In this document: positions 1 through 64,000 of the stretch, piece after piece
Position numbering within the stretch: the first letter of the stretch is position 1
How the letters are laid out: the number at the start of each line of letters is the position of its first letter
Assembly: GCA_016932735.1 (NCBI GenBank)
Contig: JAFGCI010000004.1
Location: 124,711-188,710 of the forward strand
DNA length: 64,000 nucleotides
Direction of reading: 5' to 3'
From: Candidatus Aenigmatarchaeota archaeon
GTDB lineage: Archaea > Aenigmatarchaeota > Aenigmatarchaeia > QMZP01 > QMZT01
Notes under the pieces: model-generated
What the model was told of the DNA's origin: nothing
Seen by the model: the letters and a program-made list of their open reading frames with translations, nothing else
The model's database searches: none
Program-made: the position numbers and the translations under genes

Positions 1-304
1 GGACGTTCTGTACTGTTCCCTGCGTACCGTTTCTTTCAAAAGTCCTTATATCGGTTATTTTTGCAATTTTGCAGTTGAGATCGACAGAAAACATACCCGG
101 AACGACGTCCCGTGCCTTGAGGTTTCTGGCCTGTTCTTCGAGCAAAGTCAGGCCCAGTTCCCTTGCGATTATATATGCAGCCCCCTCCTCAGATACGAGA
201 CCGGAAAGCTCGTCCTGTTTTTCTTCAATCATCTTTTTTATTTCGTCTTCACTATATTCGGATTTCTTTGAAATTTCCATTATGAGCTCTTCAAGTGACA
301 GCAT
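1..304 (-). CDS. N-terminal part of an RPA/SSB-like single-stranded-DNA-binding protein; the gene continues beyond the window start
   Basis: Reverse-strand translation from the ATG at 304-302 gives MLSLEELIMEISKKSEYSEDEIKKMIEEKQDELSGLVSEEGAAYIIARELGL..., resembling the N-terminal domain of euryarchaeal RPA/SSB proteins. There is no stop codon before the window edge. The plus-strand ORF 69-308 is low-complexity and is the shadow of this gene. Confidence 0.4.
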   Translation of the reverse strand, partial: MLSLEELIMEISKKSEYSEDEIKKMIEEKQDELSGLVSEEGAAYIIARELGLTLLEEQARNLKARDVVPGMFSVDLNCKIAKITDIRTFERNGTQGTVQNV

Positions 305-363
305 ATAAATTAGTTAATATAAAACCTTTTAAGGCTTTTAATGGTTAATATCGGGGAGGTTTA

Positions 364-1527
364 TCATAATTTTCTGAGAAGAAACATTTCTCTTGTGAGC
401 GTCTTTTTCTCTTCACGGAAAGGCTGTTCCAGACCTTCACGCACCTTTGCTTCTTCGAAGCCATGTCGCGTGAATATCTTCCTGAAATTCATGTGAACGT
501 TCTTTGTCTTTGTCCTGTATGAAGGAACGACAATGCAAACATAACCGTCCCTTTTTATAACTCTGGCGAATTCCTTTATTATACTGTCATAAAGCTGTAT
601 ATTCTTATTCAGCATGTGCTTGGCCGTTTTTGGCGAGGAAATCTTCTTTAGCGCAGGGCCAAAGTAGGGCTCTGTAACAATAGCATCCACTTTTTCTTTA
701 ATTAAACCGGATATTTCCGAGGCATCAGAAACAAAAAGGGAATCTGTGAAATTATATCTTTTTAATCCATACTCTTCAATAACCCAGTTCAGGTTTCTTT
801 TTGTACTTAAAACCATTTTTGAATCGATATCGGAGCCTATTATGCTGGCATCCATCAATACTGCCTCCTGCAATATTATGCCCGTTCCGCAGAAGGGATC
901 CATAATCCTTGTATTTTCTTTGACGCCTGCCAGATTGAGCATTATTTTTGCGAGTCTTATGGGAATACCGATTGTAGAGACAGTTACTGGTTTATTCTCA
1001 TCCCTCTTTTTGAATTCAAGCGGATTATTGAAAGAGCATGTAGATCCAACATATAATAAATCGCCTCTGAAAAAAAGTACAATATCAATTATATCTTTTC
1101 TTGATAAATGAACGGGGCTGACCTCTCCTTTGAAATTAATAAATCGGGATTTTAATCCTTCTTTTTTCAATATATCTTTAATATTCTTCTGAAGAATCTG
1201 AATCTCGTTTTTGTTTTTCATAAGCCATGATTTTGATTTACCGTATACGCTCATACCGAAGACGGCTTTTTCACCACCCCTGCCAACGTCTTTTGAAACA
1301 TCAATCATATAAGGATCGAATTTCTCAAACATTTCAGAGATTTTAATGATTTTTATTGTCCCCCCCAATACATTGGCGTCTGGTATATTATCACTTTTAA
1401 CTAGCGCCGCGTTCTCCGATATCATTGTTAAATCCAGATTCCAGTTCCTGTGCCTGTAATACATTGTTATCTCAGAAACTGAGAGAGGCCTGTTTTTTCC
1501 AAGAAGAAATATGTATTCTTGCATCAT
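364..1527 (-). CDS. THUMP-domain class I SAM-dependent RNA methyltransferase (putative tRNA guanine-N2 methyltransferase, Trm14/TrmN-like)
   Basis: 387 aa. The C-terminal half carries a Rossmann methyltransferase motif (IMDPFCGTGIILQEAVLMDASIIGSDID). The N-terminal half is THUMP-like. This architecture is typical of archaeal tRNA m2G methylases. Confidence 0.6.
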   Translation of the reverse strand: MMQEYIFLLGKNRPLSVSEITMYYRHRNWNLDLTMISENAALVKSDNIPDANVLGGTIKIIKISEMFEKFDPYMIDVSKDVGRGGEKAVFGMSVYGKSKSWLMKNKNEIQILQKNIKDILKKEGLKSRFINFKGEVSPVHLSRKDIIDIVLFFRGDLLYVGSTCSFNNPLEFKKRDENKPVTVSTIGIPIRLAKIMLNLAGVKENTRIMDPFCGTGIILQEAVLMDASIIGSDIDSKMVLSTKRNLNWVIEEYGLKRYNFTDSLFVSDASEISGLIKEKVDAIVTEPYFGPALKKISSPKTAKHMLNKNIQLYDSIIKEFARVIKRDGYVCIVVPSYRTKTKNVHMNFRKIFTRHGFEEAKVREGLEQPFREEKKTLTREMFLLRKL

Positions 1528-1556
1528 ATTTAATATTCTCTACTCATTATAAATGA

Positions 1557-1985
1557 ATGTCATACAAATATCTGGAAGATATAGCCACGGCAGACATAGC
1601 ATTCGAGGCCGTTGGGAGGACAACCGAAGAGGCCTTTGAGAACGCTGCAAAGGCGACGTTTAATATAATCACAGATATAAAAGACGTAAAGAGAGAAACA
1701 GAAAAGAAACTCGTGTTTGATGCAGAGGATTTAAAGGCATTGTTATTTGAATGGATAGACGGGCTTTTATTCTATTGGGATTCAGAAAATCTCATTTTTT
1801 CGGATTTTGTCGTTAAAATAAAAGAAGCATCAGGACGCTACAATATGGAGGCTACGGCCAAAGGCGAACCGTTCGACCCCAAAAGGCATGAAGTCAAACA
1901 GAATGTAAAATCTCCAACATATCATCTTATGGAAATAGAAAACCAAAAAGACAGATGCAAAATCAGGATGGTAATTGACATTTAA
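1557..1985 (+). CDS. Archease (activator of the RtcB RNA ligase)
   Basis: 142 aa, MSYKYLEDIATADIAFEAVGRTTEEAFENAAKATFNIITD...GEPFDPKRHEVKQNVKSPTYHLMEIE, matching the conserved archease fold motifs. An rtcB gene lies 2 kb away. Confidence 0.75.
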   Translation: MSYKYLEDIATADIAFEAVGRTTEEAFENAAKATFNIITDIKDVKRETEKKLVFDAEDLKALLFEWIDGLLFYWDSENLIFSDFVVKIKEASGRYNMEATAKGEPFDPKRHEVKQNVKSPTYHLMEIENQKDRCKIRMVIDI

Positions 1986-3673
1986 TCCATCATCTTGAGA
2001 CCGCTTGCCGATTCCTTCAGTTTATTTTTCTTTTTAATCTTGTTTTCACCCTTTGTCGGCGGTATATCACTGTTGACCCAGTCCATAAGCACCGGGCTGT
2101 CTTTGTAATATAAATTCACATATTTTGAGACTTCCTGGAAATCTATTACATTATGATTTCTCATCCATGTGAGTATTTTTTTCCTCGTTTCCAGCTCACT
2201 TTCCATATGTTGGTAAGACACACCGCTCGCATGACTGATTTTTCTGAGCATATGAGATTCAATCATGTTCTTTTCATAAGCATCAGATGACGGAACCCAC
2301 TCAAAAGTTTTAACTGTTCTGGCATTGCCGCTGACCTTGTCTATTGATTCAACCTCATGTATTTCTTTCACTCTTCGGGCGGAATCTCCCTTTTCCCTGG
2401 CTCTTGCCATTATGATTATTATATCCAAGGTTTCTATGAGGCCGGGGGATAATTCTATCGGGGGCGTCTCAAGCCTTTTGATTACATCCTCAATTGAACC
2501 GGCATGTATGGTTCCCATCGATGCATGTCCCGATGCCATTCCCTGAAACATTACGTAAGCCTCCTTGCCTCTTACTTCACCCACTATGACATAATCGGGA
2601 TTCTGCCTGAAAGATTCTCTGAGCAGGTCAAAAAGGCTGACTTCACCATAAATCTTTCCGCCGATTTCAGGGATTCCGAAACCGATTCTTGAAACAGACG
2701 GAATCCAGTTTTCATGAGGCAGGTTCAGTTCCCTTGTATCTTCTATTGAAACAATCTTATTTTCGGGTGGTATGAACATTGTTATAGCATTGAGCAATGT
2801 AGTCTTACCAGATGAAACGCCACCACAAATCAAAAGAGATGCCCTGTATTCCATCATTATCCATAAATATGCCATCAGTTCAGGTGAAGCCGTGTTCAGG
2901 TTTATGAGCTCTATGGGGGATAATGGCTCTTCTCTGAACTTTCTTATTGAAAATGTTGGTCCGTGTGTAGTAACATCCTTTGCAAGAGTCGCCTGGACCC
3001 TGGAGCCGTCCGGCAGGCTTCCGTCGAGTAAAGGCATTGCATAAGAAATATAACGGCCGCATCTCTCGGCAAGTTTTATTACAAATTTTCCAAGATTCTC
3101 GTTGTTCTCTAATCTGATATTTGTCTTAATGGAACCGAATCTTCTGTGGGTAACGAACATATTTGTGGTCGTTCCGTCGCAGCCGATGTCTTCAATATAC
3201 GGATCATGCATCAACGGCTCAATCTCATTCAGTCCTGCAAAATCCCTGAAAATATAATACATTATCTTTGTGTAGGAGTCGGGGCCTACTACTATATTCT
3301 CATCGTCTATTATCTCAGAGACTTTCGATTTCAGGTAATTGAAAGTTTCATTCTTTTTCTTGACAACCGATAAGCTTACATCAATAACCTCAAGGAGATC
3401 GTTTTTAATTTTTTCCATAACGTCTTTTTCTTTCTTTGTAAGTTCAGGTTCCTGAGCGTAATAGATTATACATTTTTCCTCTTTATCCCATTTTATTTTT
3501 GCTGTGACAAAAGGTTCTATAAGAGGATATGTAACGTCAACTTTACTCTTTTCCTTGAAAATGGGTAAGATAACAATGTGTTTTGCATCCCTTATATGGA
3601 CGTCAGGGTAATCGACTTTCATTTTCCCTCTAAGTTTATCAATTTTCTCCCTGAGCAGCCCACGAAAACTCAT
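1982..3673 (-). CDS. FlaI/PilB/GspE-family secretion ATPase (archaeal type IV pilus or archaellum assembly ATPase)
   Basis: 563 aa. Walker A GGVSSGKTTLLNA, Walker B/Asp box DYVIVGEVRGKEA, His box GHASMGTIHA. The N-terminal domain is typical of archaeal FlaI-like ATPases. Confidence 0.85.
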   Translation of the reverse strand: MSFRGLLREKIDKLRGKMKVDYPDVHIRDAKHIVILPIFKEKSKVDVTYPLIEPFVTAKIKWDKEEKCIIYYAQEPELTKKEKDVMEKIKNDLLEVIDVSLSVVKKKNETFNYLKSKVSEIIDDENIVVGPDSYTKIMYYIFRDFAGLNEIEPLMHDPYIEDIGCDGTTTNMFVTHRRFGSIKTNIRLENNENLGKFVIKLAERCGRYISYAMPLLDGSLPDGSRVQATLAKDVTTHGPTFSIRKFREEPLSPIELINLNTASPELMAYLWIMMEYRASLLICGGVSSGKTTLLNAITMFIPPENKIVSIEDTRELNLPHENWIPSVSRIGFGIPEIGGKIYGEVSLFDLLRESFRQNPDYVIVGEVRGKEAYVMFQGMASGHASMGTIHAGSIEDVIKRLETPPIELSPGLIETLDIIIIMARAREKGDSARRVKEIHEVESIDKVSGNARTVKTFEWVPSSDAYEKNMIESHMLRKISHASGVSYQHMESELETRKKILTWMRNHNVIDFQEVSKYVNLYYKDSPVLMDWVNSDIPPTKGENKIKKKNKLKESASGLKMMD

Positions 3674-3677
3674 TCAT

Positions 3678-3944
3678 TCACCGAGAAGTTCTTCCGGTCT
3701 TCTTTCTTGTAATTTTTCTGTGTCTTGAGCATGCAGGGCACGCATAAACTTTGCTTGACGCAAATGCCATACCCTTGTTTCCAAGCTCTTTTCTTACAAG
3801 AGGATCATTTATCCTGAAACCTCTGAAAACGGGGATACATTTATATTTTGGTACCTGCCTTCCGCAGAATCCGCACGTTACGGTTGTTTCCTTTCCTCTG
3901 CCCTTCGTGTGTTCATATCCTCTTTTATAAGCTTTTCCTGCCAT
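3678..3944 (-). CDS. rps26e: 30S ribosomal protein S26e
   Basis: 88 aa. The TKGRGKETTVTCGFCGRQVPKYKCIPVF...VYACPACSRHRKITRKK pattern aligns by eye with eukaryotic/archaeal S26e ([28 protein letters not shown]...YCVSCAIHSKVVRNRSRE). Confidence 0.65.
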   Translation of the reverse strand: MAGKAYKRGYEHTKGRGKETTVTCGFCGRQVPKYKCIPVFRGFRINDPLVRKELGNKGMAFASSKVYACPACSRHRKITRKKTGRTSR

Positions 3945-4006
3945 TACATCCCTCTTTATTATAATATAAGATTATAGGTTTTGCTGTTATTTATAAGAGA
4001 AAGCAT

Positions 4007-5476
4007 TTATCCTTTTATGACGCCAACGGGCTTCATTTTTGCCACAACTTTCCCTATTCCGGTCGAATTTGAAATGTTGATAACTTCATCAACATCTTTG
4101 TAAGCGCCTGGTGCTTCCTCTGCCACTCCACTCCACGACATTGATTTCAGAGATATTCCCATTTCAGCGAGGTCGCTTTTTACTTTTTCTCCTCTGTAGA
4201 TGTTCTTTGCCTTTACTCTTGACATAAGCCTTCCTGCTCCATGTGCAGTGCTTCCGAAAGATTTATCGAGGGCGCCCTGTGTTCCCACAAGAAGATAAGA
4301 AGCCGTTCCCATGGAACCCGGAATGAGGACCGGCTGGCCAACCTTCTGGTAAACTGAAGGAACGTTCTCATGACCCGCGGGCAGGGAACGGGTTGCACCC
4401 TTTCTATGAATAATGACTTCTCTCACTTTTCCGTCTATCTTGTGCTTTTCTAATTTTCCTATGTTATGGCATATGTCATATACAATATTCATTCCCAAAT
4501 CCTCCGGGGATTTCCCCAAAACCATCGACAGGCTCTCCCTGATCCAGTGAGTTATCATTTGCCTGTTGGCGAAAGCGTAATTGGCTGCAGCCGACATTGA
4601 AGCAAAATATTCCTGACCTATTTTTGACTGGAAGGGAGCGTTTATCAGTTCCCTGTCAGGAAGTTTTGAAACACCTTCAGTCCCGAGTTCTTTTTCCATT
4701 CTCCTCAGGAAATCGGTTGCGACCTGATGGCCAAATCCCCTCGAACCGGTGTGTATCATGACCATTATCTGACCTTCTTCTGAAACACCGAAGGCTTCCG
4801 CTGTTTTTTTATCAAAAATCTTTTCGACTTTCTGTATTTCCATAAAATGGTTTCCCGCGCCAAGCGAGCCTAGTTGAGGAGAGCCTCTTTTATATGTCCT
4901 TTCATTAAGTGCGGCTTCGCTTCTTGCTGTTTTCATTTCTCCGTTTTCTTCAAGCCTTTCGAGATCCTCTTCCCAGCCATAACCATTCTCAATTGCCCAT
5001 CTGGCACCGCTTTCCAGAACGTTTGCAAGGTCTTTTTCCATAAGCTTGTCTATCCTTCCCTTGCTTCCGACACCGGCAGGCACATTCTTGTAAATAGAAT
5101 TAAGGATATCATTCATCTTGGATTTCGTTTCATCATATTCCAGATTCGTTCTGATAAGGCGGACACCACAATTAATATCATAGCCTATCCCCCCCGGCGA
5201 TATTATGCCTTCATTCACATCAAATGCTGCAACGCCTCCTATAGGAAAGCCATAGCCAAAATGCATGTCCGGCATCGCCAAAGAATATTTTTGAATTCCG
5301 GGAAGGCACGCAACATTGACGGCTTGTTGTATTGCTCCGTCCTCTATGAAATCCATAAATTTTTTTGATGTGAAAATCCTTGCGGGAACATTCATTCTTT
5401 TGTCGTGTTTAATACTGAGCTCCCATATATCATTCTCAACTTCAACGAGATTCTTCTTCAGATTATTTTCAGCCAT
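4007..5476 (-). CDS. rtcB: RtcB RNA 3'-phosphate/tRNA-splicing ligase
   Basis: 489 aa with hallmark RtcB motifs: GYGFPIGG, DINCGVRL, HTGSRGFGHQVATD, NISNSTGI, HGAGR. Full length, with no intein. Confidence 0.9.
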   Translation of the reverse strand: MAENNLKKNLVEVENDIWELSIKHDKRMNVPARIFTSKKFMDFIEDGAIQQAVNVACLPGIQKYSLAMPDMHFGYGFPIGGVAAFDVNEGIISPGGIGYDINCGVRLIRTNLEYDETKSKMNDILNSIYKNVPAGVGSKGRIDKLMEKDLANVLESGARWAIENGYGWEEDLERLEENGEMKTARSEAALNERTYKRGSPQLGSLGAGNHFMEIQKVEKIFDKKTAEAFGVSEEGQIMVMIHTGSRGFGHQVATDFLRRMEKELGTEGVSKLPDRELINAPFQSKIGQEYFASMSAAANYAFANRQMITHWIRESLSMVLGKSPEDLGMNIVYDICHNIGKLEKHKIDGKVREVIIHRKGATRSLPAGHENVPSVYQKVGQPVLIPGSMGTASYLLVGTQGALDKSFGSTAHGAGRLMSRVKAKNIYRGEKVKSDLAEMGISLKSMSWSGVAEEAPGAYKDVDEVINISNSTGIGKVVAKMKPVGVIKG

Positions 5477-5539
5477 GAAACCACCTTCACAATAATATTA
5501 AATTTAACGGGATGATATTATAAGGGAAATGTTTAATAA

Positions 5540-6700
5540 GTGAATTACATGAGATTGGTTTATCTTGATAATGCCGCTTCGACGAGAGTCGATGAAAGAG
5601 TAACAGAGGAAATGATACCTTATTTTAATGATAAGTATGCAGTAGCGACATCTGTTTTCAGCTACAGGATGGGACTTGAATCAAAAAAAGCTATTGATTC
5701 AGCCAGGAAAATAATAGCCGAAAAGATTAACGCGTCTTCTGATGAGATAATATTCACTTCCGGAGAAACCGAAAGCAACAATATAGCAATACTCGGCACT
5801 TCCGGAAAAAACAAAGGTAAGAGCCATATAATAACCACGAAAACAGAGCATCTTTCTGTTTTAAAAACCATAGAAAAGCTCAAAGAAGGGGGCTTTTTGG
5901 TAAGTTATGTTCCAGTCGATAAAGAGGGCTTTATAGACTGTAATGCACTTAAAAAATCAATAAAAAAGGAAACTCTTATGGTGGCAATATGTCACGCAAA
6001 CGAGGAAATAGGAACCATACAGAACATAGAAAAGATAGGAAAAATTTGCAGAGAAAAAAAAATACTTTTTCATGTTGACGCCACTCAAACTTTCACGAAG
6101 ATGCCTATTGATGTAGAAAAACTTAATATAACAACACTCACTTTATCCGGCCATACGATACACGGCCCGAAGGGAGCCGGGGCCCTCTTCATAAAAAAGG
6201 GAACTAAAATAGACAAAATAATGCACGGCGGTTTCAATGAATATGATTTAAGGCCGGGTACAGAGAACGTGCCTGCAATAGTCGGCTTCGGTGAAGCAGT
6301 CCGGATTTCCGGAAAGGACTGCAAAAAAGTTTCTGTATTAAGGGACTATCTTATAGAAAGAATAACAAATGAAATCCCCGATATAAAGATAAACGGCCCT
6401 TTGGGTAAAGACAGATTATGCAATAACGTGAACATTTCATTCCATCATGTAGAAGGCGAGTCAATCCTTCTCAGGCTTGATATGAAAGGCATATGCGTCT
6501 CTACGGGTTCGGCATGCTTTTCGAGAAGCCTTGAGATGAGCCCGACAATGAAAGCAATTGGCAATAATCACGAGCTTTCTCACGGCTCCATCAGGTTCAC
6601 ACTGAGTAAATACACAACAAAAGAAGAGATCGATTATACGGTTGAATCGCTTAAGAAGATTATAAAAGAGTTGAGAAAGATAAGCCCATTAGGGAAATAA
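5540..6700 (+). CDS. Cysteine desulfurase (class V aminotransferase, NifS/IscS family)
   Basis: 386 aa. MNYMRLVYLDNAASTRVDERV... N-terminus, PLP-binding lysine context LTLSGHTIHGPKGAGALF, active-site Cys loop STGSAC. An IscU-like gene follows directly. Confidence 0.85.
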   Translation: MNYMRLVYLDNAASTRVDERVTEEMIPYFNDKYAVATSVFSYRMGLESKKAIDSARKIIAEKINASSDEIIFTSGETESNNIAILGTSGKNKGKSHIITTKTEHLSVLKTIEKLKEGGFLVSYVPVDKEGFIDCNALKKSIKKETLMVAICHANEEIGTIQNIEKIGKICREKKILFHVDATQTFTKMPIDVEKLNITTLTLSGHTIHGPKGAGALFIKKGTKIDKIMHGGFNEYDLRPGTENVPAIVGFGEAVRISGKDCKKVSVLRDYLIERITNEIPDIKINGPLGKDRLCNNVNISFHHVEGESILLRLDMKGICVSTGSACFSRSLEMSPTMKAIGNNHELSHGSIRFTLSKYTTKEEIDYTVESLKKIIKELRKISPLGK

Positions 6701-6761
6701 AACTATAAATATAACACTGTTATATATTCTTTTATTAATATTTACCGTTCAATGTGGTCTT

Positions 6762-7403
6762 ATGTCAGTTTCGCCTTATTCGTACAAAGTCATAAAGCAT
6801 TTCCAGAACCCGAAAAACGTTGGAAGGATAAAGAACCCGGATGGGAAGGCAAGCGAAGGAAGTCCCCTCTGTGGTGACATGGTCAGCCTTTATATTAAAG
6901 TTGACCCCGTTTCAAATATAATAACTGATATAAAATTTGAGTCTTACGGATGTGCCTCAAATATAGCTACAGGCTCAATAATAACGGAGCTCGCAAAAGG
7001 AAAGACTTTGAGTGAAGCCAAAAAAATTGACTGGAAGATGGCCTCCGATGAACTGGGCGGTCTCCCTCCGATGAAAGTTCATTGCTCGGTACTTGCGGTC
7101 GAAGCATTAAGGTCGGCAATAAGTAATTATGAAGAGAAGCACGGTCTCGCAAAACCAGAGGACATAGAGCTCAATGAAGATAACGTGAAGAAGAAGCTTA
7201 GTCACGTTATAAACCCAAATATAGGCAAAGACATTATCTTTTCCAAGACTATCAAAAGCTTCAGCATAAAAGAAGGAATAGTTGAAATAGAACTTGACAT
7301 GGATAAGAAAAACCAGTTTTCAAATAACATATCCGATGAAATAAAGGAATCTCTTTCAACGCTGAAAGGACTGAAAAGAACAGAGATAAAATTCTCTGAT
7401 TAG
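6762..7403 (+). CDS. Fe-S cluster scaffold: IscU/NifU-like N-terminal domain fused to a DUF59 (MIP18/SufT-like) C-terminal domain
   Basis: The N-terminal 120 aa carry IscU motifs (GSPLCGDMVSL, YGCASNIATGS, MKVHCSVLAVEALRSA). The C-terminal ~90 aa (IGKDIIFSKTIKSFSIKEGIVEIELDMD) resemble DUF59. Confidence 0.65.
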   Translation: MSVSPYSYKVIKHFQNPKNVGRIKNPDGKASEGSPLCGDMVSLYIKVDPVSNIITDIKFESYGCASNIATGSIITELAKGKTLSEAKKIDWKMASDELGGLPPMKVHCSVLAVEALRSAISNYEEKHGLAKPEDIELNEDNVKKKLSHVINPNIGKDIIFSKTIKSFSIKEGIVEIELDMDKKNQFSNNISDEIKESLSTLKGLKRTEIKFSD

Positions 7404-7897
7404 GCAATGGTTTTCTCTATGATGGACGTTTTTGCGGAAACCGAATCACACGCATTGTTTGTGACTCTTATTTCATTTGCCGTAGCACCCATGTTTCTGT
7501 ATGATGCGCTGCCATCCAGATCGAGTTTGACATAGACGCTTGCCTCTCTTCCGAGTTTTGTCGTTGAAGTTATGTTAGGGCTTAAAGAAATCAGACTATC
7601 GGTCGAGTTGAATTGAAGTATTTCGCTTGTATTATCAATTATAACACCGAATCCATAAATACCCTCAGCGCCCTGGTTTGTTACTTTCATAATAAGATAA
7701 TTATCTCCCGTTTGATTAAAAATAGCCGATTCTATGATGTAATTGGTTCTGATAATACATGCCATGGAGGAGTCGCTTGTCTGATGGCTGACCCACTGTG
7801 TTACCCATGTAGAAAGCATGACCCCCGTCGTGATGGCAACAGCAATCATTATTACGATAGCTATAATAGGAGAAATGCCTTTCATTTTAGAGTGCAT
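7400..7897 (-). CDS. Archaeal type IV pilin / archaellin-like protein with a class III signal peptide
   Basis: The N-terminus MHSKMKGISPIIAIVIMIAVAITTGVML matches the archaeal pilin N-terminal (DUF361-like) signature KG-[IV]-SPIIA. The rest is Ser/Thr/Asn-rich with several N-x-S/T sequons. Confidence 0.6.
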   Translation of the reverse strand: MHSKMKGISPIIAIVIMIAVAITTGVMLSTWVTQWVSHQTSDSSMACIIRTNYIIESAIFNQTGDNYLIMKVTNQGAEGIYGFGVIIDNTSEILQFNSTDSLISLSPNITSTTKLGREASVYVKLDLDGSASYRNMGATANEIRVTNNACDSVSAKTSIIEKTIA

Positions 7898-8018
7898 GAT
7901 AAATTATTGTCGTATCCTTGTAATAAATGTATAACATGGCTGCTATCTAATCTACATATGCAACGTTTAAATATGTCAACTATAAAACTAATCTATTTTA
8001 ATTAGGAATAATTTTAAC

Positions 8019-8023
8019 GGAGG
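8019..8023 (+). promoter_or_regulatory. Shine-Dalgarno-like GGAGG, 7 nt upstream of the ppdK ATG
   Basis: GGAGG is seen directly in the sequence at 8019-8023. The ATG is at 8031. Confidence 0.4.
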
Positions 8024-8030
8024 AGATTAA

Positions 8031-10661
8031 ATGAAAAAATATGTATACCTTTTTGACGAGACAAAGGCAAGTGATGAAACAGTTATACTTCTTGGTAACA
8101 AAGGAGCTCAATTAGCTGAGATGACAAGTATAGGTCTTCCGGTCCCACCGGGTTTCACGATTACAACAGAGGCTTGTAACGAATTTTATAAAAACGATAA
8201 GAATTGGCCAGGTAATCTGAAAGAGCAGGTGCAAGAACAGCTTGCAAAAGTTGAGAAAAAAATGGGAAAGAAATTTGGTGATAGCGAAAATCCATTATTA
8301 TTCTCTGTAAGAAGCGGTTCTTATGTATCGATGCCCGGAATGATGGATACAGTTCTTAATCTGGGTTTAAACGATCAGACGGTAAAAGGACTAGCAAAGC
8401 AATCTGGAAACGAGAGGGGTGCATATGATTCTTACAGAAGATTCCTTCAAATGTTCGGTGATGTAGTTCTTGGTGTAGAACACTCGAAATTTGAAGGCGC
8501 ACTTTCGACACTTAAAGAAACGAGAGGAGTGGAATTTGATACTGATTTATCAGCAGACGATTTGAAAGAACTCATTGAAACTTATAAAGAGATTATAAAA
8601 AAAGAAACTGGAGATTTCCCAAACAGTCCTGAAGAGCAACTTGAATTATCAATAAACGCTGTTTTTGAGTCCTGGAATACCGACAGAGCTGTTTCATACA
8701 GAAGGATAAACAGTCTAAGATCCGATGCAGGAACAGGTGTAAATGTTCAGGTAATGGTCTTTGGGAACTTTGGAAATGATTGTGGAACAGGAGTAGGTTT
8801 CACAAGAAACCCAGCAACAGGAAAGAAAGAGCATTATGGTGAATACCTGATAAACGCCCAGGGTGAAGATGTTGTTGCAGGTCTTCGAACTCCACAACCC
8901 ATTGATACTCTGAAGAAAGTGATGCCAGAAGCATACGAAGAATTAGTTAAAATTTATGACAAGCTCGAGAAGCATTACAAAGATATGCAGGATTTTGAAT
9001 TCACAATAGAAAAAGAAAAACTTTACATGCTCCAAACAAGGAAAGGAAAAAGAACGGCTCCTGCAGCTCTTAAAATTGCTGTTGATATGTTTAATGAAGG
9101 ATTAATTGATAAAAAAACAGCAGTTATGAGAATAGATCCAAACTCGCTCAACCAATTACTTCATAAAAGACTGGATACGATAGCAAAGGAAAAAATGATT
9201 GAGGAGGGAGCTCTTCTTGCAAAAGGTCTTCCGGCTTCGCCCGGAGCTGCTGTGGGAACTGTTGTATTCACGGCAGAAAAAGCGGTAGAACTTGCAGAAA
9301 AGGGAGATAAAGTAGTTCTTGTAAGAATGGAAACCTCTCCTGAAGATATAGAAGGTATGCACGTAGCACAGGGTATTCTTACAGCCAGAGGCGGTATGAC
9401 ATCTCATGCAGCTGTTGTTGCAAGAGGCATGGGCACATGCTGTGTTGCAGGTTGCGCTGATATCTCAGTTAACGAGGAAGAAGGATTCTTCAAAGCAGGC
9501 GGCATAACTATAAAAGAAGGTGAATATATAACACTTGACGGAAGCACAGGAGAAGTCATGAAAGGACAGATACCTACAGTGGAACCTGATATAAGCGGCG
9601 ATTTCGGGAAGCTAATGTCATGGGCAGACGAATTCAGGAAACTGTCCGTAAAAACAAATGCAGATACACCGAAAGATGCACAGAAGGCAAAGGATTTCGG
9701 GGCAGAAGGAATAGGCCTCTGCAGAACTGAGCATATGTTCTTTGAAGGAGACAGGATAAAGGCTGTCAGAGAGATGATTCTGGCAAAGACAGAGGAAGGG
9801 CGTCATAAAGCACTTGCAAAATTAGAGCCTTATCAGCAGGAGGACTTTGAAGGCCTCTTCAGGGTTATGGACGGACTTCCTGTCATCATCAGACTTCTGG
9901 ATCCGCCACTTCACGAATTTCTTCCAAAAGAAGCCGAAGATATTGAAGCCCTTTCAAAAGAAATGGAAATTTCAGTACAGGAAATTAAAGACCTTATAGA
10001 AGACCTCCATGAATTCAACCCGATGCTTGGCTTCAGAGGATGCAGACTTGGTGTCCAGTATCCCGAAATAAATGCAATGCAGACACGTGCTATCCTGAAA
10101 GCGGCAATAAAAGTCAAAGGCGAGGGCAAGAACCCGATGCCATGGATAGAAATTCCTTTAGTCGGCCATGTAAAGGAAGTCGAGCTAATCAAGGGAATAA
10201 TCGAGAAAGAAGCCGAGATGCTTGGCGCAAAAGGAAAGATAAAGTACAAGATAGGAACAATGATTGAAGTCCCCAGAGCCGCAATAACAGCAGATGAAAT
10301 AGCGGATAAGGTGGAATTCATGTCTTTCGGAACCAACGACCTCACGCAAATGGGCTGCGGGTTCTCCAGAGACGATTCCGGTAAATTCCTGAAAAAATAT
10401 GTTGAATACGGTATATATGAGAAAGACCCGTTCCAGTCAATCGACCAGGAAGGAATCGGAAAACTCATGAAAATCTGCATCGAACATTCGAGAAAAAAGA
10501 ACCCGAAAATCCATATTGGAATCTGTGGAGAGCACGGAGGCGAGCCCGAATCGGTGAAATTCTGTCATAAATCAGGGCTTAACGAGGTAAGTTGTTCGCC
10601 ATTCAGGGTTCCGATAGCAAGGCTTGCGGCCGCGCAGGCGGCAATAGAGGATAAAAAATAA
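8031..10661 (+). CDS. ppdK: Pyruvate, phosphate dikinase
   Basis: 876 aa. N-terminal ATP-grasp domain, phospho-histidine swivel domain (GGMTSHAAVVARGMG), C-terminal PEP-utilising TIM barrel (GLCRTEHMF...FSFGTNDLTQ...CGE). The length and order are typical of PPDK rather than PEP synthase. Confidence 0.9.
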   Translation: MKKYVYLFDETKASDETVILLGNKGAQLAEMTSIGLPVPPGFTITTEACNEFYKNDKNWPGNLKEQVQEQLAKVEKKMGKKFGDSENPLLFSVRSGSYVSMPGMMDTVLNLGLNDQTVKGLAKQSGNERGAYDSYRRFLQMFGDVVLGVEHSKFEGALSTLKETRGVEFDTDLSADDLKELIETYKEIIKKETGDFPNSPEEQLELSINAVFESWNTDRAVSYRRINSLRSDAGTGVNVQVMVFGNFGNDCGTGVGFTRNPATGKKEHYGEYLINAQGEDVVAGLRTPQPIDTLKKVMPEAYEELVKIYDKLEKHYKDMQDFEFTIEKEKLYMLQTRKGKRTAPAALKIAVDMFNEGLIDKKTAVMRIDPNSLNQLLHKRLDTIAKEKMIEEGALLAKGLPASPGAAVGTVVFTAEKAVELAEKGDKVVLVRMETSPEDIEGMHVAQGILTARGGMTSHAAVVARGMGTCCVAGCADISVNEEEGFFKAGGITIKEGEYITLDGSTGEVMKGQIPTVEPDISGDFGKLMSWADEFRKLSVKTNADTPKDAQKAKDFGAEGIGLCRTEHMFFEGDRIKAVREMILAKTEEGRHKALAKLEPYQQEDFEGLFRVMDGLPVIIRLLDPPLHEFLPKEAEDIEALSKEMEISVQEIKDLIEDLHEFNPMLGFRGCRLGVQYPEINAMQTRAILKAAIKVKGEGKNPMPWIEIPLVGHVKEVELIKGIIEKEAEMLGAKGKIKYKIGTMIEVPRAAITADEIADKVEFMSFGTNDLTQMGCGFSRDDSGKFLKKYVEYGIYEKDPFQSIDQEGIGKLMKICIEHSRKKNPKIHIGICGEHGGEPESVKFCHKSGLNEVSCSPFRVPIARLAAAQAAIEDKK

Positions 10662-10713
10662 CTCCTTACTTTTTCTTTTAATTAAATTCATTTGTTGGAC
10701 GGAAAAGTATAAA

Positions 10714-11289
10714 ATGCACAGATTCATCTATAAATCAGGTAATAATATGGTTAAGGTAAGAGAGGTCATGAAGAAACACGTCATAACAGCGGACCTCGAT
10801 ACAAACATGTATGTAATATCAAAAACAATGACAAACAACAGGATAGGATCTGTCATTTTTCTGAGAGACGGCAGTCCAGTTGACATTGTAACTACAGACG
10901 ATATAGTAAGCATGGTCGCCTCCGGAAGGGACCCAAAAAAGACAAAAATAAAGGATATAAGAAAAAAGAGAAAGGAATTGATAACAGTCTCTCCGGAAGA
11001 TAATATACTTGCAATTGCCAAGAAAATGATAAAACTTGGTGTGAAAAGATTCCCCGTCGTTGAAAAGAGAAAACTTGTCGGAATTATTTCTGAGAAAGAA
11101 ATTCTAATTGTTTCTCCTGAACTTATAGAAATCCTCTCTGAAAAACTAAAAGAAAAAGTGGAATCCGTTCCGGATTTTGACAGCACGGAAATGTCGGGCT
11201 TATGCGAATTCTGCGAGCAGTATTCTGACGAACTGCAGAACATTAACGGAAGGTGGATTTGTCCTGAATGCAGGAACGGGAATAATTAA
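10714..11289 (+). CDS. CBS-pair domain protein with a C-terminal zinc-ribbon
   Basis: Two CBS-like segments (VREVMKKHVITADLDTNMYVISKTM...; ITVSPEDNILAIAKKMIKLGVKRFPVVEKRKLVGIISEKEI). C-terminal CEFCEQ...WICPECRNG forms a Cys4 ribbon. The true start may be the internal Met at about 10747. Confidence 0.55.
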   Translation: MHRFIYKSGNNMVKVREVMKKHVITADLDTNMYVISKTMTNNRIGSVIFLRDGSPVDIVTTDDIVSMVASGRDPKKTKIKDIRKKRKELITVSPEDNILAIAKKMIKLGVKRFPVVEKRKLVGIISEKEILIVSPELIEILSEKLKEKVESVPDFDSTEMSGLCEFCEQYSDELQNINGRWICPECRNGNN

Positions 11290-11306
11290 TAAAGAAGTCT
11301 AATTAA

Positions 11307-14015
11307 TTGTTAAAAATGTCGAAGCCGTTGATTTTATCTGCATTTATTATATTTTTCCTATTAAACCTTAATCCGGTTTCCTCATCAAATTATACCGTTT
11401 CATGTCCTTCTTATTTCAGTGAAGGGAATCCTCAGATAATATCAGTGAACGTGACTGACATAGAGGCCGATTTCGAAGGCGCCCTGACAGTCTTTCTGGA
11501 AGTTAATGGAACTGATTACGGGCTTATATTCGATGAAAATGAATGGAAGGATTTTTTAAAATATCCAATTCTAATGGAAGGGCAAAGCGATTCAGGAATC
11601 TATTCAGATATTATTTTCAAAGCTAACAGCCTCCCTGAAAATTTCACCGGCGGATTTCTGAAGATAGTTATGAAGAACGAAAATGGCTCCGAGACGGAAA
11701 TATACAATAATAATGTCACAATTTTCAAAGAGATTGATGGCAGTTATCTGGAATTTTTCTACGAAACGGGGAACAGAAGTTTCATAGAAATCAGAGACGT
11801 TTCTGGCATCAGACACAGATATAATCCGGAACAACATGAAAAGAAAAACACAAAAAATGATATTTATTATAAATTTCCTTTATTCGGGGGGAGTGATATC
11901 ATCGTTTTTTATTTCTGTCATGGCATAATTCTGAATAGCAGTTTTAATGTTTCTAATAATGAAACCGTTAGAATAGGCAATATTTTTGACATGAAAATTG
12001 AATCAATCATTGACGAAAAAATATTTCCGAAAATTAAATATGATAATATCTTTAAAATAACCAACAATGACCACAGGACCGGAGAAAGGGAAAATATAGA
12101 AGTTCTTGTTTCGTATTCAGTAAGAGACCTGAACAGCGGCGGAATGCAATATTTTAATTTCACAAAAGATGGTATAAATTCATATTCTTCAACGGGAACC
12201 GGTGAACTGACTCTGGATAAAGGGGAATATGAAATCTGCGGCGATATAGAAAGTATAAAATCAAACGACTTAAAGGCTGTTGACCCATTTCTGGAAAATA
12301 ATATCGCCTGCAGAAACATTACAGTAAAATTTGATAAAATTAACGCTTCCTGCAACCCCTCTATATATTTGAATCTGGAGCCAAAATATAGGGAAAAGAA
12401 GAATGATATTTTAATTACAATAGTCAACTTCTCCGAAGGTGAATATTTAATAAAAATTATTTCGAAAAATATTTTTTCAAATAATTCCGAAGAAAAATAT
12501 TTTCTGGCTTCAGAAAATGAAACCATTTTTGAGATAGATTTTCCCGACTATGCTATTTTTGATGTTTCCGCAGAAATTCTAGAATCAAGTTGTTCAAACA
12601 CAAATTTATCTGATAATTCGATTTCAAAACAAACAGCAGTTATAGAAGATGAAGATTTCGGCATAGAGACATATACCGAAAACATGACATATGAAATCGG
12701 AGACATTTTATATTTTCCTGTTTTCATCTACAACGGACTTAGTGTTGTAAATGAACTGGAAATTGAGACATCCATCAAAAGATATATGGGAGATGAATGG
12801 GAGGAAATCGATATATTAAATTTAACAACAATAACTCTGGAACGGTTTGATTACTCGTGGTCTTTCTATGAATTTCCGGTTGGAAATGAAAGCATCTCAG
12901 GTTATTATAAAATTCAGGCGAGGGCAGAAATAAACGGAACCTTCCGTTACTCCTATTCATATTTCAACATAAACGGAATACCTGATATGGGCGAAGAAAA
13001 TCTTTCAATATTAATCAATCCCGATTCTCTCAGGTTTGGCGATATAGAGTCCGTTCTGATTGATTTCTATTCCGGCAACCGGCACGACATTGAACCTGTT
13101 TTTGTTGTCTACATAAACAAATTCATAGACGAGGACAAAACCAAATACGCCGCTGTCGATTTCGATCTCTCTTCTCTGCAATCCAAAATATACGAATCGA
13201 TGGCATCCGTTAAAATGAAAATAGAGAGAGGAAAACATTATTTTATAGCTCTCCCGCTTTTCGTAAATCCTAATTGTGATGATAATTATAGACAGGGCTA
13301 TTACAGGGGAGTTGTGAGAGCATATCTATCCGAAAACAGGAACAAATACGAATCAATCGATTTTGTAATAGAGCTAAAGGAAGGCAGCGGGAAACTGTGC
13401 CCGAAATCTTCATCAAAATCCTCGGCTCCTGCTTCTGTTATTCTTGAAGTCCCCGAACAGGTTAAAAAAGATATAAAATATCCTGGAATCGTTCATCCGG
13501 GAGAAGAATTCGAGGTAGAGGTTGATTTAAAAAATACGAATTCCTTTAAGCAGACCGTGGAGATTTATTCATATGTTTATGAAGGCAGCAAACTCCTTTC
13601 CTACGGATTATCTGAAGACGGCTGGGGAAAGGCATGGACATCAAATAAGATCACAGCTGAAATCCCTCAGGGGAGCGGGAAAACGGTTAAGCTGAAAAAC
13701 ATGATAAAGGAAGAAACCGCTCCGGGAAAATACAATCTGCGTGTAAGAAAGCTAATAAATGGTAAGAAAGAGGATATTGACGGAGAAATAACCGTAGTCG
13801 AAAAAGAGGAGGAAGAGTTAGAGAATCAGGATTTTGGTAACGAAACCGACAAAAAACCGGACATAAAGGCTTTGGATGAAATTAATAATCAATCCCATTT
13901 AAATTTAAAAGAAGAACCAGAATATAATGGAATACCTACAGGAGCAATTGTAGGAAGGCAATTCGATGTCAAGATAATAAATATAATAATTGTGCTCCTT
14001 AGGTTGTTTATCTGA
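11307..14015 (+). CDS. Large secreted or surface-anchored hypothetical protein (N-terminal signal peptide, C-terminal transmembrane anchor, many N-glycosylation sequons)
   Basis: 902 aa. N-terminus MLKMSKPLILSAFIIFFLLNLNPVSSS is signal-peptide-like. The C-terminus IVGRQFDVKIINIIIVLLRLFI is hydrophobic. N-x-S/T sequons are frequent. No recognisable catalytic motif. Confidence 0.5.
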   Translation: MLKMSKPLILSAFIIFFLLNLNPVSSSNYTVSCPSYFSEGNPQIISVNVTDIEADFEGALTVFLEVNGTDYGLIFDENEWKDFLKYPILMEGQSDSGIYSDIIFKANSLPENFTGGFLKIVMKNENGSETEIYNNNVTIFKEIDGSYLEFFYETGNRSFIEIRDVSGIRHRYNPEQHEKKNTKNDIYYKFPLFGGSDIIVFYFCHGIILNSSFNVSNNETVRIGNIFDMKIESIIDEKIFPKIKYDNIFKITNNDHRTGERENIEVLVSYSVRDLNSGGMQYFNFTKDGINSYSSTGTGELTLDKGEYEICGDIESIKSNDLKAVDPFLENNIACRNITVKFDKINASCNPSIYLNLEPKYREKKNDILITIVNFSEGEYLIKIISKNIFSNNSEEKYFLASENETIFEIDFPDYAIFDVSAEILESSCSNTNLSDNSISKQTAVIEDEDFGIETYTENMTYEIGDILYFPVFIYNGLSVVNELEIETSIKRYMGDEWEEIDILNLTTITLERFDYSWSFYEFPVGNESISGYYKIQARAEINGTFRYSYSYFNINGIPDMGEENLSILINPDSLRFGDIESVLIDFYSGNRHDIEPVFVVYINKFIDEDKTKYAAVDFDLSSLQSKIYESMASVKMKIERGKHYFIALPLFVNPNCDDNYRQGYYRGVVRAYLSENRNKYESIDFVIELKEGSGKLCPKSSSKSSAPASVILEVPEQVKKDIKYPGIVHPGEEFEVEVDLKNTNSFKQTVEIYSYVYEGSKLLSYGLSEDGWGKAWTSNKITAEIPQGSGKTVKLKNMIKEETAPGKYNLRVRKLINGKKEDIDGEITVVEKEEEELENQDFGNETDKKPDIKALDEINNQSHLNLKEEPEYNGIPTGAIVGRQFDVKIINIIIVLLRLFI

Positions 14016-14016
14016 T

Positions 14017-14191
14017 GGGCCCGTAGCTCAGTTTGGAAGTCACACTATGCAGGAAACCGCGATGACCGACATTAGAGCACTTGCCTCCTAAGCAAGGGGT
14101 CGAGGGTTCAAAAATTGGAACCAGTTGCCTCCGGCAACATGAAACACGAATTGAAGTGTGTTGGTTCGGGTTGAAGTTCCCTCCGGGTCCG
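14017..14191 (+). tRNA. tRNA-Arg (anticodon CCU) interrupted by two apparent non-canonical introns, one in the D-loop and one in the T-loop
   Basis: Acceptor 5' strand GGGCCCG (14017-14023) pairs with CGGGTCC (14184-14190), followed by discriminator G14191. D-stem GCTC (14026-14029) / GAGC (14075-14078), with ~36 nt inserted in the D-loop. Anticodon stem CTTGC (14080-14084) / GCAAG (14092-14096) is perfect, with loop CUCCUAA. T-stem GAGGG (14102-14106) / CCCTC (14179-14183) has ~65 nt inserted after the TTCAAA of the T-loop. That insert contains a perfect hairpin GTTGCC-TCC-GGCAAC. Confidence 0.55.
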
Positions 14192-14236
14192 CTATATTTT
14201 CAGGCTCAATAAAGGTTTATATCATTTTAAATACAA

Positions 14237-15004
14237 ATGATACATATGGGAAGGGTAATAGCTGTTGCTTCTGGAAAGGGCGGAGTCGGAAAGACTACTT
14301 TGGTTTCCAATCTTTCAGCATCACTGGCCCGCTATGGCCAGTCTGTAATAGCAGTCGATGCAAATATAACCACTTCAAATCTGGGCATACATCTTGGAGT
14401 CTCACTTTTTCCTGTAACTCTTCATGATATTCTAGACGGAGTAGCTGATGTTAATGATGCGCTATTCCATCATGAACATGGATTTAGAATAGTCCCGGGA
14501 GACATTTCAATAAGGAAACTGAAAAGCTTCAACAAGCGAACAGTAGGCAATACACTCTACAAGCTTTCAGATAAAGCCGATTTCGTTCTCATAGATACAG
14601 CTGCAGGCCTCGGCAAAGAGGCGACGGAGTTTATCAGGGCGGCCGACGAGCTTATAACCGTTACAAATCCAAACCTTCCGGCTGTAACCGATGCATTGAA
14701 GCTGAATGCAATAGCGAAGAGCCATGACACTGTTCCTATTGGGGTCATAATTAACAGGATAATGAACCATCCATCGGAGATGCCTGCGCATGAGATAAGC
14801 GATTTCCTCAGCCTGCCTATCCTTGGGAAGATACCTGAAGATAAGACGGTTCATAAGTCTGTAGCGGCAAAAACGCCAGTAATAGCATACGCACCCAAAT
14901 CACCTGCCGCACAGCACATGAGGTCAATTGCAGCATATCTTATCGGAGAAGAGTTCATACCGCGAAGATCTCTGGGCCATACATTTTTTGGCTGGATGAA
15001 GTAA
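14237..15004 (+). CDS. MinD/ParA-family P-loop ATPase
   Basis: 255 aa with a deviant Walker A motif VIAVASGKGGVGKTT and Walker B VLIDTAAGL. Typical of the MinD/Mrp/ParA family. Confidence 0.8.
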   Translation: MIHMGRVIAVASGKGGVGKTTLVSNLSASLARYGQSVIAVDANITTSNLGIHLGVSLFPVTLHDILDGVADVNDALFHHEHGFRIVPGDISIRKLKSFNKRTVGNTLYKLSDKADFVLIDTAAGLGKEATEFIRAADELITVTNPNLPAVTDALKLNAIAKSHDTVPIGVIINRIMNHPSEMPAHEISDFLSLPILGKIPEDKTVHKSVAAKTPVIAYAPKSPAAQHMRSIAAYLIGEEFIPRRSLGHTFFGWMK

Positions 15005-15066
15005 ATTTCGTTTTTCTACAAAAGAAATTGTATAATACTTAAATATATGTACTTCAACTAACAATC

Positions 15067-15735
15067 ATGAATGAACTTGATATCCTAATTTATCTGGGAA
15101 AGATGGGAGCCTTTTCAAATCCTATACCGGTTACTACATCAAGAATAGGAGCAGATCTGGAAGAATCCCAGCAGAATGTCAGCAGATGGCTAATCAAGAT
15201 GGAAAGGGACGGCCTTATCTATCGCAATGACGGAATAAAGGGATATCTAATACAGATAACACCTGAGGGAGAGAAAACTTTGCAGAGAATTAAGAATGAA
15301 ATAGAAGCCGCCCTTTCAAGAAAGAACAGGATTGTAATGAAAGGAAAACTTGTCACCGGAATCGGCGACGGAAAGTATTATATGTCTCTTCCACAGTATG
15401 CGGGCGGAATCAAAAAAACGTTCGGATTCAATCCATATCCGGGAACAATGAACATGAAGCTTACCGACATGTCCGGCATAAGGCAGAAAGAAAGAATAAC
15501 AGCAAGATGCGGTTTCCGGATTCCCGGATTCGCAGAAGGCAACAGGGTATTCGGAGGCCTGAAATGCTTTCCCTGCAAAATAAACGGAATGGATTGTGTC
15601 CTGACGATACCTGAAAGGAGCCACCACCCATTTGATATAATGGAAATAGTAGCTCCTGTCTCGCTCAGGGAAAAGCTTAAGATAAAAGACGGAGATAACG
15701 TTGAAATAGAGGTAGATCTTAATGAAACTCAATGA
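15067..15735 (+). CDS. ribK: Archaeal CTP-dependent riboflavin kinase with an N-terminal winged-helix (HTH) domain
   Basis: 222 aa. N-terminal HTH (ILIYLGKMGAF...SRIGADLEESQQNVSRWLIKMERDGLI). The C-terminal domain aligns by eye with MJ0056-type riboflavin kinase (GKLVTGIGDGKYYMSLPQY...FNPYPGTMNMKL...MEIVAPVSLREKLKIKDGDNVEIEV). Confidence 0.8.
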   Translation: MNELDILIYLGKMGAFSNPIPVTTSRIGADLEESQQNVSRWLIKMERDGLIYRNDGIKGYLIQITPEGEKTLQRIKNEIEAALSRKNRIVMKGKLVTGIGDGKYYMSLPQYAGGIKKTFGFNPYPGTMNMKLTDMSGIRQKERITARCGFRIPGFAEGNRVFGGLKCFPCKINGMDCVLTIPERSHHPFDIMEIVAPVSLREKLKIKDGDNVEIEVDLNETQ

Positions 15736-16657
15736 TAAACTGACTCCTTTTTTAGGAGCGATTGCTGTCATATTTGCAGCTTCTCTGTGGGGGGTTGACG
15801 GTATAGTACTGACGCCGAATCTTTACCATCTCAATGTCCCCGTTGTTGTCTTCCTTCTCCATTTCGTCGCTTTTCTAATAATGTCAGTTTTCCTGTTCCG
15901 CGAAATACCAAAACTAAAAAATATCAAAAAGAAAGAATGGGTTTCATTCTTCTGGATAGCACTATTTGGCGGAGCTATCGGGACGATGGCAATAACACAG
16001 GCGCTCTTTCTTGTTAATTTCGAGCATTTATCGGCAATCGTGATACTCCAGAAGCTTCAACCTCTTTTTGCAATAACTCTTGCTGCAATACTGCTTAAAG
16101 AGCGCCCGAAAAAAAATTTTTATCTCTGGGCAGCGCTCGCAATTGCCGGGAGCTATTTAATAACATTCGGATTCGCACAGCCGGTATTTGAAGGCAATTT
16201 GCTTTTCACGGCTGCTATTTATTCAGTGCTGGCAGCATTCGCATTCGGCTCATCAACAGTTTTTGGGAAGAAAGTACTCGAGAAAACCGACTTCAAATTA
16301 TCGACCTATGTCAGATTCGGTCTCACATCGCTTATCATGATAATAATCGTCCTCCTCACAGGAAGTCTGGGAGGATTCGCCCAAATTACGATGGATAATA
16401 TGCTGATCATATTTCTGATTGCAATAACGACAGGAGGGACAGCGATATTCATCTATTACTGGGGTCTCAAAAGAATAATGGCATCCAAGGCAACGATATA
16501 CGAACTTGGTTTCCCCGTGACAGCGATAGTGCTCGATTATGCAATCCACGGAAGCTTCATGTCAGCAGGGCAATGGCTCGGAACGATACTTGTAATATTC
16601 TCGATGATAATGATAGTCCGCCTGAGGAAGAATGGCAATAATATTAAGAAAAAATGA
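15722..16657 (+). CDS. EamA/DMT-superfamily permease (about 10 TM helices)
   Basis: 311 aa, hydrophobic throughout, with two repeated five-helix halves. Start overlaps the ribK stop. Confidence 0.55.
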   Translation: MKLNDKLTPFLGAIAVIFAASLWGVDGIVLTPNLYHLNVPVVVFLLHFVAFLIMSVFLFREIPKLKNIKKKEWVSFFWIALFGGAIGTMAITQALFLVNFEHLSAIVILQKLQPLFAITLAAILLKERPKKNFYLWAALAIAGSYLITFGFAQPVFEGNLLFTAAIYSVLAAFAFGSSTVFGKKVLEKTDFKLSTYVRFGLTSLIMIIIVLLTGSLGGFAQITMDNMLIIFLIAITTGGTAIFIYYWGLKRIMASKATIYELGFPVTAIVLDYAIHGSFMSAGQWLGTILVIFSMIMIVRLRKNGNNIKKK

Positions 16658-16669
16658 CAACTATAAAAC

Positions 16670-16978
16670 ATGAAACTCCTTGAGCATATATTCTGCCGGA
16701 AAAACATCGCAAGGAGGAACTTCATAATATTCAGCATACTTCTGAATGGTATTGGACTTGCAGTTGTCCTTTCGTCTCTCGTCTCCCAGAGAAGCACTTA
16801 TTACCTCATCATTTATCTTGTTTCAGGAGCTACCGGATTATTGATAGAAACAGTCGGAACGCATCTTGGCTGTTGGGAATACTACAACAATGACAAGCTG
16901 CCATGGATAAGCTTCTTCGGATGGGGCTCCGCTGTTGCGATAGTTCTTTTGATAATTAATTTTTTCGGGCTGGTTTAG
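16670..16978 (+). CDS. Small hypothetical membrane protein
   Basis: 102 aa with three hydrophobic segments. No recognisable motif. Weak call. Confidence 0.3.
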   Translation: MKLLEHIFCRKNIARRNFIIFSILLNGIGLAVVLSSLVSQRSTYYLIIYLVSGATGLLIETVGTHLGCWEYYNNDKLPWISFFGWGSAVAIVLLIINFFGLV

Positions 16979-16982
16979 GGAA

Positions 16983-18647
16983 TTATTTTTTGAAAACAAA
17001 ATCCAAATCAATCTCGAATCCTATTACAGGATTCTCGATTCCCCAATTGTTCAGAACCTGAGGATTTATCTCTCCGAGAGTTCCGACAGATCTTCCATTG
17101 TTTATGATTTCAGCACAGCGTCCTTTTATGAATATCCCGTTTTCGGTTTTTTTGAACTTGTAACCGATTCCTGTCGTCCTCATGAACGCATCCAGAATTG
17201 ATGCAATTTCTTCGTAGGAAACCTCTCTTGCAGTTATTCCGCAGGCGAGACTGAGGTTGTCCCTGTATTTGGTTTCACTTCTTGAATCCGGAATTATGCA
17301 GTTTCCGATTTCGAATATTTTCTGTGGTATTTCATGATGTTTGTTGTTCGAAAAGAATTCTAAAATCCCCGGAAGAAGAGAGTCCCTGAATACTGACCAG
17401 GTCATGCTCACAGGGTTTTCCAGTTCACATATGGGAGAATCTTTTCTCTCCATTTTTTTAAGTAGATTCTCCTTGTTCGTGAGCGTATATGAAAGTATTT
17501 CCTGAAGGCCGAGTCCAACCATCACTTCTGCGACCTTGTTTGTTATACCCTGCGGTTTCAGAAGAGAGCCTTTCGTCTCCATTGAAACGGGAACCGGCTC
17601 TATTTCATTGTAGCCTTTTGAAATCAGAATGTCTTCAATAACATCCCTTTCATGCATTATGTCCTGGCGGTAGGCCGGATACTCGACTTTTACTTCATTT
17701 TTTGTAATTTCTGTAACGTCATATCTTGCCTGTTCAAGAAGATCTTTTATTTCCTTATCGGAAAGGTCAATGCCTGTTATACTCTTTATGTAATCCTTAT
17801 TGGCCGTTTTTGTCTTCGGTTTTAAGTCAGGAGTTTTGATGGTTTCATTTTTGTAAATCACATCAACCGTCTGTATCCTTCCTCCACGATCTGCAAGCGC
17901 GCAGACAAGAACATTGAGCGCGGGTTTCAGGGCATCGAGATTAAATCCACTGCATTCAATGAAGACATCAGTAGTGTTCTCTGTTACCTTTCCGGTGTAA
18001 TTCGAGTTTATCACGGGAGGCATTGAAAGGACGTTTCCTGCATCATCAATGAATATCGGATACTTCTCTTTTCCTTTCAGAAGATGAGCAAAATCCATCC
18101 CTTTAGGATGCTTTTCCAGAATCTCTGAAAGCGTCAATTCCTCATTAAATTCCAGAGGAATGAATTTCAGTTCGTTGGGTTTGTATGCTTTGTAATTGAC
18201 CTTTCCCTTGATTTTATTGTAATCATAAACACCGATTGCAACGTCCTGCCTGTTTCTTCCGTAAGTTCCGGCAACCTTTTCCTGAAGCTGGATTGTCTGG
18301 ATGAGGAGGTCTTCGGTAATGTTCAGATTTCTTACAACAGCGCAGACTGTGAAAGGCCTCACTTTGCTGACGCTTTCATCAACCTTGACGACAAGGCCGG
18401 ATGGTTCTGTCGTATATTTAGGCAGGCCCTTCTTTCCGTATCTTCCGGCAATCTCTCTCGCAATACCCTCCGTGCTCCAGAGGTCCGGACGATTGGTGTC
18501 CTTCTCATCGATTTTCATTTCATCTTCATTGATCTCATCGATTTCTCCCTTAGCGAACATGACTGCCTTGTTCCTCAGTTCTTCCCTGTCTATCCTTTTC
18601 CCTATGAGGTTGCAAAGGTCCCTGTATGAAACATCAAGTGTAGGCAT
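16983..18647 (-). CDS. pheT: Phenylalanine--tRNA ligase beta subunit (archaeal type)
   Basis: 554 aa. MPTLDVSYRDLCNLIGK... N-terminus typical of archaeal PheT, with B3/4 and B5 domains. Lies directly downstream of pheS in the same orientation. Confidence 0.85.
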   Translation of the reverse strand: MPTLDVSYRDLCNLIGKRIDREELRNKAVMFAKGEIDEINEDEMKIDEKDTNRPDLWSTEGIAREIAGRYGKKGLPKYTTEPSGLVVKVDESVSKVRPFTVCAVVRNLNITEDLLIQTIQLQEKVAGTYGRNRQDVAIGVYDYNKIKGKVNYKAYKPNELKFIPLEFNEELTLSEILEKHPKGMDFAHLLKGKEKYPIFIDDAGNVLSMPPVINSNYTGKVTENTTDVFIECSGFNLDALKPALNVLVCALADRGGRIQTVDVIYKNETIKTPDLKPKTKTANKDYIKSITGIDLSDKEIKDLLEQARYDVTEITKNEVKVEYPAYRQDIMHERDVIEDILISKGYNEIEPVPVSMETKGSLLKPQGITNKVAEVMVGLGLQEILSYTLTNKENLLKKMERKDSPICELENPVSMTWSVFRDSLLPGILEFFSNNKHHEIPQKIFEIGNCIIPDSRSETKYRDNLSLACGITAREVSYEEIASILDAFMRTTGIGYKFKKTENGIFIKGRCAEIINNGRSVGTLGEINPQVLNNWGIENPVIGFEIDLDFVFKK

Positions 18648-18648
18648 A

Positions 18649-19908
18649 TCACATCACCGTCTTCTCCCGGAGCCATTTTATATTGTCGCTGAAAAGATAA
18701 CGAATATCCTTTATTCCGAGCTTGTACATAGCAAGCCTGTCGATCCCGAAGCCCCACGCTATTACAGGCTGCTTCACGCCGAGAGGCTCAGTCAGCTCCG
18801 GGCGGAAGACACCCGCTCCTGCAAGCTCGACCCAGCCAAGCTCCGGATGCTTTGCTGATATCTGGACAGAAGGTTCCGTGAACGGATAATAGTCAGGATA
18901 GAACTTTACGTCTTCAGCTTCCGTCACGTCCATTACAAAGTCCTTTAGGACACCAAGAAGATTCCGGAAGGATAAATTCTCATCAATTATGAAGCCGCCG
19001 CACTGGTTGAACTCGACTCCATGAGTCGCATCAATAACATCAGGCCGATAACATCTGACAAGGCTGAAATACTTACCTGGGACTTTGACATTTCCGGAAT
19101 GGCCAGAAAGATATCTAGGGGATATTGCAGTATCGTGGGCTCTTGGCATTATTTTTGAAGCCTTCTTTTCATCCCATTTATAACCCCATCCGGTGGAGCC
19201 CGTATTTCCACCGTTCTCGTGGGCAGATCTAACATTTTTTATAATAGAATCTTTTGGAAGGGTTCCTTTGCCCTCGCCTTTGATGCTGTAAGTCTCGGTC
19301 CAGCTTCGCGAAGGATGGTTCTGGGCCTGGAACAAAGAATCAAAATTCCAGAATTCGAGTTCAATTGTCGGGCCTGTCATCTCAACAAAGCCGAGCTCAA
19401 GAAGCTTGTTCTTTATCTCGTTTATGAATGCTGCATAAGGCTGCCTTTTCCCCGGATATATAGTCTTTCCGGCAGCTTCGACGTTATAAGGCTTCATATT
19501 CACCTCTTTCCAGAGGCCTGTCTTTATCAGTTCAGGAGTCAAAGCAGTAATCGATTTGCCGATAAGTTCACGAGCAGCAGTCAAAGCAGTGGTTTTATCC
19601 TTTTTGATAATATTTCTGTCAAGCAACAATGAAGCTATTTTATCCGGGGGTGTTTTCCCCTCAGAAACGAGTTTTAGGCCTTTCTCTGCATCAGTATCAG
19701 AGACAACACCTTCCCGGACAATAATACCTTTTTCTATCTTCACCCAACCATTCTTCTTCGCCCACATGAGGCCTATGCTAAAATCATCTATCATTTTCTG
19801 GGCATCTTTTATGGGAATTGCATCCTTCACTAATTCGTAAAGCCTCCTTTCAGGAAGGCCTTTCTTGAGGTATTTTTTGCCCTCATCCGTCAGTTGGTAC
19901 ATAGACAA
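18649..19908 (-). CDS. pheS: Phenylalanine--tRNA ligase alpha subunit (archaeal type)
   Basis: 419 aa with class II aaRS motifs (FRPELTE..., GAGVFRPE, GFGIDRLAM). Separated from pheT by 1 nt. Confidence 0.85.
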   Translation of the reverse strand: MSMYQLTDEGKKYLKKGLPERRLYELVKDAIPIKDAQKMIDDFSIGLMWAKKNGWVKIEKGIIVREGVVSDTDAEKGLKLVSEGKTPPDKIASLLLDRNIIKKDKTTALTAARELIGKSITALTPELIKTGLWKEVNMKPYNVEAAGKTIYPGKRQPYAAFINEIKNKLLELGFVEMTGPTIELEFWNFDSLFQAQNHPSRSWTETYSIKGEGKGTLPKDSIIKNVRSAHENGGNTGSTGWGYKWDEKKASKIMPRAHDTAISPRYLSGHSGNVKVPGKYFSLVRCYRPDVIDATHGVEFNQCGGFIIDENLSFRNLLGVLKDFVMDVTEAEDVKFYPDYYPFTEPSVQISAKHPELGWVELAGAGVFRPELTEPLGVKQPVIAWGFGIDRLAMYKLGIKDIRYLFSDNIKWLREKTVM

Positions 19909-19945
19909 AAGTTATTGTTTTAAACTTAAATGTATTCGATTTCAA

Positions 19946-20656
19946 AGTGGATTTATGGAATTAAAAGGAAAAACAGCCCTTATTACGGGAGCTAGCAAAG
20001 GCCTTGGCAAAGAGATTGCATTAAGGTTTGCATCGGAAGGATGTAATCTCATCCTTAATTCCCGCGGTAAAGATTCACTTGAGAGGGTAGCGGAAGAATG
20101 TAAGAGGATGTGTATTTTTTGTGAAACCTTTGCGGGAGATATTACCGAAAACAGAACAATTGATAGTCTGTCTGAAATATCAAAAAGAAAGGGGCTGGAC
20201 ATACTCTTTAACAATGCCGGAATGATAATAATACAGCCTTCAGAAAAGAACACTGACAAAGAAATGAGGGATATCTTCGCCCTGAACGTTCTTGCTCACA
20301 TAAATCTGACACAAAAACTGATTCCGTTACTAAAGGAAAGAGGAGAAGCACAGATAGTGAACATAATTTCAAACTCCGGCCTTGAAGGAAGGCCTAACAT
20401 GTCTTTATACTGTTCAACCAAATTTGCTTTAAGAGGATACACAGATAGCCTGAGAAAAGAAGTCAACAAACACGGAATAAAAGTCTTGGGGGTCTATCCG
20501 GGAGGTATAAGAACCAATCTTTTCGATGAAATAAAGGATTATAATATGTCAGGATTCATGGACCCAAAAGAAGTTGCTCAGATAATCGTCGATGCATGCA
20601 AATTAAGCAAGGGAGCATCAGTAGATGACATAGTAGTTAATCGCACAAATAAGTGA
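19946..20656 (+). CDS. Short-chain dehydrogenase/reductase (SDR) family oxidoreductase
   Basis: GKTALITGASKGLGKEIA (TGxxxGxG) NAD(P)-binding motif, NNAG, catalytic YCSTKFA (YxxxK). The ORF-track start at 19865 overlaps pheS, so the Met at 19946 is preferred. Confidence 0.75.
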   Translation, partial: SGFMELKGKTALITGASKGLGKEIALRFASEGCNLILNSRGKDSLERVAEECKRMCIFCETFAGDITENRTIDSLSEISKRKGLDILFNNAGMIIIQPSEKNTDKEMRDIFALNVLAHINLTQKLIPLLKERGEAQIVNIISNSGLEGRPNMSLYCSTKFALRGYTDSLRKEVNKHGIKVLGVYPGGIRTNLFDEIKDYNMSGFMDPKEVAQIIVDACKLSKGASVDDIVVNRTNK

Positions 20657-20711
20657 ATTAGAAACTTCAGAAAGGGGTCCTTGGATAATTTGTGGGAACT
20701 AAGATTTTTAT

Positions 20712-22361
20712 ATGTTCCACCAATTATATGGCATGAGACAAATTTGCAAATACATCTTCGTTGTAGGGGGAGTAATGTCCTCTGTCGGCAAGGGCGTTGC
20801 CGCTGCTTCTATAGGAAAGATTCTGCAATCAAAAGGATATCGGGTCGCAAACATAAAGGCGGACATGTACGTGAATATTGATGCAGGAACAATAAGACCT
20901 GCGGAGCATGGTGAAGTCTTTGTCGGCGAAGACGGCATTGAAGCAGACCAGGATCTGGGAAATTATGAAAGGTTCACAGACCAGATATGCATTGCTGACA
21001 ATTACATAACTACGGGCCAGGTCTATCAGGAAATCATAAAAAGGGAGAGAAACCTTGAATTCGACGGCGAGGACGTTGAGGTCGTCCCAGACATCCCGAA
21101 GGAAATTATAAGGAGGATAAAATCATGCCAGAAGAAGAACAATTCAGAAATTACAATTATTGAATTCGGCGGCACTGTCGGCGAATACCAAGTCCTTTTG
21201 TTCCTTGAGGCTGCAAGGATGCTGAAGCTTCAGCAGCCGAACGACGTTTTCTTCATACTGGTCAGCTACCTTCCGACACCGAAGCTTCTTGGCGAGCAGA
21301 AATCGAAGCCGACGCAATATGCAATCAGGACTTTGAACTCTGCTGGGATAAATCCCGATTTCATCCTTTGCCGTGCAGACAAACCGGTGGCGGCCGATAT
21401 AAAAAGGACGATAAGCATAGTCTGCAGCCTGCCACAGGAAAGGATAATATCCGCTCCTGATGTGTATTCTATTTATGATATACCCGTGAATTTTGAGAAG
21501 GAGAATCTAGGGGAAATAATGCTGAAAGCCATGAACATGGAGCCGAGAACCAAAGATATGAAGGATTGGACAGCATTCTCGGAGAAAATCAAGAAACTTA
21601 AGAAGGAAGTGAGAATAGGCATAGTGGGCAAATATTTCAATTTCAAGTCTTGCAAGGACACATATATTTCCGTCATAGAATCAATAAACCACGCTTCATG
21701 GAATTTTGATGTGAGACCCAGCATATTGTGGCTTGATTCCGAGAAGTACGAGGAAGATAAGAACACTCTCAATGAACTTGACGGCGTTGACGGCATAATA
21801 ATCCCCGGAGGATTCGGAAGGCGTGGCACGGAAGGAATGATACTCGCGGCGGAATATGCAAGAAAAAATAAAATACCCTATCTGGGTCTATGCCTCGGGA
21901 TGCAGATTATGTCGATAGAATTTGCGAGAAATGCATGCGGTTTGAAAGGAGCCAATTCAGAAGAACTCGATCCTGAAACGCCATATCCGGTCATACACAT
22001 TATGGAAGAGCAAAGGAAGCACATGAAAGAATCCAATTATGGGGCGACGATGAGGCTCGGGGCATACGATTGCAATATAAAGGAAGGCACACAATCTTCA
22101 GCGGCCTATGGAAAAAACAAAATCTCCGAGAGGCACAGGCATAGATACGAATTCAATAACAAGTACAGGAAGGAGATGGAATCCAAAGGATTCGTGCTTG
22201 CGGGCATAAACCCCCAGAAGAATCTTGTTGAAATAGCGGAAATAAAAGACCATCCATTCATGATAGGGGTCCAGTTCCACCCTGAGTTCAAGTCGAGACC
22301 GCTCAAGCCCCATCCACTTTTCAGAGGATTTATTGAGGCGGCGGCGAAAAACAAACAGTAA
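20712..22361 (+). CDS. pyrG: CTP synthase
   Basis: 549 aa. N-terminal synthetase domain (KYIFVVGGVMSSVGKGVAAASIG) and C-terminal class I glutamine amidotransferase (GIIIPGGFGRRG, catalytic LGLCLGMQ, HRHRYE). The real start is probably the MRQ Met at about 20733. Confidence 0.9.
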   Translation: MFHQLYGMRQICKYIFVVGGVMSSVGKGVAAASIGKILQSKGYRVANIKADMYVNIDAGTIRPAEHGEVFVGEDGIEADQDLGNYERFTDQICIADNYITTGQVYQEIIKRERNLEFDGEDVEVVPDIPKEIIRRIKSCQKKNNSEITIIEFGGTVGEYQVLLFLEAARMLKLQQPNDVFFILVSYLPTPKLLGEQKSKPTQYAIRTLNSAGINPDFILCRADKPVAADIKRTISIVCSLPQERIISAPDVYSIYDIPVNFEKENLGEIMLKAMNMEPRTKDMKDWTAFSEKIKKLKKEVRIGIVGKYFNFKSCKDTYISVIESINHASWNFDVRPSILWLDSEKYEEDKNTLNELDGVDGIIIPGGFGRRGTEGMILAAEYARKNKIPYLGLCLGMQIMSIEFARNACGLKGANSEELDPETPYPVIHIMEEQRKHMKESNYGATMRLGAYDCNIKEGTQSSAAYGKNKISERHRHRYEFNNKYRKEMESKGFVLAGINPQKNLVEIAEIKDHPFMIGVQFHPEFKSRPLKPHPLFRGFIEAAAKNKQ

Positions 22362-22392
22362 AACCTTTTATTCCCAATTACAATTCTTCTTC

Positions 22393-22920
22393 ATGGCAGA
22401 TAATATTGTCCTTATAATGGGGGGTTTAATAGCCATTCTCGTTATTTTCGTTATTATTTCAAATTTAATTGAAGGCGTTTCCGGGAACACGATGGTGGAA
22501 ATCAAAACACTGGAATATATGAAGACCTTAGACCCTATTCTGTGGGCCTCCGAGGAAGAGTGGGAAATATTTTATTGCAATCTGTGCGAATACGGGAAAG
22601 CGGGCAACATTAACGTGGGAAACGTAACCTGTCCCGATTATCCTAACAGTAAATGCGGATGTGAAATAAGCATGAAACTGAAATTCGAAGCCGTTATAAA
22701 AAACATGCCTCAAAATGCCAACTGCAGCGTTAAAGTCAACGGCATTGATGTGCAGACAATAAGCGGTATCAATGAAGGAAAAAACGAATTCGACATCCTT
22801 CTGGGGCTTTCCAGCGGAGCCCGGATAGACGCTGTAAATGAAATAGAGGTCTGCTGCAACTCCGTCTGTGCTTCTAAAACTCTTGGGATGATATGCAATT
22901 TCAATAATAATCTATATTGA
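22393..22920 (+). CDS. Hypothetical Cys-rich protein with an N-terminal transmembrane anchor
   Basis: MADNIVLIMGGLIAILVIFVIISNLIEG hydrophobic N-terminus, then a domain with at least 10 Cys residues (CNLCEYGK...CPDYPNSKCGCE...CCNSVCASK). The 3' end overlaps the XPF 3' end by ~20 nt (convergent). Confidence 0.35.
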   Translation: MADNIVLIMGGLIAILVIFVIISNLIEGVSGNTMVEIKTLEYMKTLDPILWASEEEWEIFYCNLCEYGKAGNINVGNVTCPDYPNSKCGCEISMKLKFEAVIKNMPQNANCSVKVNGIDVQTISGINEGKNEFDILLGLSSGARIDAVNEIEVCCNSVCASKTLGMICNFNNNLY

Positions 22921-23590
22921 GGACTTCGTAAATCTTTTTGGCCCTTTCCTTGCCGATGCCTTCAACCTTCATGATTTCCGAAAGGTCCGCATTGAGAAGC
23001 TTTAGCGGAGAGCCGAATTTTTCCAGCAGATTCCTGCTCAGGACCGAATTGATGTCAGGGAGACCGGAAACGAAATATTCCTGCAATTCTTTTGTTGAAC
23101 GGACCTTTTTTGATATTCTTATCGAAGGGGTTCTGTTTTCCTGAATCTGTTCCCGCTTTGCGATTGAAAACAGCTGGGCAGCCGTTTCCTCCAGACCATG
23201 CGTCCAAAGTATGGGTATTTTATAATCAATTATAACTGAAGAAAGGGCACCTCTTACAGCATTTGGATGGACATTTCTCTCTGAAAACAAGCATTCGGGA
23301 TTTCCTTCAATAAGCAATACAGGCATTTCAAAAGAATCTTTGAGCCTTTTGAGCTGTTCGAAAAGGCGGCCGTCCGTTATAGATGAAAGAAAATCCACAA
23401 CGGTCTTTCTTTCAGCGCATACACGGTCCGAACATATATAATCGCCGGAATCGAGTTGCTTAAATTCTGTTTCCACACCCAGCGATTTGAGAACTGACAG
23501 GATGCCCGAAGGCATTTCCCTGTTATCTGCTATTATTCTCACTTTTTGTTCCTGCATATCTATTAATTTCATTTTTGCTTTAATAGTCAT
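22901..23590 (-). CDS. XPF/ERCC4-family structure-specific endonuclease (short archaeal form: nuclease domain plus tandem HhH)
   Basis: ERCC4 nuclease motif (LDSGDYICSDRVCAERKTVVDF...LIEG) and C-terminal HhH2 (LPDINSVLSRNLLEKFGSPLKLLNADLSEIMKVEGIGKERAKKI). No helicase domain. Start assigned to MTIKAK; later Met codons are also possible. Confidence 0.75.
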   Translation of the reverse strand: MTIKAKMKLIDMQEQKVRIIADNREMPSGILSVLKSLGVETEFKQLDSGDYICSDRVCAERKTVVDFLSSITDGRLFEQLKRLKDSFEMPVLLIEGNPECLFSERNVHPNAVRGALSSVIIDYKIPILWTHGLEETAAQLFSIAKREQIQENRTPSIRISKKVRSTKELQEYFVSGLPDINSVLSRNLLEKFGSPLKLLNADLSEIMKVEGIGKERAKKIYEVLNIDYY

Positions 23591-24160
23591 ATGGATATAT
23601 CTTGGCAGGAGCTTGAAAGAGAAATGAGAAGATGCAGGAAATGTGATTTGCGGAAAAGCAGGACAAATTATGTTATCGGCGACGGTGACACTCACGCTAA
23701 AATATTGTTTGTCGGAGAAGCCCCCGGAAAAAACGAGGATATACAGGGTAAGCCTTTTGTGGGAAGAAGCGGAAAGTTCCTTGACGAGCTTCTGCTATCG
23801 GTAGGGCTGTCAAGAAAAGATGTATACATAACAAACATTATTAAATGTCGTCCTCCGAGTAACAGGGACCCGAAACCCGAAGAAAAGCAGAAATGCTCTG
23901 CTTTTCTTCTGAAACAGCTGGAAATCATAAAACCGAAGCTAATAGTTTCTCTGGGAAGGCATTCAATGGAATATTTTTTCGGACTTTTTGGCATGAGAAG
24001 CCAAAAGATAGGCGATTGCCACGGTAAAATATTTAAAATAGATTGTCCCGTATTCACAGGAAATTTCATGGTGCTCTATCATCCAGCCGTCGCTATTTAT
24101 AACAGTAACAGGAAGGCAGAGCTCCTGAAGGATTTTTCCAGGCTGAAAGAGTTCAAATAG
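23591..24160 (+). CDS. Uracil-DNA glycosylase, family 4 (4Fe-4S type)
   Basis: CRKCDL...GEAPGKNEDIQGKPFVGRSGKFLDELL...ITNIIKCRPP...HPAV, matching the family-4 UDG signature with Cys ligands. Confidence 0.75.
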   Translation: MDISWQELEREMRRCRKCDLRKSRTNYVIGDGDTHAKILFVGEAPGKNEDIQGKPFVGRSGKFLDELLLSVGLSRKDVYITNIIKCRPPSNRDPKPEEKQKCSAFLLKQLEIIKPKLIVSLGRHSMEYFFGLFGMRSQKIGDCHGKIFKIDCPVFTGNFMVLYHPAVAIYNSNRKAELLKDFSRLKEFK

Positions 24161-24181
24161 TTGAAAATATAATTTATTATA

Positions 24182-24433
24182 ATGTTCGATGTTTTTTGGT
24201 TTGCGGGAATAATAGGCCTTGTTCTGATAATATCAGGCCTTTTTGCAAAAACAAGGAAGCAGCAGTCCTTAATTTATGTTTTCGGGGGAATTTTTCTGGA
24301 AATATACAGCATTTATATAGGAGACTCGATATTCATAGCGCTTCAGGGAGTATTTACTATAGTAGCCTTATATGAATTCTACCAATATTCCAGAAAGAAG
24401 GAAAGCTGGTTTAGGAAATTTCATCTCAGTTGA
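24182..24433 (+). CDS. Small hypothetical membrane protein (2-3 TM)
   Basis: 83 aa, hydrophobic. Precedes the pilin-like operon. Weak call. Confidence 0.3.
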   Translation: MFDVFWFAGIIGLVLIISGLFAKTRKQQSLIYVFGGIFLEIYSIYIGDSIFIALQGVFTIVALYEFYQYSRKKESWFRKFHLS

Positions 24434-24470
24434 TATCAGATTTTTATACTGAACCGGATAATTATATACT

Positions 24471-25070
24471 ATGAAAAGAAAAGACAGGAAGGGAGCTTTC
24501 CAGTTAAGTCTTGGTTTTATAATCGGGCTGATTTTTGCGGTGATACTGCTTACCTTGTCAATATCATGGATACAAGGCACATTTGTCAGTATGGAAGGGC
24601 TTACAACAGATCTGACGGGAAACGCGAAGGATACTCTTTCAAAGACTTTTGAACAGACGAAAACCAATTTTGACGTGTCCCCAAGCTATTTTGAACTTGC
24701 TCCAGGAGACGGTCTTAAATTCTCTGCAGGAGTAAAAAACGATCATAAAGACGGCAACACACATACCTTTGTCATAAGAGCCTTCCCCGGAACTGCCGAA
24801 TCGATAATAGTTGATGGGTGGAGCTGTGATGACTTTGAAACATGCACAGACCTTCAGGAAGAGATGGCATCATGGATTACATACATAAAAGCAGCTGATA
24901 ATGTCCCCGGCAACGAGAAAATGATGAGGGATATCACAATAAAATTCCCAAACAACGTCAGGAAAGGCGATTACATGTTCAGGGTAATAGCATGCATTGA
25001 CAAGTCGCATACTGAATGTGAAGCCGGTAACTGGGGCTCGGCCAAGACAATAACATTAAGAGTTAAGTAA
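24471..25070 (+). CDS. Pilin-like protein with a class III (prepilin-type) signal peptide
   Basis: N-terminus MKRKDRKG-AFQLSLGFIIGLIFAVILL: a basic n-region ending in Gly, then a hydrophobic helix, as in FlaK/PibD substrates. Beta-rich C-terminal domain with 4 Cys. Confidence 0.5.
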   Translation: MKRKDRKGAFQLSLGFIIGLIFAVILLTLSISWIQGTFVSMEGLTTDLTGNAKDTLSKTFEQTKTNFDVSPSYFELAPGDGLKFSAGVKNDHKDGNTHTFVIRAFPGTAESIIVDGWSCDDFETCTDLQEEMASWITYIKAADNVPGNEKMMRDITIKFPNNVRKGDYMFRVIACIDKSHTECEAGNWGSAKTITLRVK

Positions 25071-25123
25071 CTCTTACTTTTTTTATTCTTTTTATTTGAC
25101 TGACCACCTAATTAATAATAGGT

Positions 25124-25591
25124 GTGATTATGAATGTAAATTTGATTTTCGCCATTATTTTCGCCATAATAGTGATGATTGTTGTAATCTTTTTCGCTGC
25201 CGGCCAATTCAGCGATTTGTTTGAAATCCAGAATCAGGCTACATTCTATAATCAGGTCACAGAATTCGACAAGACCGTTAACAGAGTAGCTGATATGTCT
25301 ATGGGAAGCACACAGCAATTTGAGTTCAATATGCCCTCTCAGATAAGTAAGGTGTGTTTTATTGACAGGAACAACCCGGAATCCAACCCGCCGGGGAACT
25401 GGGAAACCACTAATATAATAGAGGCGATGATAACAGATAACGATTATAACCTTTTCATCTATGATGAAAAGAAGGGTATACCTGAAGGAAAGAAAATAAA
25501 TTATCTTATACCAAGAGAGAATTTCTGCATAAGCAGTTCGAAGACCCTTTGGATTGAAAATAAAGGCAGGTATGTAACGATAACAGAATAG
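25124..25591 (+). CDS. Pilin-like / membrane-anchored hypothetical protein
   Basis: N-terminal single hydrophobic helix NLIFAIIFAIIVMIVVIFFAAGQF, then a soluble domain. Same orientation and tight spacing with neighbours. Confidence 0.4.
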   Translation: MIMNVNLIFAIIFAIIVMIVVIFFAAGQFSDLFEIQNQATFYNQVTEFDKTVNRVADMSMGSTQQFEFNMPSQISKVCFIDRNNPESNPPGNWETTNIIEAMITDNDYNLFIYDEKKGIPEGKKINYLIPRENFCISSSKTLWIENKGRYVTITE

Positions 25592-25604
25592 AAACGGTGT
25601 TAAT

Positions 25605-26657
25605 ATGGATGCCTTTGGAGTATTCAAAATCGTTCTAGGATTGGTAATTTCAGCTTTTATCCTTATAGCGGTCCTGAATTTTGCAGGGTCTTATATGGAT
25701 ATAAACGCCTCAAAAAAACAGGTTTCAGATTTAAAGGCTTTTGAAAGGAGCGTTGGAGATGCATATGTTAATGGCATTCCTTCAAACTACTCCTTCGACA
25801 ATGAAGCCTTTTCGGCCATGAAAATTTATAATCCCCCGCTTCTTGTAACAGAATTCACAAACATAGACTTTGGTTTTGTACCCTTTTTCTTCAAAAGCGG
25901 GAGGGCAGTTTCAATCAGCAGAATGACCGAAGACACCGGTTGGTGGAGATTCGATTATATAGTATCGTTGCCCAAAACCAGGATTGTCTTTATACCGGTC
26001 AAAGACTCCTCAGATGTAGAAGAGACAGTTAAATTGATCTCTTCAGCATTACCGGATACAGAGAACGTGGAACCTAACATACTGTTCGGTTTCGGATGTG
26101 AAGACGTTTCTTATTTTATTCTGGAAAAATGGACGAGGGACAAGTTCATCAAGGATATAATACCTTATATGAAGACAATGGTAGATTTTGAAGACAACTG
26201 TATAGGGAGCACGGGGGCAGATGAAACAATAATATACATTTCTGATGAAATGACAGAATTCGAAAAAGGAATTCTAGTAGTCACTTCAGGTCCTTATTGG
26301 GGCCATATATACACGAATACATCAGGAGTTCTCAGAAATTATACATACAAAGACGGGATGGATATAATGGCCTTTTCGCTGGGCGGACCGGATTTCTACA
26401 TTTATAAGAATGATATATACCTGAAACAGCTCAGGGCGGCGGCAAAACTCAAAATGGATGAAACCGGATTGCTGGGAGCCAGAGCAACAAAACACGATTG
26501 CACTGCTCTATATTCAGTATTTTCAGGAATTCTGCAGCAGATATACGATTCTTCAGGTTCCGAATATAACGATGATATTAACGCTATAATGCTGGCCGAA
26601 AATCTCAGGCGGTCTATAGATTTCTATAAGATTCTGGAGGAATCGGGATGCGCATAG
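25605..26657 (+). CDS. Pilin-like / membrane-anchored hypothetical protein (350 aa)
   Basis: N-terminus MDAFGVFKIVLGLVISAFILIAVLNFAGS (single TM), then a large extracytoplasmic domain. Stop overlaps the next gene's start. Confidence 0.4.
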   Translation: MDAFGVFKIVLGLVISAFILIAVLNFAGSYMDINASKKQVSDLKAFERSVGDAYVNGIPSNYSFDNEAFSAMKIYNPPLLVTEFTNIDFGFVPFFFKSGRAVSISRMTEDTGWWRFDYIVSLPKTRIVFIPVKDSSDVEETVKLISSALPDTENVEPNILFGFGCEDVSYFILEKWTRDKFIKDIIPYMKTMVDFEDNCIGSTGADETIIYISDEMTEFEKGILVVTSGPYWGHIYTNTSGVLRNYTYKDGMDIMAFSLGGPDFYIYKNDIYLKQLRAAAKLKMDETGLLGARATKHDCTALYSVFSGILQQIYDSSGSEYNDDINAIMLAENLRRSIDFYKILEESGCA

Positions 26658-27139
26658 GACAGGCCCATATGATGGAGTATATACTTCTGACCGTGTTCAT
26701 AATAATACTAATGGTAGCTTTCATGATAATGATGACGGTTTTTCAGATAGGAGGAGTCCGCTCAGAGGGAGCTGAACATGTATACAGGCAATCGATAACC
26801 ACAACGAGGTTCATTGTCAACAGCCCATATTTCAATAATCCGAGATTCTCCGACGGGTCGGTTTTTGACGATTCCAAACTATCGGTTGCTGATTGTGAAG
26901 AACTGAGAGAAGTGATAGGTGAAGGCTGGTTTGCTTTTGTCGTTATACCGGGAGCCCTTCAAGAGACACTCTGTGATGAATTCAATTACCCAGAGTGCAA
27001 CAAGTGGATAATATGCGATAAGGCAGATGTTAGGAAAGAAACATGCGTTCATGAAGTTCCTGTGAATATTTACAGGAAGATGGACGATACGATTGATATC
27101 GGAATATTAACGGTGGGTTTGTATGGCAAATGCACATAA
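26648..27139 (+). CDS. Pilin-like / membrane-anchored hypothetical protein
   Basis: N-terminus MRIGQAHMMEYILLTVFIIILMVAFMIMMTVFQ. A Gly-Gln-Ala cut site is possible. Cys-rich C-terminal part. Overlapping start and stop with both neighbours. Confidence 0.4.
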   Translation: MRIGQAHMMEYILLTVFIIILMVAFMIMMTVFQIGGVRSEGAEHVYRQSITTTRFIVNSPYFNNPRFSDGSVFDDSKLSVADCEELREVIGEGWFAFVVIPGALQETLCDEFNYPECNKWIICDKADVRKETCVHEVPVNIYRKMDDTIDIGILTVGLYGKCT

Positions 27140-27659
27140 TCAAAATCTAAACATGTCCCATTCAAGAAGCATGGGATCTTCCAGAACCAAAGGGCAGATG
27201 AGCATGATGGTGTTTGCTTTAGGTGTAGTTTTCTTTATAATGTTAGGCATATTTCTTTTTACTTCAAACATAAAATCAAAAGACACCGATTATGTCAATA
27301 TGTACGTTCATAACCTGCTCTTGTCCACGATGAGAACGAGTACAGGTTATGGGCATCCATGCATCTCAGTCTCTGACACCATTTCATGTGCGTATCTGAC
27401 ACCGAACAGGTTGTGCGGAACAGAGAAATGCTCTGATATAGTACAAAGAGTAACAGAAAGCATCATAGAAAGGGCAATTAAACCGAATTATGGTTATTTT
27501 ATTATAGTGGAGCCGGAAAACTGGGATATTGTCGGTGGGGAGAGAATAACCATGGGAGACCCTGACACTGAAAGCAAGAGACCACATTATGTCGCGAATG
27601 AAAAGATACTTGCCTACGGGAGCAACCTGAGAATAGAACTGATAATTACGACCGGCTAA
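27123..27659 (+). CDS. Pilin-like protein with a class III signal peptide
   Basis: N-terminus ...SRTKGQ-MSMMVFALGVVFFIMLGIFLFTS: a basic n-region ending in KGQ followed by a hydrophobic helix. Confidence 0.5.
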   Translation: MANAHNQNLNMSHSRSMGSSRTKGQMSMMVFALGVVFFIMLGIFLFTSNIKSKDTDYVNMYVHNLLLSTMRTSTGYGHPCISVSDTISCAYLTPNRLCGTEKCSDIVQRVTESIIERAIKPNYGYFIIVEPENWDIVGGERITMGDPDTESKRPHYVANEKILAYGSNLRIELIITTG

Positions 27660-27691
27660 TCATTTTTATTCCTTTTGCACATCCTTTATGA

Positions 27692-28972
27692 ATGGGAAAA
27701 AAGGTTTCTATACTCAATTACGGATGCACTGCTAACCATAGCCATGGAGAAATAATAGCCGGCACCCTGAAAGAACACGGTTTTATTGTTGTAGGAGAAC
27801 CAAAAGAGTCAGAAGTAATTATAATTAACAGCTGTATAGTCAAGTCTGTGACAGAGAATAGAATTAAGTCCAAAATAATAGAACTAACAAGAAAACATCC
27901 ACAGAAGCTCATTATACTCACGGGATGCGGAGCCGACGCTGAATACGGGACTTTCCGTAAAATAAATAAAAACATGATATTTGTTTCTTCGCACCACGTT
28001 AATGATATCATTGAAGCAATTGAAGAAAAGAAAGATTTTCTGGGTATCAGAAAAGAAGACAAACTACTGAAACCGAAAAAAAGGAAAAATGAGATAGTGA
28101 ATATAGTGGAAATATCACAGGGATGCCTCGGCAATTGCACGTTCTGTATAACAAAGAATGCCCGCGGAAAGCTGGAATCATATGATTCTGATAAAATCGT
28201 CAGAGAAATAGAAAAATCACTGAATGAAGGCTGCAAAGAGATATGGCTGACGTCACAGGACTGCGGTTGCTATGGTCTTGATACCAAAGAAAACCTATGC
28301 ACACTTCTGGAAAAAATAGGTAAAATAGAAGGAAATTTCAGGGTCAGAATCGGAATGTCAAATCCACAGTTCATCAGAAAGTTCCCTGAAGAATTATCAC
28401 GAATTTTAAAAGATGATAAATTCTTCAAATTTCTTCATATACCGGTTCAGTCCGGTTCTGATAAAATATTAAGGCTAATGAAAAGAGGCCACACCGTAGG
28501 CGATTTCAAAAAAATAATAAATGCCATGAGAATAAACATTCCAGATATTACAATATCTACTGATATCATTGTGGGATTTCCTGAAGAGACAGAAGCCGAT
28601 TTCAAAGAATCAGTGAAGCTTCTTCGGGACGCAAATCCGGATATAATCAACATATCTAAATTCGGAGCAAGGCCGGGAACAGAGGCAAAAACAATGAAAC
28701 AAATCGATTCAAAAAAGATAAAGGAAAGGACAGTTCTGTTGGGAGAAGTTGCTGAAAAAATAAAGAAAGAAAAAAACAAATACCATATAGGCAAGGCATA
28801 TACAATACTTATTGATGAACACGGCAAAAGAAAGAACCAGATGATAGGCCGTAGCGAGAATTATAAGCCTGTTATCATTGAAACCGAAGATGAACTGATG
28901 GGTAGATTTGTTAATGTAAAAATAAAGGAAGCAAAAGAGACTCACCTTCTCGGGGAGATTATATCGGAATGA
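27692..28972 (+). CDS. Radical-SAM methylthiotransferase, MiaB/RimO family (archaeal e-MtaB-like, t6A37 methylthiotransferase)
   Basis: 426 aa. N-terminal MTTase domain with a Cys triad (NYGCTANH...NSCIV...TGCGA), radical SAM CxxxCxxC (CLGNCTFC), C-terminal TRAM domain. Confidence 0.8.
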   Translation: MGKKVSILNYGCTANHSHGEIIAGTLKEHGFIVVGEPKESEVIIINSCIVKSVTENRIKSKIIELTRKHPQKLIILTGCGADAEYGTFRKINKNMIFVSSHHVNDIIEAIEEKKDFLGIRKEDKLLKPKKRKNEIVNIVEISQGCLGNCTFCITKNARGKLESYDSDKIVREIEKSLNEGCKEIWLTSQDCGCYGLDTKENLCTLLEKIGKIEGNFRVRIGMSNPQFIRKFPEELSRILKDDKFFKFLHIPVQSGSDKILRLMKRGHTVGDFKKIINAMRINIPDITISTDIIVGFPEETEADFKESVKLLRDANPDIINISKFGARPGTEAKTMKQIDSKKIKERTVLLGEVAEKIKKEKNKYHIGKAYTILIDEHGKRKNQMIGRSENYKPVIIETEDELMGRFVNVKIKEAKETHLLGEIISE

Positions 28973-29372
28973 AACCCGCGAGCAATTCTATTATAGTCGG
29001 TATAACAAGAAGGCTCAGTACAAATCCGATAACACCTATTATGATCGCGTGCATCATGTGGACATCCTTGAAGAATAGTTTTATACCCAGAATCCATACA
29101 ATGAGCGGAAAAATTATACCGATTAGCGGTATGAAAGCAATATATCCATATATCAGGCCGGAGAATATCGGCATGTTAATGATATTGATTAGCAGCGCCA
29201 GCATAAACGCATGAGTCGGAGCTATGTCCTCATCGGGCCCTCTTGCAATTATTTTTGTCAGCACTATTATTACAATGCCCATAACTATTGTGGATAAAAT
29301 AATATTTACAGCCATTCCTATGGGGTCACCGAAGTTGAGGCCACCGGTAACTGCATCAAGAATATCTGTCAT
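28959..29372 (-). CDS. Small hypothetical membrane protein (about 4 TM)
   Basis: 137 aa and very hydrophobic. Its 3' end overlaps the 3' end of the MTTase gene (convergent). Confidence 0.35.
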   Translation of the reverse strand: MTDILDAVTGGLNFGDPIGMAVNIILSTIVMGIVIIVLTKIIARGPDEDIAPTHAFMLALLINIINMPIFSGLIYGYIAFIPLIGIIFPLIVWILGIKLFFKDVHMMHAIIIGVIGFVLSLLVIPTIIELLAGFIPI

Positions 29373-29411
29373 ATTATTTAGTTGGTTTTCTTGTTTAAAA
29401 GTGTTAGGCGG

Positions 29412-30845
29412 TTAAAGTGGAAGCATCTCACTGTATTTTTCCATATATGTAGTCATTTCAATTATCCTGTTCTCAAGAAGCTCTTTTGTTTTGGCCTCAA
29501 TATTAAGCCTCAGGACAGGGTCATTTGCAGAAGGCCTTAGGTTGAATCTCCAGTCATGATAATCCACTGATAATGTATCAAGACGGTTTATTTCATATTT
29601 TCCGTATTTTTCCTGCGTGAAATGTTCTTCAACTTTATTCACTACAAAGCTGAATTTTTCATCGTGCGTATCTCCCACAGCTTTCGTGACGTCGAAATTC
29701 ATTTCGAGGCTGTCGTGATACGAATGCGTTTCTTCAAATATCTCAGAAAATTTCTTATTATATTTAGACATCATTTCCATTATCTGCAGGATTGGTATAA
29801 GGGCGTTATCCACCATGAAATTATCAAAATTATAGAATATGTGACCCGATTTTTCCCCACCAAAAAGCGCTTTCCTTTTATTCATCTCGTTCTTGAAATA
29901 TGCATGACCACATCTGACCCTTACGGGATTTCCGCCGTATTTTTCAGCCATATTCCGGATAAACCATTCCGCGCGGGACTCATGAATTATATCTCCTTTA
30001 CCTTTTTTCTTTAACATCTCTGCCGCAAGAACACCAACTATAAACTCACCGTTTATGTAGTTCCCATTCTCATCTATGAAAATTGTCCTGTCGGCATCTC
30101 CATCAAAAGCGACTCCGAAGTCAGCATTTCCGGTCTTTATCGTTTCAACGATCTGCTTCCTGTTTGATGCCAGGAATGGATTCGGGTCGTGCACGGGGAA
30201 ATGACCGTCGGGATCGAAATTAAGTGGCATAATGTCACAGTTTACATTTTTGAATATTTTGTTAATTAAAAGGCCGCCAACACCGTTGCCGGCATCAAAA
30301 ACAACTTTGAATGGCTTTATTTTCTTCAGATCTATGAAAGAAAGGCAGGAATTAATGAAATCGTTTGTTATATCTTTCTGAGTTACTTTACCCTTCTTTT
30401 CAGAAACTTTTCTGAACTTTCCATTATCATAAATTTTCTTGACTTTCTCAAGTCCAAAATTCATGGCAATTGGATGCGCGTTCTTTCCTACTATCTTCAT
30501 TCCGTTAAAGTCCTTGGGCATATGCGATGCCGTTATCTGGACACCTGCATCATAACCGTAGTATCCGACCGAAAAATAAAGGAAATCGGTCCCATTCATA
30601 CCTAGATCGATTACATTAACACCGAGCTCGGTGAAGCCTCTTATAAGACCATCTGCTATTTCCTTTCCACTGCGCCTGGAATCCCTTGATATTGCTACAT
30701 TTCTACATTTCAGGTAGGTAGTAAGAGCCTTGGCAACCCTGCAAGCGACTTCACTATTAATATCTTCCGGGTAGAATCCGCGCATATCGTATTCCCTGAA
30801 AAGTCTCATATGCCTTTCTTTCATAAGCTCTTCCATGTAACCCAC
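29412..30845 (-). CDS. Alpha-D-phosphohexomutase (phosphoglucosamine/phosphomannomutase/phosphoglucomutase family)
   Basis: 477 aa. Active-site Ser loop ITASHMP (cf. TASHNP), Mg-binding FDGDADR, sugar-binding GGEKSGH. By context it could act as the GlmM-equivalent. Confidence 0.8.
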   Translation of the reverse strand: MGYMEELMKERHMRLFREYDMRGFYPEDINSEVACRVAKALTTYLKCRNVAISRDSRRSGKEIADGLIRGFTELGVNVIDLGMNGTDFLYFSVGYYGYDAGVQITASHMPKDFNGMKIVGKNAHPIAMNFGLEKVKKIYDNGKFRKVSEKKGKVTQKDITNDFINSCLSFIDLKKIKPFKVVFDAGNGVGGLLINKIFKNVNCDIMPLNFDPDGHFPVHDPNPFLASNRKQIVETIKTGNADFGVAFDGDADRTIFIDENGNYINGEFIVGVLAAEMLKKKGKGDIIHESRAEWFIRNMAEKYGGNPVRVRCGHAYFKNEMNKRKALFGGEKSGHIFYNFDNFMVDNALIPILQIMEMMSKYNKKFSEIFEETHSYHDSLEMNFDVTKAVGDTHDEKFSFVVNKVEEHFTQEKYGKYEINRLDTLSVDYHDWRFNLRPSANDPVLRLNIEAKTKELLENRIIEMTTYMEKYSEMLPL

Positions 30846-30854
30846 ATCATCACC

Positions 30855-31556
30855 TCAGTCAAGATAATTTCCTTCCAGTATGAATTTTTCAGTTTTTTCC
30901 AGATCTTCAAGTGTGCTCATTTCCTTCCAGTATCCCCCGACTTCCAGAACTTTAACTTTCTTCTCTTCAGCGAGAAGAGATATCGCATCTGTAAGCTCAA
31001 TTTCACCCCTAGTTGATTTTCCGACCTTCAGAAGTTTATCAAATACTTCGGGAGTGAATTTGTATAATCCTGTATTGACAAGGTCTGAGACGAAATCCTT
31101 CGGTTTCTCAACTATCTTTACAAGAAAACCACTTTTCTTTATTATTACACCATACCTTTCAGGATGCTCATCCCTTATACCGAACATATAATTGTATTTA
31201 TCCCGCATGTCGAGCTTGCTTATATCTTTGTTTGAATAGAGATTGTCACCATAAATAACAACGAAATTATCCTTCCCTACCCAGTTCTTTGCGAGCATAA
31301 CTGCATGGCCTGTTCCCAGTTGCTCTTCCTGAAAAATAAGTTTGTATTTTATTTTCTCCTTTTTTAAGAAATCCTCAATTTTCTCTTTCTTATAGCCTAC
31401 TATGAATCCGAAATCATCAAAACCGGCTTTCATAAGGTTCTCGATTACATAGTGAAGGAAAGGCTTGCCTGCGACATCTATAAGAACCTTCGGTTTATCC
31501 AGTGTAAGAGGCCTCATCCGGATTCCCTTTCCGGCAGCCAGAATCAATGCTTTCAT
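30855..31556 (-). CDS. Sugar-1-phosphate nucleotidyltransferase (GlmU N-terminal / RmlA-like)
   Basis: MKALILAAGKGIRMRPLTLDKPKVLIDVAGKPFLHYVIENL matches the G-x-G-T-R-x(n)-PK signature of NTP-transferase. 233 aa, so no LbH acetyltransferase domain is present. Confidence 0.8.
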   Translation of the reverse strand: MKALILAAGKGIRMRPLTLDKPKVLIDVAGKPFLHYVIENLMKAGFDDFGFIVGYKKEKIEDFLKKEKIKYKLIFQEEQLGTGHAVMLAKNWVGKDNFVVIYGDNLYSNKDISKLDMRDKYNYMFGIRDEHPERYGVIIKKSGFLVKIVEKPKDFVSDLVNTGLYKFTPEVFDKLLKVGKSTRGEIELTDAISLLAEEKKVKVLEVGGYWKEMSTLEDLEKTEKFILEGNYLD

Positions 31557-31560
31557 ATAA

Positions 31561-33231
31561 TTACCTGTTTACACCGTTAATTAAATTTATCAGCACTCCG
31601 GCTATTTTTTCAGGATCGTGTCTCATTATATCAGGATCATGTTTTCCCCTGTCGGGTCTTTCCTTCATTTCCCATAAAATATCTTCCTTTATCTTTTTAA
31701 AATACGATTCTTCAATATCATCAGTAACAATTTCCAGCCCCTCCATCTTATATTTTTCAATAGATTTCTTATCCGGAGATTTTTTGTTAACTATTATATA
31801 ATCAAGAGTTTTACCCATATATTTTTCAAGGTCTTTTATGTGGTCCGAGAGCAGGTAGCCTTCTGTCTGTCCTTTCTGGGTTACAAGATTTGAAATATAA
31901 ATTATTTTCGCCCGTGTTTTCTCCAGAGATTCTTTCATGCCTTTCATAAGAAGATTTGTTATTATACTCGTGTAGAGGCTACCCGGCCCTATTACAACCA
32001 GATCGGCCGATTCGATTTCCTTCAGGCATTCAGGCAAAGCAGATGCTTCAGGCTCAAGGAAGGCTATTTTTATTCTTGCCTTGTCCTCCCTTTTGTAAAT
32101 CTCATAATCTTTCTTGAAGACAGTTCCGTCTTCCAGTTCAGCGCATATATGGCAGTCTTCCAAAGTAACTGGAAGAACCCTTCCTTTTATATGAAGAATC
32201 TCTCCAGCCTCTTTAACAGCCTCTTCAAAACTTCCTGTAATCTTGGTCAGCGCCGCTATGAAAAGATTACCAAAACTCATGTCACCAAGTCTTCCTTTGC
32301 CCTCGAATCTGTATCTGAGCAGGTTCTGGACGTGCTCCGATCTTTCTGAAAGGGCTATCAGGCAATTCTTGATATCTGCCGGCGGGAGAATTTTCAATTC
32401 CTCTCGTATTATCCCGGAACTTCTGCCTGCATCTGTTACAGTCACGATAGCTGTTATATCGTTAGTGTATTTTTTCAGACCTTTCAGGATTCTGGATAGG
32501 CCCGTGCCTCCGCCTATACAGACTATCTTGGGTTCTCTTTCAGATTCGAGAATTTTAATTACTAAAGGCAGTTCTGTTATCCTTTTTATTTTATAGTCAG
32601 GCTCTTCGAACTTGTCTTTTGGCTTTACATCACTATATTTTCCAAATAGCATCTGGACGGTTTTCATTCTCAATTTGTTGCCTATTAATATTTCAGAATT
32701 TATCCTGTCCCCGACAACAACAAACTCAGAAGCACAGAATCCAGATTTTTTCAGAACTCTCTCAAAGTCGTTTACTTTATCTGGATCCTTTTCTATATCG
32801 TTTATTACTATTTCATCAAACTTGTCTTTCAATCCAAGAGCTTCTATCTTCTTCATTTGTCTTATATGGAGACCCGCCGTAATGAGTATCAGCCTGTATT
32901 TTTTTCTTAATTTTATGAGGGTCTCACTGGCGCCTGGAAATGATTCTATTTTACCAACGTCATCGTTATTATAAGCTTTTAATGCATTCTCAACAAAATT
33001 CTTTTCCTTTACTCCGAATTCCTCGGCCATCTTATTGAACACATCGCATCTTGGACCGAATTTTTCCAGATATTCTATCTGTTTTTTATAAGCCCGATTC
33101 TCTGACAGAGGAAGACCGTCAGCTATCATGGATTTTGCGGCTCTCTTCATTGCCTGTTTTCTCAATACTCCGCAATCATATAACGTGTCGTCGAGATCAA
33201 ATATTATGGCCTTTATTGACATAAGTTTCAC
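31561..33231 (-). CDS. Fusion protein: HAD-superfamily hydrolase (N-terminal) plus YvcK/CofD-like (UPF0052, gluconeogenesis-factor family) domain
   Basis: N-terminal HAD motif I IIFDLDDTLYD with later motifs (VVGDRINSEI). C-terminal IVCIGGGTGLSRILKGLKKYTNDITAIVTVTDAGRSSG, typical of the CofD/YvcK family. Confidence 0.6.
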   Translation of the reverse strand: MKLMSIKAIIFDLDDTLYDCGVLRKQAMKRAAKSMIADGLPLSENRAYKKQIEYLEKFGPRCDVFNKMAEEFGVKEKNFVENALKAYNNDDVGKIESFPGASETLIKLRKKYRLILITAGLHIRQMKKIEALGLKDKFDEIVINDIEKDPDKVNDFERVLKKSGFCASEFVVVGDRINSEILIGNKLRMKTVQMLFGKYSDVKPKDKFEEPDYKIKRITELPLVIKILESEREPKIVCIGGGTGLSRILKGLKKYTNDITAIVTVTDAGRSSGIIREELKILPPADIKNCLIALSERSEHVQNLLRYRFEGKGRLGDMSFGNLFIAALTKITGSFEEAVKEAGEILHIKGRVLPVTLEDCHICAELEDGTVFKKDYEIYKREDKARIKIAFLEPEASALPECLKEIESADLVVIGPGSLYTSIITNLLMKGMKESLEKTRAKIIYISNLVTQKGQTEGYLLSDHIKDLEKYMGKTLDYIIVNKKSPDKKSIEKYKMEGLEIVTDDIEESYFKKIKEDILWEMKERPDRGKHDPDIMRHDPEKIAGVLINLINGVNR

Positions 33232-33708
33232 CTAGTCAAAGAATATACTCATTAACCACTCGCCTTTTCCTTTATAGTAATGGTCTTTCAATGTAACTTC
33301 ATATGAGAAACCTAATACCTTGTAGAATTCCTGAGCTCTCATGTTATCTTCATGTGTGAGGAGATATAGCTTCCTCAGAGTGTATCCTTTCTCTTTATAG
33401 TATTTCTTTATATCCTCAAACAGGAATTCAAAAAGAAATTTTGAAACGCCTTTACCTCTGAATTCGGGTAGCAAGCCAATCCTATCTAGTTCTGCAAGCC
33501 CGTGTTTTGGGAGTCCATGTATAATCCATGAAGCAATTCCAATAATACCAGTTTCAGAAAATGAAACAACGAAATTGTGACCTTTCTCTAATTCACTCAA
33601 GAACGTTTCTTTTCCTTCATCAACATCTTTAATATTGTAGCATTCTTTTAACACGAAACCTATTTCTTCAGCGTCACTTTCTTTGGCTCTTCTGTATTTT
33701 ATATTCAT
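33232..33708 (-). CDS. GNAT-family N-acetyltransferase
   Basis: 158 aa. Acetyl-CoA binding motif A region LLPEFRGKGVSKFLFEFL (Q/R-x-x-G-x-G/A). Confidence 0.7.
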   Translation of the reverse strand: MNIKYRRAKESDAEEIGFVLKECYNIKDVDEGKETFLSELEKGHNFVVSFSETGIIGIASWIIHGLPKHGLAELDRIGLLPEFRGKGVSKFLFEFLFEDIKKYYKEKGYTLRKLYLLTHEDNMRAQEFYKVLGFSYEVTLKDHYYKGKGEWLMSIFFD

Positions 33709-35504
33709 TCGACAGTCACCGATTTTGCGAGATTTTTTGGCTTGTCGGGATCCAATCCCTTAAGGTCTGCAATATGATAAGCCAATAACTGCAGTGGGAT
33801 TGTATTTATTATTGGCATCAGCTCTTCCCTACATTTTGGCACATAAATAACATGGTCGGAAATCTTCTTAATTTCCTCGTCACCTTCGGTTGCTATTGTT
33901 ATTATTACACCATTCCTGGCTTTTATCTCCTGCATGTTGCTCATTATTTTTTTGTAAGACTCCCCATTCTTGTTGGCTATAAAGACGACGGGCATCTTTT
34001 CATCTACCAGCGCGATTGGGCCATGTTTCATCTCGGCGGCGGGATAGCCTTCAGCGTGTATATATGAGATTTCCTTAAGTTTTAATGCACCTTCAAGCGC
34101 TACAGGAAAGTTTATTCCCCTACCAAGATAAAGTGCATTCGGATGATTATAGAAGTATTCAGCTACATTTCTGATACCAGCACTCGTTTCCAGAACACTG
34201 CTTATTTTTTCCGGAATACTTTTTAGACTTTTTAACAGTTCTTCATCAACATTTTTCCCGAGTTCCTGGTTTATTGATAATGCCAGAAGAATAAGAGATA
34301 TTATCTGGCTTGTGAAAGCTTTTGTAGATGCAACACCTATCTCAGGACCCGCATGTATATAGATGCCGTTTTCGGATTCTCTGGCTATTGTGGAGCCTAC
34401 GACATTGACTATTCCAAGCGTTTTTACTCCCTTTTTTTTTGCTTCATGGAGGGCTGCCAAGGTATCAGCAGTCTCCCCCGACTGGCTTATAACTATTACT
34501 AAATCGTCTTTGCCTATTAACGGGTCTCTGTACCTGAACTCTGATGCGTAATCGACTTCAACAGGGATATTGCACATCTTTTCGATAAGATATTTTCCAA
34601 CAATGGCAGCATGCCAACTCGTGCCGCATGCGGTTATAACAACCCTTCTCATATTCTGCAGGAAATCTTTACTGAGACCAGTGCTTAATTTTATTGAATC
34701 GTTTTTTATCCTTCCTAACATAGTGTTCTGCAGAGATTCTGGCTGTTCCATTATCTCCTTTAACATAAAATGTTTGAAACCTTTCTTTTCAATTTCCTTT
34801 ATATCCCATTCTATCTTTTCTATTTCATTTTCAATTTTTCTGAAAGTTCTGCCCATGATTCTGACGTTATCTTTTGTAACAGAGGCCATCTGGCCGTCCT
34901 TAAGATAAATTATATCCTTTGTCTTCTGAACTATCGCGGAAACATCTGATGCGATTATATTACCACTTTCAGATACACCTATTACTACCGGACTACCATT
35001 CCTTGCTGCCACTATCTTTTCTTCAGACATCTGTATTGCAAGAATACCGTATGTTCCTTCTAACAAGCCTACGGCTTTATAAACAGCCTTTTCAAGATCG
35101 CCTTTGTAGTACGTTTCTATAAGATGGGCTATGACCTCAGAATCCGTATCGGACCGAAATTTGTGGCCGTGTTTCTCCAGCATTTTCTTCAGCCAAGAAA
35201 AATTCTCTATTATCCCGTTATGGACTATTGCAATATCCTTTTTATTATCAAAATGCGGATGCGCATTTTTCTCGGTGACATTACCATGCGTTGCCCATCT
35301 AGTGTGACCTATTCCCATTTTACCCGGAATGGATTTTGAACCATCCTCGCTTATTTTACCAACATGTTTTCTCAGCTCTATTTTATGATTTTCGCAGACA
35401 GCTATGCCATATGAGTCGTAGCCTCTGTATTCCATTTTTCTGAGGCCGTCCATGATGATAGGATAGCATTCTTCAATTCCTATATAACCAATAATACCGC
35501 ACAT
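33705..35504 (-). CDS. glmS: Glutamine--fructose-6-phosphate aminotransferase (isomerising)
   Basis: 599 aa. N-terminal MCGIIGYIG (Ntn glutaminase Cys1), two SIS domains, C-terminal ...LAKSVTVE. Confidence 0.9.
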   Translation of the reverse strand: MCGIIGYIGIEECYPIIMDGLRKMEYRGYDSYGIAVCENHKIELRKHVGKISEDGSKSIPGKMGIGHTRWATHGNVTEKNAHPHFDNKKDIAIVHNGIIENFSWLKKMLEKHGHKFRSDTDSEVIAHLIETYYKGDLEKAVYKAVGLLEGTYGILAIQMSEEKIVAARNGSPVVIGVSESGNIIASDVSAIVQKTKDIIYLKDGQMASVTKDNVRIMGRTFRKIENEIEKIEWDIKEIEKKGFKHFMLKEIMEQPESLQNTMLGRIKNDSIKLSTGLSKDFLQNMRRVVITACGTSWHAAIVGKYLIEKMCNIPVEVDYASEFRYRDPLIGKDDLVIVISQSGETADTLAALHEAKKKGVKTLGIVNVVGSTIARESENGIYIHAGPEIGVASTKAFTSQIISLILLALSINQELGKNVDEELLKSLKSIPEKISSVLETSAGIRNVAEYFYNHPNALYLGRGINFPVALEGALKLKEISYIHAEGYPAAEMKHGPIALVDEKMPVVFIANKNGESYKKIMSNMQEIKARNGVIITIATEGDEEIKKISDHVIYVPKCREELMPIINTIPLQLLAYHIADLKGLDPDKPKNLAKSVTVE

Positions 35505-35664
35505 ATTGACACCGCAATTTAGAGATTATAAGAGATTATATGCCTTCTTTAAAAGGCTTTCTCGAGGAAAAAATCATAATTGAACGTCTTTTTGGCCTTT
35601 CCCGAAGAAAGCTATTTAAATATTATTATAAATTATTTTTTAATATTATGAATAAGGTTATAAT

Positions 35665-36591
35665 ATGTCTGGGTATTTTATAATTGAGTCAGGAAGGAAG
35701 AACAGAACATGCGAAATCATGATTGTTGATAAGCCTGAAAAACTGGAAGCAATGTCCAATATCATAGCATGGAAGCTTCTCGAATTAATGAAGACTCCTC
35801 AGTGTCCTATTGACCTTGCAAGAGCGCTGAAAATTCACGAGCAGAAAGTCTATTATCACATAAGAAAGCTGAGAGATGCAGGGATCATTGAGGAGGTCAG
35901 GACAGAAAGTCGGCATGGAACCGTGGCAAGGTTCTATGAAATAAAATCCAGTGCTATTGGCACGTTTTTGCCAGGAGCAAAAATGGAAAAGATAACCTTT
36001 GCTGCTCCCCGATACAACAGGAACATGGAACCTTTCATTGTTGAAGGGAGATCGAACTTTACGATAGTGGTCGGCTCACCGGAGCCACACGGACCATTCC
36101 GAGCCCGCGCCTCGGATGCGATGTGTGCAATCGATTTAGGTTTGTTCTTGGGTTCCTTCACAACGGGAATTGAGGAAGCCAACTACAAACTGGACGTCGA
36201 AATCAGAGAAAGGGATTTGAAACAGAATTTGATAATAATAGGCGGTCCTGTTGCCAACATGATTACGAAAAAAATAAACGAGAAGATGCCCATAAAAATA
36301 ATGCTTAAAATGGACAGGAGTATATTCTCAGCACTTTCAAAAAAATACTACGATAACGATGCAAGCGGTTATATCATTGTAACTGATAATCCATGGGCAA
36401 AGGGAAAAAGGATAATGGTTCTTGCCGGAAAAAGATTTATCGGTACGCGGGCAGCAGTGCTTTTTCTGATAAAAAAATTCGACAAAATATTCGAGGGCAA
36501 CAGATGGGACAGCAATATACTGGCACGCGTTGTCAGAGGATACGATATGGACGGTGACGGGATAATAGACACCGCGGAGCTCATTGAATAA
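35665..36591 (+). CDS. Winged-helix (ArsR/TrmB-like) transcriptional regulator with an uncharacterised C-terminal domain
   Basis: N-terminal HTH (SNIIAWKLLELMKTPQCPIDLARALKIHEQKVYYHIRKLRDAGIIEE). C-terminal ~200 aa without recognisable motifs. Divergent from glmS and immediately upstream of the giant surface-protein gene. Confidence 0.5.
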   Translation: MSGYFIIESGRKNRTCEIMIVDKPEKLEAMSNIIAWKLLELMKTPQCPIDLARALKIHEQKVYYHIRKLRDAGIIEEVRTESRHGTVARFYEIKSSAIGTFLPGAKMEKITFAAPRYNRNMEPFIVEGRSNFTIVVGSPEPHGPFRARASDAMCAIDLGLFLGSFTTGIEEANYKLDVEIRERDLKQNLIIIGGPVANMITKKINEKMPIKIMLKMDRSIFSALSKKYYDNDASGYIIVTDNPWAKGKRIMVLAGKRFIGTRAAVLFLIKKFDKIFEGNRWDSNILARVVRGYDMDGDGIIDTAELIE

Positions 36592-36693
36592 AGACCCAAT
36601 AAATATAAATCCTATACCGATATATTAACTAACCGTTGGCCAAGTTCATTAATTCAAAAAAGGGTTGTCGGGATAAGGTGTGAGGGGGATTCA

Positions 36694-39600
36694 GTGAGCA
36701 GCACTTATAAGTCACAAGGTACAGCTTCAAGTCTATTTATAGTCTTCTCGGTAATATTGTTCTCGCTCACAACACTATTCGTATTAACAGTCTTTGCTTC
36801 TTCTGAGTTCATTGTTTATACGAATAAGGGTACTTATAATCCTGAAGAGCCTATAGTCATAGTCGTAGAAGGTCCCCCCTTCACCGAATTCTATCTGACA
36901 GTTCTCAATAAGAACATGAAGCAGGTATTTCCAATCGGAGACCCTTTATGGAAACTGAACAGCCATGGAATGCACAATTTTTATCTGGAGGGATTTTCAG
37001 AAAGCGGAATGTACACTGCTAAAGTACTTTCCGGAGAAAAGAATACCCAGTCAACTTTTTATGTGGCCTCTTCCCAGACCGAATTAACAGAAGAACCGGC
37101 TGAACAGGAAACACCTGCTTCTGAAAGCAACATCCAGATACAATCAAAAACTGAAGAAAAAAAGGTTATTGTCGCATCTAGGGAAGAGGTAAAAGAGATT
37201 GAAATCTCTGAAAAGCCAAAATATGGACTTGGATGGGAGGAAGTCTGTAAGGAAGGAAAATGCACAAAGACCATAAGCTCATATTTAAGCTCGATGCAGG
37301 ACAGTGAAGGAGAGTACAGGCCGTTCAACGAACTTGTAAAGCTTAATAAGAAGAGTTCAGGCTCTTACCAGTATCTTGAGATAGACTGGAATTCAAATAA
37401 AGTCGGAATGGACCCTTATGCTGTAATAAACCGCCAGAAGGTGGATGACCTTCCCCCATCAATGAGCTTTAACACGATAACAAAAGAAATCGCGGGCCAG
37501 TATAAATGGTCCTACGAATTCAGGAATATACATAACCTTGAAGCAATTGGAATAAAAATAAATTCGAACGGAGGTATTCTAGAAGTCGTGGATGATGACA
37601 CTATAATCATTGACGGAATTGAGTTAGACTTCTCCGACCTTTACAATTCATGCGACGAATATGGCATCTGCACAGACTCGGGAATTATGGTATCGATAGA
37701 CCAGATAGATTTGAACACAGCCGACGTAAGAATAACCAATTTTGAAGGAACTATAGTGCTCCTGGATCCGACAATAAAGTTGCAGACGGCTGACACCCAG
37801 AATCTCGATGACTCCCATGTCAGAAGCAACTCGGCTACCTCGACTTATGGAACAGACACCGCCTTAAGGCTGAGGTCGAGGTCCAACTTCAAATACAGGT
37901 CATATGTGAAATTCAATATCTCTTCAATACCCTCCGCAGCCACGATACAGGATTCTAAGCTTTGCCTTTATTTGTACAGCGACGACTCGACGCCTTCTGC
38001 AGGGGCGTACCACGTTTACGATTACACATGGACAGAGGAAGCGCTCACATGGAACAACCAGCCATGCGGAACCAACTTTGATAGCACCACAAACTGCAAC
38101 ATTACAGCCGAGAACACCCAGACTACAAGCGGAACCGGCTGGATTTGCTGGAATATCACAAAGATGGTTGCAACCGAGAAATATCAGGGAGATGAGAACG
38201 TTTCTGTGGCTATTAAAACAACAGAAACCGACGGCAATGTAGGAGAGGATGCTTTTTATTCGAAGGAGTACACAACTGATACGAGCCTTCGACCTTACCT
38301 TAACATAACCTATGAAATGCCTCCTGCAATTACTTCAGTCGCAAACTCGTCAACAACTGATATATCAACACTGATAACATGGACAACCGATAAGAACGCC
38401 AACTCGTCGGTAGTTTACGGGAACACTACATCACTGCTCGACGGCTCAAATTCATCTGCAACATTTACAACTGCTCATTCAATTCAGCTTACAAACCTGA
38501 ATCCTCAGACGCTTTATTATTACAACGTGACCAGCTGTGGTTTGGGAACCAAGTGCAATACAACAGGCCCTTACAATTTCACAACTTCGGAGTCTCCTGA
38601 TGCAACCAATCCGATAGCTTCGCTGGGAACGAATCCGGTCGCCAATTACAACGATACTGACGGTTCGGTCACATTCGACCTGAAATGCTCCGACAATAGG
38701 GGTGTTGGTACACTCCAGCTCTGGAGCGACTGGACAGGCTCATGGTCAGCCAATCAGACCAACTCATCCCCGGTAAACAACTCGGTCTGGTCGGTCCTTG
38801 TCGAAGGAATCCCCGAAGGCATATGGTCATGGGGAGCCCACTGCAACGACACTTCAGGAAACGAAGGTTGGACAGACTTAAATAGGACAATAACCATTGA
38901 TACGAAGCCGCCACAGATAACATCAGTTACCAATTCATCAACAACATTTGACCATACCGATATAGTATGGACGACCAACGAGCCTGCAAACTCTTCAATA
39001 ATATACGGAAAGATCGAATTTATGGAAGATGGTTATGAGTCATCCACTTCTCTGATTTATTCACATTCACTATACATTGAGAACCTTGACTCCGAAACGC
39101 TGTATTATTACAATGTGACTTCATGCGATTTTATAGGAAACTGCAATACTACGGGACCATATACATTCAAAACGGCTAGAATGCCTGAAGCGGGGATACC
39201 TTTGGTCTATCTTGGAGGCGAACCCCAAAATTACTTCAATTCATCCTCAGGAAATGTAGAATTTGAAATCAAATGCATTGATGACGGCGAGATAGATTCG
39301 CTCCAGCTGTGGAGCGACTGGAGCGGTTCATGGTCTGGAAATGAAACCAACTCAACATCAATAAATGACACATGGTGGAGCTTTTCTGTCAGCGGAATTC
39401 CTGAAGGTACATGGATTTGGGGGGCATCGTGCAGCGACAAAGAAGAGAATACGGGATGGTCGGCACTTAACAGGACGCTTACAATTGATCTGGCACATCC
39501 CGAGATTTCTTTGCAAGACCCTGAGCCATTTTATAACACAACTTCACAGGACGTGAATTTTATTTTCAGGGCGACAGATAATATGGCAACTGTCCTGTCA

Positions 39601-42600
39601 TGCTCTCTTTACATAAACGGATCTTTTTCCGCGGTTAACTCGTCTGTAATAAACGGCTCATTGACAACATTTGAGAAAACGGGTCTTTCCGAAGGACTCT
39701 CTCAGGACTGGGCAATAAACTGCACGGATTATGCAGGAAATTCATACCAGGCTCCGGAAAGGCACTTTTCAATTGATGCAACGCCCCCCATCACTTCTTT
39801 TGAGAATATGCCTATCGATAATTACAATTATTCTTCCCGTTCTCTCTTATTCGAGCTTTACTGCATAGACAATACAGCTCCTCACACCCTTCAGCTATGG
39901 AGCGACTGGTCAGGCTCATGGTCAGCCAATCAGACCAACTCATCCCCGGTAAACAACTCGGTCTGGTCGGTCCTTGTTGAAGGAATCCCTGAAGGCATAT
40001 GGTCATGGGGAGCCTACTGCAAAGACACTCTCGGTAATAGCGATTGGACTGATGTCAACAGAACCCTTACAATTGATATTACAAAGCCTCAAATTACAGA
40101 TGTAACAAATGAATCGATCACTCATACATCGACAATAATATCATGGAATACTGACGAGCCTGCAAATTCCAGTATTTCATACGGAAGAACGGAAGACCTT
40201 AATGAAGGAATTTCATATTCATCAAATTTTGTGTTTTTTCATCAGGCAAGCCTTTCAAGTCTTTTATGCGATACGCTCTATTACTATAATATAACGTCCT
40301 GCGACTTTGCAGGAAACTGCGACACGACAGGGCCGTACAGCTTTAGGACAAAGCAATATCAGCCTCTTCTAGTGAATACGGTTACGGCATGCGCAGCACA
40401 TGATTCCAAGGCGAGAGGAACATTTGACATAGCATGCGACGCTCCCGACGGCTCTTACCTTGAATCAAATGACGGGAACTACGAAGACCACACGTATACA
40501 AAATCGCTTTATGCCGGAGTGAGGATAGAATCAGTAGATGCAGAAGAGACCAAGTGCTATGGAATTGAGTCTGTTTATATATGTTACGAATGGTGGGGCA
40601 CCAATACTCCTCAGGACTGCGATATATCTGTTGATGCTGATGGTGGCGCAAGCTATACAGTCGCGTCATCAACATGCCCGGGAACGATAGCAGATCCTGG
40701 ACCCCAATGCCTTGATGTGACATCACTTGAAACATGGACATGCCAGAATTTTTTTGGCCCGACCGGAACAAGGGCAGTTGCCAAGTCTGAATTCAGAAGG
40801 ACGAGTGCGGGCGGAGGCAGCACTGAAATTGCATATTGGGACATATTATATTTTAACGTGAGCTATCTTGCAGATATAAAGCCTCCCGAAGTTGTTCTCA
40901 ATAATCCTGCTGACAATTTTAATTCAAGCTCCGGAGATATATACTTTAATTGCACAGGTTTTGATGAAGTTAATCTTACCAGCATAAACCTTTATGGAAG
41001 CTGGGGTCCGGGATGGCATCTCAATGCAACAAATGACAGCGTAATTAACAACACATTAACAACATTCAATGTGAAAGGAATAAAAGAAGGGACATATGAA
41101 TGGAACTGCTATGCATGTGGTAACTTTACAAATTGCCAATTTTACTCGGTTAATTATACAATCACAGTCGATACGACAGCTCCAACAGTCTCACTCTCCT
41201 CACCAATTCCGGACTTCAACACGACCTCAGAATCAATAGACTTCATATTCACGGCCACCGACAACCTCGCATCAGCCCTTTCCTGCGACCTTATAATCAA
41301 CGGCTCAGTTGCCGGAACGAACTCATCAACACTAAACGGCACCCTGACAACATTCATCCAATCATCTTTATCAGAAGGCTTAGACCAGACATGGGCAGTC
41401 AACTGTTCCGACTCCGCGCAAAACAGCAATCAGCCATCAGCAAGGACATTCAGCATCGACCGCACAGGACCATCCATCGCCTTCCCATACTACGCCAACG
41501 CGACAAAGAAAACATCATCCCAGACACTGACCATAAACCTCTCCGTGACAGACACAGGACTAGGACCTGACATATGCCTTGTCCATATTGAAGGGCAGTC
41601 AGCAAACCAGACCATCCCATATGTCAGCGGATGGTGCAACGGGACGATCTCACTGACCAATGCGAATGAAGGCAACTCAACAATCTATGCATACGCAAAC
41701 GACACATTGAACAACTTCGGCCTCAACAGTTCCTATGTAATATACATAGACGACTCTCCGCCAATAATCTCATCAGTAACAAACGCATCCACGACCAACG
41801 AAACAACATTAATCACATGGTCGACCAACGAGCCAGCCAACTCTTCTGTAATCTACGGGACCGACAACACGACCCTGTCAGACGGCTCTAACTCATCCGA
41901 AACCTTAACAAGCTCACACTCATTAGCCCTTAAAGACCTGACACAGGACACCATGTATTACTACAATGTGACATCCTGCGACTCACTAAACAACTGCATA
42001 ACAGAAGGTCCATACAGTTTCAAAACGGCTTTATCAGAGGACGATTTTGATTCTCCGGTAATAAGCCTTATTCTTCCGTTAAACAATTCCGGGGACAATG
42101 ACGGAAACGTCTCTTTTTCATACAACGTCACAGACGACTCTAGCATCTTGAATTGTTCGTTGATTTTGAACGGGCAGATAAACCAGACGAATTCGACTGT
42201 CCAGAAAACAATTACCCAGTATTTCAATGTTACCAGCCTTCCGGCCGGTCATTACAACTGGAGCATAAGATGCACTGACGATTCGCCTAATGAAAACACA
42301 CAGACCACAGCATCAAGAAATATTGACATGATAATTTATTCGGCCCCGGTGGAAAACTTTACAATGACAGACTTGTCACAGGTTGATACTTCAAACATCA
42401 CGGATTTCTATATAGAGATAGAAAATAAGACGAGACTTATATTCAACGAGACTCTGGATTTATCAGGCGGATTAGATTTGTCATCAATAATAACAATCCA
42501 GAGCAATTTCATAGATGTCGATACAGCCTCTGAGCCAAGGCTCAATAAATCTGCAGAAATAACTTTCCATAATCTTTCCTATATCTTTAATCCGGTCATA

Positions 42601-45600
42601 CTAAGGAACGGGAAAGAATGCCCGTCTTCTATATGCATGGACAATTATTACAATTTGGGAGAAGGTGTTCTCAGGTTTAATGTAACCCAGTTTACAAACT
42701 ATTCAAGTTCCGAAAACAGCCGGCTTGAAATCTGGGACAGCGGTGATGAAGAGGGCGGGCTTAATATACACAATCCCGGTGATATTGTGGCATTCTATGC
42801 CAATTATACCAATTTGACAAGTTCCGAATCAATAAACGGAACTGGAATAAACTGTACAATAAATTTCGAGGATGGCAGCATCAACATGACCTTTAATGAA
42901 AGCTCTGCTATATACTGGTATAACAGGACTTTCACGACAGCCGGGCTGAAAGAATGGAACGTTTCCTGCAACGGTTCAGTTCAGGACTATGAGCCCCTTA
43001 TCGTCACGGAAACAATTACCATATACGAGCCATGGTGGAACGACAGCTGGAAGTACAGGATTCCAGTGACTATAGAGAATTATTCATATGTGCTTGAAGA
43101 CTTCCAGGTTCTGATAACAATTGACAGTTCAAGCGCTCCTGAAAACTGGAACTGGTCCCAGCAGAACGGAGTCCGCTTCGTTTGGGTGAACGATTCAGGC
43201 GACATTGAAATTCCTCATTATACACCTTACTGGAGTGCCGTTTCTGAGGAAGCGCAGATATGGATAAAGATGCCTGAGATTTCGAATGTTACCAATGAAA
43301 CTGTTCACCTGTATTATGAAAATCCGTCAGCTTCAGATACAAGCAACGCCACAAAAGTCTATGATGTCTATAATGACTTTGAATCCGGAATGGATTATTT
43401 TACACAAAGGAACACAGACGGCGGAGCATGTTCATTAAGCGGGGGAAGGCTTGTCTGCGATCCGAACACACAATGGTCAGGCGCTTATGCCTACACAGAT
43501 TACAACTTCACAACAAAGTATGGATACTACATAGAATTCCGGATGTGGAAAAACCAGTCGACATCAGGATCACCTCCCTTCGGATTCAGTACAGTTTATA
43601 TGAGGAAACCTTATCCGGATCTGGGCTATGAGACTACCTATTATTATACAGCCCAGTCGTCGTCGCTGATAATAGAGGATCGTGTCGATACAGGAAGCTA
43701 CAATGAACAGCAGACTTATGCCAAATGGAACAACGGCACATTCACAGGCAAAGATGACAAATCATGGGCTCAGTACGATAACCAGCCTTATGATTATATT
43801 GTGGTATGGGATACGGACAGCAACATTCTTTCCCAGAACGTAACCCATAACGGTACTTTGCATTCTTCCCAAAGTTATATTCCTGAAAGCGTAATAACCG
43901 ACATTGGAAGCTGGTGGAAGCTGGAAGTCGGAACCTTTGGCTACTATGACACTAATGCAGAATATGATTCCATATCTATGAGAAAATACATAGCAGATGA
44001 AATTGCTCTGTATTACGGCGAAGAGGAGACATCCGGACTCGTTCTAAGCGTAACCAGCCCGTCAAACACATCCTATTCGAATGCGACAATGACTTACAGC
44101 GGATATACAAACAACAACGCTACAATAAGAATGAGCATCAACGGAAACGATAATTATACTTTCTGCTCAAGCTGCACGTCTTTTGGCCTGTCGACATCTG
44201 AAAATGTTACGGAAGGCTCCAATAACGTGACCTTCTGGGCAATCAGCACTGCAAATACATCAGTGGTTGTCAATGAAACAGTATGGTTTTACTTAGATAC
44301 GATTGTGCCTGAAGTTGAATGGAATCCGGAAGCGACCGAGTCAGGGACGCAGTCAAACGTTGAAATTTTGATTAACTGCTCTTTTGATGAAACAAACCCC
44401 CATACAAAAGGATACCAGTTCAATGGAACAAATTCGACCTCATGGGACGGCAACGACGGAATGAATTACTGGGTTGTAAAGAACAGTCTGGAATTCGGAA
44501 ACTACAACGATATATATTGCTGGATAAATGACACCCTCGGACATTATAACGAGACTTCAAAAAGAGAAATAAGCATTCTATGGCTGGATTGGTGGGACGC
44601 GGACTGGACACTAAGAACACCCATAAGTCTTGAAGAAAAAGCGGATAAATATGACTTAATTAATATGACCTTTATGCTGTCGATTAATACATCAAAACTT
44701 TATAATGAAGGCAAAATAAGAGACGACTGCGGGGATATAAGGTTTGTCTATAATGAATCGCATAAGGAGATTCCATATAACTTCACGGAATGTGAAATCA
44801 CGGGCGGAAATACGACATTCTGGATAATGTTTGATCTCGATCGTGCTGATACAATGCTACTGTACATGTACTACAACAATTCAGAGGCGTCAGCAACAAG
44901 ACAGACTCTGAAGCCATACGATACTGAGGATTGTACATTCTTTGACAGTCTTGACGGCTCGACAGCAGGTTCTATAACAGGCTCTGAATTCACGGACTAT
45001 GAATGGGTTACTGATGGCAGGGGAGCAGGCATGCTTTATGAACTTACATCGTCATTTGAGAATTCATGGGCTTACAATCCGGGTTCCGAGGGAACTATTG
45101 AATTCTGGCTAAAGCTTGACGAGGAAATAAATACATCAAGCACGGTGTCTGCCAAGACAATAATTTCATCGGGAAGGAACGGCATATCATTTGATCAGGC
45201 AAGCGGCGCAAATAATGTTCCGGGCCACATTATATTTGGCATCTCACCATCTGCGGGATTCTATTCGGAGATTTACACAAATCAGGACAAATGGTATGAA
45301 GATAACTTCTATCATATAGCCGTTACGTGGGACGGTTCCACTCAGAGCATATATGTAAACGGAACCCTTGACAAGAGCCAGACGCAGACGAGAGCAGGTG
45401 GATGGGGTTCATCTGTTCTGACAAACAGGAATTCCAACTGGGGGAGCAATGCTTATAAGATAAGTAACGTAAGATTATGCCCGGCAGCAAAAACATCCTT
45501 CCAGTATGTCGTTTATCCGGAGCCGAATTCAACTATTCAGCCGGAGGAAACAGTGCCTTTCCTTGATATCGGTTCACCAGTCAATACAACCTATTATTCG

Positions 45601-47625
45601 TATCTTGTTGAAATATTCGGTGAGACAGCTGAACTATCCAATGTTTCGTGGTCGATGAACGGTAACACAAACCAGACTAGCTGCTACAACTGCACGACTT
45701 TCAGCAATATAACATCCGATTTTGTCGTTCAGGGACTCAATAACATAACCATTTATGCCAACTCGACAGAGACTTCGACAAAAGAATCAGAAACGATATG
45801 GTTCACCGTCGATATACTCAACATAAATATGGAGTCTCCGATGAATCACTCAGGGGATTCTGATGGTGACATAATTTTTGAATACAACCTGACAGGGAAT
45901 AGGGGGATAAACAACTGTTCCCTGATTCTCAACGGCCAGCTGAACCAGACAAATACAAGCAGCCTGTCCAAGGATACGAAACTCAACTTCACACTAAACG
46001 ATTTGCCTGTTGCAGGATACAACTGGACCGTTAACTGCACGGCATCTGACGGTCAGATTGTCGGCGGAAACATAAGCTATGCTGAAGTTATTTACACTTC
46101 CGACTTTGGAGGCTCCACGACAGACTTGTCGACGGTTGATATCAGGAATATAGCATCATTTACAATTGAAAACCCGGATTATGGAAAGATAGTTTACACG
46201 CCGAACATAGACCTTTCAGGCGGTGTCAATCTTAACTCTGTAATAGACATTTTATATAACGGCACATATGTCAACTCCTCAGCAGACTCGCGTCTCAATG
46301 TCTCAGCAACAGTATCAATTTATAATCTGACTTATAAAGAGACTCCGGTAATACTCAGGGACGGTACCATATGCTCCGGTTCAATGTGCTCATTTATATC
46401 ATACAACCCGTCAACCGGATTATTCATATTTACTGTGAGTTATTTCAGCAATTATTCATCAACCGAAAATGCAGGTCTTGCTATATGGGACTCGACAGAT
46501 CCCGAGGGCGGTTCAAATATAATCTTTGTAGGACAGCCTTTGATGATATACACCAATTACACAGACGTGACTGATAGCCAGCCGATAACAGGTAGCGGCG
46601 TTTATTGCAACCTGACAGCAAGCGGCTCCGAATATCAGATGGATTATAACGCCACAACAAAACTCTATGAATACAGTCATACATTTTATGACAGCGGCAA
46701 TCAGACATATTATGTATTCTGTAATGGCTCGTCAATGGGGTACGAGCCAATAAACCTTACAGACAACGCAACAATTGAAGGGACGTCACTTGAAGTTGAG
46801 CTTATAACGCCGCCAACGATACCCGGCGATGGCGATGCTAACATGAGCGTCGGCTATATAGTCGGAGCCAACAGGACATTCGTGATAAATGCAACAGTCA
46901 TATGCCGGCAAGGCTATTGCGCATATGTAAATGCTACTGTCCGTTATAATAAGTCCTCAACAGACCCTGATACAAATGTTCCGGTGGCATACACGCCCGG
47001 CGAGGCATTCTTCATGCAGGACGGCATGAACACGAAGAACTGTTCAGAGAACCCTCTGGATGAGGACGAATGGTGCAATATTACATGGACAATAAATGCC
47101 TCAGCCGACCTAAACACTATCTGGAAAATAGATGTGATGTTCAACTCATCAGTTAACAGGACGAACACCACAGATATGACTCAGATACAGATCGGTAAAA
47201 TATTATTGATGGACCTTTCATATGAAGTGATAGATTTCGGTATATTGAATCCGGACGGGGAAGAAACACTTTATCCTGCAATAAATTCAAGCAATATGAC
47301 GTATAATGTGACTGTGGACCAGAACTCCAATGACATAGAGGAGCTGTGGGTAATGGGAACACATCTCACAAACGGAACAATAGATTATAACAGATTTATC
47401 AATGTAAGCAGGGTGAAATGGGCCCGTTCATATCTGGGCGACAATCCAGTCGGGGACCCCAATCTATACAATCTCACACTGTCATTTGACAAGGTAAATA
47501 AAGACACAATTCCGATATATTCCGGAACAAACGAAACGATGTACTTCTGGATAGATTCTCCGGGAGGCGTGCTGCCATTGACATACACGGGAACCCTGAC
47601 TATAATGGGCAACGCCACATTCTGA
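36694..47625 (+). CDS. Giant secreted surface protein (3643 aa), adhesin/S-layer-like, built from FN3-like, Ig-like, DUF2341-like and LamG-like modules and heavily sequon-decorated
   Basis: Single uninterrupted ORF with a GTG start. N-terminal signal-like MSSTYKSQGTASSLFIVFSVILFSLTTLFVLTVFASS. Four FN3-like repeats (PP-x-ITSVxNxSTT...YGxT...LYYYNVTSCDxxGNCxTTGPYxFxT). Several Ig-like repeats (DNxAxxLSCxLxINGS...). Two W-W-N/D-x-S/D-W-x-Y/L-R DUF2341-like modules (about 43033 and 44590). One LamG-like jelly-roll (GTIEFWLKLDEE...YHIAVTWDGSTQSIYVNGT...). N-x-S/T sequons every ~10-15 residues. Confidence 0.8.
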   Translation: MSSTYKSQGTASSLFIVFSVILFSLTTLFVLTVFASSEFIVYTNKGTYNPEEPIVIVVEGPPFTEFYLTVLNKNMKQVFPIGDPLWKLNSHGMHNFYLEGFSESGMYTAKVLSGEKNTQSTFYVASSQTELTEEPAEQETPASESNIQIQSKTEEKKVIVASREEVKEIEISEKPKYGLGWEEVCKEGKCTKTISSYLSSMQDSEGEYRPFNELVKLNKKSSGSYQYLEIDWNSNKVGMDPYAVINRQKVDDLPPSMSFNTITKEIAGQYKWSYEFRNIHNLEAIGIKINSNGGILEVVDDDTIIIDGIELDFSDLYNSCDEYGICTDSGIMVSIDQIDLNTADVRITNFEGTIVLLDPTIKLQTADTQNLDDSHVRSNSATSTYGTDTALRLRSRSNFKYRSYVKFNISSIPSAATIQDSKLCLYLYSDDSTPSAGAYHVYDYTWTEEALTWNNQPCGTNFDSTTNCNITAENTQTTSGTGWICWNITKMVATEKYQGDENVSVAIKTTETDGNVGEDAFYSKEYTTDTSLRPYLNITYEMPPAITSVANSSTTDISTLITWTTDKNANSSVVYGNTTSLLDGSNSSATFTTAHSIQLTNLNPQTLYYYNVTSCGLGTKCNTTGPYNFTTSESPDATNPIASLGTNPVANYNDTDGSVTFDLKCSDNRGVGTLQLWSDWTGSWSANQTNSSPVNNSVWSVLVEGIPEGIWSWGAHCNDTSGNEGWTDLNRTITIDTKPPQITSVTNSSTTFDHTDIVWTTNEPANSSIIYGKIEFMEDGYESSTSLIYSHSLYIENLDSETLYYYNVTSCDFIGNCNTTGPYTFKTARMPEAGIPLVYLGGEPQNYFNSSSGNVEFEIKCIDDGEIDSLQLWSDWSGSWSGNETNSTSINDTWWSFSVSGIPEGTWIWGASCSDKEENTGWSALNRTLTIDLAHPEISLQDPEPFYNTTSQDVNFIFRATDNMATVLSCSLYINGSFSAVNSSVINGSLTTFEKTGLSEGLSQDWAINCTDYAGNSYQAPERHFSIDATPPITSFENMPIDNYNYSSRSLLFELYCIDNTAPHTLQLWSDWSGSWSANQTNSSPVNNSVWSVLVEGIPEGIWSWGAYCKDTLGNSDWTDVNRTLTIDITKPQITDVTNESITHTSTIISWNTDEPANSSISYGRTEDLNEGISYSSNFVFFHQASLSSLLCDTLYYYNITSCDFAGNCDTTGPYSFRTKQYQPLLVNTVTACAAHDSKARGTFDIACDAPDGSYLESNDGNYEDHTYTKSLYAGVRIESVDAEETKCYGIESVYICYEWWGTNTPQDCDISVDADGGASYTVASSTCPGTIADPGPQCLDVTSLETWTCQNFFGPTGTRAVAKSEFRRTSAGGGSTEIAYWDILYFNVSYLADIKPPEVVLNNPADNFNSSSGDIYFNCTGFDEVNLTSINLYGSWGPGWHLNATNDSVINNTLTTFNVKGIKEGTYEWNCYACGNFTNCQFYSVNYTITVDTTAPTVSLSSPIPDFNTTSESIDFIFTATDNLASALSCDLIINGSVAGTNSSTLNGTLTTFIQSSLSEGLDQTWAVNCSDSAQNSNQPSARTFSIDRTGPSIAFPYYANATKKTSSQTLTINLSVTDTGLGPDICLVHIEGQSANQTIPYVSGWCNGTISLTNANEGNSTIYAYANDTLNNFGLNSSYVIYIDDSPPIISSVTNASTTNETTLITWSTNEPANSSVIYGTDNTTLSDGSNSSETLTSSHSLALKDLTQDTMYYYNVTSCDSLNNCITEGPYSFKTALSEDDFDSPVISLILPLNNSGDNDGNVSFSYNVTDDSSILNCSLILNGQINQTNSTVQKTITQYFNVTSLPAGHYNWSIRCTDDSPNENTQTTASRNIDMIIYSAPVENFTMTDLSQVDTSNITDFYIEIENKTRLIFNETLDLSGGLDLSSIITIQSNFIDVDTASEPRLNKSAEITFHNLSYIFNPVILRNGKECPSSICMDNYYNLGEGVLRFNVTQFTNYSSSENSRLEIWDSGDEEGGLNIHNPGDIVAFYANYTNLTSSESINGTGINCTINFEDGSINMTFNESSAIYWYNRTFTTAGLKEWNVSCNGSVQDYEPLIVTETITIYEPWWNDSWKYRIPVTIENYSYVLEDFQVLITIDSSSAPENWNWSQQNGVRFVWVNDSGDIEIPHYTPYWSAVSEEAQIWIKMPEISNVTNETVHLYYENPSASDTSNATKVYDVYNDFESGMDYFTQRNTDGGACSLSGGRLVCDPNTQWSGAYAYTDYNFTTKYGYYIEFRMWKNQSTSGSPPFGFSTVYMRKPYPDLGYETTYYYTAQSSSLIIEDRVDTGSYNEQQTYAKWNNGTFTGKDDKSWAQYDNQPYDYIVVWDTDSNILSQNVTHNGTLHSSQSYIPESVITDIGSWWKLEVGTFGYYDTNAEYDSISMRKYIADEIALYYGEEETSGLVLSVTSPSNTSYSNATMTYSGYTNNNATIRMSINGNDNYTFCSSCTSFGLSTSENVTEGSNNVTFWAISTANTSVVVNETVWFYLDTIVPEVEWNPEATESGTQSNVEILINCSFDETNPHTKGYQFNGTNSTSWDGNDGMNYWVVKNSLEFGNYNDIYCWINDTLGHYNETSKREISILWLDWWDADWTLRTPISLEEKADKYDLINMTFMLSINTSKLYNEGKIRDDCGDIRFVYNESHKEIPYNFTECEITGGNTTFWIMFDLDRADTMLLYMYYNNSEASATRQTLKPYDTEDCTFFDSLDGSTAGSITGSEFTDYEWVTDGRGAGMLYELTSSFENSWAYNPGSEGTIEFWLKLDEEINTSSTVSAKTIISSGRNGISFDQASGANNVPGHIIFGISPSAGFYSEIYTNQDKWYEDNFYHIAVTWDGSTQSIYVNGTLDKSQTQTRAGGWGSSVLTNRNSNWGSNAYKISNVRLCPAAKTSFQYVVYPEPNSTIQPEETVPFLDIGSPVNTTYYSYLVEIFGETAELSNVSWSMNGNTNQTSCYNCTTFSNITSDFVVQGLNNITIYANSTETSTKESETIWFTVDILNINMESPMNHSGDSDGDIIFEYNLTGNRGINNCSLILNGQLNQTNTSSLSKDTKLNFTLNDLPVAGYNWTVNCTASDGQIVGGNISYAEVIYTSDFGGSTTDLSTVDIRNIASFTIENPDYGKIVYTPNIDLSGGVNLNSVIDILYNGTYVNSSADSRLNVSATVSIYNLTYKETPVILRDGTICSGSMCSFISYNPSTGLFIFTVSYFSNYSSTENAGLAIWDSTDPEGGSNIIFVGQPLMIYTNYTDVTDSQPITGSGVYCNLTASGSEYQMDYNATTKLYEYSHTFYDSGNQTYYVFCNGSSMGYEPINLTDNATIEGTSLEVELITPPTIPGDGDANMSVGYIVGANRTFVINATVICRQGYCAYVNATVRYNKSSTDPDTNVPVAYTPGEAFFMQDGMNTKNCSENPLDEDEWCNITWTINASADLNTIWKIDVMFNSSVNRTNTTDMTQIQIGKILLMDLSYEVIDFGILNPDGEETLYPAINSSNMTYNVTVDQNSNDIEELWVMGTHLTNGTIDYNRFINVSRVKWARSYLGDNPVGDPNLYNLTLSFDKVNKDTIPIYSGTNETMYFWIDSPGGVLPLTYTGTLTIMGNATF
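38712..38855 (+). repeat. Intragenic near-identical DNA repeat, copy 1 (encodes LQLWSDWTGSWSANQTNSSPVNNSVWSVLVEGIPEGIWSWGA)
   Basis: About 140 nt, nearly identical to 39892-40035 by eye. A more diverged copy lies at about 39300-39440. The minus-strand shadow ORFs 38669-38923 and 39812-40006 share the same peptide. Confidence 0.7.
39892..40035 (+). repeat. Intragenic near-identical DNA repeat, copy 2
   Basis: See copy 1. Only a handful of substitutions across ~140 nt. Confidence 0.7.
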
Positions 47626-47870
47626 TTCATTCCAGAGCCAATAATTATATAAATTATATAATTAATTAACCAACATACGAGTGGGCAAGAATCAGTGCTT
47701 GTCAGAGCAATAGTTAAAACACGAGTGCGAGGTGTTTTGTGAGGGGAGAAGCGAGGGGAGTCGTTAGATGTTTGGTTATATCTAATAAGAACTCCTCATT
47801 TTTTTTACCGGTAAGAGAACAGCCGATTTACTCTTATCTCTCCCCCAAATAACCGGTCAGGGAGAGTCAG

Positions 47871-48395
47871 ATGGAAGTAGAAAGGTTTGAATGGAAAGAA
47901 GAGGCAAAAAGGCGAATTCCGGATTTAAAAAGGTACATATTGATACTGACAGTTGTACTTATAACAGTCGCAATTATTACGGCGCTAATATTATTTCCCC
48001 CCGATTTATCTATTTTCAGTTTTAATCAGCCGTCAATTGAAGATATTAGTTCAGAATTGACAATATCTCCCGCGAGAAACGTTGCGGAAGAAAAGTATAT
48101 AATGACGATAGGGGAGGAGTCTACCATAAATTTTTCATTCCTTCCTGACAAGACAGGTGAGGTTAAATCCTCTATAGAACTCCCTCCAGGAGTGCAGTTG
48201 ATATCCGGTGAAATGCAGCTGAATGACAGTATTCAGTCTAATCAGACAAACTCTCTTAATGCTTACATAAGGGCTGTCCGTGTCGGCAAATGGACTATAA
48301 AAGGTTTAGTCATAACGGACAACGGGACATTCGAGAAATCCTTTGATTTATGCATAGATGTCCTGGAAGAAAATGCAAGGGATAGGTGTAAATGA
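47871..48395 (+). CDS. Small membrane-anchored hypothetical protein, translationally coupled to the second giant gene
   Basis: 174 aa with one TM helix (ILILTVVLITVAIITALILF), then a beta-rich domain. Its TGA stop overlaps the ATG of the next gene (ATGA at 48392-48395). Confidence 0.45.
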   Translation: MEVERFEWKEEAKRRIPDLKRYILILTVVLITVAIITALILFPPDLSIFSFNQPSIEDISSELTISPARNVAEEKYIMTIGEESTINFSFLPDKTGEVKSSIELPPGVQLISGEMQLNDSIQSNQTNSLNAYIRAVRVGKWTIKGLVITDNGTFEKSFDLCIDVLEENARDRCK

Positions 48396-51300
48396 AAAAA
48401 TCCCAAGTAAAATTTGGGTCTGGGCAGTTATCAATCCTTTTCGTATTCATAGCTGTGCTTATTTTTACGGTCTCATTTACAGGCATAGGGCAATCTGCAT
48501 CTCCTATAGTAGTAACATGTAACAAGGATAACTATGACACTAATGAGGTAATGGCATTTCAGGTTCAGGGAGATGCCGGCAAAGAATTCGGATTCTACAT
48601 ATACGGACCGGACGGGGAAAAAGTCTTTCCTTTAGGAGATCCTGTCTGGACTCTGAACAGTTACGGAATGCACAATTTCTATCTTGAAGGATTTGGAGAA
48701 AATGGTTTATACAAGGCCGTTGCTGTATTCGGTGAAGAAAGTTTTGAGAAAGTCTTTACTGTCGTAAGCGCTGCTGAATCAGAAAGCAATATTGAAGATA
48801 AGCAGGAATTATTGCCGGTTGAAAAGAATGTCGAAGAGGAAACAATGAACGGGGAAAAAACCGAGACCGAAATACAGGCATCAAAAAGGCCGCCCGGAAA
48901 ATATATGCATTACAAAAAGATATTGTCGTACCAGCCTGATGCAATAAAAGAAATACCTGAAGGAGCGATAAACGTCAATGTCTATACAGTCGGTAAGCCA
49001 GGAAAAGGAACTCTTGCGGATAAAACAGGACCATCTGAAACCGTCATAGAATATTACGCGCCTTCAGGGCCAGTAAGAGGTTCGGATTCGTTCGGGAATC
49101 CTATACAGGAAAGCGCAGAAAATGAAAGATACAAGCTGGCAAGTTATGGTACCGTTATAAATCTCGTTGAAGCGAAGGAGACACCTGGAAAAGTAAGACT
49201 CACTTATGAAATCATGAATGAAGGCGGAAAGGATTTCAGTTACATAGCATTAACCTCTTCCCAGAAGCCTATAGTAAACGCTTTCCGATTTGCTGAAAGG
49301 TCCAGAACAGTGTACCATTCCAACGAAACTATTTATGAAGGTGACGTCAGGGAAAGCCACCCCTACGCGACACGAAAGGATTACATACCCTACGATGAAA
49401 ACCTTCAGGAATCAAACTATACTGTAATATGCTATGCATACGAGGATTCCGTCCCTTACACCGAAAGGGAATATATAGAAATAAAATCGATTGCAATATT
49501 AACAGACTTCATTAACGAATGGAATGCGGAATCCAACATCATATTCGATCCGATAAAGGAGGAGCTGGAAGCGGCCGGAGCCAATTATGACATAAATATG
49601 CTTGAACCTGATATACTGCCCACATTTGATGAGACCGTCTACATATACCGCCTTGAACATAATCCTTCAGAGAGCACATACATAGAATATGAAACTCCTA
49701 ATGAGAAGACGAAGTTTCTTCTTCTTGATCCTGCCGGAGGCTCCTGGTGGAATTCCTCCTGGCTTTATACAATGAACCTGACCGTGGATTCATCCCTGGT
49801 TGATGCGGAATTGACAGACTTTCCGGTAATGGTCAACCTCACTTCCGGAAGGTTTAATTTCTCCAGAGCGCAGAGCAATGGAGAAGACATAAGATTCGTG
49901 GATAACTATTATAACGACTTGCCACATGAAATCGAGTACTGGAATGCGACATCACAGCAGGCGATAATCTGGACCCGACTTTCAAATGTATCAAATACCA
50001 CCGACACAACGTTCTGGATGTATTACGGTAATGATGCTGTATCCGACGGTCAGAACATGACAGGTGTATGGGATTCCGAATTCCTTCTTGTCCAGCATCT
50101 GGATGAAACCAGCGGGACATACCATTACGATTCGTCTCAATATGGAAACGACGGAACGGTAAGCAGCGTCACAATGGACTCCGCCGGAAAGATAGACGGC
50201 GGAGACCAGATTCTTGGCGGAAGCGGCAGATATGTACGCCACGACTTCAACACTTCAAATGTTGTGACAGTGTCTGCATGGGCGCAGCTTCCGGATAACA
50301 CCGACGACGACATGATATGGGTGATAGACAGGGTCGGCGTAAACGACCTTGACCTTTGGTTTACTGATGGATACACATCACCGAGGCTTTTCCTGAATAC
50401 ATGGGACAGCGACGGCAACCCTATATGCAGCCAGCCATCAGGTGTCGGCAACTGGCATCTCTATACAATGGTTATTGATAACGGAAACACAAACCTATAC
50501 ATCGACGGACAGCTTGCAGGCTCTCCTGGCTACAGAGACCCTACAGGAGTCGGATTTTACATATCATGGACAACGACTTACGGATGGAATGGCTACGTCG
50601 ATGAAGTCCGTGTATCCAATACTTCAAGAAGCCTTGCTTGGATTAATGCATCTTTCTACGCTCAGAATGATTCTCTGATTATATACGGCAAAGAAGAGGC
50701 AAGTTCTGATGTCTGGTGGAACATTTCATGGGATTTCAGAATTCTTGTAATTGTCAACAGCACCAATTTCACAAGAGACGACGACCCCATTGAAAAGTTT
50801 ATCAATTTCACGCAGGAATTGGAAAGTCTGGGCGCGGCGGGAAAGACCTTTGACAATAACTCAATACGAGTTTTTGAATATGATACAGCGACAAACCGTT
50901 ATCTTCATGAAGTCCCGTCCCAGTTTGACAATTCTTCCAGTTATAATGCAACGACTAACGCCTACGGCGAAGTCATATGGATAATGAACGGGACGACGCA
51001 GAACAATACTATAAGGAAATATTACATTTATTTTGATACGACAGATAGCCCTAAGTCAGAGCCTTCATATTACACCGACTTGTCATACACGTTTAATTCC
51101 GGAAATGCTGTAATACAGAATGAGCATTTCGAGGCGACTCTTGACGATTCTGGGGTCATTTCAGACATTGAAAATTACAATGGAAGCGGAACAGATGTCA
51201 TTGAAAACGACTGGTACTGGAACGCTTTCAGGACAGTTGACGATTGGGCAATACAGTCTTTCACGGCAGATTGGGTAAGAAGATATTGCGGGCCCGTAAG

Positions 51301-54300
51301 ATGTACCATTTCCTCGGAAAACATAACGGTCACGGATACTTCCTATGCAAACACAACATATTATGTTTATTCAAAAGTCCCCGAAATCAGAAGCCTCAAG
51401 TCGTGGACAATGTCCGCAAATGAAGGAATGCAGATAGTCGATGATCTTAATGTAGGTGGAGGGAACACATTCAACTGTACTGCAGGAGCAAATCCGTCAG
51501 TCACGGGAACAACTATGATGGATTCTTCAGGCGACAATGAGAGAACAGGCATTGACAGAAGTGCCGCCGGTCTCTATACCAGCGGCTGGTGGTCTTACAG
51601 AGTTATCGGAGCTTCAATAGACGCTTTTGCCGTTGTCAGAAAATACGCACACAACAGCACAGGAGGCGACTTCCAGATGCATACAAACTGGTACGACGGC
51701 GGCGAGCATTCCGCAGGCTGGGAATCCGGATATAATGGGGGAGCAGATTTCCAGAATGGGCAGACATACACAATCGCAAACTGTTATTACCTGGCAAATT
51801 CGACCGATTCCGACTACCAGTATGCTTTCGGTTATTATAATAAGACAATGTCTCCGGTAAATATAAATCTCAACAAGACAGAAGGTCTCGCAAATCCGAT
51901 GATTTCAAGCTCAAATATACAGGCAAACGACACCAATCCACAGGCCGGAGACGCGGTATTGATAAACGCCACAATAATAAATGACGGCTACAACAATGCA
52001 AGCAACATTAAAGTGAGGTTCTTTGACGGCGATGAAAACGGAATACAGATAGGTTCAGATAATTTGATAGAGTTTCTCGGACCCGGAGAAAACGGAACAG
52101 TAGAGGTTGTATGGGACACGACACTCAAAGGCGGAAGCCATACAATTACCGTTGTAATAGACCCCGAAGATTTTATCTTATCAAATCCTTCCGATAACAT
52201 AGCAAACATAACAATAAATGTAGAATCGTCTCTCGATCTAACAGTTCTTAACAGCGAGATATTTTTTGACAACGATGTCCCCTCTGCGGGAGAGGCTGTT
52301 AATATTACAGCCACAATACGCAATACAGGAACATCTACGACAGCATCTCCGGACGTGCGTGTGAAATTCTTCGACGGAGATCCCGGAGACAATCCCAGCT
52401 CGCCTTTATCGAACCAGATAGGAACAGATAAACTCATCTCCTCACTCCCTCCGGGAAATTCCTCAAACGTATCCGTTCTCTGGGACACCACAGGAGAGGA
52501 TGGCTATTACGACATTTATGTATGGATAGATCCATTTGACGTTTTCTTGGAAGACAATGAAACAAATAATAAAGCATACAGAGAAATCGCGGTCAACCCC
52601 CCGGAGCTTTATCTGAGTTCTAACGATATTATTTTTAATGTGACAAGTCCGATAGAAGGAGAGGATCTTCTAATTAATGCAACCATTCACAACAGCGGAG
52701 GAAATCCCGTTTACAACGTTCTCGTTTCATTCTATCAGGCGGCTGACGGACAGAACTACACACTGATAGATACAACGACATTGTCAGAGATAGGCAATGC
52801 TTCTTCAGAGAACGCCAGCGTTTACTGGGATACAACAGGGAATTCAGGAAGTTACACCATATTGGTATCAGCAGATTCTAATGACAACATTCCTGAGCAA
52901 AATGAAGACAATAATAATGCAACGAAACCTCTTTTCATAACACCCAATGTATGGGTATGGTGGAACAGTTCGTGGCATTACAGGATTCCGGTCACAATAA
53001 ATACAGGAAGCTATTCAAGAACAGACGAGCCGATAGAGAAATTTATCAACTTTACATACGAGCTTTATTCCCTGAATGTGACCGATGCATTAGACAACAA
53101 TTCCATAAGGGTCATAGAATACAACACAACCACAGGAAAGGCGATACACGAGATGCCGTCGCAGTTCGACAATGTATCGTCTTATAACAGCTCGATAAAT
53201 GCGTACGGTGAAGTAATATGGATTCTTAACGGAACTACTCCAAGCAACACCGACAGGTATTTCTTCATTTACTTTGACATTATAAACAACTCAAAAACAG
53301 CTCCTTCATATATCACAGATTTATCCGGCTCATTCAATGCCGGAAATACCCTTATACATAGCGACCATCTCAATGTGACCATAGACAACTCGGGCGTCAT
53401 AGACGACATAAGAAGCCTTGACGGAAACAGCTCTGATGTCGTCGAGAACTGGTACTGGAACTATTTCAGGGTCGAGAATCCATGGACGAACCAGGATTAT
53501 GCCACCGGCAACTGGGCATACCGCTACTGCGGTCCTGTCAGGTGCAAGGTAATAGTGGACGGCATAACGCTGAACGCCGACTTCTCCAATCTCAACACGG
53601 CATATCATGTCTATTCACAGTCAAGGGAAGTCAGGAGCTTCAAGAACTGGACAATGGTCAATTCACAGGGCCTTCAGATAGGCGACGACCTTAATGTCGG
53701 CGGATTGACCAATTTCACATGCACAGGTTCGAACCCGAGCTGGATAGAGACAGATTACATGGATACAGTAAGCGATGGTGAAAGGACCGATAGGAGCGGA
53801 TCTTATGCATACGAAAGCGGCTGGTGGGCATACACAATTACGAGCAGCAGCTACTGGGACGCGTATGCAGTTGTCAGGAAGTATGTAAGGGATGATCTGG
53901 GAAACAACATCACGATGCACACGAATTGGTGGGATGACGGCGAGCATGCCGCCGGATGGGAGCAGGGAGCAGAATATGGGGGAACAGATTTCACAGCAGG
54001 AAGGTCTTACTCGGCGGCAAACTGGTATTACGTGACGACGAACACGAACACGACGAGCTACCAGTACGCGGTCGATTATTATGACAGGACTCTTAATCTT
54101 TCACAAATAAATGTTTCGGGGGCTGAAGAGGTTCCCGAATTCAATGCCACGATAACATCTTCTGTAGGCGACCAGATAAGGGGAACTCTTATCAATCTGG
54201 AAGCTTCTGCCACAAACGAAGGAACTGTGGACGCTCTTGATGTATGGCTTAACTGGACACTGCCATCCGGATGGTCTGTTGATACAGGAACAGCAGAAAA

Positions 54301-57300
54301 ACCTCTCGGAAAATTGTCAGCTGGAGATACCGAATGGAACAATATAAGCGCCAATAATTATGGCGCCGCCCTTGGAGAACAAATATTATACTTCAACGCA
54401 AGTTCAGCCGACGGAATTGCTGGCGGAGATTACATAACTTTCAACCTTTCAGCAAATACATATCTTTTTGATTTCCAGAGCGATAAAGAGGAGCCAAAGG
54501 TGGGAGAGACCATCGTGTTTCAGGTCAAACTCGCATACGATAACGGAACTCAGATACCTGGCCAGAACGTCACGTTTTATGACAAGACCGACGGCGTCCT
54601 GATGGGTTCCAACATTACAGGCTCGCCTGCCTATCTTGAATATCTCATACCTTTAAGCGCCAGCGTCGGTACTCACGAAATAAACGCATCGTTCACAGGA
54701 AACGATTCGGTTTTCATTGAATCTTCTTACATAATTTATGAAATAGACGTGAAAGATGCTCCGCATATCAACAGCGTCTCAGCTTCTCCCCAGACAATCG
54801 GATACGGTTATACCGTTACTATTACTGCAAATGTAACGGACCAGACAGGAGTTGATACTGTAAGGATAAATATAACTTATCCTGCAGGGTCTTATTACGA
54901 GTATGATATGATTAACACCAGCCAGGACATTTATGAGTACAACTTCACAGACAGCTATACATGGGGTTCTTTCAGTTATACGATATGGTCTAACAACACA
55001 GACGGTGAGAATATCACAAGCTCTGTCAATTATTTCTATGTAAAGCCCAATCAGACAATGTCCATCCAGACGGATAAAACAGGCTACGGCCCCAATGAAA
55101 TGGTTGACCTGAAGCCGGCAGGTGATTGGTGGCGTGCATCATGGACATACAGGATTCCTATAAACATAACCGAGAATTCCGGGAGCAGCCTTACTGATTA
55201 CCAGATATATTACACCTTTGACAGCTCTGCTCTCATAGAATCCGGAAAGATGAACTCTTCATGCAAGGACATACGCTTTGCAGATACTTCCGGAACGGAG
55301 CTACCTTACTATCTTGAGGAATCGAACTGCAACACCAATGAGACGAATGTCTGGATAAAGGTTCCACAGATAACCGCGTCAGGAAACACAACCATCTACC
55401 TTTATTTCAACAATATGGAGGCGGAGAGCGAAAGCAACGTTACAGCCGTCTTCACTTATGACGAGCTTCAGGAACTTTATTACGAGATAAACAGCAGGCC
55501 GTCAAACGACAATCTAAATATATCGGCTTATGTGAATGGAACCAATGTTACCATCTCGACGCAATCAGCTCTTATAGACATTCAGGAAGTCGTGACTTTC
55601 AGTTCAATATCCCAGGGAGCCATCATAAATTCGACAGGTCCGATATCTGGAAAGATTCTCGACGACCAGACCGATACTTTCGCGCCCATGGCTTTTGCCG
55701 GGTCAAAATTTGGATTCCCGAGGACAAGAAATGGGACGGCTTATCTGGATGTATGGTTCATAAGGACGCCTTTCGGCGATGCGAACATCACGATATACAA
55801 CTATTCTGAAACAGGAATCCTCCAGAACAGCGACTCATTCTTCGTCGCCGAAGGGTTAACAACGACCCTGACATTCAATATAGATGATGAGGGAACAGGC
55901 CTTCTGGAATCCAACGTCTCAATACTTGCCGGATACAGACAGGGAGGAAACGATGCCGTGATTCTTTATCCGGCAACGACGGAATTATATGGCGTGTCAG
56001 CTCCAGGTTATGTGACCGTTCTTGAAGATGACACTGATTTGTATATATACCGTAGCGGAAGCAGTACATCTGTATCAACGAACCTGCAGAGGGGACAACA
56101 GTATTCTCTCGGTTCAAGCGGAACCCAGGGAACGGGAAACGCCTTCCATCTGTTATCTGACAAGCCCATCGTTGCGGCAAGCTTTGGAGACGGTGACGGG
56201 GGGGAGGCAATAGTCTTCTGGCATCCAAAGGAATTGAACACGGAGTACATAATTCCGACAGATACACAGTACATATCAATCTCATGCCCGCGAACAACAG
56301 AAATATCGCTTTATTACCCGAACGGGACACTGAACTCAACTGAGATTTGCACTTCTACAGATTCCGGTCCCGAATACCCGAGAAAGGCGTATTTTGGTTG
56401 CGGAACAACGAGCTGTGGTGCTGTATATCCTGCCGGCATGAGGGCTTTATCAAACGATACATTCTATGTATTTTATGAATACACTGACCAGGATGAAACC
56501 AATGTGTTAGGCCACATCCAGGCACGTAAGACGTCGTATCCGGAGCCAAACCTGTCTTCCGGAAACGAAGAGCTGATCGGCTCCATTTTCGACAACTTCG
56601 GCAGCGTTAACAGCACCGGATATTTCCTGATGAAGGTCCAGAAATATTCCGGCGGTTCCTGGGCTACTGCGTCTTCAGGAATAATACTCGAAGACAGGAA
56701 TCCTCCCCCAACCCAGAGGAACTTTACAGCATTCACATCGCTCGACCTTTCAACATTGTGGGGTGGTTGGAATACAAGCATCTGCGATCCCGGAACTTAC
56801 AGGGCTTATGTCGAGGTTGTCGATTCTGCTAATAACATACTTAAAGATGCATGGGGAAACGATCTTGTTTCAACTTACAACTTCACGCTCCTGTCCCCGA
56901 ATCCGGAAATAACAAACCTGACTCATGAGAACGGTTACGAGTACGGCATAGACGAATATGAAGTCGGAGATACGATAGAATGGATAAACATAACCATAAC
57001 CAACTACAATGCGACAGCCCTGAAGGCCAACATGACGCTCAATGTCATAGATTCCAGCGACGAGCAGGCTTCATGGGGACCCAGCTCAAGCCAGTATTGC
57101 GGTGATATACTCCCTGAAAACTCCTGCATGAAGAGATGGGACAATTCAAGCAACGGTTATCAGATACCTTTAGATGCGACCCCGGGAACTTATACGTTTA
57201 CATGGAACGTCTCTCTTGAATGGGAAAACGGAGACGGTTTTGTAAGCCTCAACTCATACACGTTCAAAGTTCACAATCTTTCAAACTATCTTGAAAGTGA

Positions 57301-60300
57301 GCTTTCCCCTTCCAGAATAAACCTGGGCGAAAATTCCACATACAACCTCACGATATTCAATCCATGGTCTAAGAATGCAACCGATATCAACATAACAATC
57401 AACTGCCCGGAAAATATAAATCTGACATGCCGGTGCGACATGTCGGGGCAGAGCGGCGAAAACTGTACTATAAGCAACATAGAAAGGACGCTTCTGGACA
57501 CCTGGCTGGAAACTTCATGGCCTTACAGAAGGCCCATCAACATAACAGAAAACACCGGCGAGGAACTTAGTGATTACCAAATTTATTATGTTTTCGATAC
57601 TACCCCCTACATAGCCTCCGGAGTCATGAATTCATCATGCAAGGACATAATGTTCTCTGATTATACAGGGGCAAATCTTCCTTATTTCCTTGAGCCGGGA
57701 ACATGCAATACGACAAACACGAGCATCTGGATAAAGGTTTCCAATATTGCCGCATCGGAAAACACAACAATATACCTTTATTATGGCAACATGAACACGG
57801 AAAGCGCAAGCAATGAAATCAGCACTTTCAGTTACGACACATTGCAGGCTTTGTACTATGAGCTTAGCGACGAAGCCTCGGGAAGCAATGTCTATATATC
57901 AGCTTATCAGGACGGAACATCAGTAAGCGTTGAAGGGACGACAGAGACGGTTGACAGGCAGGAATCTGTTTTGTTCGGATCTGTCTCACAAGGAACTTCA
58001 ATAAGCTCTACCGGACCTGTTTCAGGAAAGATGGCGATAACAGAGACCGGTACAATAGCACCTATAGCATTTGCCGGAAAGCAGTTTGCATTCCCATATG
58101 TAAGGACGGGAAACAACAATGATGTCTGGCAGGTCAGGACGCTTTTCGGCGATGCGAACATCACGCTTTACAACTACACAGCAGCGGGAGCTTTTGTAAA
58201 CTCTACATCTTTCATAATTCCAGATTCAACGACAACAACTATAACATTCAACATAAATGATACAGGAATGGGAATTCTGGAATCGAACGTTTCAATAATT
58301 GTTGAATACAGGGCCGGAGGAGGGAGTGACTCCGAAGTCCTTTATCCTGCAACAACCGAACTTTATGGAGTGTCAAGCAGCGGCTACGTCGGTGCTCTGG
58401 AAGACGGGACGACTGTATATGCGTACAGCAGCACCGGGAACAGTCCCGCCACAATAAATTTGGACAGAGGCGAAAGCTCTGCCTTGGGTTCTACAGGAGG
58501 TCAGGGAGCAGGCAGTTCTTTTCATCTCGTTTCCAATAAACCCATTGTCGGAATAAGCCAGGCAGACGGTGACGGGAATGAGGCAACAGTCTTCTGGCAT
58601 CCGAGAGAATTCAACAGTGAATATATCATCCCCTCACCCTCGGAATATATTGCAGTTGCATGTCCTCGGACAACAAATATCACGCTTTATTATTCCAACG
58701 GAACCTATTATTCGAGCCAGCTCTGCCAGTCCACAAACTCAAGTTCTGAATATGCAAGGAAAGCTCTTTTCACATGCAGTGGAAGTGCATGCTACACTGC
58801 AGGTATGATGGTTTCATCAAACGACACATTCTTTGCATACCACGAATACACCGACCAGGATGAAACCAACATGCTTAGCTTTAAGCAGGCAAGGAAGTCG
58901 GTATCTTCCGAACCGACATTATCGACATTAGGAAACGAGGAAACAAACATGTATAATGAATCGGTAAGCTTCCTTCTGATTACAAATTCTTCCACAGAAT
59001 TCGGCGACTATGACGTGAATGTAACGGTCACATACAAAAATCTCGGCAATGAAACAAAAACATACGAATACAGGAACAACCAAATACTGGAAATAAGGGT
59101 TGAAGGAGTCCAGCTCACTGATTTCAATTACCCTGTTAATGTCACAAGAAACAACACGATAAACCTGACCACTTATGTCAACAATACACGCGATTCCGGA
59201 GACGCGACCAACGTGTGGGTAAATTACACGACTTTGCCTGCGAACTGGTCGATAACAGCAGGCTACCAGAACCTTATGGTAGGTGACCTCTCTCCGGGGG
59301 AAATCAACTGGAGCAATATAACAGTTGATATAAACATAAACGCCACGCAGGGCCCCCAGCAGCTTGCAATAGAATCTAGCTCCGATGAAGGCTACTTCGA
59401 CAGGATAAGACCGGAGATAACAGTCTTTGCTGGGACCGATGTGAATCTTTATTCAAACGTTACTGATATAGTCATAGGAAATCAGGTAAAGCTTCTCGCC
59501 CACCTGACACTGGATACAGGAGCGGATTCAGTTTCAAAAAATATATCATTCTATGACAATTCCACTTATCTCGGCTCTGCAATAACCAACTCCACTGGCT
59601 GGAGCCAGCTTATTTACACCATACCGGTAGGCTCTGAAGTCAGGAACCACACATTCAATGCTACATATAGTATCAATTCCACTTCATACACATGGCAGTC
59701 TTATGATGAAAAGAATATCTCGGTTCACGACAAACCTTTAATAACAAATATAAGCGCATTGCCCAATGTACAGGGATTCGGGCAGAATGTAACCATAACA
59801 GCAAACGTTACGGATGAGGAAACCGTCGACTTTGTTAGAAGTTACATAACATATCCCAACACATCCTCGTTGTTGCTGACGCTTTCCAACGCGACTATGG
59901 ACATCTACAACAATACTTTCTCCAATACATGGCAGGCCGGCATTCATAGTTATTATATATGGGCAAACGACTCTCTTGGATACTATAATACATCAGACAC
60001 ATTTAATTTCCGCGTAAGCTCAAACGGAAGCCTTATAATAAGAGGCGACAAGAGTTCCTACGGTCCCAATGAAAATATAGCCGTCAACGGGACGCCTCTT
60101 GACTGGTGGAACGATTCATGGATTTACAGGAAGGCCGTCATCATTCAGGAGACAGGCGGCAGCAACCTTTATGAATACCAGATAAAACTGAACCTGACTT
60201 CCGGTAATTTCAATTTCTCAAAGACTAACCAGACAGGAGATGATATCAGGTTCATCTGGTATAATTCGACAAGTTCCCAGTATGAACTGGTCCCATACTG

Positions 60301-63300
60301 GATAGAGAAATGGAATTATAGTATGCCTTCGGCTTTAATATGGATTCAGGTACCGAAAATCACCGCTTCCCAAAACACGACCATATATATGTATACCACA
60401 CCATCACTTGAGGTTTCAGCTGCGAGCAACAAGACTTCTGTATTTTCTTTCGATGCGGGGAGGGGAATCTATTATATAGTTAATTACAGGGATTCAGGTG
60501 TTCAGGTAAACCTGACAGCCTACGAAAACTCGACAAATATAACCATAGGAGCTTACACCACACTGATTAACGAATACGATACGGAAACCATAAACCCTTC
60601 ATACGTATCTCAGGGAGCGGAGATAAATGTAACGGGACCCCTGTCCGGAAGGGCTTTGGGAACATCCAACGATGCAATACACCCGATATCATGGGCTGGA
60701 AAAAACTTCACCATGGCCTGTACCAGAAGCACCGATGAATGGAGCTTCTACTCGCCTTTCGGAAATGCAAACGTAAAGATATATGAAGGTGTATCTGGAA
60801 CCGCGAAAACCTCTTTCACTGTTACAAAAGGAACTGCATATACATCATCAACCGATATTTCAGATGGCAACGGTGTTGTCATCGAATCGGATTATCCGAT
60901 CCTTGTGACACACGGAAGCTCGCAGGCTCAGGATGTTGCCCCCTTATATCCGGCAAGCAACGACCTTTGGGGCGTCTCTTCAGGAAACTCGTATTTCTCA
61001 GTTCTTGAAGACGGGACAAGCGTGACCGTGTATTTCAGCGACGGTACATACGACAGCTATTCTAATCTTATGAGGGGGACATACTCTACAATAGGGAATG
61101 GCGGAGGAGACGGAACAGGCGACGGTGTCCACATTGTCTCCAGTAAAAGAATATCCGCCATATCTCAGGGAGACGGCGACGGAGGAGAGATAACATCGTT
61201 CCTTCCTGAAGACGAGCTTGACACAGAATACGTGCTCCCGACAGGAGCTGAATATGTGGCTGTAGTGTGCGTAAGAGATAACACAAACGTGACAGTATAC
61301 AATTCCGATGGCTCGTTCAATTCGAGTATGATGTGCAACACGACTTCATACCCATATCCGAATAAACTGGTGTTTGGAAACATATCGGGAGATACACCGG
61401 CTCCTGTCTGTTATTCGCAGGGTGTCAGGTTCGTTGCAAACGACAGCATATATATATACTATGAATTCGCTGATGGCACGAACGACGGGGAAGAAACAAA
61501 CATACTTAATGAAAAGCAGGGCCGCCAATATTTCTATCCGGAACCCGTTCAAAGGATATCATATGAAGAAGAAAATATGGATTATGCACATCTTCAGGAC
61601 GTCGGCTCGACCAACATGAGTGGTTACCTTCTTGTAAAAATACAGCAAAACTCCGGCGGCGGATGGGTTGATTTTGCAACAATTATTAATGATATTTCTG
61701 ATTCGACAACAAGAACGATTAATACATCCATACCGCTGAACATAACAAAACTATGGAATGATATAGGCGGATGGAACACCGACAGATATCAGAACGGAAG
61801 CTACAGGATATATGCATCATTTCTGGATCCTTCGGGCAATGTCCTTTACAGCGACGACAGAGGCTATATGACATATATACACAATTTCACCATAACACCT
61901 CCGCCGGCTATAATATATATTACTAATATAACAGTCTACGACGTGACCGACAAAGAGAACCCACAGACCAATACATCAGAATTGACAGGCTATGGGACAA
62001 ACACAACATTCAACATGTATACAGGAAGCCAATACCGTGTTGAATTCCTTCTTGAAAGCAGCGCTTCAAGCACTGGCTCTTGGAATATAGCCGGTTCCAA
62101 TGCAACCCATTCCGGCCTCCATTCCAACTGGACAGTCAATGCCAGCAAGGGTTATGGGAACTGGTGGAACTCTTCATGGACTTATAGGTTCCCCGTAACA
62201 ATAAACGCGACGTCGCAAAACAGGACAGACCTTCCGATAGAATATGTGGTGAACTTCACCCAGAAGCTGGCCGATTTCGGTATTACAGAAAAAACATTCG
62301 ACAACAATTCCATAAGGGTTATAGAGTATAATACAACAACTGACGCAGTCCTCCATGAAATACATTCCCAGTTTGATAATTCAAGCACATACAATGCAAC
62401 TATAAATGCCATAGGAGAGCTTATCTGGATAATGAACGGAACCACTCTTAGCGGGGACGCAAGGAAATACTACATTTATTTTGATACGACAGATAACCCT
62501 AAGTCAGAACCGTCATATACAACGGAACTGTCTTATACATTCAATGCCGGAAATACCCTTATACATAGCGACCATCTCAATGTGACCATAGACAACTCAG
62601 GCGTCATAGATGACATAAGAAGCCTCGATGGAAACAGCTCGGACGTCGTCGAGGACTGGTACTGGAACTATTTCAGGGTCGAGAATCCATGGACTCTCCA
62701 GAGCAACGTCAACGGAAACTGGGCATACCGCTACTGCGGTCCTGTCAGGTGTAAGATAGTAGTCGATGGAATAACCCTGACAGGTGACTTCTCTGACCTG
62801 AACACAACATATCATGTCTATTCACAATCAAGGGAAGTCAGGAGCTTCAAGAACTGGACAATGGTCAACTCCCAGGGCCTTCAGATAGGCGACGACCTGA
62901 ATGTAGGAACGCTGTCCAACTTTACATGCACCGGTTCAAACCCGAGCTGGATAGAAGTTGATTATATGGATGCGTCGGGTTCTTCAGAGAGAACTGACAG
63001 GAACGGTGCGTATGCATATGACAGCGGCTGGTGGGCTTACACAATTACGAGCAGCAGCTACTGGGACGCGTATGCAGTTGTCAGGAAGTATGTGACAGAC
63101 GACCTTGGGAATAATTTCACAATGCATACCAATTGGTACGATTCTAGTGAACATTCAGCAGGATGGGAGCAGGGAACAAGTAACGGAGGAACAGACTTTA
63201 CCGCGGGAAGGAGTTATTCAGCAGCAAACTGGTATCATGTGACTACAAACACGAATAAGACGAGCTACCAGTACGCGGTCGATTATTATAATAATGTCCT

Positions 63301-64000
63301 GAACGAGGTCTCAATAACCAACGGAAGCGTGAGCCAGGTTCCGTCACCTTCAGATGTATGGTATTCGAACATAACATCAACTTATGTGGGCGGCAATTTT
63401 ACATCAGGCATTGTCAGCTGGAACACAAGTCTGGGAGGGACTGTCGGAATAGGAGGGCAATCTAAATTCTATTACATACTGAACATAACAAATAACACGC
63501 AGGGCGTATATCCGGTGACTCTTCTGGTTGATGACAGTAATTTCATAAAGAACGATTATTCCACATTCAATATTATATTCTCCGAGACAAATCCACCGGT
63601 GTTGTATAATAATATCTATGGAAGGACTTTGTCCAAGATAAACAGAGGCCAGTCAACCACATTTTATGCAAGGTGGAACGAGACAATAAAATCAGCATTC
63701 ATTGAATACAACTCCACCACACCTGCCCTCAATAATTATTCCATAACATTGCCAAGCCCGAATTTGCAGAATTGGACAAACTATACGATATCGACGACAA
63801 ATATATGGATTCTTGGACAGCATTCAGGGAAGATATATGCGACAGACCTCAACGATAACCAGAACAATACACTGAGTTACCTTACGTTTGAAGTGTGGGG
63901 AGTCGCAAAACTGTCTTCGTCGGCACTTTCACCCTCTGCCATAAACGTTACAGAGAATTCGACAATGAGCTGCAGGGTAATAGATACAACAGACAATAAT
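48392..64000 (+). CDS. Second giant surface protein (more than 5200 aa, 3' end beyond the window); paralog of the first giant with DUF2341-like, LamG-like, CARDB-like and Ig-like modules
   Basis: A continuous open frame from the ATG at 48392 to the window end by manual translation. The ORF track lists no long plus-strand ORF here because no stop lies inside the window. N-terminus MKKSQVKFGSGQLSILFVFIAVLIFTVSF, then a domain about 50% identical to the first giant's N-terminal domain (FPLGDPVWTLNSYGMHNFYLEGFGENGLY vs FPIGDPLWKLNSHGMHNFYLEGFSESGMY). At least 7 WWNxSWxYR (DUF2341-like) modules, one LamG-like domain (about 50230-50650), three CARDB-like domains. Sequon-dense throughout. Confidence 0.75.
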   Translation, partial: MKKSQVKFGSGQLSILFVFIAVLIFTVSFTGIGQSASPIVVTCNKDNYDTNEVMAFQVQGDAGKEFGFYIYGPDGEKVFPLGDPVWTLNSYGMHNFYLEGFGENGLYKAVAVFGEESFEKVFTVVSAAESESNIEDKQELLPVEKNVEEETMNGEKTETEIQASKRPPGKYMHYKKILSYQPDAIKEIPEGAINVNVYTVGKPGKGTLADKTGPSETVIEYYAPSGPVRGSDSFGNPIQESAENERYKLASYGTVINLVEAKETPGKVRLTYEIMNEGGKDFSYIALTSSQKPIVNAFRFAERSRTVYHSNETIYEGDVRESHPYATRKDYIPYDENLQESNYTVICYAYEDSVPYTEREYIEIKSIAILTDFINEWNAESNIIFDPIKEELEAAGANYDINMLEPDILPTFDETVYIYRLEHNPSESTYIEYETPNEKTKFLLLDPAGGSWWNSSWLYTMNLTVDSSLVDAELTDFPVMVNLTSGRFNFSRAQSNGEDIRFVDNYYNDLPHEIEYWNATSQQAIIWTRLSNVSNTTDTTFWMYYGNDAVSDGQNMTGVWDSEFLLVQHLDETSGTYHYDSSQYGNDGTVSSVTMDSAGKIDGGDQILGGSGRYVRHDFNTSNVVTVSAWAQLPDNTDDDMIWVIDRVGVNDLDLWFTDGYTSPRLFLNTWDSDGNPICSQPSGVGNWHLYTMVIDNGNTNLYIDGQLAGSPGYRDPTGVGFYISWTTTYGWNGYVDEVRVSNTSRSLAWINASFYAQNDSLIIYGKEEASSDVWWNISWDFRILVIVNSTNFTRDDDPIEKFINFTQELESLGAAGKTFDNNSIRVFEYDTATNRYLHEVPSQFDNSSSYNATTNAYGEVIWIMNGTTQNNTIRKYYIYFDTTDSPKSEPSYYTDLSYTFNSGNAVIQNEHFEATLDDSGVISDIENYNGSGTDVIENDWYWNAFRTVDDWAIQSFTADWVRRYCGPVRCTISSENITVTDTSYANTTYYVYSKVPEIRSLKSWTMSANEGMQIVDDLNVGGGNTFNCTAGANPSVTGTTMMDSSGDNERTGIDRSAAGLYTSGWWSYRVIGASIDAFAVVRKYAHNSTGGDFQMHTNWYDGGEHSAGWESGYNGGADFQNGQTYTIANCYYLANSTDSDYQYAFGYYNKTMSPVNINLNKTEGLANPMISSSNIQANDTNPQAGDAVLINATIINDGYNNASNIKVRFFDGDENGIQIGSDNLIEFLGPGENGTVEVVWDTTLKGGSHTITVVIDPEDFILSNPSDNIANITINVESSLDLTVLNSEIFFDNDVPSAGEAVNITATIRNTGTSTTASPDVRVKFFDGDPGDNPSSPLSNQIGTDKLISSLPPGNSSNVSVLWDTTGEDGYYDIYVWIDPFDVFLEDNETNNKAYREIAVNPPELYLSSNDIIFNVTSPIEGEDLLINATIHNSGGNPVYNVLVSFYQAADGQNYTLIDTTTLSEIGNASSENASVYWDTTGNSGSYTILVSADSNDNIPEQNEDNNNATKPLFITPNVWVWWNSSWHYRIPVTINTGSYSRTDEPIEKFINFTYELYSLNVTDALDNNSIRVIEYNTTTGKAIHEMPSQFDNVSSYNSSINAYGEVIWILNGTTPSNTDRYFFIYFDIINNSKTAPSYITDLSGSFNAGNTLIHSDHLNVTIDNSGVIDDIRSLDGNSSDVVENWYWNYFRVENPWTNQDYATGNWAYRYCGPVRCKVIVDGITLNADFSNLNTAYHVYSQSREVRSFKNWTMVNSQGLQIGDDLNVGGLTNFTCTGSNPSWIETDYMDTVSDGERTDRSGSYAYESGWWAYTITSSSYWDAYAVVRKYVRDDLGNNITMHTNWWDDGEHAAGWEQGAEYGGTDFTAGRSYSAANWYYVTTNTNTTSYQYAVDYYDRTLNLSQINVSGAEEVPEFNATITSSVGDQIRGTLINLEASATNEGTVDALDVWLNWTLPSGWSVDTGTAEKPLGKLSAGDTEWNNISANNYGAALGEQILYFNASSADGIAGGDYITFNLSANTYLFDFQSDKEEPKVGETIVFQVKLAYDNGTQIPGQNVTFYDKTDGVLMGSNITGSPAYLEYLIPLSASVGTHEINASFTGNDSVFIESSYIIYEIDVKDAPHINSVSASPQTIGYGYTVTITANVTDQTGVDTVRINITYPAGSYYEYDMINTSQDIYEYNFTDSYTWGSFSYTIWSNNTDGENITSSVNYFYVKPNQTMSIQTDKTGYGPNEMVDLKPAGDWWRASWTYRIPINITENSGSSLTDYQIYYTFDSSALIESGKMNSSCKDIRFADTSGTELPYYLEESNCNTNETNVWIKVPQITASGNTTIYLYFNNMEAESESNVTAVFTYDELQELYYEINSRPSNDNLNISAYVNGTNVTISTQSALIDIQEVVTFSSISQGAIINSTGPISGKILDDQTDTFAPMAFAGSKFGFPRTRNGTAYLDVWFIRTPFGDANITIYNYSETGILQNSDSFFVAEGLTTTLTFNIDDEGTGLLESNVSILAGYRQGGNDAVILYPATTELYGVSAPGYVTVLEDDTDLYIYRSGSSTSVSTNLQRGQQYSLGSSGTQGTGNAFHLLSDKPIVAASFGDGDGGEAIVFWHPKELNTEYIIPTDTQYISISCPRTTEISLYYPNGTLNSTEICTSTDSGPEYPRKAYFGCGTTSCGAVYPAGMRALSNDTFYVFYEYTDQDETNVLGHIQARKTSYPEPNLSSGNEELIGSIFDNFGSVNSTGYFLMKVQKYSGGSWATASSGIILEDRNPPPTQRNFTAFTSLDLSTLWGGWNTSICDPGTYRAYVEVVDSANNILKDAWGNDLVSTYNFTLLSPNPEITNLTHENGYEYGIDEYEVGDTIEWINITITNYNATALKANMTLNVIDSSDEQASWGPSSSQYCGDILPENSCMKRWDNSSNGYQIPLDATPGTYTFTWNVSLEWENGDGFVSLNSYTFKVHNLSNYLESELSPSRINLGENSTYNLTIFNPWSKNATDINITINCPENINLTCRCDMSGQSGENCTISNIERTLLDTWLETSWPYRRPINITENTGEELSDYQIYYVFDTTPYIASGVMNSSCKDIMFSDYTGANLPYFLEPGTCNTTNTSIWIKVSNIAASENTTIYLYYGNMNTESASNEISTFSYDTLQALYYELSDEASGSNVYISAYQDGTSVSVEGTTETVDRQESVLFGSVSQGTSISSTGPVSGKMAITETGTIAPIAFAGKQFAFPYVRTGNNNDVWQVRTLFGDANITLYNYTAAGAFVNSTSFIIPDSTTTTITFNINDTGMGILESNVSIIVEYRAGGGSDSEVLYPATTELYGVSSSGYVGALEDGTTVYAYSSTGNSPATINLDRGESSALGSTGGQGAGSSFHLVSNKPIVGISQADGDGNEATVFWHPREFNSEYIIPSPSEYIAVACPRTTNITLYYSNGTYYSSQLCQSTNSSSEYARKALFTCSGSACYTAGMMVSSNDTFFAYHEYTDQDETNMLSFKQARKSVSSEPTLSTLGNEETNMYNESVSFLLITNSSTEFGDYDVNVTVTYKNLGNETKTYEYRNNQILEIRVEGVQLTDFNYPVNVTRNNTINLTTYVNNTRDSGDATNVWVNYTTLPANWSITAGYQNLMVGDLSPGEINWSNITVDININATQGPQQLAIESSSDEGYFDRIRPEITVFAGTDVNLYSNVTDIVIGNQVKLLAHLTLDTGADSVSKNISFYDNSTYLGSAITNSTGWSQLIYTIPVGSEVRNHTFNATYSINSTSYTWQSYDEKNISVHDKPLITNISALPNVQGFGQNVTITANVTDEETVDFVRSYITYPNTSSLLLTLSNATMDIYNNTFSNTWQAGIHSYYIWANDSLGYYNTSDTFNFRVSSNGSLIIRGDKSSYGPNENIAVNGTPLDWWNDSWIYRKAVIIQETGGSNLYEYQIKLNLTSGNFNFSKTNQTGDDIRFIWYNSTSSQYELVPYWIEKWNYSMPSALIWIQVPKITASQNTTIYMYTTPSLEVSAASNKTSVFSFDAGRGIYYIVNYRDSGVQVNLTAYENSTNITIGAYTTLINEYDTETINPSYVSQGAEINVTGPLSGRALGTSNDAIHPISWAGKNFTMACTRSTDEWSFYSPFGNANVKIYEGVSGTAKTSFTVTKGTAYTSSTDISDGNGVVIESDYPILVTHGSSQAQDVAPLYPASNDLWGVSSGNSYFSVLEDGTSVTVYFSDGTYDSYSNLMRGTYSTIGNGGGDGTGDGVHIVSSKRISAISQGDGDGGEITSFLPEDELDTEYVLPTGAEYVAVVCVRDNTNVTVYNSDGSFNSSMMCNTTSYPYPNKLVFGNISGDTPAPVCYSQGVRFVANDSIYIYYEFADGTNDGEETNILNEKQGRQYFYPEPVQRISYEEENMDYAHLQDVGSTNMSGYLLVKIQQNSGGGWVDFATIINDISDSTTRTINTSIPLNITKLWNDIGGWNTDRYQNGSYRIYASFLDPSGNVLYSDDRGYMTYIHNFTITPPPAIIYITNITVYDVTDKENPQTNTSELTGYGTNTTFNMYTGSQYRVEFLLESSASSTGSWNIAGSNATHSGLHSNWTVNASKGYGNWWNSSWTYRFPVTINATSQNRTDLPIEYVVNFTQKLADFGITEKTFDNNSIRVIEYNTTTDAVLHEIHSQFDNSSTYNATINAIGELIWIMNGTTLSGDARKYYIYFDTTDNPKSEPSYTTELSYTFNAGNTLIHSDHLNVTIDNSGVIDDIRSLDGNSSDVVEDWYWNYFRVENPWTLQSNVNGNWAYRYCGPVRCKIVVDGITLTGDFSDLNTTYHVYSQSREVRSFKNWTMVNSQGLQIGDDLNVGTLSNFTCTGSNPSWIEVDYMDASGSSERTDRNGAYAYDSGWWAYTITSSSYWDAYAVVRKYVTDDLGNNFTMHTNWYDSSEHSAGWEQGTSNGGTDFTAGRSYSAANWYHVTTNTNKTSYQYAVDYYNNVLNEVSITNGSVSQVPSPSDVWYSNITSTYVGGNFTSGIVSWNTSLGGTVGIGGQSKFYYILNITNNTQGVYPVTLLVDDSNFIKNDYSTFNIIFSETNPPVLYNNIYGRTLSKINRGQSTTFYARWNETIKSAFIEYNSTTPALNNYSITLPSPNLQNWTNYTISTTNIWILGQHSGKIYATDLNDNQNNTLSYLTFEVWGVAKLSSSALSPSAINVTENSTMSCRVIDTTDNN
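51890..52930 (+). other. Three tandem CARDB-like (cell-adhesion-related, bacterial) domains inside the second giant protein
   Basis: Each unit ends with the CARDB-type E-x-N-E-x-N-N / D-N-I-x-N signature: DPEDFILSNPSDNIANITINV, DPFDVFLEDNETNNKAYREIAV, and SNDNIPEQNEDNNNATKPLFI. Confidence 0.55.
52957..54110 (+). repeat. About 1.15-kb intragenic repeat unit, copy B (DUF2341-like module plus a ~270-aa W/Y-rich domain)
   Basis: Long runs are nearly nucleotide-identical to 62160-63320, e.g. ccggaaatacccttatacatagcgaccatctcaatgtgaccatagacaactc... at 53340 and again at 62547. The minus-strand shadow ORFs 53330-53608 and 62597-62815 encode near-identical peptides. Confidence 0.75.
62160..63320 (+). 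repeat. About 1.15-kb intragenic repeat unit, copy C
   Basis: See copy B. A more diverged copy A lies at about 50711-51870. Confidence 0.75.

Follow-up and report, generated by a model that had tools for sequence, protein, structure and literature searches.

Does the plus-strand interval 14017-14191 hold a working tRNA gene, even though standard tRNA finders reject it? A preliminary description of the window (the whole 64,000-nt stretch of DNA that was analysed) had proposed here a tRNA-Arg(CCU) carrying two non-canonical introns, one in the D-loop and one in the T-loop. We consider it highly likely that the interval is a functional, doubly interrupted tRNA-Arg(CCU) gene whose transcript is spliced by the archaeal protein pathway; the splicing is what we infer from the sequences of this gene and of its orthologs.

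The whole interrupted gene is 175 nt long, runs from G1 to the discriminator base G73 and comprises three exons. In RNA letters its elements follow one another as GGGCCCG, UA, GCUC, AGUUUGGAA, an insert of 33 nt, UUA, GAGC, A, CUUGC, CUCCUAA, GCAAG, GGGUC, GAGGG, UUCAAA, an insert of 65 nt, U, CCCUC, CGGGUCC and G. The parts are:

14017..14038, plus strand: exon 1, with the 5' strand of the acceptor stem, U8 and A9, the 5' strand of the D stem and the D-loop segment AGUUUGGAA, which includes G18, G19 and A20.
14039..14071, plus strand: predicted intron 1 (D-loop), 33 nt, in the variable region at about 20a/20b; borders accurate to +/- 1-2 nt.
14072..14112, plus strand: exon 2, with the end of the D-loop, the 3' strand of the D stem, the anticodon arm, the variable loop GGGUC, the 5' strand of the T stem and T-loop positions 54-59 (UUCAAA).
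14113..14177, plus strand: predicted intron 2 (T-loop), 65 nt, at position 59/60.
14178..14191, plus strand: exon 3, with U60, the 3' strand of the T stem (CCCUC), the 3' strand of the acceptor stem (CGGGUCC) and discriminator G73.

Once the two inserts are removed, all four stems pair as originally described. GGGCCCG (14017-23) pairs with CGGGTCC (14184-90) in the acceptor stem, GCTC (14026-29) with GAGC (14075-78) in the D stem, and GAGGG (14102-06) with CCCTC (14179-83) in the T stem. The anticodon arm CTTGC / CTCCTAA / GCAAG occupies 14080-96, with the anticodon CCT at 14087-89. The bases expected in all tRNAs can be read directly from the spliced product (U8, A14, G18, G19, A21, U54-U55-C56, A58 and the pair G53:C61), and A20, C35 and G73 are consistent with arginine tRNA identity. 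All three exons are collinear within the 175 nt, and the gene is neither split nor permuted. The TGA stop codon (14013-15) of an upstream 902-aa ORF ends one base before G1, and the sequence after G73 is CTA, so CCA is not encoded; both points had been noted before and stand.

The upstream 902-aa ORF has no Pfam match, yet is conserved in relatives. An A/T-rich box, AAATATAATAATT (13979-13991), lies inside its end and precedes G1 of the tRNA by about 26-38 nt, and a T-run, TATATTTT (14192-14200), directly follows the tRNA gene. The two may be the gene's own promoter and terminator. Much further downstream, two giant plus-strand ORFs fill about 27 kb of the 64-kb window: one of 3643 aa (36694-47625) and one of at least 5203 aa (48392-64000) that runs off the window end.

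In the intact sequence, ARAGORN reports no tRNA anywhere in the 64-kb window, and neither does Rfam at its gathering score. Relaxing the Rfam threshold to E <= 10 over 13900-14300 yields chance microRNA and lncRNA matches only, and no tRNA. Excision of 14039-14071 and 14113-14177 gives a 77-nt product that ARAGORN calls as tRNA-Arg(cct). The intron mode of ARAGORN considers anticodon-loop introns only. Applied to the unspliced region it returned a 'tRNA-Ser(gct)' with a 101-nt intron, and after excision of the T-loop insert alone ARAGORN returned a 'tRNA-Val(cac)'; we dropped both as forced low-threshold artefacts. Under minimum-free-energy folding, a 178-nt stretch retains its acceptor, D and T stems, with a stability modestly above that of shuffled sequences (z = -1.81).

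Relatives were fetched via the MinD-like gene directly downstream (14237/14246-15004), and metagenomes were searched with a DNA pattern for the anticodon and T arm. The tRNA-Arg(CCU) gene adjoins the MinD-like gene in 16 other lineages (17 with the window), and does so in every locus recovered. The nearest named metagenome-assembled genomes (MAGs) by MinD are labelled Micrarchaeota and Aenigmatarchaeota, and the lineage is DPANN-like. Among the MAGs with orthologs are GCA_964521635.1, which is near-identical, GCA_964637945.1, CAZKOV01, JAADIF01 and GCA_973317345.1. The insert states of the loci are as follows, with MinD identities given relative to the window:

Both inserts (7): the window, L004/L005 (MinD 98%), L006/L007/L011 (93%), L001 (87%), L012, L002 (74%) and L010.
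T-loop insert only (2): L008 (MinD 79%) and L009 (76%).
D-loop insert only (2): L013 (MinD 59%) and L022.
An insert at 9/10 plus the T-loop insert (1): L019/L020, with no D-loop intron.
No insert (4): L003, L015, L017 and L021.
Truncated contig: L023, which starts inside a T-loop insert.

The MinD-like gene itself has a TTTATAT box at 14216-22, 24-30 nt upstream of an ATG at 14246. The start of homologous MinD proteins corresponds to 14246 (252 aa) and not to the listed 14237, and every locus has a conserved AAAG(G/T)TTTATA upstream of MinD. The box resembles an archaeal promoter that serves a leaderless mRNA.

Across the orthologs the exons are almost invariant and the insert positions are fixed, while the insert sequences diverge. 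Exon 1 is identical or differs by one base (C16 in L004/L005) across the window, L004, L006, L001 and L002. We spliced the interrupted orthologs in silico by a single rule, in which a 5' exon ending in UUGGAA is joined to N-UAGAGC, and one ending in UUCRAA to UCCC; every interrupted ortholog so treated is called tRNA-Arg(cct) by ARAGORN. The insert-free orthologs are called by the same program as ordinary tRNAs. Their scores against Rfam RF00005 are 66-71 bits; genes with the T-loop insert only score 33 bits, and those with a D-loop insert go undetected. Aligned, 14 spliced or insert-free orthologs yield a consensus cloverleaf of 21 pairs. Compensatory double changes occur in 8 of these; among them are the acceptor pair 6:67, which bridges both inserts, and three pairs of the T stem that bridge the T-loop insert. 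The split arrangement is found in NCBI, JGI, ENA and Logan assemblies. Recurrence in independent assemblies, together with insert-free orthologs at the same position, argues that it is far more than chance, and the two-intron gene first proposed from the window is borne out by this series.

The rejection of the gene by standard tRNA finders, and the lack of an endonuclease gene in the window, would also be expected of a decaying pseudogene, a tRNA-Arg gene broken by two insertions and no longer functional. We regard this as very unlikely, given that the exons are conserved in at least seven independent lineages while inserts and flanks diverge, that compensatory changes occur in the stems spanning the inserts, that splicing motifs lie at the exact junctions (see below) and that the codon concerned is a major one. 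AGG accounts for 197 of the 497 Arg codons (40%) in the window genes and is one of two main Arg codons. The acceptor stem (14017-14019 with 14188-14190) combines G1-C72 and G2-C71 with a G3:U70 wobble; the anticodon of this tRNA is one for Arg and its discriminator base is G73 (14191), and G3:U70 is kept in 10 of 14 orthologs. We dropped the idea that AGG is recoded to alanine owing to this pair: AGG codons of the MinD gene fall at Arg positions that are invariant in distant homologs.

At the junctions, we located cuts by a rule taken from the geometry of the canonical 37/38 intron, in which the outer helix, a 4-nt strand of the central helix and two bulge bases precede the cut (marked ^ below). 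The T-loop intron (14113-14177) has a strict 3-4-3 hBHBh' motif, a bulge-helix-bulge arrangement described previously (PMC5829648), and the strict scan matches at p=14112 and q=14178, in exact agreement with the borders originally given for this insert. The T stem serves as outer helix, and the central helix is formed by TTCA (14107-10, tRNA positions 54-57) and TGAA (14172-75); the bulges are AA^A (14111-13) and GT^T (14176-78); and the inner helix pairs 14114-24 with 14161-71 at 10 of 11 positions. The core of the intron forms two hairpins, at 14124-38 (GTTGCC-TCC-GGCAAC, the perfect 6-bp hairpin already pointed out in this insert) and at 14144-59.

Comparison across lineages supports this junction. 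In nine distinct lineages, 89.7% of cells are paired, versus 36-60% after the partner has been shifted 1-3 nt. The junction has 8 compensatory pairs, and the observed values were reached by 0 of 500 shuffles. The inner helices differ wholly in sequence between lineages (AUUGG/CGGGU, GCCGC/GCGGC, GGGAA/UCCC and GCAA/UUGC). When T-loop introns are shuffled, a motif appears at the exact site with P = 0.0015 for the window and 5e-5 to 0.016 per sequence. In L004, whose MinD is 98% identical, the T-loop insert (L004 225-260) is 36 nt long versus 65 nt in the window: the inner 37 nt, with both hairpins, are replaced by 5 nt and the junction-forming ends are unchanged. The core of the T-loop intron is thus dispensable. 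For ARMAN-2, an intron at position 59/60 has been published, with in vitro cleavage by the organism's own endonuclease (PMC3239211).

The D-loop junction is less regular. Its central helix pairs TTGG (14033-36, including G18 and G19) with CCGA (14066-69), followed by the 5' bulge AA^G (14037-39) and an inner helix of TCA (14040-42) with TGA (14063-65). The 3' cut, CA^T (14070-72), lies inside a 3x5 internal loop beside the D stem, and the motif has no contiguous outer helix (a run of 0-1 bp). As modelled, this fits a relaxed HBh'-like motif with a cut register uncertain by 1-2 nt. Over nine insert-bearing lineages, 35 of the 36 central-helix cells (97%) are paired, with CCGA, UCAG, UCGG, UCGA or UCUG as the partner, and the junction overall has 76.7% of cells paired versus 10-46% in slid registers. 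The 5' bulge is 3 nt throughout, AA^R (AU^A in L022). L022 has an inner helix of 8 perfect bp; in the window, L004 and L002 this helix measures 3-4 bp. The 3' side carries the invariant UAGAGC, which comes after a conserved CA (in L004, UA) and a variable base. Shuffling the D-loop intron of the window gives P = 0.0018 for a motif at the exact site, and across shuffles of each intron, D-loop and T-loop, the per-sequence values range from 5e-5 to 0.04. Other central-helix registers tried by hand (TGGA, GGAA and TTTG) were set aside, as only TTGG/YCRR pairs in nearly all lineages.

The borders of this intron need adjustment. An insert of about 36 nt had been placed at 14039-14074; an insert is indeed present there, and its 3' border was probably set 2-3 nt too far, because the TA before GAGC is invariant in all orthologs, with or without the insert, and so belongs to the exon. 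The cut rule leads to a predicted mature D-loop of 12 nt, AGUUUGGAAUUA (AGUUUGGAA-U-UA), which is 2 nt longer than the AGUUUGGAUA of L008 and L009, two genes with no D-loop insert. Borders at 14038-14072 would instead give the shorter D-loop seen in insert-free orthologs. Since the 3' site lies in an internal loop and the predicted loop is 2 nt longer than the insert-free one, we treat the borders as uncertain by 1-2 nt.

These irregularities bear on a narrower reading, in which the T-loop insert alone is a genuine endonuclease intron and the D-loop insert is removed at other borders (14038-14072, for example), inefficiently or in some other way. Besides the missing outer helix and the 3' site in the 3x5 internal loop, the register is blurred in orthologs with shorter D-loops, where the central helix can be extended to 5 bp, and in L022 an ATA repeat at both junctions would permit splicing to the exact insert-free sequence. 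In vitro, Methanopyrus EndA is a poor cutter of the organism's own D-loop HBh' intron (PMC5829648). We nonetheless judge this reading improbable. The central helix is kept in all but one of the cells compared, slid registers are far worse, and conservation extends to the 5' bulge and to the pairs that open the inner helix. L013 and L022, which have the D-loop insert only, have perfectly conserved exons, so that the insert must be removed somehow, and archaea are not known to have another route for removing introns from tRNA.

Nothing specific favours the idea that the inserts stay in the mature RNA as expansions of the D-loop and T-loop, or that they are artefacts of assembly or mobile elements, and we give it almost no credence. 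Retained inserts would leave G18, G19 and T-loop positions 54-57 buried in intron pairings, and such burial is incompatible with the D-loop/T-loop elbow of tRNA. An artefact would not be expected to recur in assemblies from all four sources. When every intron was compared by BLAST with the window and with each ortholog locus, no extra copy of either intron emerged; this argues against a mobile element, and these sequences give no hint of a mobile intron family. The D-loop inserts of the window and L004 are not even linked by BLAST, although their MinD proteins are 98% identical.

A further check on the cut rule comes from L019 (about 1150-1330, minus strand relative to MinD), and from L020, where a 55-nt insert lies between tRNA positions 9 and 10. 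Here acceptor bases 4-7 (CCCG) pair with CGGG of the intron in a good relaxed motif; read from the sequence, the junctions consist of CCCG/CGGG, UA^A and AC^G, with an inner helix AGAGC/GCUCU. The second intron of L019 is 37 nt long and located at 59/60. The rule is supported: applied here, it puts the 5' intron precisely at 9/10 and recovers the sequence of the orthologs.

The motifs alone prove nothing, because strict bulge-helix-bulge-like motifs are common by chance: the scan of the window returned 2682 on the plus strand, and about 2700-3800 chance motifs per strand. After excision of each strict candidate in turn and a rerun of ARAGORN, this single-intron search found no other tRNA in the 64 kb. 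The short central helices are mostly missed by minimum-free-energy and pair-probability folding (probabilities in the window sequence of 0.75-0.81 for the D-loop helix and 0.03-0.42 for the T-loop helix), an energy model that is not favourable to them and not decisive either way. The inserts, at 33 and 65 nt and with no Rfam match at E <= 10, do not fit self-splicing group I or group II introns, whose catalytic RNA cores run to hundreds of nucleotides. Some tRNA introns contain a C/D-box guide RNA, the euryarchaeal tRNA-Trp intron being an example. A search for the C box (RUGAUGA) and the D box (CUGA) found CUGA in neither intron, and only a partial GAUGA in intron 1.

Two candidate processing enzymes are encoded in the window:

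4007..5476, minus strand: RtcB RNA ligase (PF01139, E = 3.9e-170), the expected joiner of exons, not specific to the tRNA-Arg gene.
1557..1985, plus strand: archease (PF01951, E = 2.8e-42), the RtcB cofactor.

A ligase for 2',3'-cyclic phosphate and 5'-OH ends is thus present, and the preliminary description had already cited the RtcB plus archease pair. To our knowledge RtcB and archease are near-universal in archaea, so their proximity adds little specific support. Pfam scans of 39 window ORFs found no splicing endonuclease or tRNA_int_endo domain. The need for an endonuclease of relaxed specificity, claimed for both introns, probably holds only for the D-loop intron, whose 3' site falls within an internal loop; the T-loop intron, at its non-canonical position, offers a strict motif. 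In DPANN, broad endonuclease specificity has been tied to inserted loops, including in alpha4 enzymes (PMC5829648), and asking whether the enzyme is heteromeric or homotetrameric is therefore too coarse a check in this group.

We predict the following route to the mature tRNA. Transcription from a promoter inside the 3' end of the upstream ORF would yield a precursor of about 175 nt plus short flanks. EndA would cut two sites in each of the two bulge-helix-bulge-type motifs (four cuts), leaving 2',3'-cyclic phosphate and 5'-OH ends. At the T-loop intron it would be offered the strict 3-4-3 motif, with the T stem as outer helix and bases 54-57 paired with TGAA of the intron. At the D-loop intron the motif would be relaxed, with U17-G19 paired with CCGA of the intron and the 5' site marked by the 3-nt bulge and the inner helix. 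RtcB with archease would then join the three exons into the 77-nt tRNA, CCA would be added after ligation, since none is encoded, and the mature tRNA would decode AGG.

Multi-intron tRNA genes with D-loop or T-loop introns are already known from Thermoproteales, ARMAN-2, Methanopyrus and Aeropyrum (PMC3239211, PMC4033280, PMC5829648), and the precedents first invoked for this gene, Thermoproteales and ARMAN-type DPANN archaea, are thus apt for a lineage that appears DPANN-like. The closest counterpart is ARMAN-2 (Candidatus Micrarchaeum acidiphilum), in which the epsilon2 endonuclease cuts a 59/60 intron in pre-tRNA-Cys(GCA) and acts on pre-tRNA-Pro(GGG), whose introns lie at 53/54 and 59/60 (PMC3239211, PMC3488258, PMC12397907). 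Shared features are the DPANN affiliation, the 59/60 T-loop intron, more than one non-canonical intron per tRNA gene and bulge-helix-bulge junctions of strict or relaxed form. The window gene differs in its isoacceptor, Arg-CCU, and in having its second intron in the D-loop and not in the T-loop. Moreover, the ARMAN-2 tRNA-Cys has a relaxed hBH motif at 59/60, where the window gene has a strict one, and the MinD of the window lineage is closest to the MAGs named above, not to ARMAN-2 itself.

D-loop introns have been described in Methanopyrus kandleri pre-tRNA-Glu(UUC), at 20b/21 with an HBh' motif, and in Aeropyrum pernix pre-tRNA-Thr(UGU) (PMC5829648, PMC3241643). Like the window intron they occupy the variable part of the D-loop, and their relaxed HBh' type, with a good 5' bulge and a poorly defined 3' site, is the one that the window junction resembles. 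The window intron differs in its position at about 20a/20b and in the tRNA affected, and while the partner intron in M. kandleri is a canonical one at 37/38, the window gene has no anticodon-loop intron. For Thermoproteales, PMC4033280 (citing Sugahara 2007/2008 and Fujishima 2010) describes multi-intron tRNA genes with up to three non-canonical introns. In that account, too, several non-canonical introns may occur per gene and their presence varies among related genomes; it also describes intron sequence families shared across different tRNAs, read as transposition, whereas the introns studied here are single-copy in the window and ortholog loci. What is modestly new is the orthologous series itself, with 0-2 introns distributed over three sites (9/10, about 20a/20b and 59/60).

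The age of the D-loop intron can be gauged from L001 (2807-2844), L012 (51-88) and L013 (1321-1358), whose D-loop introns align without gaps. Common to the L001/L012 and L013 introns are a palindromic TTTCGAAAGAA and a hairpin of 9 bp in which three pairs have changed in a compensatory manner; MinD identity between the two clades is only about 59%. This suggests that the D-loop intron is ancient, vertically inherited and under structural constraint. That it is kept by selection, and is not neutral baggage, seems to us rather unlikely. If it were so, the excised intron or the unspliced precursor could itself be functional: a stable or circular RNA, a checkpoint while the tRNA matures and protection of the gene against integrating elements are conceivable roles. 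A locus with three alternative intron sites would then be a natural series for intron gain, retention and loss.

For annotation, the consequence is that ARAGORN and Rfam/Infernal miss this gene and likewise all D-loop-interrupted orthologs, so that genomes of this DPANN group would appear to lack a tRNA for AGG. Hidden disrupted tRNAs in DPANN were already suspected (PMC5829648). The introns had also been put forward as a useful lineage marker, a role for which they seem too unstable, the close relatives L008 and L009 being without the D-loop intron. For enzymology, the D-loop junction predicts an endonuclease of broad specificity in this lineage. For evolution, a single syntenic gene with 0, 1 or 2 introns provides a snapshot of intron gain and loss of the kind that reviews have called for (PMC4033280).

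Follow-up and report, generated by a model that had tools for sequence, protein, structure and literature searches.

A conserved five-gene cassette encoding surface proteins with pilin-like N-termini and unlinked to type IV pilus machinery in Aenigmarchaeota-type archaea

Among the described systems that we compared with the locus reported here, the nearest in kind are the minor pilins of the Epd pilus (EpdA-D), which are processed by EppA and belong to Clade 1, or 'System 1', of Methanococcus, Thermococcus and some DPANN archaea. Clade 1 archaeal type IV pilus (T4P) loci encode at least five minor-pilin-like proteins together with large DUF2341 proteins (PMC4858521). According to the class III rule, the processing site carries Gly, Ala or Ser at -1 and a charged residue at -2, with a hydrophobic H-domain directly after it (PMC4371748). 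The Epd processing sites (RAQI, KGQV, KGQL and KGQI) have Gln at +1 (PMC4371748 Table 1; PMC3875500), and EppA-dependent pilins combine this +1 Gln with a Glu at +5 and a leader of 5-13 aa ending in Gly (PMC3875500). Pilus genes of M. maripaludis are spread over at least four loci, and the Haloferax genes pilA1-6 are unlinked to pilB/pilC (PMC3875500, PMC4371748). Small class III proteins also make up the Sulfolobus bindosome assembly system (BasA-C), thought to form a short structure that organises surface proteins. In the bacterial tip complexes, GspK is the much larger member of the type II secretion system (T2SS) minor-pilin set, and PilY1, an adhesin, is a large non-pilin secreted protein found beside the T4aP minor pilins.

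A previously unnamed, conserved and unannotated cassette of five consecutive genes, here called P1-P5, lies on the + strand of the window, by which we mean the whole 64-kb stretch analysed, DNA of a tiny archaeon of the symbiotic type. The ORFs measure 199, 155, 350, 163 and 178 aa, and each encodes exactly one strongly hydrophobic segment, located at the N-terminus (Kyte-Doolittle 19-mers of 2.6-3.5); on the number, strand, sizes and single N-terminal helix of these genes, our ORF and hydropathy check agrees with the initial annotation. For P2 we count 153 aa when translation begins at the ATG at 25130, 5 nt downstream of an AGGTG (25120-25124). The cassette and its accompanying signals are listed below, with predicted cleavage sites marked by an arrow.

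24441..24448, + strand: TATA-like box TTTTTATA, 30 nt 5' of the P1 ATG
24471..25070, + strand: P1, 199 aa; 4 Cys; predicted N-terminal helix and Ig-like beta-sandwich
25078..25093, + strand: T-rich tract (T7 and T5 runs), 3' of P1
25130..25591, + strand: P2, 153 aa; leaderless N-terminal helix MNVNLIFAIIFAIIV; 2 invariant Cys
25605..26657, + strand: P3, 350 aa; leaderless conserved N-terminal helix; 4 conserved Cys
26648..27139, + strand: P4, 163 aa; predicted leader MRIG↓QAHMMEY; acidic residue at +6; 6 Cys
27123..27659, + strand: P5, 178 aa; predicted leader ...SSRTKG↓QMSMMVF; 4 conserved Cys

The start and stop overlaps noticed earlier at 26648/26657 and 27123/27139 are real and amount to 10 nt between P3 and P4 and 17 nt between P4 and P5; tight spacing or overlap is seen again in relatives, and GGAGG and GGTG lie upstream of the P4 and P5 ATG, respectively. 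The operon had been taken to begin at 24182, but 24182-24433 is a separate ORF of 83 aa with three TM segments, which we rejected as a cassette member; since its counterpart is missing from the cassette in four relatives' loci (L007, L014, L016 and L020), the start was set to 24471. Transcription of the operon likely depends on the TATA-like box as promoter, yielding a leaderless or almost leaderless mRNA, and a comparable A/T box precedes the P1 start by 24-32 nt in eight loci. Antisense ORFs over the cassette are interrupted by stop codons in homologous loci and were rejected as shadows, and Rfam and tRNA scans gave no match. The count of conserved Cys is even in each of the five proteins, which fits an extracellular location. 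P1-P5 make up a true operon, by appearance co-transcribed, whose products are surface proteins with N-termini like those of pilins.

With its gene order unchanged, the cassette is present between unrelated flanking genes in 12 or more independent loci (~20-70% identity), its named carriers being mostly Aenigmarchaeota MAGs; a metagenome scan returned a single locus, which was already known. An exhaustive profile search assembled 128 representatives of the P3 family (50% cluster level), nearly all of 340-400 aa and lacking any Pfam domain. In most relatives P1-P5 are followed by X6, a protein of 616-841 aa with a K[GA]↓Q boundary, and by a giant Sec-secreted Cys-rich protein, neither of which has a copy in the 64-kb window by tblastn. 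When the families were compared with each other by hhalign, similarity was confined to the N-terminal helix (ten residues around GQ for P4/P5, none for P3/X6), and they are therefore not recent paralogs. Searches of P1-P5, their neighbours, their homologs and isolated N-termini against Pfam and NCBIfam yielded no significant match, and neither did the family profiles against PDB sequences; a match to a designed TIM barrel in the PDB sequence search was rejected as a composition artefact. This lack of annotation and of domain matches is what could be said for P1-P5 being chance open frames or decaying genes without function, a reading so improbable that we discard it. It is refuted by the conservation of order and length across many MAGs at the identities given above, with invariant Cys and Trp positions, and it is likewise at odds with the size of the P3 family, with the stops that break the antisense frames in relatives and with the confident AlphaFold models of P1 and P3.

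All five products had initially been described as class III proteins. This stands in part, for P1, P4 and P5, which have a predicted prepilin-type site, but not for P2 and P3, which are leaderless and have no conserved Gly/Ala. In the former three, a basic residue and then Gly/Ala are conserved directly before the helix, which speaks against the ordinary Sec signal peptide or signal-anchor class. P1 (RKG↓A) and P5 (TKG↓Q) agree with the class III rule given above, whereas P2 and P3 do not; the P4 of the window has Gly at -1, Ile at -2 and Arg at -3, most of its homologs having K/R at -2. The leader and helix start of P1 read MKRKDRKG↓AFQLSLGFII, and 16+ homologs conform to [KR]K[GA]A↓F[QDE]LSLGFII or KG↓[ML]EVGIGFII, with Ala, Phe or Met at +1. 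P4 shows [GA]Q in 11 of 12 loci (the exception, KVQ, has Val at -1), followed by M[ML][ED]; P5 shows [KRS][GA]Q in all 12, once the L016 start is corrected to MTERGQ; and the [KR][GA]Q boundary of X6 is present in eight of eight. P4, P5 and X6 are three non-homologous families with a common [KR][GA]Q boundary where a short basic leader meets the helix. Gln occupies +1 in nearly all loci of these families, while the acidic residue is found only in P4, at +6, and the P4 leader spans 3-6 aa. At the sequence level, the predicted boundary of P4 and P5 has the same G/A↓Q form as the published substrates of EppA (PMC4371748; PMC3875500). When every ORF of 35 aa or more in the six frames of the 64 kb was screened with a home-made class III rule, only five matched, namely the pilin at 7400-7897, P1, P4, P5 and a second giant ORF. 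Neither the full P1-P5 proteins nor their isolated 48-aa N-termini match PF07790 (Pilin_N), PF04021 (Class_IIIsignal/DUF361) or TIGR02537, even at E<=10.

The N-termini of P2 (MNVNLIFAII) and P3 (MDAFGVFKIV) carry no charged leader and fit an uncleaved N-terminal anchor. Residues 2-38 of P2 align in hhalign with residues 13-49 of P1 (probability 81%), which places the P2 start at about the position of the predicted mature P1 start; P2 is pilin-like, without a peptidase site. P3 is the signature protein of the cassette. Its N-terminal consensus, MxS[VI][FY]Q[VIL]F[KQR]II.G, was derived from ~100 homologs and has no Gly/Ala at a fixed position, and the N-terminal 30 residues are its most conserved block. 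The AlphaFold model of P3 (pLDDT 78.6) comprises a helix of 54 residues (3-56), a mixed alpha/beta, beta-rich domain and a C-terminal three-helix bundle, and had no fold match among PDB and BFVD viral structures (Foldseek, E<=1e-3).

The cassette had been said to lack an assembly ATPase or platform gene nearby, and this proved correct for the window and for every related locus read: in all of them the +/-10 kb around the cassette contain no gene for a secretion ATPase, a TadC/FlaJ platform or a prepilin peptidase. The only secretion ATPase of the window (1982-3673; PF00437) is indeed remote, at ~21 kb. It has no adjacent platform gene, none appears in the upstream extension of the window either, and tblastn of this ATPase against 21 loci retrieved only its own copy. 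An EppA/PibD-type peptidase gene was sought in the 64-kb window and not found; the 137-aa membrane protein at 28959-29372 was rejected as a candidate because it is too small and has no GxGD motif. As unlinked pilin loci are documented in archaea (PMC3875500, PMC4371748), the missing nearby ATPase is not remarkable, and a cassette without linked machinery is still compatible with function through machinery encoded elsewhere.

In the AlphaFold model of P1 (pLDDT 87), a helix (9-41) and a short helix (49-62) precede an Ig-like sandwich (67-198). Foldseek returned 115 matches for this model, to Ig-like/PapD-like folds, with WxL-interacting and PapD-like surface-complex domains among the best; no archaeal pilin is found among the best 50, which are generic Ig-like domains, and this weighs against the minor-pilin reading set out below. 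The modelled build, a helix and an Ig-like sandwich, is as in archaeal pilins and is compatible with a pilin without being specific to one. Of the five proteins, P1 is the one proposed as the most abundant subunit (filament-forming or shaft-proximal). Carried further, the cassette might constitute a distinct filament of its own, with P1 as the major pilin of a pilus unlike the PilA-type represented by the 7400-7897 pilin and P2-P5 as dedicated low-abundance assembly or minor subunits, a proposal we find quite unlikely. P1 resembles archaeal major pilins in size and build and has the longest basic leader of the cassette, it is the first gene behind the TATA-like box, and the T-rich tract that follows it in the window clade, as a possible oligo-T attenuator, would permit P1 expression above that of P2-P5. 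Similar T-rich P1-P2 spacers exist in L002, L005, L007 and L016, but they are absent in L006 and L009, where the gap is merely 1-6 nt, so that differential P1 expression is not general. Moreover, Epd-type major pilins are ~70 aa long and stand alone (PMC4858521), and a separate filament would miss a machinery link and a family match just as a set of minor pilins does.

The fold matches of P1 also bear on a different reading, in which P1-P5 would form a membrane-anchored surface complex outside any type IV filament, serving giant surface proteins or the S-layer as a stalk or docking platform, with helices acting as signal anchors, leaders trimmed or not, and no need of an ATPase or platform. 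We judge this to be somewhat improbable. It would account for T4P machinery being unlinked in all ~12 loci, for the lack of a pilin family match, for the absence of a peptidase site in P2 and in the signature protein P3, for the surface-complex domains retrieved with P1 and for the large surface proteins that adjoin the cassette in most relatives. However, an ordinary signal anchor does not explain why [KR][GA]Q, a documented EppA-type processing site (PMC4371748), is kept in three unrelated families over deep divergence, and the helices are conserved above the ectodomains, as in pilins.

We instead favour, with moderate confidence, the view that P1-P5, in the manner of minor pilins, form a priming or tip set for an adhesion pilus and rely on machinery encoded elsewhere. 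We infer this role of minor pilins or a tip complex from several lines of evidence: the [KR][GA]Q of P4, P5 and X6 and the [KR]K[GA] of P1 match the published processing rule; three of the five ORFs found by the class III rule in 64 kb sit in the cassette; the models show a helix with an Ig-like sandwich for P1 and a long N-terminal helix for P3; the helix is the best conserved part of P3, and those of P1 and P2 align; the cassette order is kept between unrelated flanks; and the large class III protein and giant secreted protein downstream parallel minor pilins with an adhesin. Weighing against it are the missing match to pilin-family models and the PDB, the unmatched fold of P3, the lack of a cleavage motif in P2 and P3, the Ile at -2 of the window P4 and the Val at -1 of one homolog, and the fact that an ATPase, TadC/FlaJ or peptidase gene adjoins the cassette in no locus. 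According to this minor-pilin reading, one operon would give rise to five extracytoplasmic, disulfide-bonded proteins, each anchored in the membrane through a pilin-like helix at its N-terminus. The class III leaders of P1, P4 and P5 would be removed at [KR][GA]↓ by an archaeal prepilin peptidase, the +1 Gln of P4 and P5 pointing to an EppA-like enzyme, whereas P2 and P3, with the helix at their very start, would probably be used uncleaved. The five proteins most likely form a priming or tip complex, P1 being presumably its most abundant and P3 its large cap-like or scaffold member, and its extrusion would fall to the ATPase and platform of a type IV filament system encoded at another site in the genome. 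The assembly would probably present an adhesin for surface or host attachment, as suggested by X6 and the giant Sec-secreted Cys-rich protein that adjoin the cassette in most relatives.

Compared with the Epd minor pilins, the cassette likewise encodes several class III proteins together, with a predicted processing site of the form [KR][GA]↓Q and Gln at +1 (PMC4371748 Table 1) and an acidic residue near +5 (at +6 in P4), at a locus apart from ATPase and platform genes (PMC3875500). Both are also associated with large putative adhesins, DUF2341 giants in Clade 1 (PMC4858521) and one such giant in the window (36694-47625). The cassette differs in having no detectable sequence relation to DUF361/Class_IIIsignal or the arCOG-derived models searched, in that two of its five proteins are leaderless, in the absence of EppA, MinD and TadC genes from its locus, and in the absence of a ~70-aa EpdE-like major pilin, which was sought throughout the 64-kb window. 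With the bacterial tip complexes (GspH-I-J-K of the T2SS, FimU-PilV-W-X-E with PilY1 of T4aP) it shares an architectural analogy: about five small pilin-like proteins of which one is much larger (P3, 350 aa), a single tightly coupled operon and, in relatives, a large non-pilin protein secreted through a Sec signal in the position of PilY1. Yet no sequence or fold similarity to the cassette was found, its host is an archaeon with one membrane, and bacterial minor pilins have the prepilin leader that P2 and P3 lack. As for BasA-C of the bindosome, one P4 homolog gave a weak N-terminal match to the BasB model (E=0.016), which is far below the cut-off, restricted to the helix region and not significant; the Bas genes, unlike the cassette, show linkage to an ATPase and a platform gene (BasE and BasF), and substrate-binding proteins are absent near the cassette.

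DPANN archaea live attached to other cells, and the means by which they recognise their hosts and hold on to them are, to our knowledge, little understood. The cassette is conserved and unannotated and in most relatives lies beside genes for very large surface proteins, which makes it a concrete candidate for part of this attachment machinery. A bolder and, in our estimate, unlikely extension is that the cassette, X6 and the giant secreted protein make up an undescribed, lineage-specific attachment apparatus of Aenigmarchaeota-type DPANN, in which the leaderless P2 and P3 would nucleate a short pilus or pseudopilus built from EppA-type subunits and bearing a giant adhesin through which the host is contacted; such a structure could derive from type IV filaments and be primed in a new way, or even be assembled without a dedicated ATPase. 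The locus defines five or six new protein families missed by current pilin models, and offers as targets three predicted peptidase substrates (P1, P4 and P5), with a defined predicted G/A↓Q site in P4 and P5, and two leaderless pilin-like partners (P2 and P3), with an unmatched fold in P3. Should P1-P5 be merely another set of minor pilins, the gain would lie in better annotation and not in new biology, separate pilin loci being already known in archaea.

Elsewhere in the window, the ATPase at 1982-3673 is closest to afGspE (2OAP). The canonical archaeal pilin that the initial annotation placed at 7400-7897 is recovered by TIGR02537 (E=1.9e-4, at the cut-off), and its KGISPIIA motif is, as first noted, absent from P1-P5.

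We found five consecutive + strand genes, P1 to P5, that are best read as a minor-pilin-like set whose machinery is encoded elsewhere, a reading we lean towards and in which the link to type IV systems is predicted. The five ORFs proposed in the initial annotation proved to be real genes, occupying window positions 24471-27659:

24471-25070, + strand: P1, 199 aa, 4 Cys
25130-25591, + strand: P2, 153 aa, 2 Cys
25605-26657, + strand: P3, 350 aa, 4 Cys
26648-27139, + strand: P4, 163 aa, 6 Cys
27123-27659, + strand: P5, 178 aa, 4 Cys

The source of the window is a DPANN archaeon; P3 is identical, in a protein search, to a protein annotated as hypothetical in a Candidatus Aenigmarchaeota MAG, and archaeal housekeeping genes surround the cassette (RtcB, archease, PheRS alpha/beta, CTP synthase and a MiaB-like enzyme). 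The mechanical ORF of P2 begins with the GTG at 25124; the ATG at 25130 is preceded by AGGTG at a distance of 5 nt. The intergenic gaps from P1 to P5 are 59, 13, -10 and -17 nt, TTTTTATA lies 30 nt upstream of the P1 ATG, and GGTG or GGAGG precedes the internal genes, from which we infer the usual archaeal operon pattern with a leaderless first gene. The earlier placement of the cassette start at 24182 did not hold, as this is the start of an unrelated ORF that the cassette of other lineages lacks. This ORF (24182-24433, + strand, 83 aa) is predicted to have three TM helices and gives a weak LAB_N/PQ-loop-like match; it is kept in close relatives and missing from the cassette in loci L007, L014, L016 and L020 of related genomes.

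A word-indexed protein search recovered 6, later 13, relatives of P3, and an exhaustive profile search extended the family to 128 representatives of 50% clusters, almost all of 340-400 aa and all lacking Pfam domains. Most of the named members come from Aenigmarchaeota MAGs; one is labelled Nanoarchaeota and one Micrarchaeota. The order P1-P2-P3-P4-P5 and its tight spacing recur in all neighborhoods read (L002/L004, L003, L005, L006, L007/L008, L009, L010/L011, L012, L014, L016, L019 and L020-22), and the flanks vary among deeper lineages. Each of the five families can be aligned from end to end and has invariant Cys, Trp and Gly positions, and stop codons in relatives interrupt the antisense ORFs of the region. 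Kept order, alignments and broken antisense frames together mark the cassette as a functional module and exclude chance ORFs as a reading of P1-P5.

Each of the five proteins has a single strongly hydrophobic segment, located at the N-terminus. Aligning N-termini across loci gave the following patterns ("|" marks the predicted cleavage position; X6 is the first of two extra genes found after P5 in distant relatives):

P1: [KR]K[GA]A|F[QDE]LSLGFII or KG|[ML]EVGIGFII, in 16+ homologs
P2: M[NDES][VIM][NGT].. directly into the helix, in all loci read
P3: MxS[VI][FY]Q[VIL]F[KQR]II.G, in about 100 homologs
P4: M..[KR].[GA]|Q...M[ML][ED], in 11/12 loci, with one KVQ
P5: [KRS][GA]|Q..M, in 12/12 loci after one start correction
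X6: K[GA]|Q, in 8/8 loci

The archaeal class III rule requires G/A/S at -1 and a charged residue at -2, followed by the H-domain, and the sites of EppA, the peptidase processing Epd pilins in Methanococcus (RAQI, KGQV, KGQV, KGQL, KGQI), have an obligatory +1 Gln (PMC4371748, PMC3875500). P4, P5 and X6 are without detectable mutual homology beyond the motif boundary, yet the EppA-type motif is common to all three; the simplest explanation is a single processing enzyme recognizing them all. We also applied a home-made class-III-like rule ([KR]x?[GA] at most 32 residues from the start, a following 20-residue stretch in which 13 or more positions are strongly hydrophobic, and +7 to +20 uncharged) to all six-frame ORFs of the window. 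Only five matched, namely the canonical PilA-type pilin at 7400-7897, P1, P4, P5 and the second of two giant ORFs downstream. The class III signals initially attributed to all five proteins are thus borne out for P1, P4 and P5 by their N-terminal motifs, and not for P2 and P3, which are leaderless pilin-like proteins. The start of P2 aligns with about position +5 of mature P1 (hhalign, probability 81%), and about 100 P3 homologs show neither a basic leader nor a Gly/Ala at a fixed position.

No Pfam/NCBIfam model, including Pilin_N, Class_IIIsignal and TIGR02537, matched P1-P5, their homologs or the isolated N-termini; the pilin at 7400-7897, unlike P1-P5, matches TIGR02537. PDB sequences searched with the family profiles gave no matches either. 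The AlphaFold model of P1 (16 sequences, pLDDT 87) comprises a helix (9-41), a hinge, a second helix (49-62) and an Ig-like sandwich (67-198). Its 115 Foldseek matches at E<=1e-3 all fall on generic Ig-like, PapD-like, MSP or WxLIP domains, and the top 50 contain no archaeal pilin. The modeled build looks like that of an archaeal pilin but is not diagnostic. That P1 would be the major pilin of a separate filament seems to us quite improbable. The P3 model (13 sequences, pLDDT 78.6, pTM 0.75) opens with an N-terminal helix of 54 residues, continues with a beta-rich region and closes with a three-helix bundle at the C-terminus; nothing in PDB or BFVD matches it significantly. Conservation in P3 is highest in its first 30 residues. 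Pilins typically show this, but the limited choice of residues in a membrane helix plays a part.

The initial annotation had stated that no assembly ATPase or platform gene is nearby, and indeed the 10 kb on either side of the cassette contain no homolog of the ATPase or of the PilA-type pilin at any locus, nor do T2SSF or Peptidase_A24 families appear in the gene tables of these loci. The window encodes an ATPase (1982-3673, - strand, PF00437) whose best match is A. fulgidus GspE (2OAP, E=3e-117), followed by FlaI and then CpaF. It lies between RtcB plus an eS26-like 88-aa ORF and archease, with no TadC/FlaJ platform gene beside it or in the ~1.8 kb upstream of the window, where the only further gene is RPA-like; the enzyme is thus of the "orphan" PilB-like kind. 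A MinD/FleN-like P-loop ATPase (14237-15004, + strand) sits amid unrelated genes; Clade 1 pilus loci of archaea often have such ATPases with them (PMC4858521). The 64 kb contain no tRNA genes and no Rfam family at gathering threshold.

The missing machinery link, together with the two leaderless members, favors a membrane-anchored surface complex that forms no filament, an unlikely though serious alternative that the conserved G/A|Q boundary argues against. In M. maripaludis the pilus genes are spread over at least four loci, the ATPase and platform genes standing separately; Haloferax has unlinked pilA1-6 genes, and PilB homologs of the orphan type have been described (PMC3875500, PMC4371748). 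Because of these precedents, unlinked machinery is not a strong argument against a pilus role, and the absence of a nearby ATPase is ordinary. On the minor-pilin-like reading, a prepilin peptidase would process P1, P4, P5 and, in the loci that have it, X6, and P2 and P3 would serve in uncleaved form; the five would jointly prime or cap a filament built by machinery encoded elsewhere, and their assembly might carry or position large adhesin-like proteins.

Clade 1 archaeal pili include at least five minor-pilin-like proteins and DUF2341 giants (PMC4858521). This combination parallels the role proposed for P1-P5. The bacterial GspHIJK and FimU-PilVWX-PilY1 complexes offer a further parallel, in architecture only. 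Pilin-like accessory proteins in their own locus are an already known kind of system; new are the P1-P5 families themselves, all annotated as hypothetical and without any model, the fixed arrangement of seven genes within a DPANN lineage, and two leaderless pilin-like members, including the signature protein P3, whose fold has no match.

The seven-gene form is found in distant lineages (L006, L009, L010, L012, L014, L016, L020), where X6 and X7 follow the cassette. X6 (616-841 aa, 8-10 Cys) has the K[GA]|Q N-terminus, and X7 (600-1880 aa) is Cys-rich (up to 98 Cys) and carries a Sec-type signal of the ordinary kind; Pfam and PDB gave no match for either protein. The X6 family proteins following the cassette are:

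L006, 13591-15453
L009, 8575-10443
L010, 11047-12903
L012, 2191-4071
L014, 13272-15122
L016, 14556-16475
L020, 13594-16119

The clade of the window lacks X6 and X7 after P5 and has a MiaB-like gene there instead; tblastn found no copy of either in the window. Two giant ORFs lie further downstream:

36694-47625: giant ORF 1, 3643 aa, with CBM96, two DUF2341, Ig-like (Big_3_3), LamG and a Nup98-type autopeptidase match
48392 to past the window end (64000): giant ORF 2, >5203 aa

They are paralogous, and both begin with a short polar leader followed by a long hydrophobic helix (MSSTYKSQG|TASSLFIVF and MKKSQVKFGSG|QLSILFVF, respectively). They may be giant adhesins of a pilin-like or pilus-associated kind. 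Directly upstream of giant ORF 1, and syntenic in L002 and L003, is a gene (35665-36591, + strand, 308 aa) with weak N-terminal HTH matches and a C-terminal S_layer_C domain (PF05124). In one lineage, a 132-aa ORF (L010 6291-6689) immediately upstream of the cassette starts with MKGQ|MFVLTIIFLTGLIFV and is a putative further small EppA-type pilin-like gene.

Follow-up and report, generated by a model that had tools for sequence, protein, structure and literature searches.

The window analysed here, a stretch of 64 kb of DNA, derives from a Candidatus Aenigmarchaeota MAG, a tiny DPANN archaeon. Between positions 29412 and 35504 it contains five ORFs, all on the minus strand, which encode GlmS, a GNAT acetyltransferase, a fusion of HAD and YvcK/GlmR domains, a nucleotidyltransferase and a mutase. 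The presence of five same-strand genes had been proposed in a previous reading of the sequence alone (hereafter the sequence-only reading) and is borne out by the ORFs and by domain and family profile matches. The features of the locus are as follows.

28959..29372, minus strand: hydrophobic membrane protein, 137 aa, with synteny in loci L001 and L009
29412..30845, minus strand: alpha-D-phosphohexomutase, 477 aa, PMM/PGM/GlmM-like, four PGM_PMM domains
30855..31556, minus strand: stand-alone sugar-1-phosphate nucleotidylyltransferase, 233 aa, without LbH; NTP_transferase and TIGR03992 matches, ST0452/archaeal-GlmU N-terminal type
31561..33231, minus strand: HAD+CofD/YvcK fusion, whole ORF, 556 aa; PF13419/PF00702 at aa 6-192, PF01933 at aa 236-510
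31561..32541, minus strand: YvcK/GlmR-type (CofD-like) domain, aa 231-556 of the fusion; TIGR01826
32542..33231, minus strand: HAD-IA phosphatase domain, aa 1-230 of the fusion; HAD_2/Hydrolase matches
33232..33708, minus strand: GNAT acetyltransferase, 158 aa; Pfam Acetyltransf_1/7
33705..35504, minus strand: glmS, glutamine--fructose-6-phosphate transaminase, 599 aa; TIGR01135, NF001484
35505..35664, no strand assigned: divergent promoter region between glmS and the HTH gene, 160 nt, with palindromes and TATA-like boxes
35665..36591, plus strand: ArsR-type wHTH + S_layer_C protein, 308 aa; HTH_20/HTH_5 and S_layer_C matches

Intergenic spacings within the cluster are -4, 0, 4 and 9 nt, the first reflecting a 4 nt overlap of the GNAT start with the glmS stop codon, and this spacing suggests that the five genes are co-transcribed. 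The gene for the 137-aa membrane protein, which found no match in Pfam or NCBIfam, begins 39 nt past the mutase gene on the same strand. Homologues occur downstream of the related clusters at L001 (214 bits) and L009 (80 bits), and the protein may be a sixth cluster member.

The assignment of GlmS is secure from family membership, with scores of 806.9 bits for TIGR01135 (cutoff 418) and 820.5 bits for NF001484, a GATase and two SIS domains and the N-terminus MCG. This canonical GlmS, a feature shared with the archaeal and bacterial GlmS-GlmM-GlmU route, would provide GlcN-6-P as the first step of the pathway. The mutase is less readily placed: it scores 344.6 bits against Arch_GlmM (cutoff 439) and 337.9 bits against PMM/PGM, missing every equivalog cutoff, and its nearest PDB entry is the Xanthomonas PGM. 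Its loops TASH(105), DGDADR(248), GEKSGH(330) and RPS(437) are recognisable, and in the pathway it would shift the phosphate from C6 to C1.

The 233-aa nucleotidyltransferase belongs to the ST0452 type. It reaches 218 bits with TIGR03992 (archaeal GlmU), aligning to the first 227 of the 393 model positions, and its nearest PDB entry is the N-terminal domain of ST0452 itself (2ggo, residues 1-214, E = 1e-40), with conservation of the LAAGxGxR, GTG, YGD, EKP and ELTDA motifs. It would complete the route by forming the UDP-sugar, although the competing RmlA-long and AglF profiles score almost as high, at 192 and 166 bits, respectively. Where it differs from bifunctional ST0452 is in the missing LbH half, in place of which the cluster carries the GNAT gene. 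Domain and family profiles revealed no hexapeptide domain in the window enzyme, nor Hexapep in any of its best 120 homologues (0/120), which measure 225-256 aa with the single exception of a 377-aa NUDIX fusion. The absence of the GlmU acetyltransferase domain, already noted in the sequence-only reading, is thus confirmed, and in these lineages short nucleotidyltransferases without LbH are the usual form.

In other bacteria and archaea, N-acetylation is the job of the LbH domain of GlmU. Judging by the gene neighbourhood, we propose that the 158-aa GNAT performs this step here. Its AF2 model (pLDDT 95.7) has the canonical GNAT fold, and homologues 51-77% identical are found across Aenigm-, Woese- and Nanoarchaeota. 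The closest relatives in sequence and fold are SpeG (polyamine/diamine), RimI and N-alpha-acetyltransferases including the archaeal NAT SSO0209. Best E-values against any characterised acetyltransferase are only around 1e-9 to 1e-11, so none of these is its orthologue. GNA1 is absent from its best 60 profile matches and best 50 Foldseek matches, and the description of the GNAT as GNA1-type is accordingly rejected. The sequence-only reading had regarded best matches of the ribosomal-protein type, as indeed obtained, as evidence against a role in sugar metabolism. This is a weak argument, however, because the apicomplexan GNA1 is likewise an independently evolved GNAT, once described as SSAT, and has been proven biochemically to be a GlcN-6-P N-acetyltransferase (PMC5838249). 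The recruitment of an independent GNAT that we propose therefore has a precedent, albeit in another lineage and with an activity established biochemically, where that of the window GNAT is deduced from context.

That context was surveyed at 80 GTDB species-representative loci carrying the GNAT family (DPANN genomes), with up to 8 kb of flank on each side. Same-strand glmS lies upstream of the GNAT within 2.3 kb at 64 of the 80, directly adjoining it in 32 of those 64. Flanking genes vary, with 26 different families following the GNAT and 20 preceding glmS, and the pair also occurs on a 5.8-Mb Latescibacterota contig. In some lineages functionally unrelated genes are interposed between the two, encoding a PEMT-like methyltransferase (18 loci) or a LAGLIDADG-like protein (6 loci). 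NTP and/or PGM genes adjoin the pair at L001, L009, L064, L071 and L073. No LbH domain was seen in the 64-kb window or in the 80 GNAT-centred loci; since only 64 kb of this genome are covered, a gene for an LbH acetyltransferase may lie outside them.

The Diapherotrites locus L002 is arranged as glmS-GNAT-HAD/YvcK, and its middle slot is filled by a true GNA1 homologue (PDB matches 3fb3, 1e-18; 3t90, 9e-16; 1i12, 1e-12). Apart from their common fold, this protein and the window GNAT are unrelated. Taken together, the linkage to glmS, the GNA1 in the equivalent Diapherotrites slot and the prevalence of LbH-less nucleotidyltransferases give good contextual support to acetylation by a GNAT, a step that seems to fall to a small enzyme of this fold with no earlier assignment. 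The best account of the locus is consequently the one put forward in the sequence-only reading, a module for UDP-GlcNAc supply in which a GNAT replaces the LbH acetyltransferase.

We consider it improbable that the GNAT lies outside amino-sugar synthesis, as a polyamine or protein N-acetyltransferase, possibly modifying GlmS or another protein, that happens to reside in a conserved syntenic block, with the GlcN-phosphate acetylase encoded elsewhere, or with the NTP and PGM enzymes making UDP- or dTDP-glucose. Its nearest relatives in sequence and fold, the unrelated genes nearby, the ambiguity of the nucleotidyltransferase profile scores and the 16 of 80 loci with no nearby glmS are consistent with such a role. 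Against it stand the retention of the glmS-GNAT pair across phyla and in one bacterial genome despite turnover of the flanks, the presence of GNA1 in the same slot, the lack of orthology to characterised acetyltransferases, the LbH-free loci and the apicomplexan enzyme with its similar history of annotation.

If the GNAT does acetylate an amino-sugar phosphate, the substrate is most likely GlcN-6-P, giving the eukaryote-like order of reactions, with GlcN-1-P as the alternative; the sequence-only reading put this order more firmly than context allows. The bacterial/archaeal order, in which the mutase would produce GlcN-1-P, the GNAT acetylate it as a non-homologous replacement for LbH and the nucleotidyltransferase uridylylate GlcNAc-1-P, is in our opinion unlikely. 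In its favour, characterised archaeal ST0452-type enzymes, to whose lineage the window nucleotidyltransferase belongs, acetylate GlcN-1-P; moreover, the mutase is GlmM/PMM-like rather than AGM1-like and the GNAT is no homologue of GNA1. On the other hand, the GNAT accompanies glmS, the gene for the GlcN-6-P-forming enzyme, at 64 of the 80 loci and a mutase gene at just 2 (L064; L071, without PGM), and eukaryotic GNA1, the family that occupies the same Diapherotrites slot, is specific for GlcN-6-P.

The third protein combines two domains whose fusion model, with a pTM of 0.82, suggests a fixed mutual arrangement. By sequence the HAD half is closest to NANP-like phosphatases: its nearest neighbours, in structure as well, are P. 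horikoshii PH1655 and NANP/HDHD4 (HAD-IA, TIGR02253 group), from which it differs in its YvcK fusion and in a TIGR02253 score of 121 bits, under the cutoff of 169.75. The catalytic motifs FDLDDT (11-16), RQxKK (124-128) and GDRxxSE (174-180) do not vary among 25 homologues. NANP removes the phosphate group from a phosphorylated N-acetylated sugar, and one may speculate that the HAD half, catalytically intact by its motifs, acts on a pathway intermediate or by-product, candidates being GlcNAc-6-P, UMP and PPi.

The YvcK half is of bona fide GlmR type. It scores 318.8 bits against TIGR01826 (cutoff 196), matches B. halodurans YvcK with a phmmer E-value of 2e-61 over 272 residues and, as a model, superimposes on 2hzb/2o2z (37-38% identity, TMt 0.93-0.94, rmsd 1.5-1.7 Å), while TMt values against the F420 enzymes CofD/FbiA are only about 0.6-0.65. 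The connection of this family with UDP-sugars, made previously, has experimental backing in Firmicutes, where GlmR stimulates GlmS and binds UDP-GlcNAc (PMC7525490) and where the Listeria protein produces UDP-GlcNAc in vitro as an accessory uridyltransferase (PMC10128056). The window protein shares family, fold and a genomic tie to UDP-GlcNAc synthesis genes with Firmicute GlmR, as well as conserved Tyr and RHD positions, the plausible equivalents of Y265 and R301, which bind UDP-GlcNAc. It differs in being archaeal, in its N-terminal HAD phosphatase, in the replacement of the ADDGG motif by TD[A/S]GR, and in lying inside the biosynthetic cluster itself with no yvcJ/rapZ or whiA neighbour.

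The fusion was earlier called unusual. It is a minority architecture but not a rare one, being carried by all of the best 120 matches (about 25 clusters at 50% identity) and recurring in DPANN archaea, Planctomycetota and others. A search for it in other archaea, as had been suggested, found it at L001, L002, L071 and L095; there and in the window, every archaeal fusion seen directly follows a GNAT. Bacterial fusions occur in unrelated gene contexts. Where yvcK stands alone in bacteria, glmU comes next, in some cases with glmS after it, at no fewer than 9 of 76 metagenomic loci.

We favour a regulatory role, the fusion most likely being a UDP-GlcNAc sensor that tunes flux, in which the YvcK half would behave as GlmR does in Firmicutes: it would either activate GlmS when no UDP-GlcNAc is bound or serve as an accessory uridyltransferase. 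The invariable position of the archaeal fusions after the GNAT, the apparently fixed domain arrangement, the invariant HAD motifs and the activity of purified Listeria GlmR (PMC10128056) would also fit an enzyme pair, in which a GlcNAc-1-P uridyltransferase is joined to a phosphatase/pyrophosphatase (or mutase) of the same pathway and glmS-GNAT-HAD/YvcK forms a self-contained route; at L002, indeed, no PGM or NTP gene lies within 10 kb of the three genes. We nevertheless regard this as very improbable. The HAD neighbours are phosphatases (PH1655, NANP, PGP), with no beta-phosphoglucomutase in the HMM or Foldseek lists; the Asp pair (DD) mutated in the Listeria GlmR catalytic site is D-A or D-S in the fusion family; and dedicated NTP and PGM genes are already present in the window. 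Bacterial fusions, moreover, have unrelated gene neighbourhoods.

Transcription of the cluster is probably controlled through the divergently oriented HTH/S_layer_C gene and a palindrome, TTTCYTCRRGAAAG, that occurs twice in the promoter region between this gene and glmS. Its copies at 35557-35570 and 35597-35610 are exact matches, the only two, both inside this region, whereas 0.31 matches would be expected in the whole window with up to one mismatch allowed. The HTH of the 308-aa protein resembles PH1932, and a homologue is encoded divergently upstream of glmS at 26 of the 80 GNAT loci, as well as at L001, L002, L012 and L095, making this protein a candidate regulator of the cluster. Beyond it lie giant genes that are sequon-rich as previously described, the ORF at 36694-47625 having 173 N-x-S/T sites, whereas shuffles of matched composition give 73 +/- 6.5. 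The cluster had also been placed directly upstream of these genes, wrongly, since it is divergent from them and separated by the 160-nt gap and the HTH/S_layer_C gene. Adjacency to giant genes was seen only in L001, the closest relative checked, being absent at L002, L012 and the JGI locus L009, and is thus not conserved.

The eukaryotic hexosamine pathway runs GFA1 - GNA1 - AGM1 - UAP1. The archaeal cluster resembles it in that a small GNAT acetyltransferase follows a GlmS-type amidotransferase, in the division of acetyl and uridylyl transfer between separate proteins and in having a Diapherotrites relative with true GNA1 in the equivalent slot. It departs from it in a GNAT outside the GNA1 family, a PMM/PGM/GlmM-type mutase rather than AGM1 and a nucleotidyltransferase of the ST0452/GlmU N-domain type rather than UAP1. 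On balance, we think it probable that this operon-like cluster provides a DPANN archaeon with all steps of de novo UDP-GlcNAc synthesis, in which the GNAT would carry out acetylation and the HAD-YvcK fusion would regulate the pathway.

The UDP-GlcNAc supply cluster proposed from sequence is present as five packed open reading frames, all on the minus strand of 29412-35504 and separated by intergenic gaps of -4, 0, 4 and 9 nt. A sixth same-strand gene, 39 nt past the mutase gene, encodes a 137-aa protein and occupies the same position in the closest relative checked (L001) and in a JGI locus (L009).

Genes of the cluster in order of transcription, with the sixth same-strand gene
33705..35504, minus strand: glmS, 599 aa; TIGR01135 806.9 bits, cutoff 418
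33232..33708, minus strand: GNAT acetyltransferase, 158 aa; Acetyltransf_1
31561..33231, minus strand: HAD + CofD/YvcK fusion, 556 aa; TIGR01826 318.8 bits, cutoff 196
30855..31556, minus strand: nucleotidyltransferase (NTP_transferase), 233 aa; archaeal GlmU model positions 1-227 of 393, no hexapeptide domain
29412..30845, minus strand: phosphohexomutase, 477 aa; four PGM_PMM domains
28959..29372, minus strand: multi-pass hydrophobic membrane protein, 137 aa; no family match

In the window and at both of these loci, the gene next after the 137-aa protein is always a convergent one for a MiaB-like methylthiotransferase. A 189-kb contig belonging to a Candidatus Aenigmarchaeota MAG encodes a protein with 100% identity to the fusion. 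The remaining window carries archaeal housekeeping genes (for example RtcB, archease, PheRS, CTP synthase and PPDK), and searching the window for tRNAs and Rfam families gave no match.

The product of the first gene is a GlmS, with its GATase-II domain, two SIS domains and an MCG N-terminus that supplies the N-terminal Cys. The nucleotidyltransferase corresponds to the N-terminal nucleotidylyltransferase domain of archaeal GlmU (TIGR03992, 218 bits over model positions 1-227); its nearest match is the N-terminal domain of S. tokodaii ST0452 (residues 1-214, E = 1e-40) and its motifs LAAGxGxR, GTG, YGD, EKP and ELTDA are conserved. For comparison, the RmlA-long and AglF models yield 192 and 166 bits. 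As anticipated from the sequence alone, the C-terminal left-handed beta-helix (LbH) acetyltransferase domain of bifunctional GlmU is missing: the protein ends at 233 aa with the neighbouring gene 9 nt away, its total TIGR03992 score lies under the cutoff of 292 and there is no Hexapep match. Nor did the 64-kb window yield a hexapeptide/LbH acetyltransferase when it was searched by tblastn, with a Scalindua NTP+LbH protein as query, or when essentially all of its ORFs were scanned against Pfam. The best 120 homologues of the nucleotidyltransferase come from DPANN genomes, save one Paceibacterota protein; their length is 225-256 aa, with the exception of one 377-aa NUDIX fusion, and no hexapeptide domain was found among them. 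Loss of the LbH domain thus characterises these lineages and is distributed together with the GNAT, the short nucleotidyltransferase and GNAT genes sharing, for example, the same 302-kb and 400-kb contigs. The last enzyme belongs to the alpha-D-phosphohexomutase superfamily, with four domains and all catalytic loops. Its score against archaeal phosphoglucosamine mutase (TIGR03990) is 344.6 bits, below the cutoff of 439 and close to the 338 bits obtained against PMM/PGM; it is not AGM1-like. Genes for the nucleotidyltransferase and/or the mutase also adjoin glmS-GNAT in L001 (where the order is swapped), L009, L064, L071 and L073.

The second gene encodes a genuine member of the GNAT fold, matching Acetyltransf_1 and yielding an AF2 model (pLDDT 95.7) with the canonical beta1-alpha1-alpha2-beta2-4-alpha3-beta5-alpha4-beta6-7 order; the acetyl-CoA motif (R/Q-x-x-G-x-G/A) reads RGKG at residues 84-87. 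The sequence-only reading had described it as GNA1-type, a description that both sequence and fold searches contradict. With phmmer and a 27-sequence profile, the best matches are SpeG/diamine acetyltransferases (5e-11), followed by the archaeal N-alpha-acetyltransferase SSO0209 (~1e-9) and RimI, and Foldseek with the AF2 model returned the same neighbours. GNA1 was absent from the phmmer matches (E <= 1), from the top 60 profile matches and from the top 50 Foldseek matches. These searches against the PDB, and the comparison of the protein with an archaeal GNA1 homologue by pairwise alignment and by hhalign, rule out identity with GNA1. SpeG-like best matches are nevertheless no bar to acetylation of a GlcN-phosphate, because the GNA1 of Apicomplexa evolved independently among the GNATs and had at first been described as a spermidine/spermine acetyltransferase (PMC5838249).

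The archaeal GNA1 homologue used in that comparison comes from the most informative case, the Diapherotrites locus L002, where the gene order is glmS-GNAT-HAD/YvcK and the fusion protein is 47% identical to that of the window. Here the middle gene is a clear GNA1 homologue that differs from the window GNAT, with PDB matches to the enzymes of T. brucei (3fb3, 1e-18), Arabidopsis (3t90, 9e-16), yeast (1i12, 1e-12) and human (2huz, 5e-10). No specific similarity between the two was detected by pairwise comparison or hhalign; the pairwise E value of 0.039 and the hhalign probability of 80% reflect generic GNAT similarity. The two are non-orthologous, and the same slot is therefore filled by GNATs of unrelated families, which is what functional equivalence would predict. 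A further GNA1-like match in L085 (45 bits) turned out to be an unrelated generic GNAT of 143 aa.

The window GNAT family, of ~155 aa, shows 51-77% identity across Aenigm-, Woese- and Nanoarchaeota, and its genomic context was assessed in the 80 species-representative genomes in which it was retrieved. At 64 of the 80 loci a same-strand glmS lies no more than 2.3 kb upstream of the GNAT, directly next to it in 32 of these 64, and at the other 16 a nearby glmS is missing. The outer flanks are varied, with 26 families downstream of the GNAT and 20 upstream of glmS; the pair has therefore been retained while its surroundings changed. Genomic context thus firmly links this GNAT family to GlmS.

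Where the pair is interrupted, a PEMT-like membrane methyltransferase lies between the two genes at 18 loci and a LAGLIDADG-like protein at six (L012:5532-6998, L085:6533-8005, L021, L077, L089 and L094). The former, a PEMT/ICMT-like protein of ~150 aa (PF04191, 55 bits), belongs to one Woesearchaeota clade (e.g. L029:7546-8001, L018:3936-4394). The latter, of 488-490 aa, has no Pfam match and displays two LAGLIDADG-like motifs recognisable by eye (…YFADGTK… and …VLEGDGSV…), and could be a mobile insertion akin to a homing endonuclease. The glmS-GNAT pair is also found amid bacterial genes on a 5.8-Mb, 56% GC Latescibacterota contig (L072:6400-8471). There, and also in L093, a DPANN-type GNAT 52% identical to that of the window comes right after a glmS-like gene, adjoined by RNase R and PurF. 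Such an arrangement points to cross-domain transfer, either of the GNAT alone or of the pair.

The HAD-YvcK fusion had been regarded as unusual. It is not unique: the best 120 matches (90%-identity clusters) are all HAD+CofD proteins, including some from Scalindua/Brocadiia Planctomycetota and one from a Diapherotrites archaeon, and ~25 representative clusters at 50% identity are full-length fusions, out of 1502 CofD/YvcK-like proteins (E <= 1e-30). A metagenome scan returned mostly stand-alone bacterial YvcK, with only ~4 fusions. Although archaeal GlmR homologues were stated to be CofD in one GlmR paper (PMC7525490), the C-terminal half belongs to the YvcK/GlmR family, its TIGR01826 score exceeding the cutoff whereas the F420 cofD model gives 47 bits against a cutoff of 257. 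In the AF2 model (pLDDT 90.7, pTM 0.82) this half superimposes on B. halodurans YvcK (BH3568) with TMt 0.93-0.94, compared to 0.60-0.65 for F420 CofD/FbiA. The YvcK motifs GGGTGL, TDxGRSSG, GPGSLYTS, Y494 and RHD537-539 are conserved in fusion homologues; Y494, which aligns to Y264 of BH3568, and R537-H538-D539 are conserved in 25 of them and putatively correspond to the UDP-GlcNAc-binding Y265 and R301 of B. subtilis. In Listeria GlmR, D40, D41 and N198 are predicted to serve uridyl transfer; their equivalents here are D267, A268 and N426, so that two of the three are kept. Within the fusion family D267 is invariant, position 268 is Ser in most members and Ala in the window, and N426 is nearly invariant.

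The HAD half carries HAD-IA motifs I-IV (DxD, S/T, K, GDxxxD/E). Invariant in 25 homologues are FDLDDT with D12-L-D14, K128 and G174-D175...E180, while T118 is conserved as Thr or Ser. By these signatures, both halves look functional. The nearest folds to the HAD half are PH1655 and N-acetylneuraminate-9-phosphate phosphatase (NANP). An alternative role as a beta-phosphoglucomutase-like GlcNAc-P mutase is unsupported, since both HMM and fold neighbours are phosphatases.

A GNAT gene directly precedes every archaeal fusion seen (window, L001, L071, L095 and L002); bacterial fusions occur in mixed gene contexts. The synteny with yvcJ/rapZ (and whiA) known from Firmicutes was absent among annotated neighbours in the window and the archaeal loci. 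Of 76 metagenomic loci, at least 9 have a stand-alone bacterial yvcK with glmU next, in some cases with glmS after it; GlmR is thus tied to UDP-GlcNAc synthesis at the operon level beyond Firmicutes too. Same-strand yvcK-glmU (NTP+LbH)-glmS runs are seen on the metagenomic bacterial contigs L117, L130, L133 and L147, and also L142, L156, L162 and L173.

The sequence-only reading placed the cluster directly upstream of giant sequon-rich genes. The arrangement is instead divergent, with a 160-nt intergenic region and a plus-strand HTH/S_layer_C gene (35665-36591) in between. Conserved adjacency to giant proteins was rejected: only the closest relative, L001, shares it, and it is absent from the Diapherotrites and Woesearchaeota loci. 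Two TTTCYTCRRGAAAG palindromes, at 35557-35570 and 35597-35610, lie in the shared 160-nt promoter region and are confined to it, whereas 0.31 matches per 64 kb would be expected. A divergent protein combining an ArsR-type wHTH with S_layer_C lies upstream of glmS in several DPANN phyla (window, L001, L002, L012 and L095). Among the 80 GNAT loci, 26 have the same arrangement. The HTH/S_layer_C protein and the palindromes are candidates for a regulator and an operator dedicated to the hexosamine cluster.

In Woesearchaeota loci, and not in the window, the stretch that separates the HTH/S_layer_C gene from glmS contains a conserved TATA-like box, AAGGTATATAAA, followed ~52 nt downstream by an 11-bp hairpin (AAGTGCAYCC...GGRTGCACTT) and then a T-run.

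Putative hairpin leaders of Woesearchaeota glmS genes
L012:3499-3623, hairpin leader
L020:1974-2098, hairpin leader
L029:5584-5708, hairpin leader
L041:5560-5684, hairpin leader
L044, L052, L060, L067 and others, hairpin leader also present

The loop bears 40-100-nt insertions in some loci and covariation is weak; Rfam searches of seven Woesearchaeota loci were empty, leaving the hairpin unmatched. The element resembles a terminator or attenuator in the glmS leader, or else a small RNA.

The sequon richness of the giant ORFs was borne out: that at 36694-47625 has 173 N-x-S/T sites, compared with 73 +/- 6.5 expected, and that starting at 48392 has 218. They encode two giant secreted/anchored proteins (3643 aa, and >5200 aa for the ORF spanning 48392-64000+) with ~2.4-fold sequon enrichment and Pfam matches to CBM96, DUF2341, Laminin_G_3, Big_3_3 and purple-acid-phosphatase N-like Fn3 repeats. 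A Nup98-type S59 autopeptidase domain, unusual for an archaeal surface protein, is present at aa ~3140-3250 of the first. Small proteins without Pfam match are encoded at 24471-27659 (plus strand) and 1982-3673 (minus strand), several with N-terminal hydrophobic, pilin-like segments. The run of small pilin-like proteins is syntenic with L001, and a T2SSE/PilB-type ATPase is encoded elsewhere in the window; together they may specify an archaeal type IV pilus-like apparatus.

From the observed gene content, family assignments and neighbourhood statistics we infer every substrate assignment and regulatory role in the following scheme. GlmS produces GlcN-6-P, which, as genomic context suggests, the translationally coupled GNAT would acetylate, GlcN-1-P being a less likely substrate. 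The mutase and the LbH-less nucleotidyltransferase would then finish UDP-GlcNAc synthesis. In B. subtilis, GlmR raises GlmS activity ~fourfold unless UDP-GlcNAc is bound (PMC7525490), and Listeria GlmR makes UDP-GlcNAc in vitro (PMC10128056). The GlmR-type domain of the fusion would sense UDP-GlcNAc and tune GlmS, or would supply extra uridyltransferase capacity, and the NANP-like phosphatase may act on a pathway intermediate or by-product. Transcription is likely to be regulated by the divergent HTH/S_layer_C protein together with the two TTTCYTCRRGAAAG palindromes. The original interpretation as a UDP-GlcNAc cluster thus survives in part, in its gene content and in the association of the GNAT with glmS, and fails on GNA1 identity, upstream position and rarity of the fusion. 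What emerges is a known pathway, altered by non-orthologous acetyltransferase displacement and by an archaeal phosphatase-fused GlmR, and no new kind of system.

A bolder joint reading, which we think improbable, would have DPANN use the eukaryote-like order with a third independently evolved GlcN-6-P N-acetyltransferase. The archaeal HAD-GlmR fusion would itself act as an enzyme, with a uridyltransferase attached to a NANP-like phosphatase or pyrophosphatase, and glmS-GNAT-HAD/GlmR would form a self-contained, self-regulating route. If true, this three-gene route might also operate in further small-genome prokaryotes whose GlmU is truncated.

N-glycans, like many polymers of the envelope, have UDP-GlcNAc as their entry sugar, and its textbook synthesis in prokaryotes depends on bifunctional GlmU. 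Some bacteria retain only the uridyltransferase half of GlmU, and so need an 'unidentified acetyltransferase' (2026 preprint, 10.64898/2026.06.23.733835). Literature searches on the subject found no description of an archaeal GNA1 or GNAT route to UDP-GlcNAc. The glmS-linked GNAT family, seen in at least 80 species-level DPANN genomes and in addition in a Latescibacterota genome, is a concrete candidate for such a replacement of the GlmU acetyltransferase. A bona fide GlmR/YvcK is now placed within an archaeal UDP-GlcNAc cluster, where the GlmR literature took archaeal homologues as F420 CofD (PMC7525490), and its intact fused phosphatase offers a new handle on the disputed mechanism of GlmR.

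What the first reader, a model, noticed from the sequence alone, without database searches (positions are those of the whole stretch)
36694..64000. Two tandem giant paralogous surface proteins (3643 aa and more than 5200 aa) make up a surface/adhesion island
About 27 kb of the window are two same-strand ORFs encoding modular extracellular proteins with FN3-like, Ig-like, CARDB-like, LamG-like jelly-roll and DUF2341-like modules. They share a homologous N-terminal domain after a signal-like helix. Proteins of this size are rare in small AT-rich archaeal genomes. There they are candidate adhesins or S-layer-associated structures, for example for cell-cell or host attachment. Neither protein has a recognisable catalytic motif. 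The second is truncated by the window, so its full size and any C-terminal anchor are unknown. This is the best candidate for an undescribed system in the window.
Basis: partly seen in the sequence, partly recalled or inferred. Interest (0 to 1): 0.8.

Follow-up and report, generated by a model that had tools for sequence, protein, structure and literature searches.

The report
Tandem giant glycoprotein adhesin-like genes
Two neighbouring genes of a tiny symbiotic-type archaeon (Aenigmarchaeota) encode enormous, sugar-coated, secreted proteins built from dozens of binding and spacer modules; they are most likely cell-contact fibres of a kind already suspected in such archaea, but they have previously undescribed conserved end domains and a self-cleaving-type module otherwise known from nuclear pore proteins.

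Summary
ORF1 (36694-47625, 3643 aa) and ORF2 (48392 to the window end, at least 5202 aa) are intact same-strand genes, and a 174-aa membrane-protein gene lies between them. GenBank labels the source a Candidatus Aenigmarchaeota MAG. ORF2 is also cut by the contig end there (5382 aa, partial).

Pfam confirms DUF2341, Laminin_G_3, CARDB, FN3-like and Ig-like modules and CBM96. N-glycosylation sequons are about 2.3-fold enriched.

New findings:
- Both proteins belong to a small family, found here almost only in Aenigmatarchaeota and unclassified archaeal MAGs. It is defined by a roughly 95-aa N-terminal domain and a roughly 280-aa disulfide-type C-terminal domain.
- The tandem pair recurs in at least three other genomes.
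- ORF1 carries two Nup98-type (S59) autopeptidase-like domains. Orthologues keep the HF[S/T] motif, but the window copies read YFS and QFT.
- ORF2 contains two rare modules. B is predicted as ASRT/CBM-like sandwiches. A is unresolved.

Most likely these are secreted, glycosylated, multivalent glycan-binding contact fibres. That makes them a new member of a known kind, not a new system. Interest is moderate.

The parts
36694..47625 (+). ORF1 (P1), a 3643-aa giant secreted modular protein
36694..36798 (+). P1 N-terminal signal or hydrophobic segment; it is the only hydrophobic segment in the protein
36799..37077 (+). P1 family-defining N-terminal domain (NTD, about 95 aa)
37792..38310 (+). CBM96 / DNRLRE carbohydrate-binding-type domain
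   Evidence: E 1.7e-23; E 5e-25
38320..40443 (+). Array of alternating FN3-like (Pur_ac_phosph_N) and Ig-like repeats
42364..42729 (+). S59 (Nup98-type) autopeptidase-like domain, copy 1; motif QF|T at F2000/T2001
43033..43386 (+). DUF2341 domain (P1 aa 2114-2231)
44587..45456 (+). DUF2341 (aa 2632-2734) plus Laminin_G_3 (aa 2796-2921) unit
46117..46479 (+). S59 (Nup98-type) autopeptidase-like domain, copy 2; motif YF|S at F3251/S3252, about 390 aa before the C-terminus
46777..47622 (+). Family-defining C-terminal domain (CTD, about 280 aa) with two invariant Cys pairs, ending ...TIMGNATF; no TM anchor
47871..48395 (+). 174-aa single-pass membrane protein gene; its TGA stop overlaps the ATG of ORF2 (ATGA); conserved in L005
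48392..64000 (+). ORF2 (P2), at least 5202 aa in the window; 5382 aa and still partial in GenBank
48497..48781 (+). P2 NTD
49745..50644 (+). DUF2341 plus Laminin_G_3 unit
50711..51901 (+). Module A copy 1: a DUF2341-like sandwich plus a roughly 270-aa core of unknown fold. Further copies lie at 52955-54136 and 62162-63349
51902..52951 (+). Three CARDB domains
54137..55111 (+). Module C copy 1 (NPCBM_assoc / Big_3_5 / Ig-like); copy 2 lies at 59054-60091
55127..56572 (+). DUF2341 plus module B, copy 1; further copies lie at 57503-58951 and 60104-61591
57503..58951 (+). DUF2341 plus module B, copy 2. This is the copy modelled: pLDDT 80, built of ASRT/TM1070- and CBM-like beta-sandwiches
60104..61591 (+). 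DUF2341 plus module B, copy 3
62162..63349 (+). Module A copy 3

Best explanation
The locus encodes a conserved pair of giant, secreted, heavily N-glycosylated modular surface proteins of an Aenigmarchaeota (DPANN) archaeon, plus a small membrane protein translationally coupled to the second giant.

Each protein has a Sec-type signal followed directly by a conserved roughly 95-aa NTD. A long variable rod follows, made of Ig/FN3 spacers that carry many lectin-type units. These units are CBM96, CARDB, and repeated 'DUF2341 + X' units, where X is LamG, module A or module B. The family ends in a conserved roughly 280-aa cysteine-paired CTD.

Inferred mechanism: the rods project from the cell and bind glycans of a partner cell's envelope, or of the cell's own envelope, multivalently. 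The conserved NTD and CTD dock the otherwise anchorless proteins to envelope partners or to each other. The S59-type domain about 390 aa before the C-terminus can, at least in orthologues with HF[S/T], self-cleave into two non-covalently held chains.

Shown here: the genes, the domain content, the sequon enrichment, and the conservation of the NTD, the CTD and the tandem arrangement. Inferred: surface location, glycan binding, docking, self-cleavage and a role in host contact.
For: - Intact ORFs and domain hits.
- One N-terminal hydrophobic segment per protein, with small-residue cleavage-type sites just before the NTD in eight family members.
- Sequon enrichment: 173 and 218 N-X-S/T sequons against 73 and 96 in shuffles (z 13.6 and 14.8), while cytoplasmic neighbours have 0-0.9 per 100 aa.
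- NTD rarity: an exhaustive HMMER search of 1.84 billion representatives found it N-terminal in three proteins (ORF2 itself and two large proteins from other samples), plus three weak or internal partial matches.
- NTD in a complete genome: a six-sequence NTD profile also detects it in both tandem giants of the complete 0.83-Mb genome CP070662.1.
- CTD conservation: it lies at the extreme C-terminus in the loci that match it full-length, nearly all labelled Aenigmatarchaeota, DPANN-type or unclassified archaeon, with invariant Cys pairs.
- P2-type proteins end in the CTD: a P2-type giant does so in L007, and the 4301-aa giant of CP070662.1, which shares P2's C-terminal units, does so too.
- The tandem pair is conserved in L004, L005 and CP070662.1.
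- S59 homology: PF04096 is the only Pfam family hit by all five archaeal copies; the PDB profile hits are almost all Nup98/Nup116/Nup145; the motif is aligned on HFS.
- Literature proposes the same role for LamG/CARDB/DUF2341 giants in DPANN and CPR organisms.
Against: - There are no expression, localisation or binding data.
- ORF1 has no TM, PGF-CTERM or other known anchor, so attachment to the cell is conjecture.
- The true C-terminus of ORF2 is missing.
- The module A core (about 270 aa, three copies) could not be modelled (pLDDT about 25). It could be enzymatic, which would change the picture.
- Both S59-like copies in the window lack the catalytic His (Tyr3250, Gln1999), so self-cleavage may not occur in this organism.
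- The MAG's taxonomic label and symbiotic lifestyle come from the GenBank name only, and no host is known.
- 'Adhesin' is the default reading for any such protein.
Confidence: 0.55

Rival explanations
1. The giants are structural parts of the cell's own envelope, such as an S-layer-associated sheath or glycocalyx scaffold. In this reading they protect or shape the cell and do not contact a host.
For: Heavy sequon enrichment and Ig/FN3/CARDB content are also typical of archaeal S-layer and envelope proteins. In relatives the giants sit next to conserved membrane-anchored ~250-aa and ~740-aa proteins that look like envelope components. The conserved NTD and CTD would suit lattice or docking contacts.
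Against: The middle parts are highly variable, and modules are shuffled even between close relatives. That pattern is more typical of proteins under diversifying pressure at an interface than of lattice proteins. The family is rare, with only three N-terminal NTD-bearing proteins among 1.84 billion representatives. The proteins are far larger than known S-layer subunits.
Confidence: 0.2
2. The giants are tip adhesins or minor subunits of a type IV pilus-like filament. Such a role has been proposed for large DUF2341 proteins in archaeal T4P loci. The N-terminal helix would be a class III signal processed by a prepilin peptidase.
For: DUF2341 occurs in large proteins of archaeal T4P loci and in PilY-type adhesins. 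The hydrophobic segments are long (about 21-25 aa) and are preceded by K/R...G. One module B homologue (P0004) starts with a classical MKGQ|ASLEY class III signal. A T2SSE-family ATPase gene lies in the window at 1982-3673.
Against: The N-termini do not fit the [KRDE][GA] rule as I recall it. Relatives have ordinary Sec-type n-h-c regions with A-x-A-like sites immediately before the NTD. The ATPase gene is 33 kb away, and no pilin or PilC-like genes flank the giants.
Confidence: 0.1
3. The giants are surface-tethered polysaccharide-capturing or polysaccharide-degrading machines. CBM-type modules would feed an unrecognised catalytic domain (the module A core, or other unassigned regions) for nutrient acquisition or for breaching a host wall.
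For: CBM96/DNRLRE domains are typically appended to polysaccharide-active enzymes (the association with such enzymes is from my own knowledge). Module B resembles ASRT and CBM folds. Module A has many invariant His, Glu, Asp, Trp and Arg residues and no assignable fold.
Against: No glycoside hydrolase, lyase, esterase or protease family is detected by Pfam, NCBIfam or PDB profiles in any unassigned segment. In the other units the position after DUF2341 is held by lectin-type domains (LamG, module B). This suggests that A is a binding module too.
Confidence: 0.1
4. The finding is an assembly artefact or a pair of pseudogenes.
For: The source is a short-read MAG and the genes are repetitive. ORF2 runs off the contig end.
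Against: The reading frames are open for 10.9 kb and at least 15.6 kb. Internal repeats are at most 81% identical at the DNA level. A second assembly gives an identical 13.4-kb contig. Collinear homologues exist in other samples and in a complete genome.
Confidence: 0.02

Closest known systems
Secreted LamG/CARDB/PKD-type giant surface proteins of DPANN archaea (for example Mia14 'ARMAN' and Ca. Nanohalobium constans)
   Same: Very large secreted proteins in small-genome archaea that carry LamG and CARDB modules. They are predicted to be glycosylated and to mediate surface or host interactions, and they take up a notable share of the genome.
   Different: This family has its own conserved NTD and CTD, neither covered by Pfam. 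It occurs as a conserved tandem pair. It also carries S59-like, CBM96, module A and module B units that are not mentioned for those proteins in the passages I read.
Large DUF2341 proteins of archaeal type IV pilus loci (arCOG03508), PilY-type adhesins, and proteins over 4000 aa with DUF2341 in Patescibacteria
   Same: Multiple DUF2341 domains in very large extracellular proteins with a presumed adhesion or host-contact role.
   Different: These genes do not lie in a T4P locus, and no clear class III signal is present. Here DUF2341 acts as the first half of repeated two-part units (DUF2341 plus LamG, A or B).
Nup98/Nup145/Nup116 autoproteolytic domain (MEROPS S59, PF04096), and by analogy the SEA, GAIN and ZU5/FIIND self-cleaving modules
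   Same: The same domain family by sequence: 41 bits against a cut-off of 28.4, and the PDB profile hits are almost all Nup98-family APDs. The terminal strand motif [H/Y/Q]-F-[S/T]-x-Y aligns exactly on H-F-S-K-Y. Orthologues keep HFS or HFT.
   Different: The domain is extracellular, sits in an archaeal surface protein and is embedded between Ig-like domains. In the window both copies have lost the catalytic His. Cleavage is untested. The comparison with SEA, GAIN and ZU5 is from my own knowledge and is only an analogy.
SPEARE proteins of Ca. Nanohaloarchaeum antarcticus
   Same: Unusually large DPANN proteins thought to mediate host attachment.
   Different: No protease, restriction-endonuclease or other SPEARE-type domains were detected here. 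There is no evidence of homology.
ASRT / TM1070 small beta-sandwich family and carbohydrate-binding modules
   Different: Sequence identity is only 11-16%. Module B is a fused array of about four such sandwiches and always follows a DUF2341 domain. Only five homologues were found among 5.8 billion protein clusters.

Membership tests
Giant modular secreted surface (adhesin-like) proteins of DPANN archaea | N-terminal secretion signal and no cytoplasmic-type domains | tested here: met
   Each protein has a single N-terminal hydrophobic segment followed by A-x-A-like sites. All recognised domains are extracellular types. No dedicated signal-peptide predictor was available.
Giant modular secreted surface (adhesin-like) proteins of DPANN archaea | LamG / CARDB / Ig-like / DUF2341 module content | tested here: met
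   Pfam: DUF2341 (68.9 to 110.1 bits in the three segments searched), Laminin_G_3, CARDB x3 and Big_3 domains.
Giant modular secreted surface (adhesin-like) proteins of DPANN archaea | Encoded in a DPANN genome | tested here: met
   The proteins match GenBank MBN2101898/900/901 exactly; these are named 'Candidatus Aenigmarchaeota archaeon'. Relatives lie in Aenigmatarchaeota, Nanobdellati and Micrarchaeota MAGs. This rests on the depositor's label; I did no phylogeny.
Giant modular secreted surface (adhesin-like) proteins of DPANN archaea | Demonstrated surface location and partner-cell binding | not testable with these tools
   Needs proteomics, microscopy or binding assays.
MEROPS S59 / PF04096 Nup98-type autopeptidase | Sequence match above Pfam's gathering score | tested here: met
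   Copy 2 scores 41.3 bits against a cut-off of 28.4. Copy 1 alone scores 18.9 bits. All five family copies hit only PF04096, best E 3.3e-11. PDB profile hits are almost all Nup98/116/145 APDs.
MEROPS S59 / PF04096 Nup98-type autopeptidase | Ser (or Thr) nucleophile after Phe at the scissile position | tested here: met
   F3251|S3252 and F2000|T2001 align on the Nup98 HF|S position.
MEROPS S59 / PF04096 Nup98-type autopeptidase | Catalytic His of the His-Phe-Ser dyad (dyad described in PMC1560137) | tested here: not met
   The window copies read Y-F-S and Q-F-T. Orthologues L005 (HFS), L008 (HFT) and L015 (HFT) keep the His.
MEROPS S59 / PF04096 Nup98-type autopeptidase | Actual self-cleavage | not testable with these tools
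   Needs expression of the domain followed by mass spectrometry.
Archaeal T4P-associated DUF2341 tip adhesins (arCOG03508-type) | Class III (prepilin) signal peptide | tested here: inconclusive
   K/R...G precedes a long hydrophobic stretch, but family members have Sec-like cleavage sites directly before the NTD. FlaFind was not available.
Archaeal T4P-associated DUF2341 tip adhesins (arCOG03508-type) | Location in a type IV pilus gene cluster | tested here: not met
   The neighbouring genes are sugar-nucleotide genes and an HTH protein. The only T2SSE ATPase gene is 33 kb upstream.
Membrane- or lipid-anchored archaeal S-layer glycoproteins | C-terminal TM helix or PGF-CTERM-type anchor | tested here: not met
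   ORF1 ends ...TLTIMGNATF and has no second hydrophobic segment. The C-terminus of ORF2 is unknown.
SPEARE proteins | Serine protease plus restriction endonuclease domains in a giant protein (composition recalled from my own knowledge) | tested here: not met
   No such Pfam hits.
CBM96 / DNRLRE domain proteins | Full-length match to PF24517 / NF033679 | tested here: met
   ORF1 aa 367-539: E 1.7e-23 (83.7 bits, cut-off 26) and E 5e-25 (88.4 bits, cut-off 34).

The most novel reading that the evidence does not exclude
The NTD...S59...CTD giants are a distinct, Aenigmatarchaeota-specific class of surface fibre. In this reading a Nup98-type autopeptidase domain acts as a programmed breakpoint: self-cleavage leaves the roughly 390-aa CTD piece non-covalently holding the multi-thousand-residue rod, as in the Nup98-Nup96 pair or SEA-domain mucins. 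The conserved ends dock to dedicated membrane partners, namely the co-translated 174-aa protein here and the ~250-aa and ~740-aa proteins in relatives. If so, S59, a domain the papers I searched report only from eukaryotic nucleoporins, would have an archaeal, extracellular relative or forerunner.
Probability: 0.2. Interest if true: 0.65.

Novelty: new member of a known kind. Interest (0 to 1): 0.42.

Why it matters
DPANN archaea are thought to live attached to other cells, yet the molecules that make contact are almost entirely unknown. This locus gives a concrete family that can be followed across genomes: conserved NTD and CTD ends, a conserved tandem pair, and neighbouring membrane partners. 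It offers candidate contact proteins for any future Aenigmarchaeota culture. It also shows that a large share of these giants is still unassigned: modules A and B, the P2 N-terminal region and a Cys-rich region of P1. Separately, a well-supported archaeal homologue of the Nup98 autoproteolytic domain, with the HF[S/T] motif kept in orthologues, may interest people working on the origin of nuclear-pore parts and on self-cleaving surface modules.

Tried and rejected
- **Extending ORF2.** An exact look-up of ORF1 failed. The look-up of the 174-aa protein gave only the 13.4-kb contig L001. A genome-contig scan with the end of ORF2 found nothing. P0015 (5382 aa) is the GenBank partial protein and has no contig on record. 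The 3' end therefore stays unknown. Collinearity with CP070662.1 suggests about 750 more residues ending in the CTD; this is an extrapolation.
- **Word-indexed search with the NTD** found nothing. The exhaustive search was needed.
- **Module A structure.** The core is at pLDDT about 25, so no fold search was attempted on it.
- **Profile searches against PDB sequences.** Profiles of modules A and B, the NTD and the CTD gave nothing meaningful.
- **The afdb50 fold library** was unavailable.
- **Synteny of the glmS cluster and the HTH gene** with relatives: none.
- **The 174-aa protein** is not detectably related to the ~250-aa proteins that follow CTD giants in other genomes.
- **The 'FNVT[HEQ]F[QD]' segment** before the CTD in P0018, L006 and L007 resembles the S59 end strand by eye. 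My S59 profile does not detect it, so I do not claim homology.
- **Literature searches** for prokaryotic S59 homologues found none. The library is incomplete, so this is not proof of novelty.
- **A diversity-generating retroelement** was not looked for systematically.
Full report
**1. Observation**

The window holds an uninterrupted + strand ORF at 36694..47625. It encodes 3643 aa and has a GTG start 6 nt after GAGGGGG. A second + strand frame opens at ATG 48392 and stays open for 5202 codons to the last base. From base composition about 5.8% of codons would be stops, so such runs have chance probabilities near 1e-95 and 1e-135.

It encodes a protein with one TM helix, and its TGA stop overlaps the ATG of ORF2 (ATGA).

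An independent Logan assembly contig of run SRR13394437 (L001, 13,413 nt) is identical to window 39948-53360. That stretch covers the end of ORF1, the small gene and the start of ORF2. DNA repeats inside the ORFs are at most 81% identical. The genes are therefore real and not a collapsed-repeat artefact.

**2. Source**

Exact look-ups identify the 308-aa upstream protein, the 174-aa protein and ORF2 as GenBank MBN2101898.1, MBN2101900.1 and MBN2101901.1. All come from a 189-kb contig of a MAG named 'Candidatus Aenigmarchaeota archaeon'.

ORF2 is deposited as a 5382-aa 'partial' DUF2341 protein (P0015). It equals the window ORF2 plus 180 aa and ends mid-repeat (...EVWGWMGAS). The contig therefore ends about 540 nt beyond the window, and the C-terminus is unknown in public data as well.

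Other genes in the window are archaeal housekeeping genes: RtcB, PheRS alpha and beta, XPF, CTP synthase and PPDK. The region is 42-46% GC.

**3. Domain content**

Pfam finds the following in ORF1:
- CBM96. NCBIfam independently calls the same stretch a DNRLRE domain (E 5e-25).
- Three FN3-like Pur_ac_phosph_N stretches.
- Big_3_3.
- Two DUF2341 domains.
- Laminin_G_3.
- PF04096, the Nup98-96 S59 autopeptidase (E 2.2e-10, 41.3 bits against a cut-off of 28.4).

In ORF2 it finds three CARDB domains, at least four DUF2341 stretches in the two segments searched, Laminin_G_3, Big_3_5 and, just below threshold, NPCBM_assoc.

Self-comparison gives the module map listed under 'parts'. A recurring theme is a two-part unit, 'DUF2341 + X'. 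X is LamG, a roughly 270-aa core (module A, three copies) or a roughly 375-aa module (B, three copies). Modules A and B, ORF2 aa 131-451, ORF1 aa 130-366 and a Cys-rich stretch (ORF1 aa ~1250-1386) have no Pfam match even at E = 1.

Both proteins are acidic and Asn/Ser/Thr-rich. They carry 173 and 218 N-X-S/T sequons, against 73 and 96 in composition-preserving shuffles (z 13.6 and 14.8). Cytoplasmic neighbours have 0-0.9 sequons per 100 aa. Each protein has only one hydrophobic segment, at the N-terminus.

**4. The shared ends define a small family**

*N-terminal domain.* The NTDs of the two proteins are 35-42% identical. A word-indexed search found nothing.

An exhaustive HMMER search of 1.84 billion representatives returned six proteins:
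- ORF2 itself.
- A 555-aa fragment resembling ORF1 (P0016).
- A 2446-aa protein, P0018.
- Three weak or internal partial matches: a Yarrowia mucin-like protein, an Echinicola MBG-domain protein and an unnamed 701-aa protein (names). I treat these as not belonging to the family.

P0018's contig (L004) shows the same layout as the window. P0018 has the NTD and a C-terminal region 36-38% identical to the last ~280 aa of ORF1. It is followed immediately by a 3970-aa protein that also starts with the NTD and is collinear with ORF2-specific modules.

*C-terminal domain.* Scans with this CTD found three metagenome loci and fourteen loci in GTDB species genomes. The titled hits are mostly Aenigmatarchaeota, 'Nanobdellati', 'Micrarchaeota' or unclassified archaeal MAGs. 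There are also three weak partial hits in Methanosarcinales, Woesearchaeota and Halobacteria MAGs. In the loci that match it full-length, the CTD lies at the extreme C-terminus and ends ...TIMANA[ST][WFY]. In the five-sequence alignment it has two invariant Cys pairs.

*What individual loci show.*
- L005 (81% CTD identity) repeats the window's gene order: an ORF1 orthologue, a 173-aa small gene (49% identical, with the same ATGA overlap) and a second giant. That second giant has an ORF1-like first 745 aa (43% identity) and ORF2-like later modules, so modules are exchanged between the paralogues.
- L007 is an ORF2-type giant containing modules B and C that ends in the CTD.
- The complete 832,879-bp chromosome CP070662.1 has tandem 1773-aa and 4301-aa proteins. 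Both have the NTD (E 1e-13 and 7e-15 with a six-sequence profile) and both have the CTD.

From this I infer that the missing end of ORF2 carries the CTD. By collinearity with CP070662.1 it would lie about 750 aa beyond P0015. This is an extrapolation.

*N-termini and neighbours.* The N-termini of eight family members look like Sec signals, with small-residue sites directly before the NTD (VFA|SS, VLA|SS, ISA|EE, FSA|EE and similar). This was read by eye, without a predictor.

In six other loci the CTD giant is followed by a conserved ~250-aa protein (signal plus C-terminal TM) and a ~740-aa protein ending in the TM motif LLIYIFLWYLGxVPLF. The window cannot show whether it has them. The glmS/GNAT/HAD-CofD/NTP-transferase/PGM cluster and the HTH gene upstream are not syntenic with the giants elsewhere.

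**5. The S59-like domains**

ORF1 has two copies, at aa 1891-2012 and aa 3142-3262. They are 44% identical to each other.

Alignment to solved Nup98, Nup145 and Nup116 domains places ORF1's 'FTVSYFSNYS' on 'FKVSHF(S)KYG'. This puts F3251|S3252 on the scissile Phe|Ser. Copy 1 reads QF|T (F2000|T2001).

Orthologous copies in L005, L008 and L015 read HFS, HFT and HFT. All five copies match PF04096 and no other Pfam family (best E 3.3e-11). A profile of the five hits almost only Nup98-family autoproteolytic domains in the PDB (E down to 6.7e-5).

The family is described as having a His/Ser dyad within His-Phe-Ser and as being found across eukaryotes (PMC1560137). My literature searches found no report of prokaryotic members, but the library is incomplete.

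The homology is therefore solid. Activity is plausible in the orthologues. It is doubtful in this organism, where His is replaced by Tyr and by Gln. The domain always sits about 270-380 aa before the C-terminus, so cleavage would separate the CTD piece from the rod.

**6. Rare modules**

Module B has only five homologues among 5.8 billion protein clusters. Three carry a DUF2341 domain (501-648 aa) and two are shorter proteins of 384 and 424 aa. One of them has a classical class III signal.

Module A has only partial homologues, covering its DUF2341-like first third, in Lokiarchaeota and Aenigmarchaeota fragments. Its core could not be modelled (pLDDT about 25).

**7. Interpretation**

The best-supported reading is a pair of secreted, N-glycosylated, multivalent glycan-binding fibres. 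They belong to a kind repeatedly proposed, but never functionally characterised, for DPANN archaea and CPR bacteria.

How the fibres stay on the cell is unknown. They have no TM or known anchor. The conserved NTD and CTD and the translationally coupled 174-aa membrane protein are the obvious candidates for docking.

The rivals are an envelope scaffold, a pilus tip adhesin, an enzyme carrier and an artefact. They are weighed in their own sections.

**8. Verdict**

This is a new member of a known kind, with undescribed family-level features: the NTD and CTD caps, the conserved tandem pair, the S59-like module, and modules A and B. Interest is moderate.

Noticed in passing
window 47871-48395 (+); L005 2784-3305: A 174-aa membrane protein lies between the giants. 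It has a cytoplasmic basic N-terminus, one TM helix and a roughly 115-aa beta-rich ectodomain, with no Pfam or NCBIfam hit. Its stop codon overlaps the start of ORF2 (ATGA). The same arrangement, at 49% identity, occurs in a related metagenome contig. It is a candidate membrane dock for the giants.
   Followed up: partly
window 11307-14015 (+): A 902-aa ORF with a signal-like N-terminus, 2.7 sequons per 100 aa and no Pfam match. It looks like another uncharacterised secreted glycoprotein.
   Followed up: no
window 35665-36591 (+): GenBank calls this 308-aa protein an 'S-layer protein'. It has an ArsR-type HTH at the N-terminus, only a partial S_layer_C / S_layer_MJ match (aa 174-271) and no signal peptide. 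It is probably a cytoplasmic regulator and the name is probably misleading.
   Followed up: partly
window 29412-35504 (-): A divergently oriented sugar-nucleotide cluster: PGM/PMM, NTP transferase, a HAD-CofD/YvcK-family fusion, GNAT and GlmS. It could supply UDP-GlcNAc-type precursors for the very many N-glycan sites. It is not syntenic with the giants in relatives.
   Followed up: partly
L009, L011, L012, L013, L014, L016 (for example L013 10708-11469 and 11471-13678): In other Aenigmatarchaeota genomes the CTD-bearing giant is followed by a conserved gene pair. One encodes a ~250-aa protein (signal, beta domain, acidic linker, C-terminal TM). The other encodes a ~740-aa protein ending in the TM motif LLIYIFLWYLGxVPLF. 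In CP070662.1, MoxR-type ATPase genes lie nearby.
   Followed up: partly
L005 3302-7832: The second giant of this close relative has a first 745 aa that are 43% identical to the window's ORF1, not ORF2. Its later modules are ORF2-like. This is evidence of module exchange between the tandem paralogues.
   Followed up: partly
L005 ~1249-1644; L008 ~1877-2269; L015 ~1100-1486: Orthologous S59-like domains keep the canonical HFS or HFT motif, whereas both window copies have lost the His (YFS, QFT). The site may be decaying in this lineage, or a different catalytic arrangement may be in use.
   Followed up: partly
window 1982-3673 (-): A T2SSE-family secretion/pilus ATPase gene lies 33 kb upstream of the giants. 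It is the only pilus-type gene I saw in the window.
   Followed up: no
L002 6911-8782; L003 1312-3180; P0004: Module B also exists as stand-alone proteins of ~500-650 aa that carry DUF2341 plus module B. One has a classical archaeal class III (prepilin-type) signal, MKGQ|ASLEY. In L002 the unit is split into two ORFs next to a LytTR response-regulator pair.
   Followed up: no
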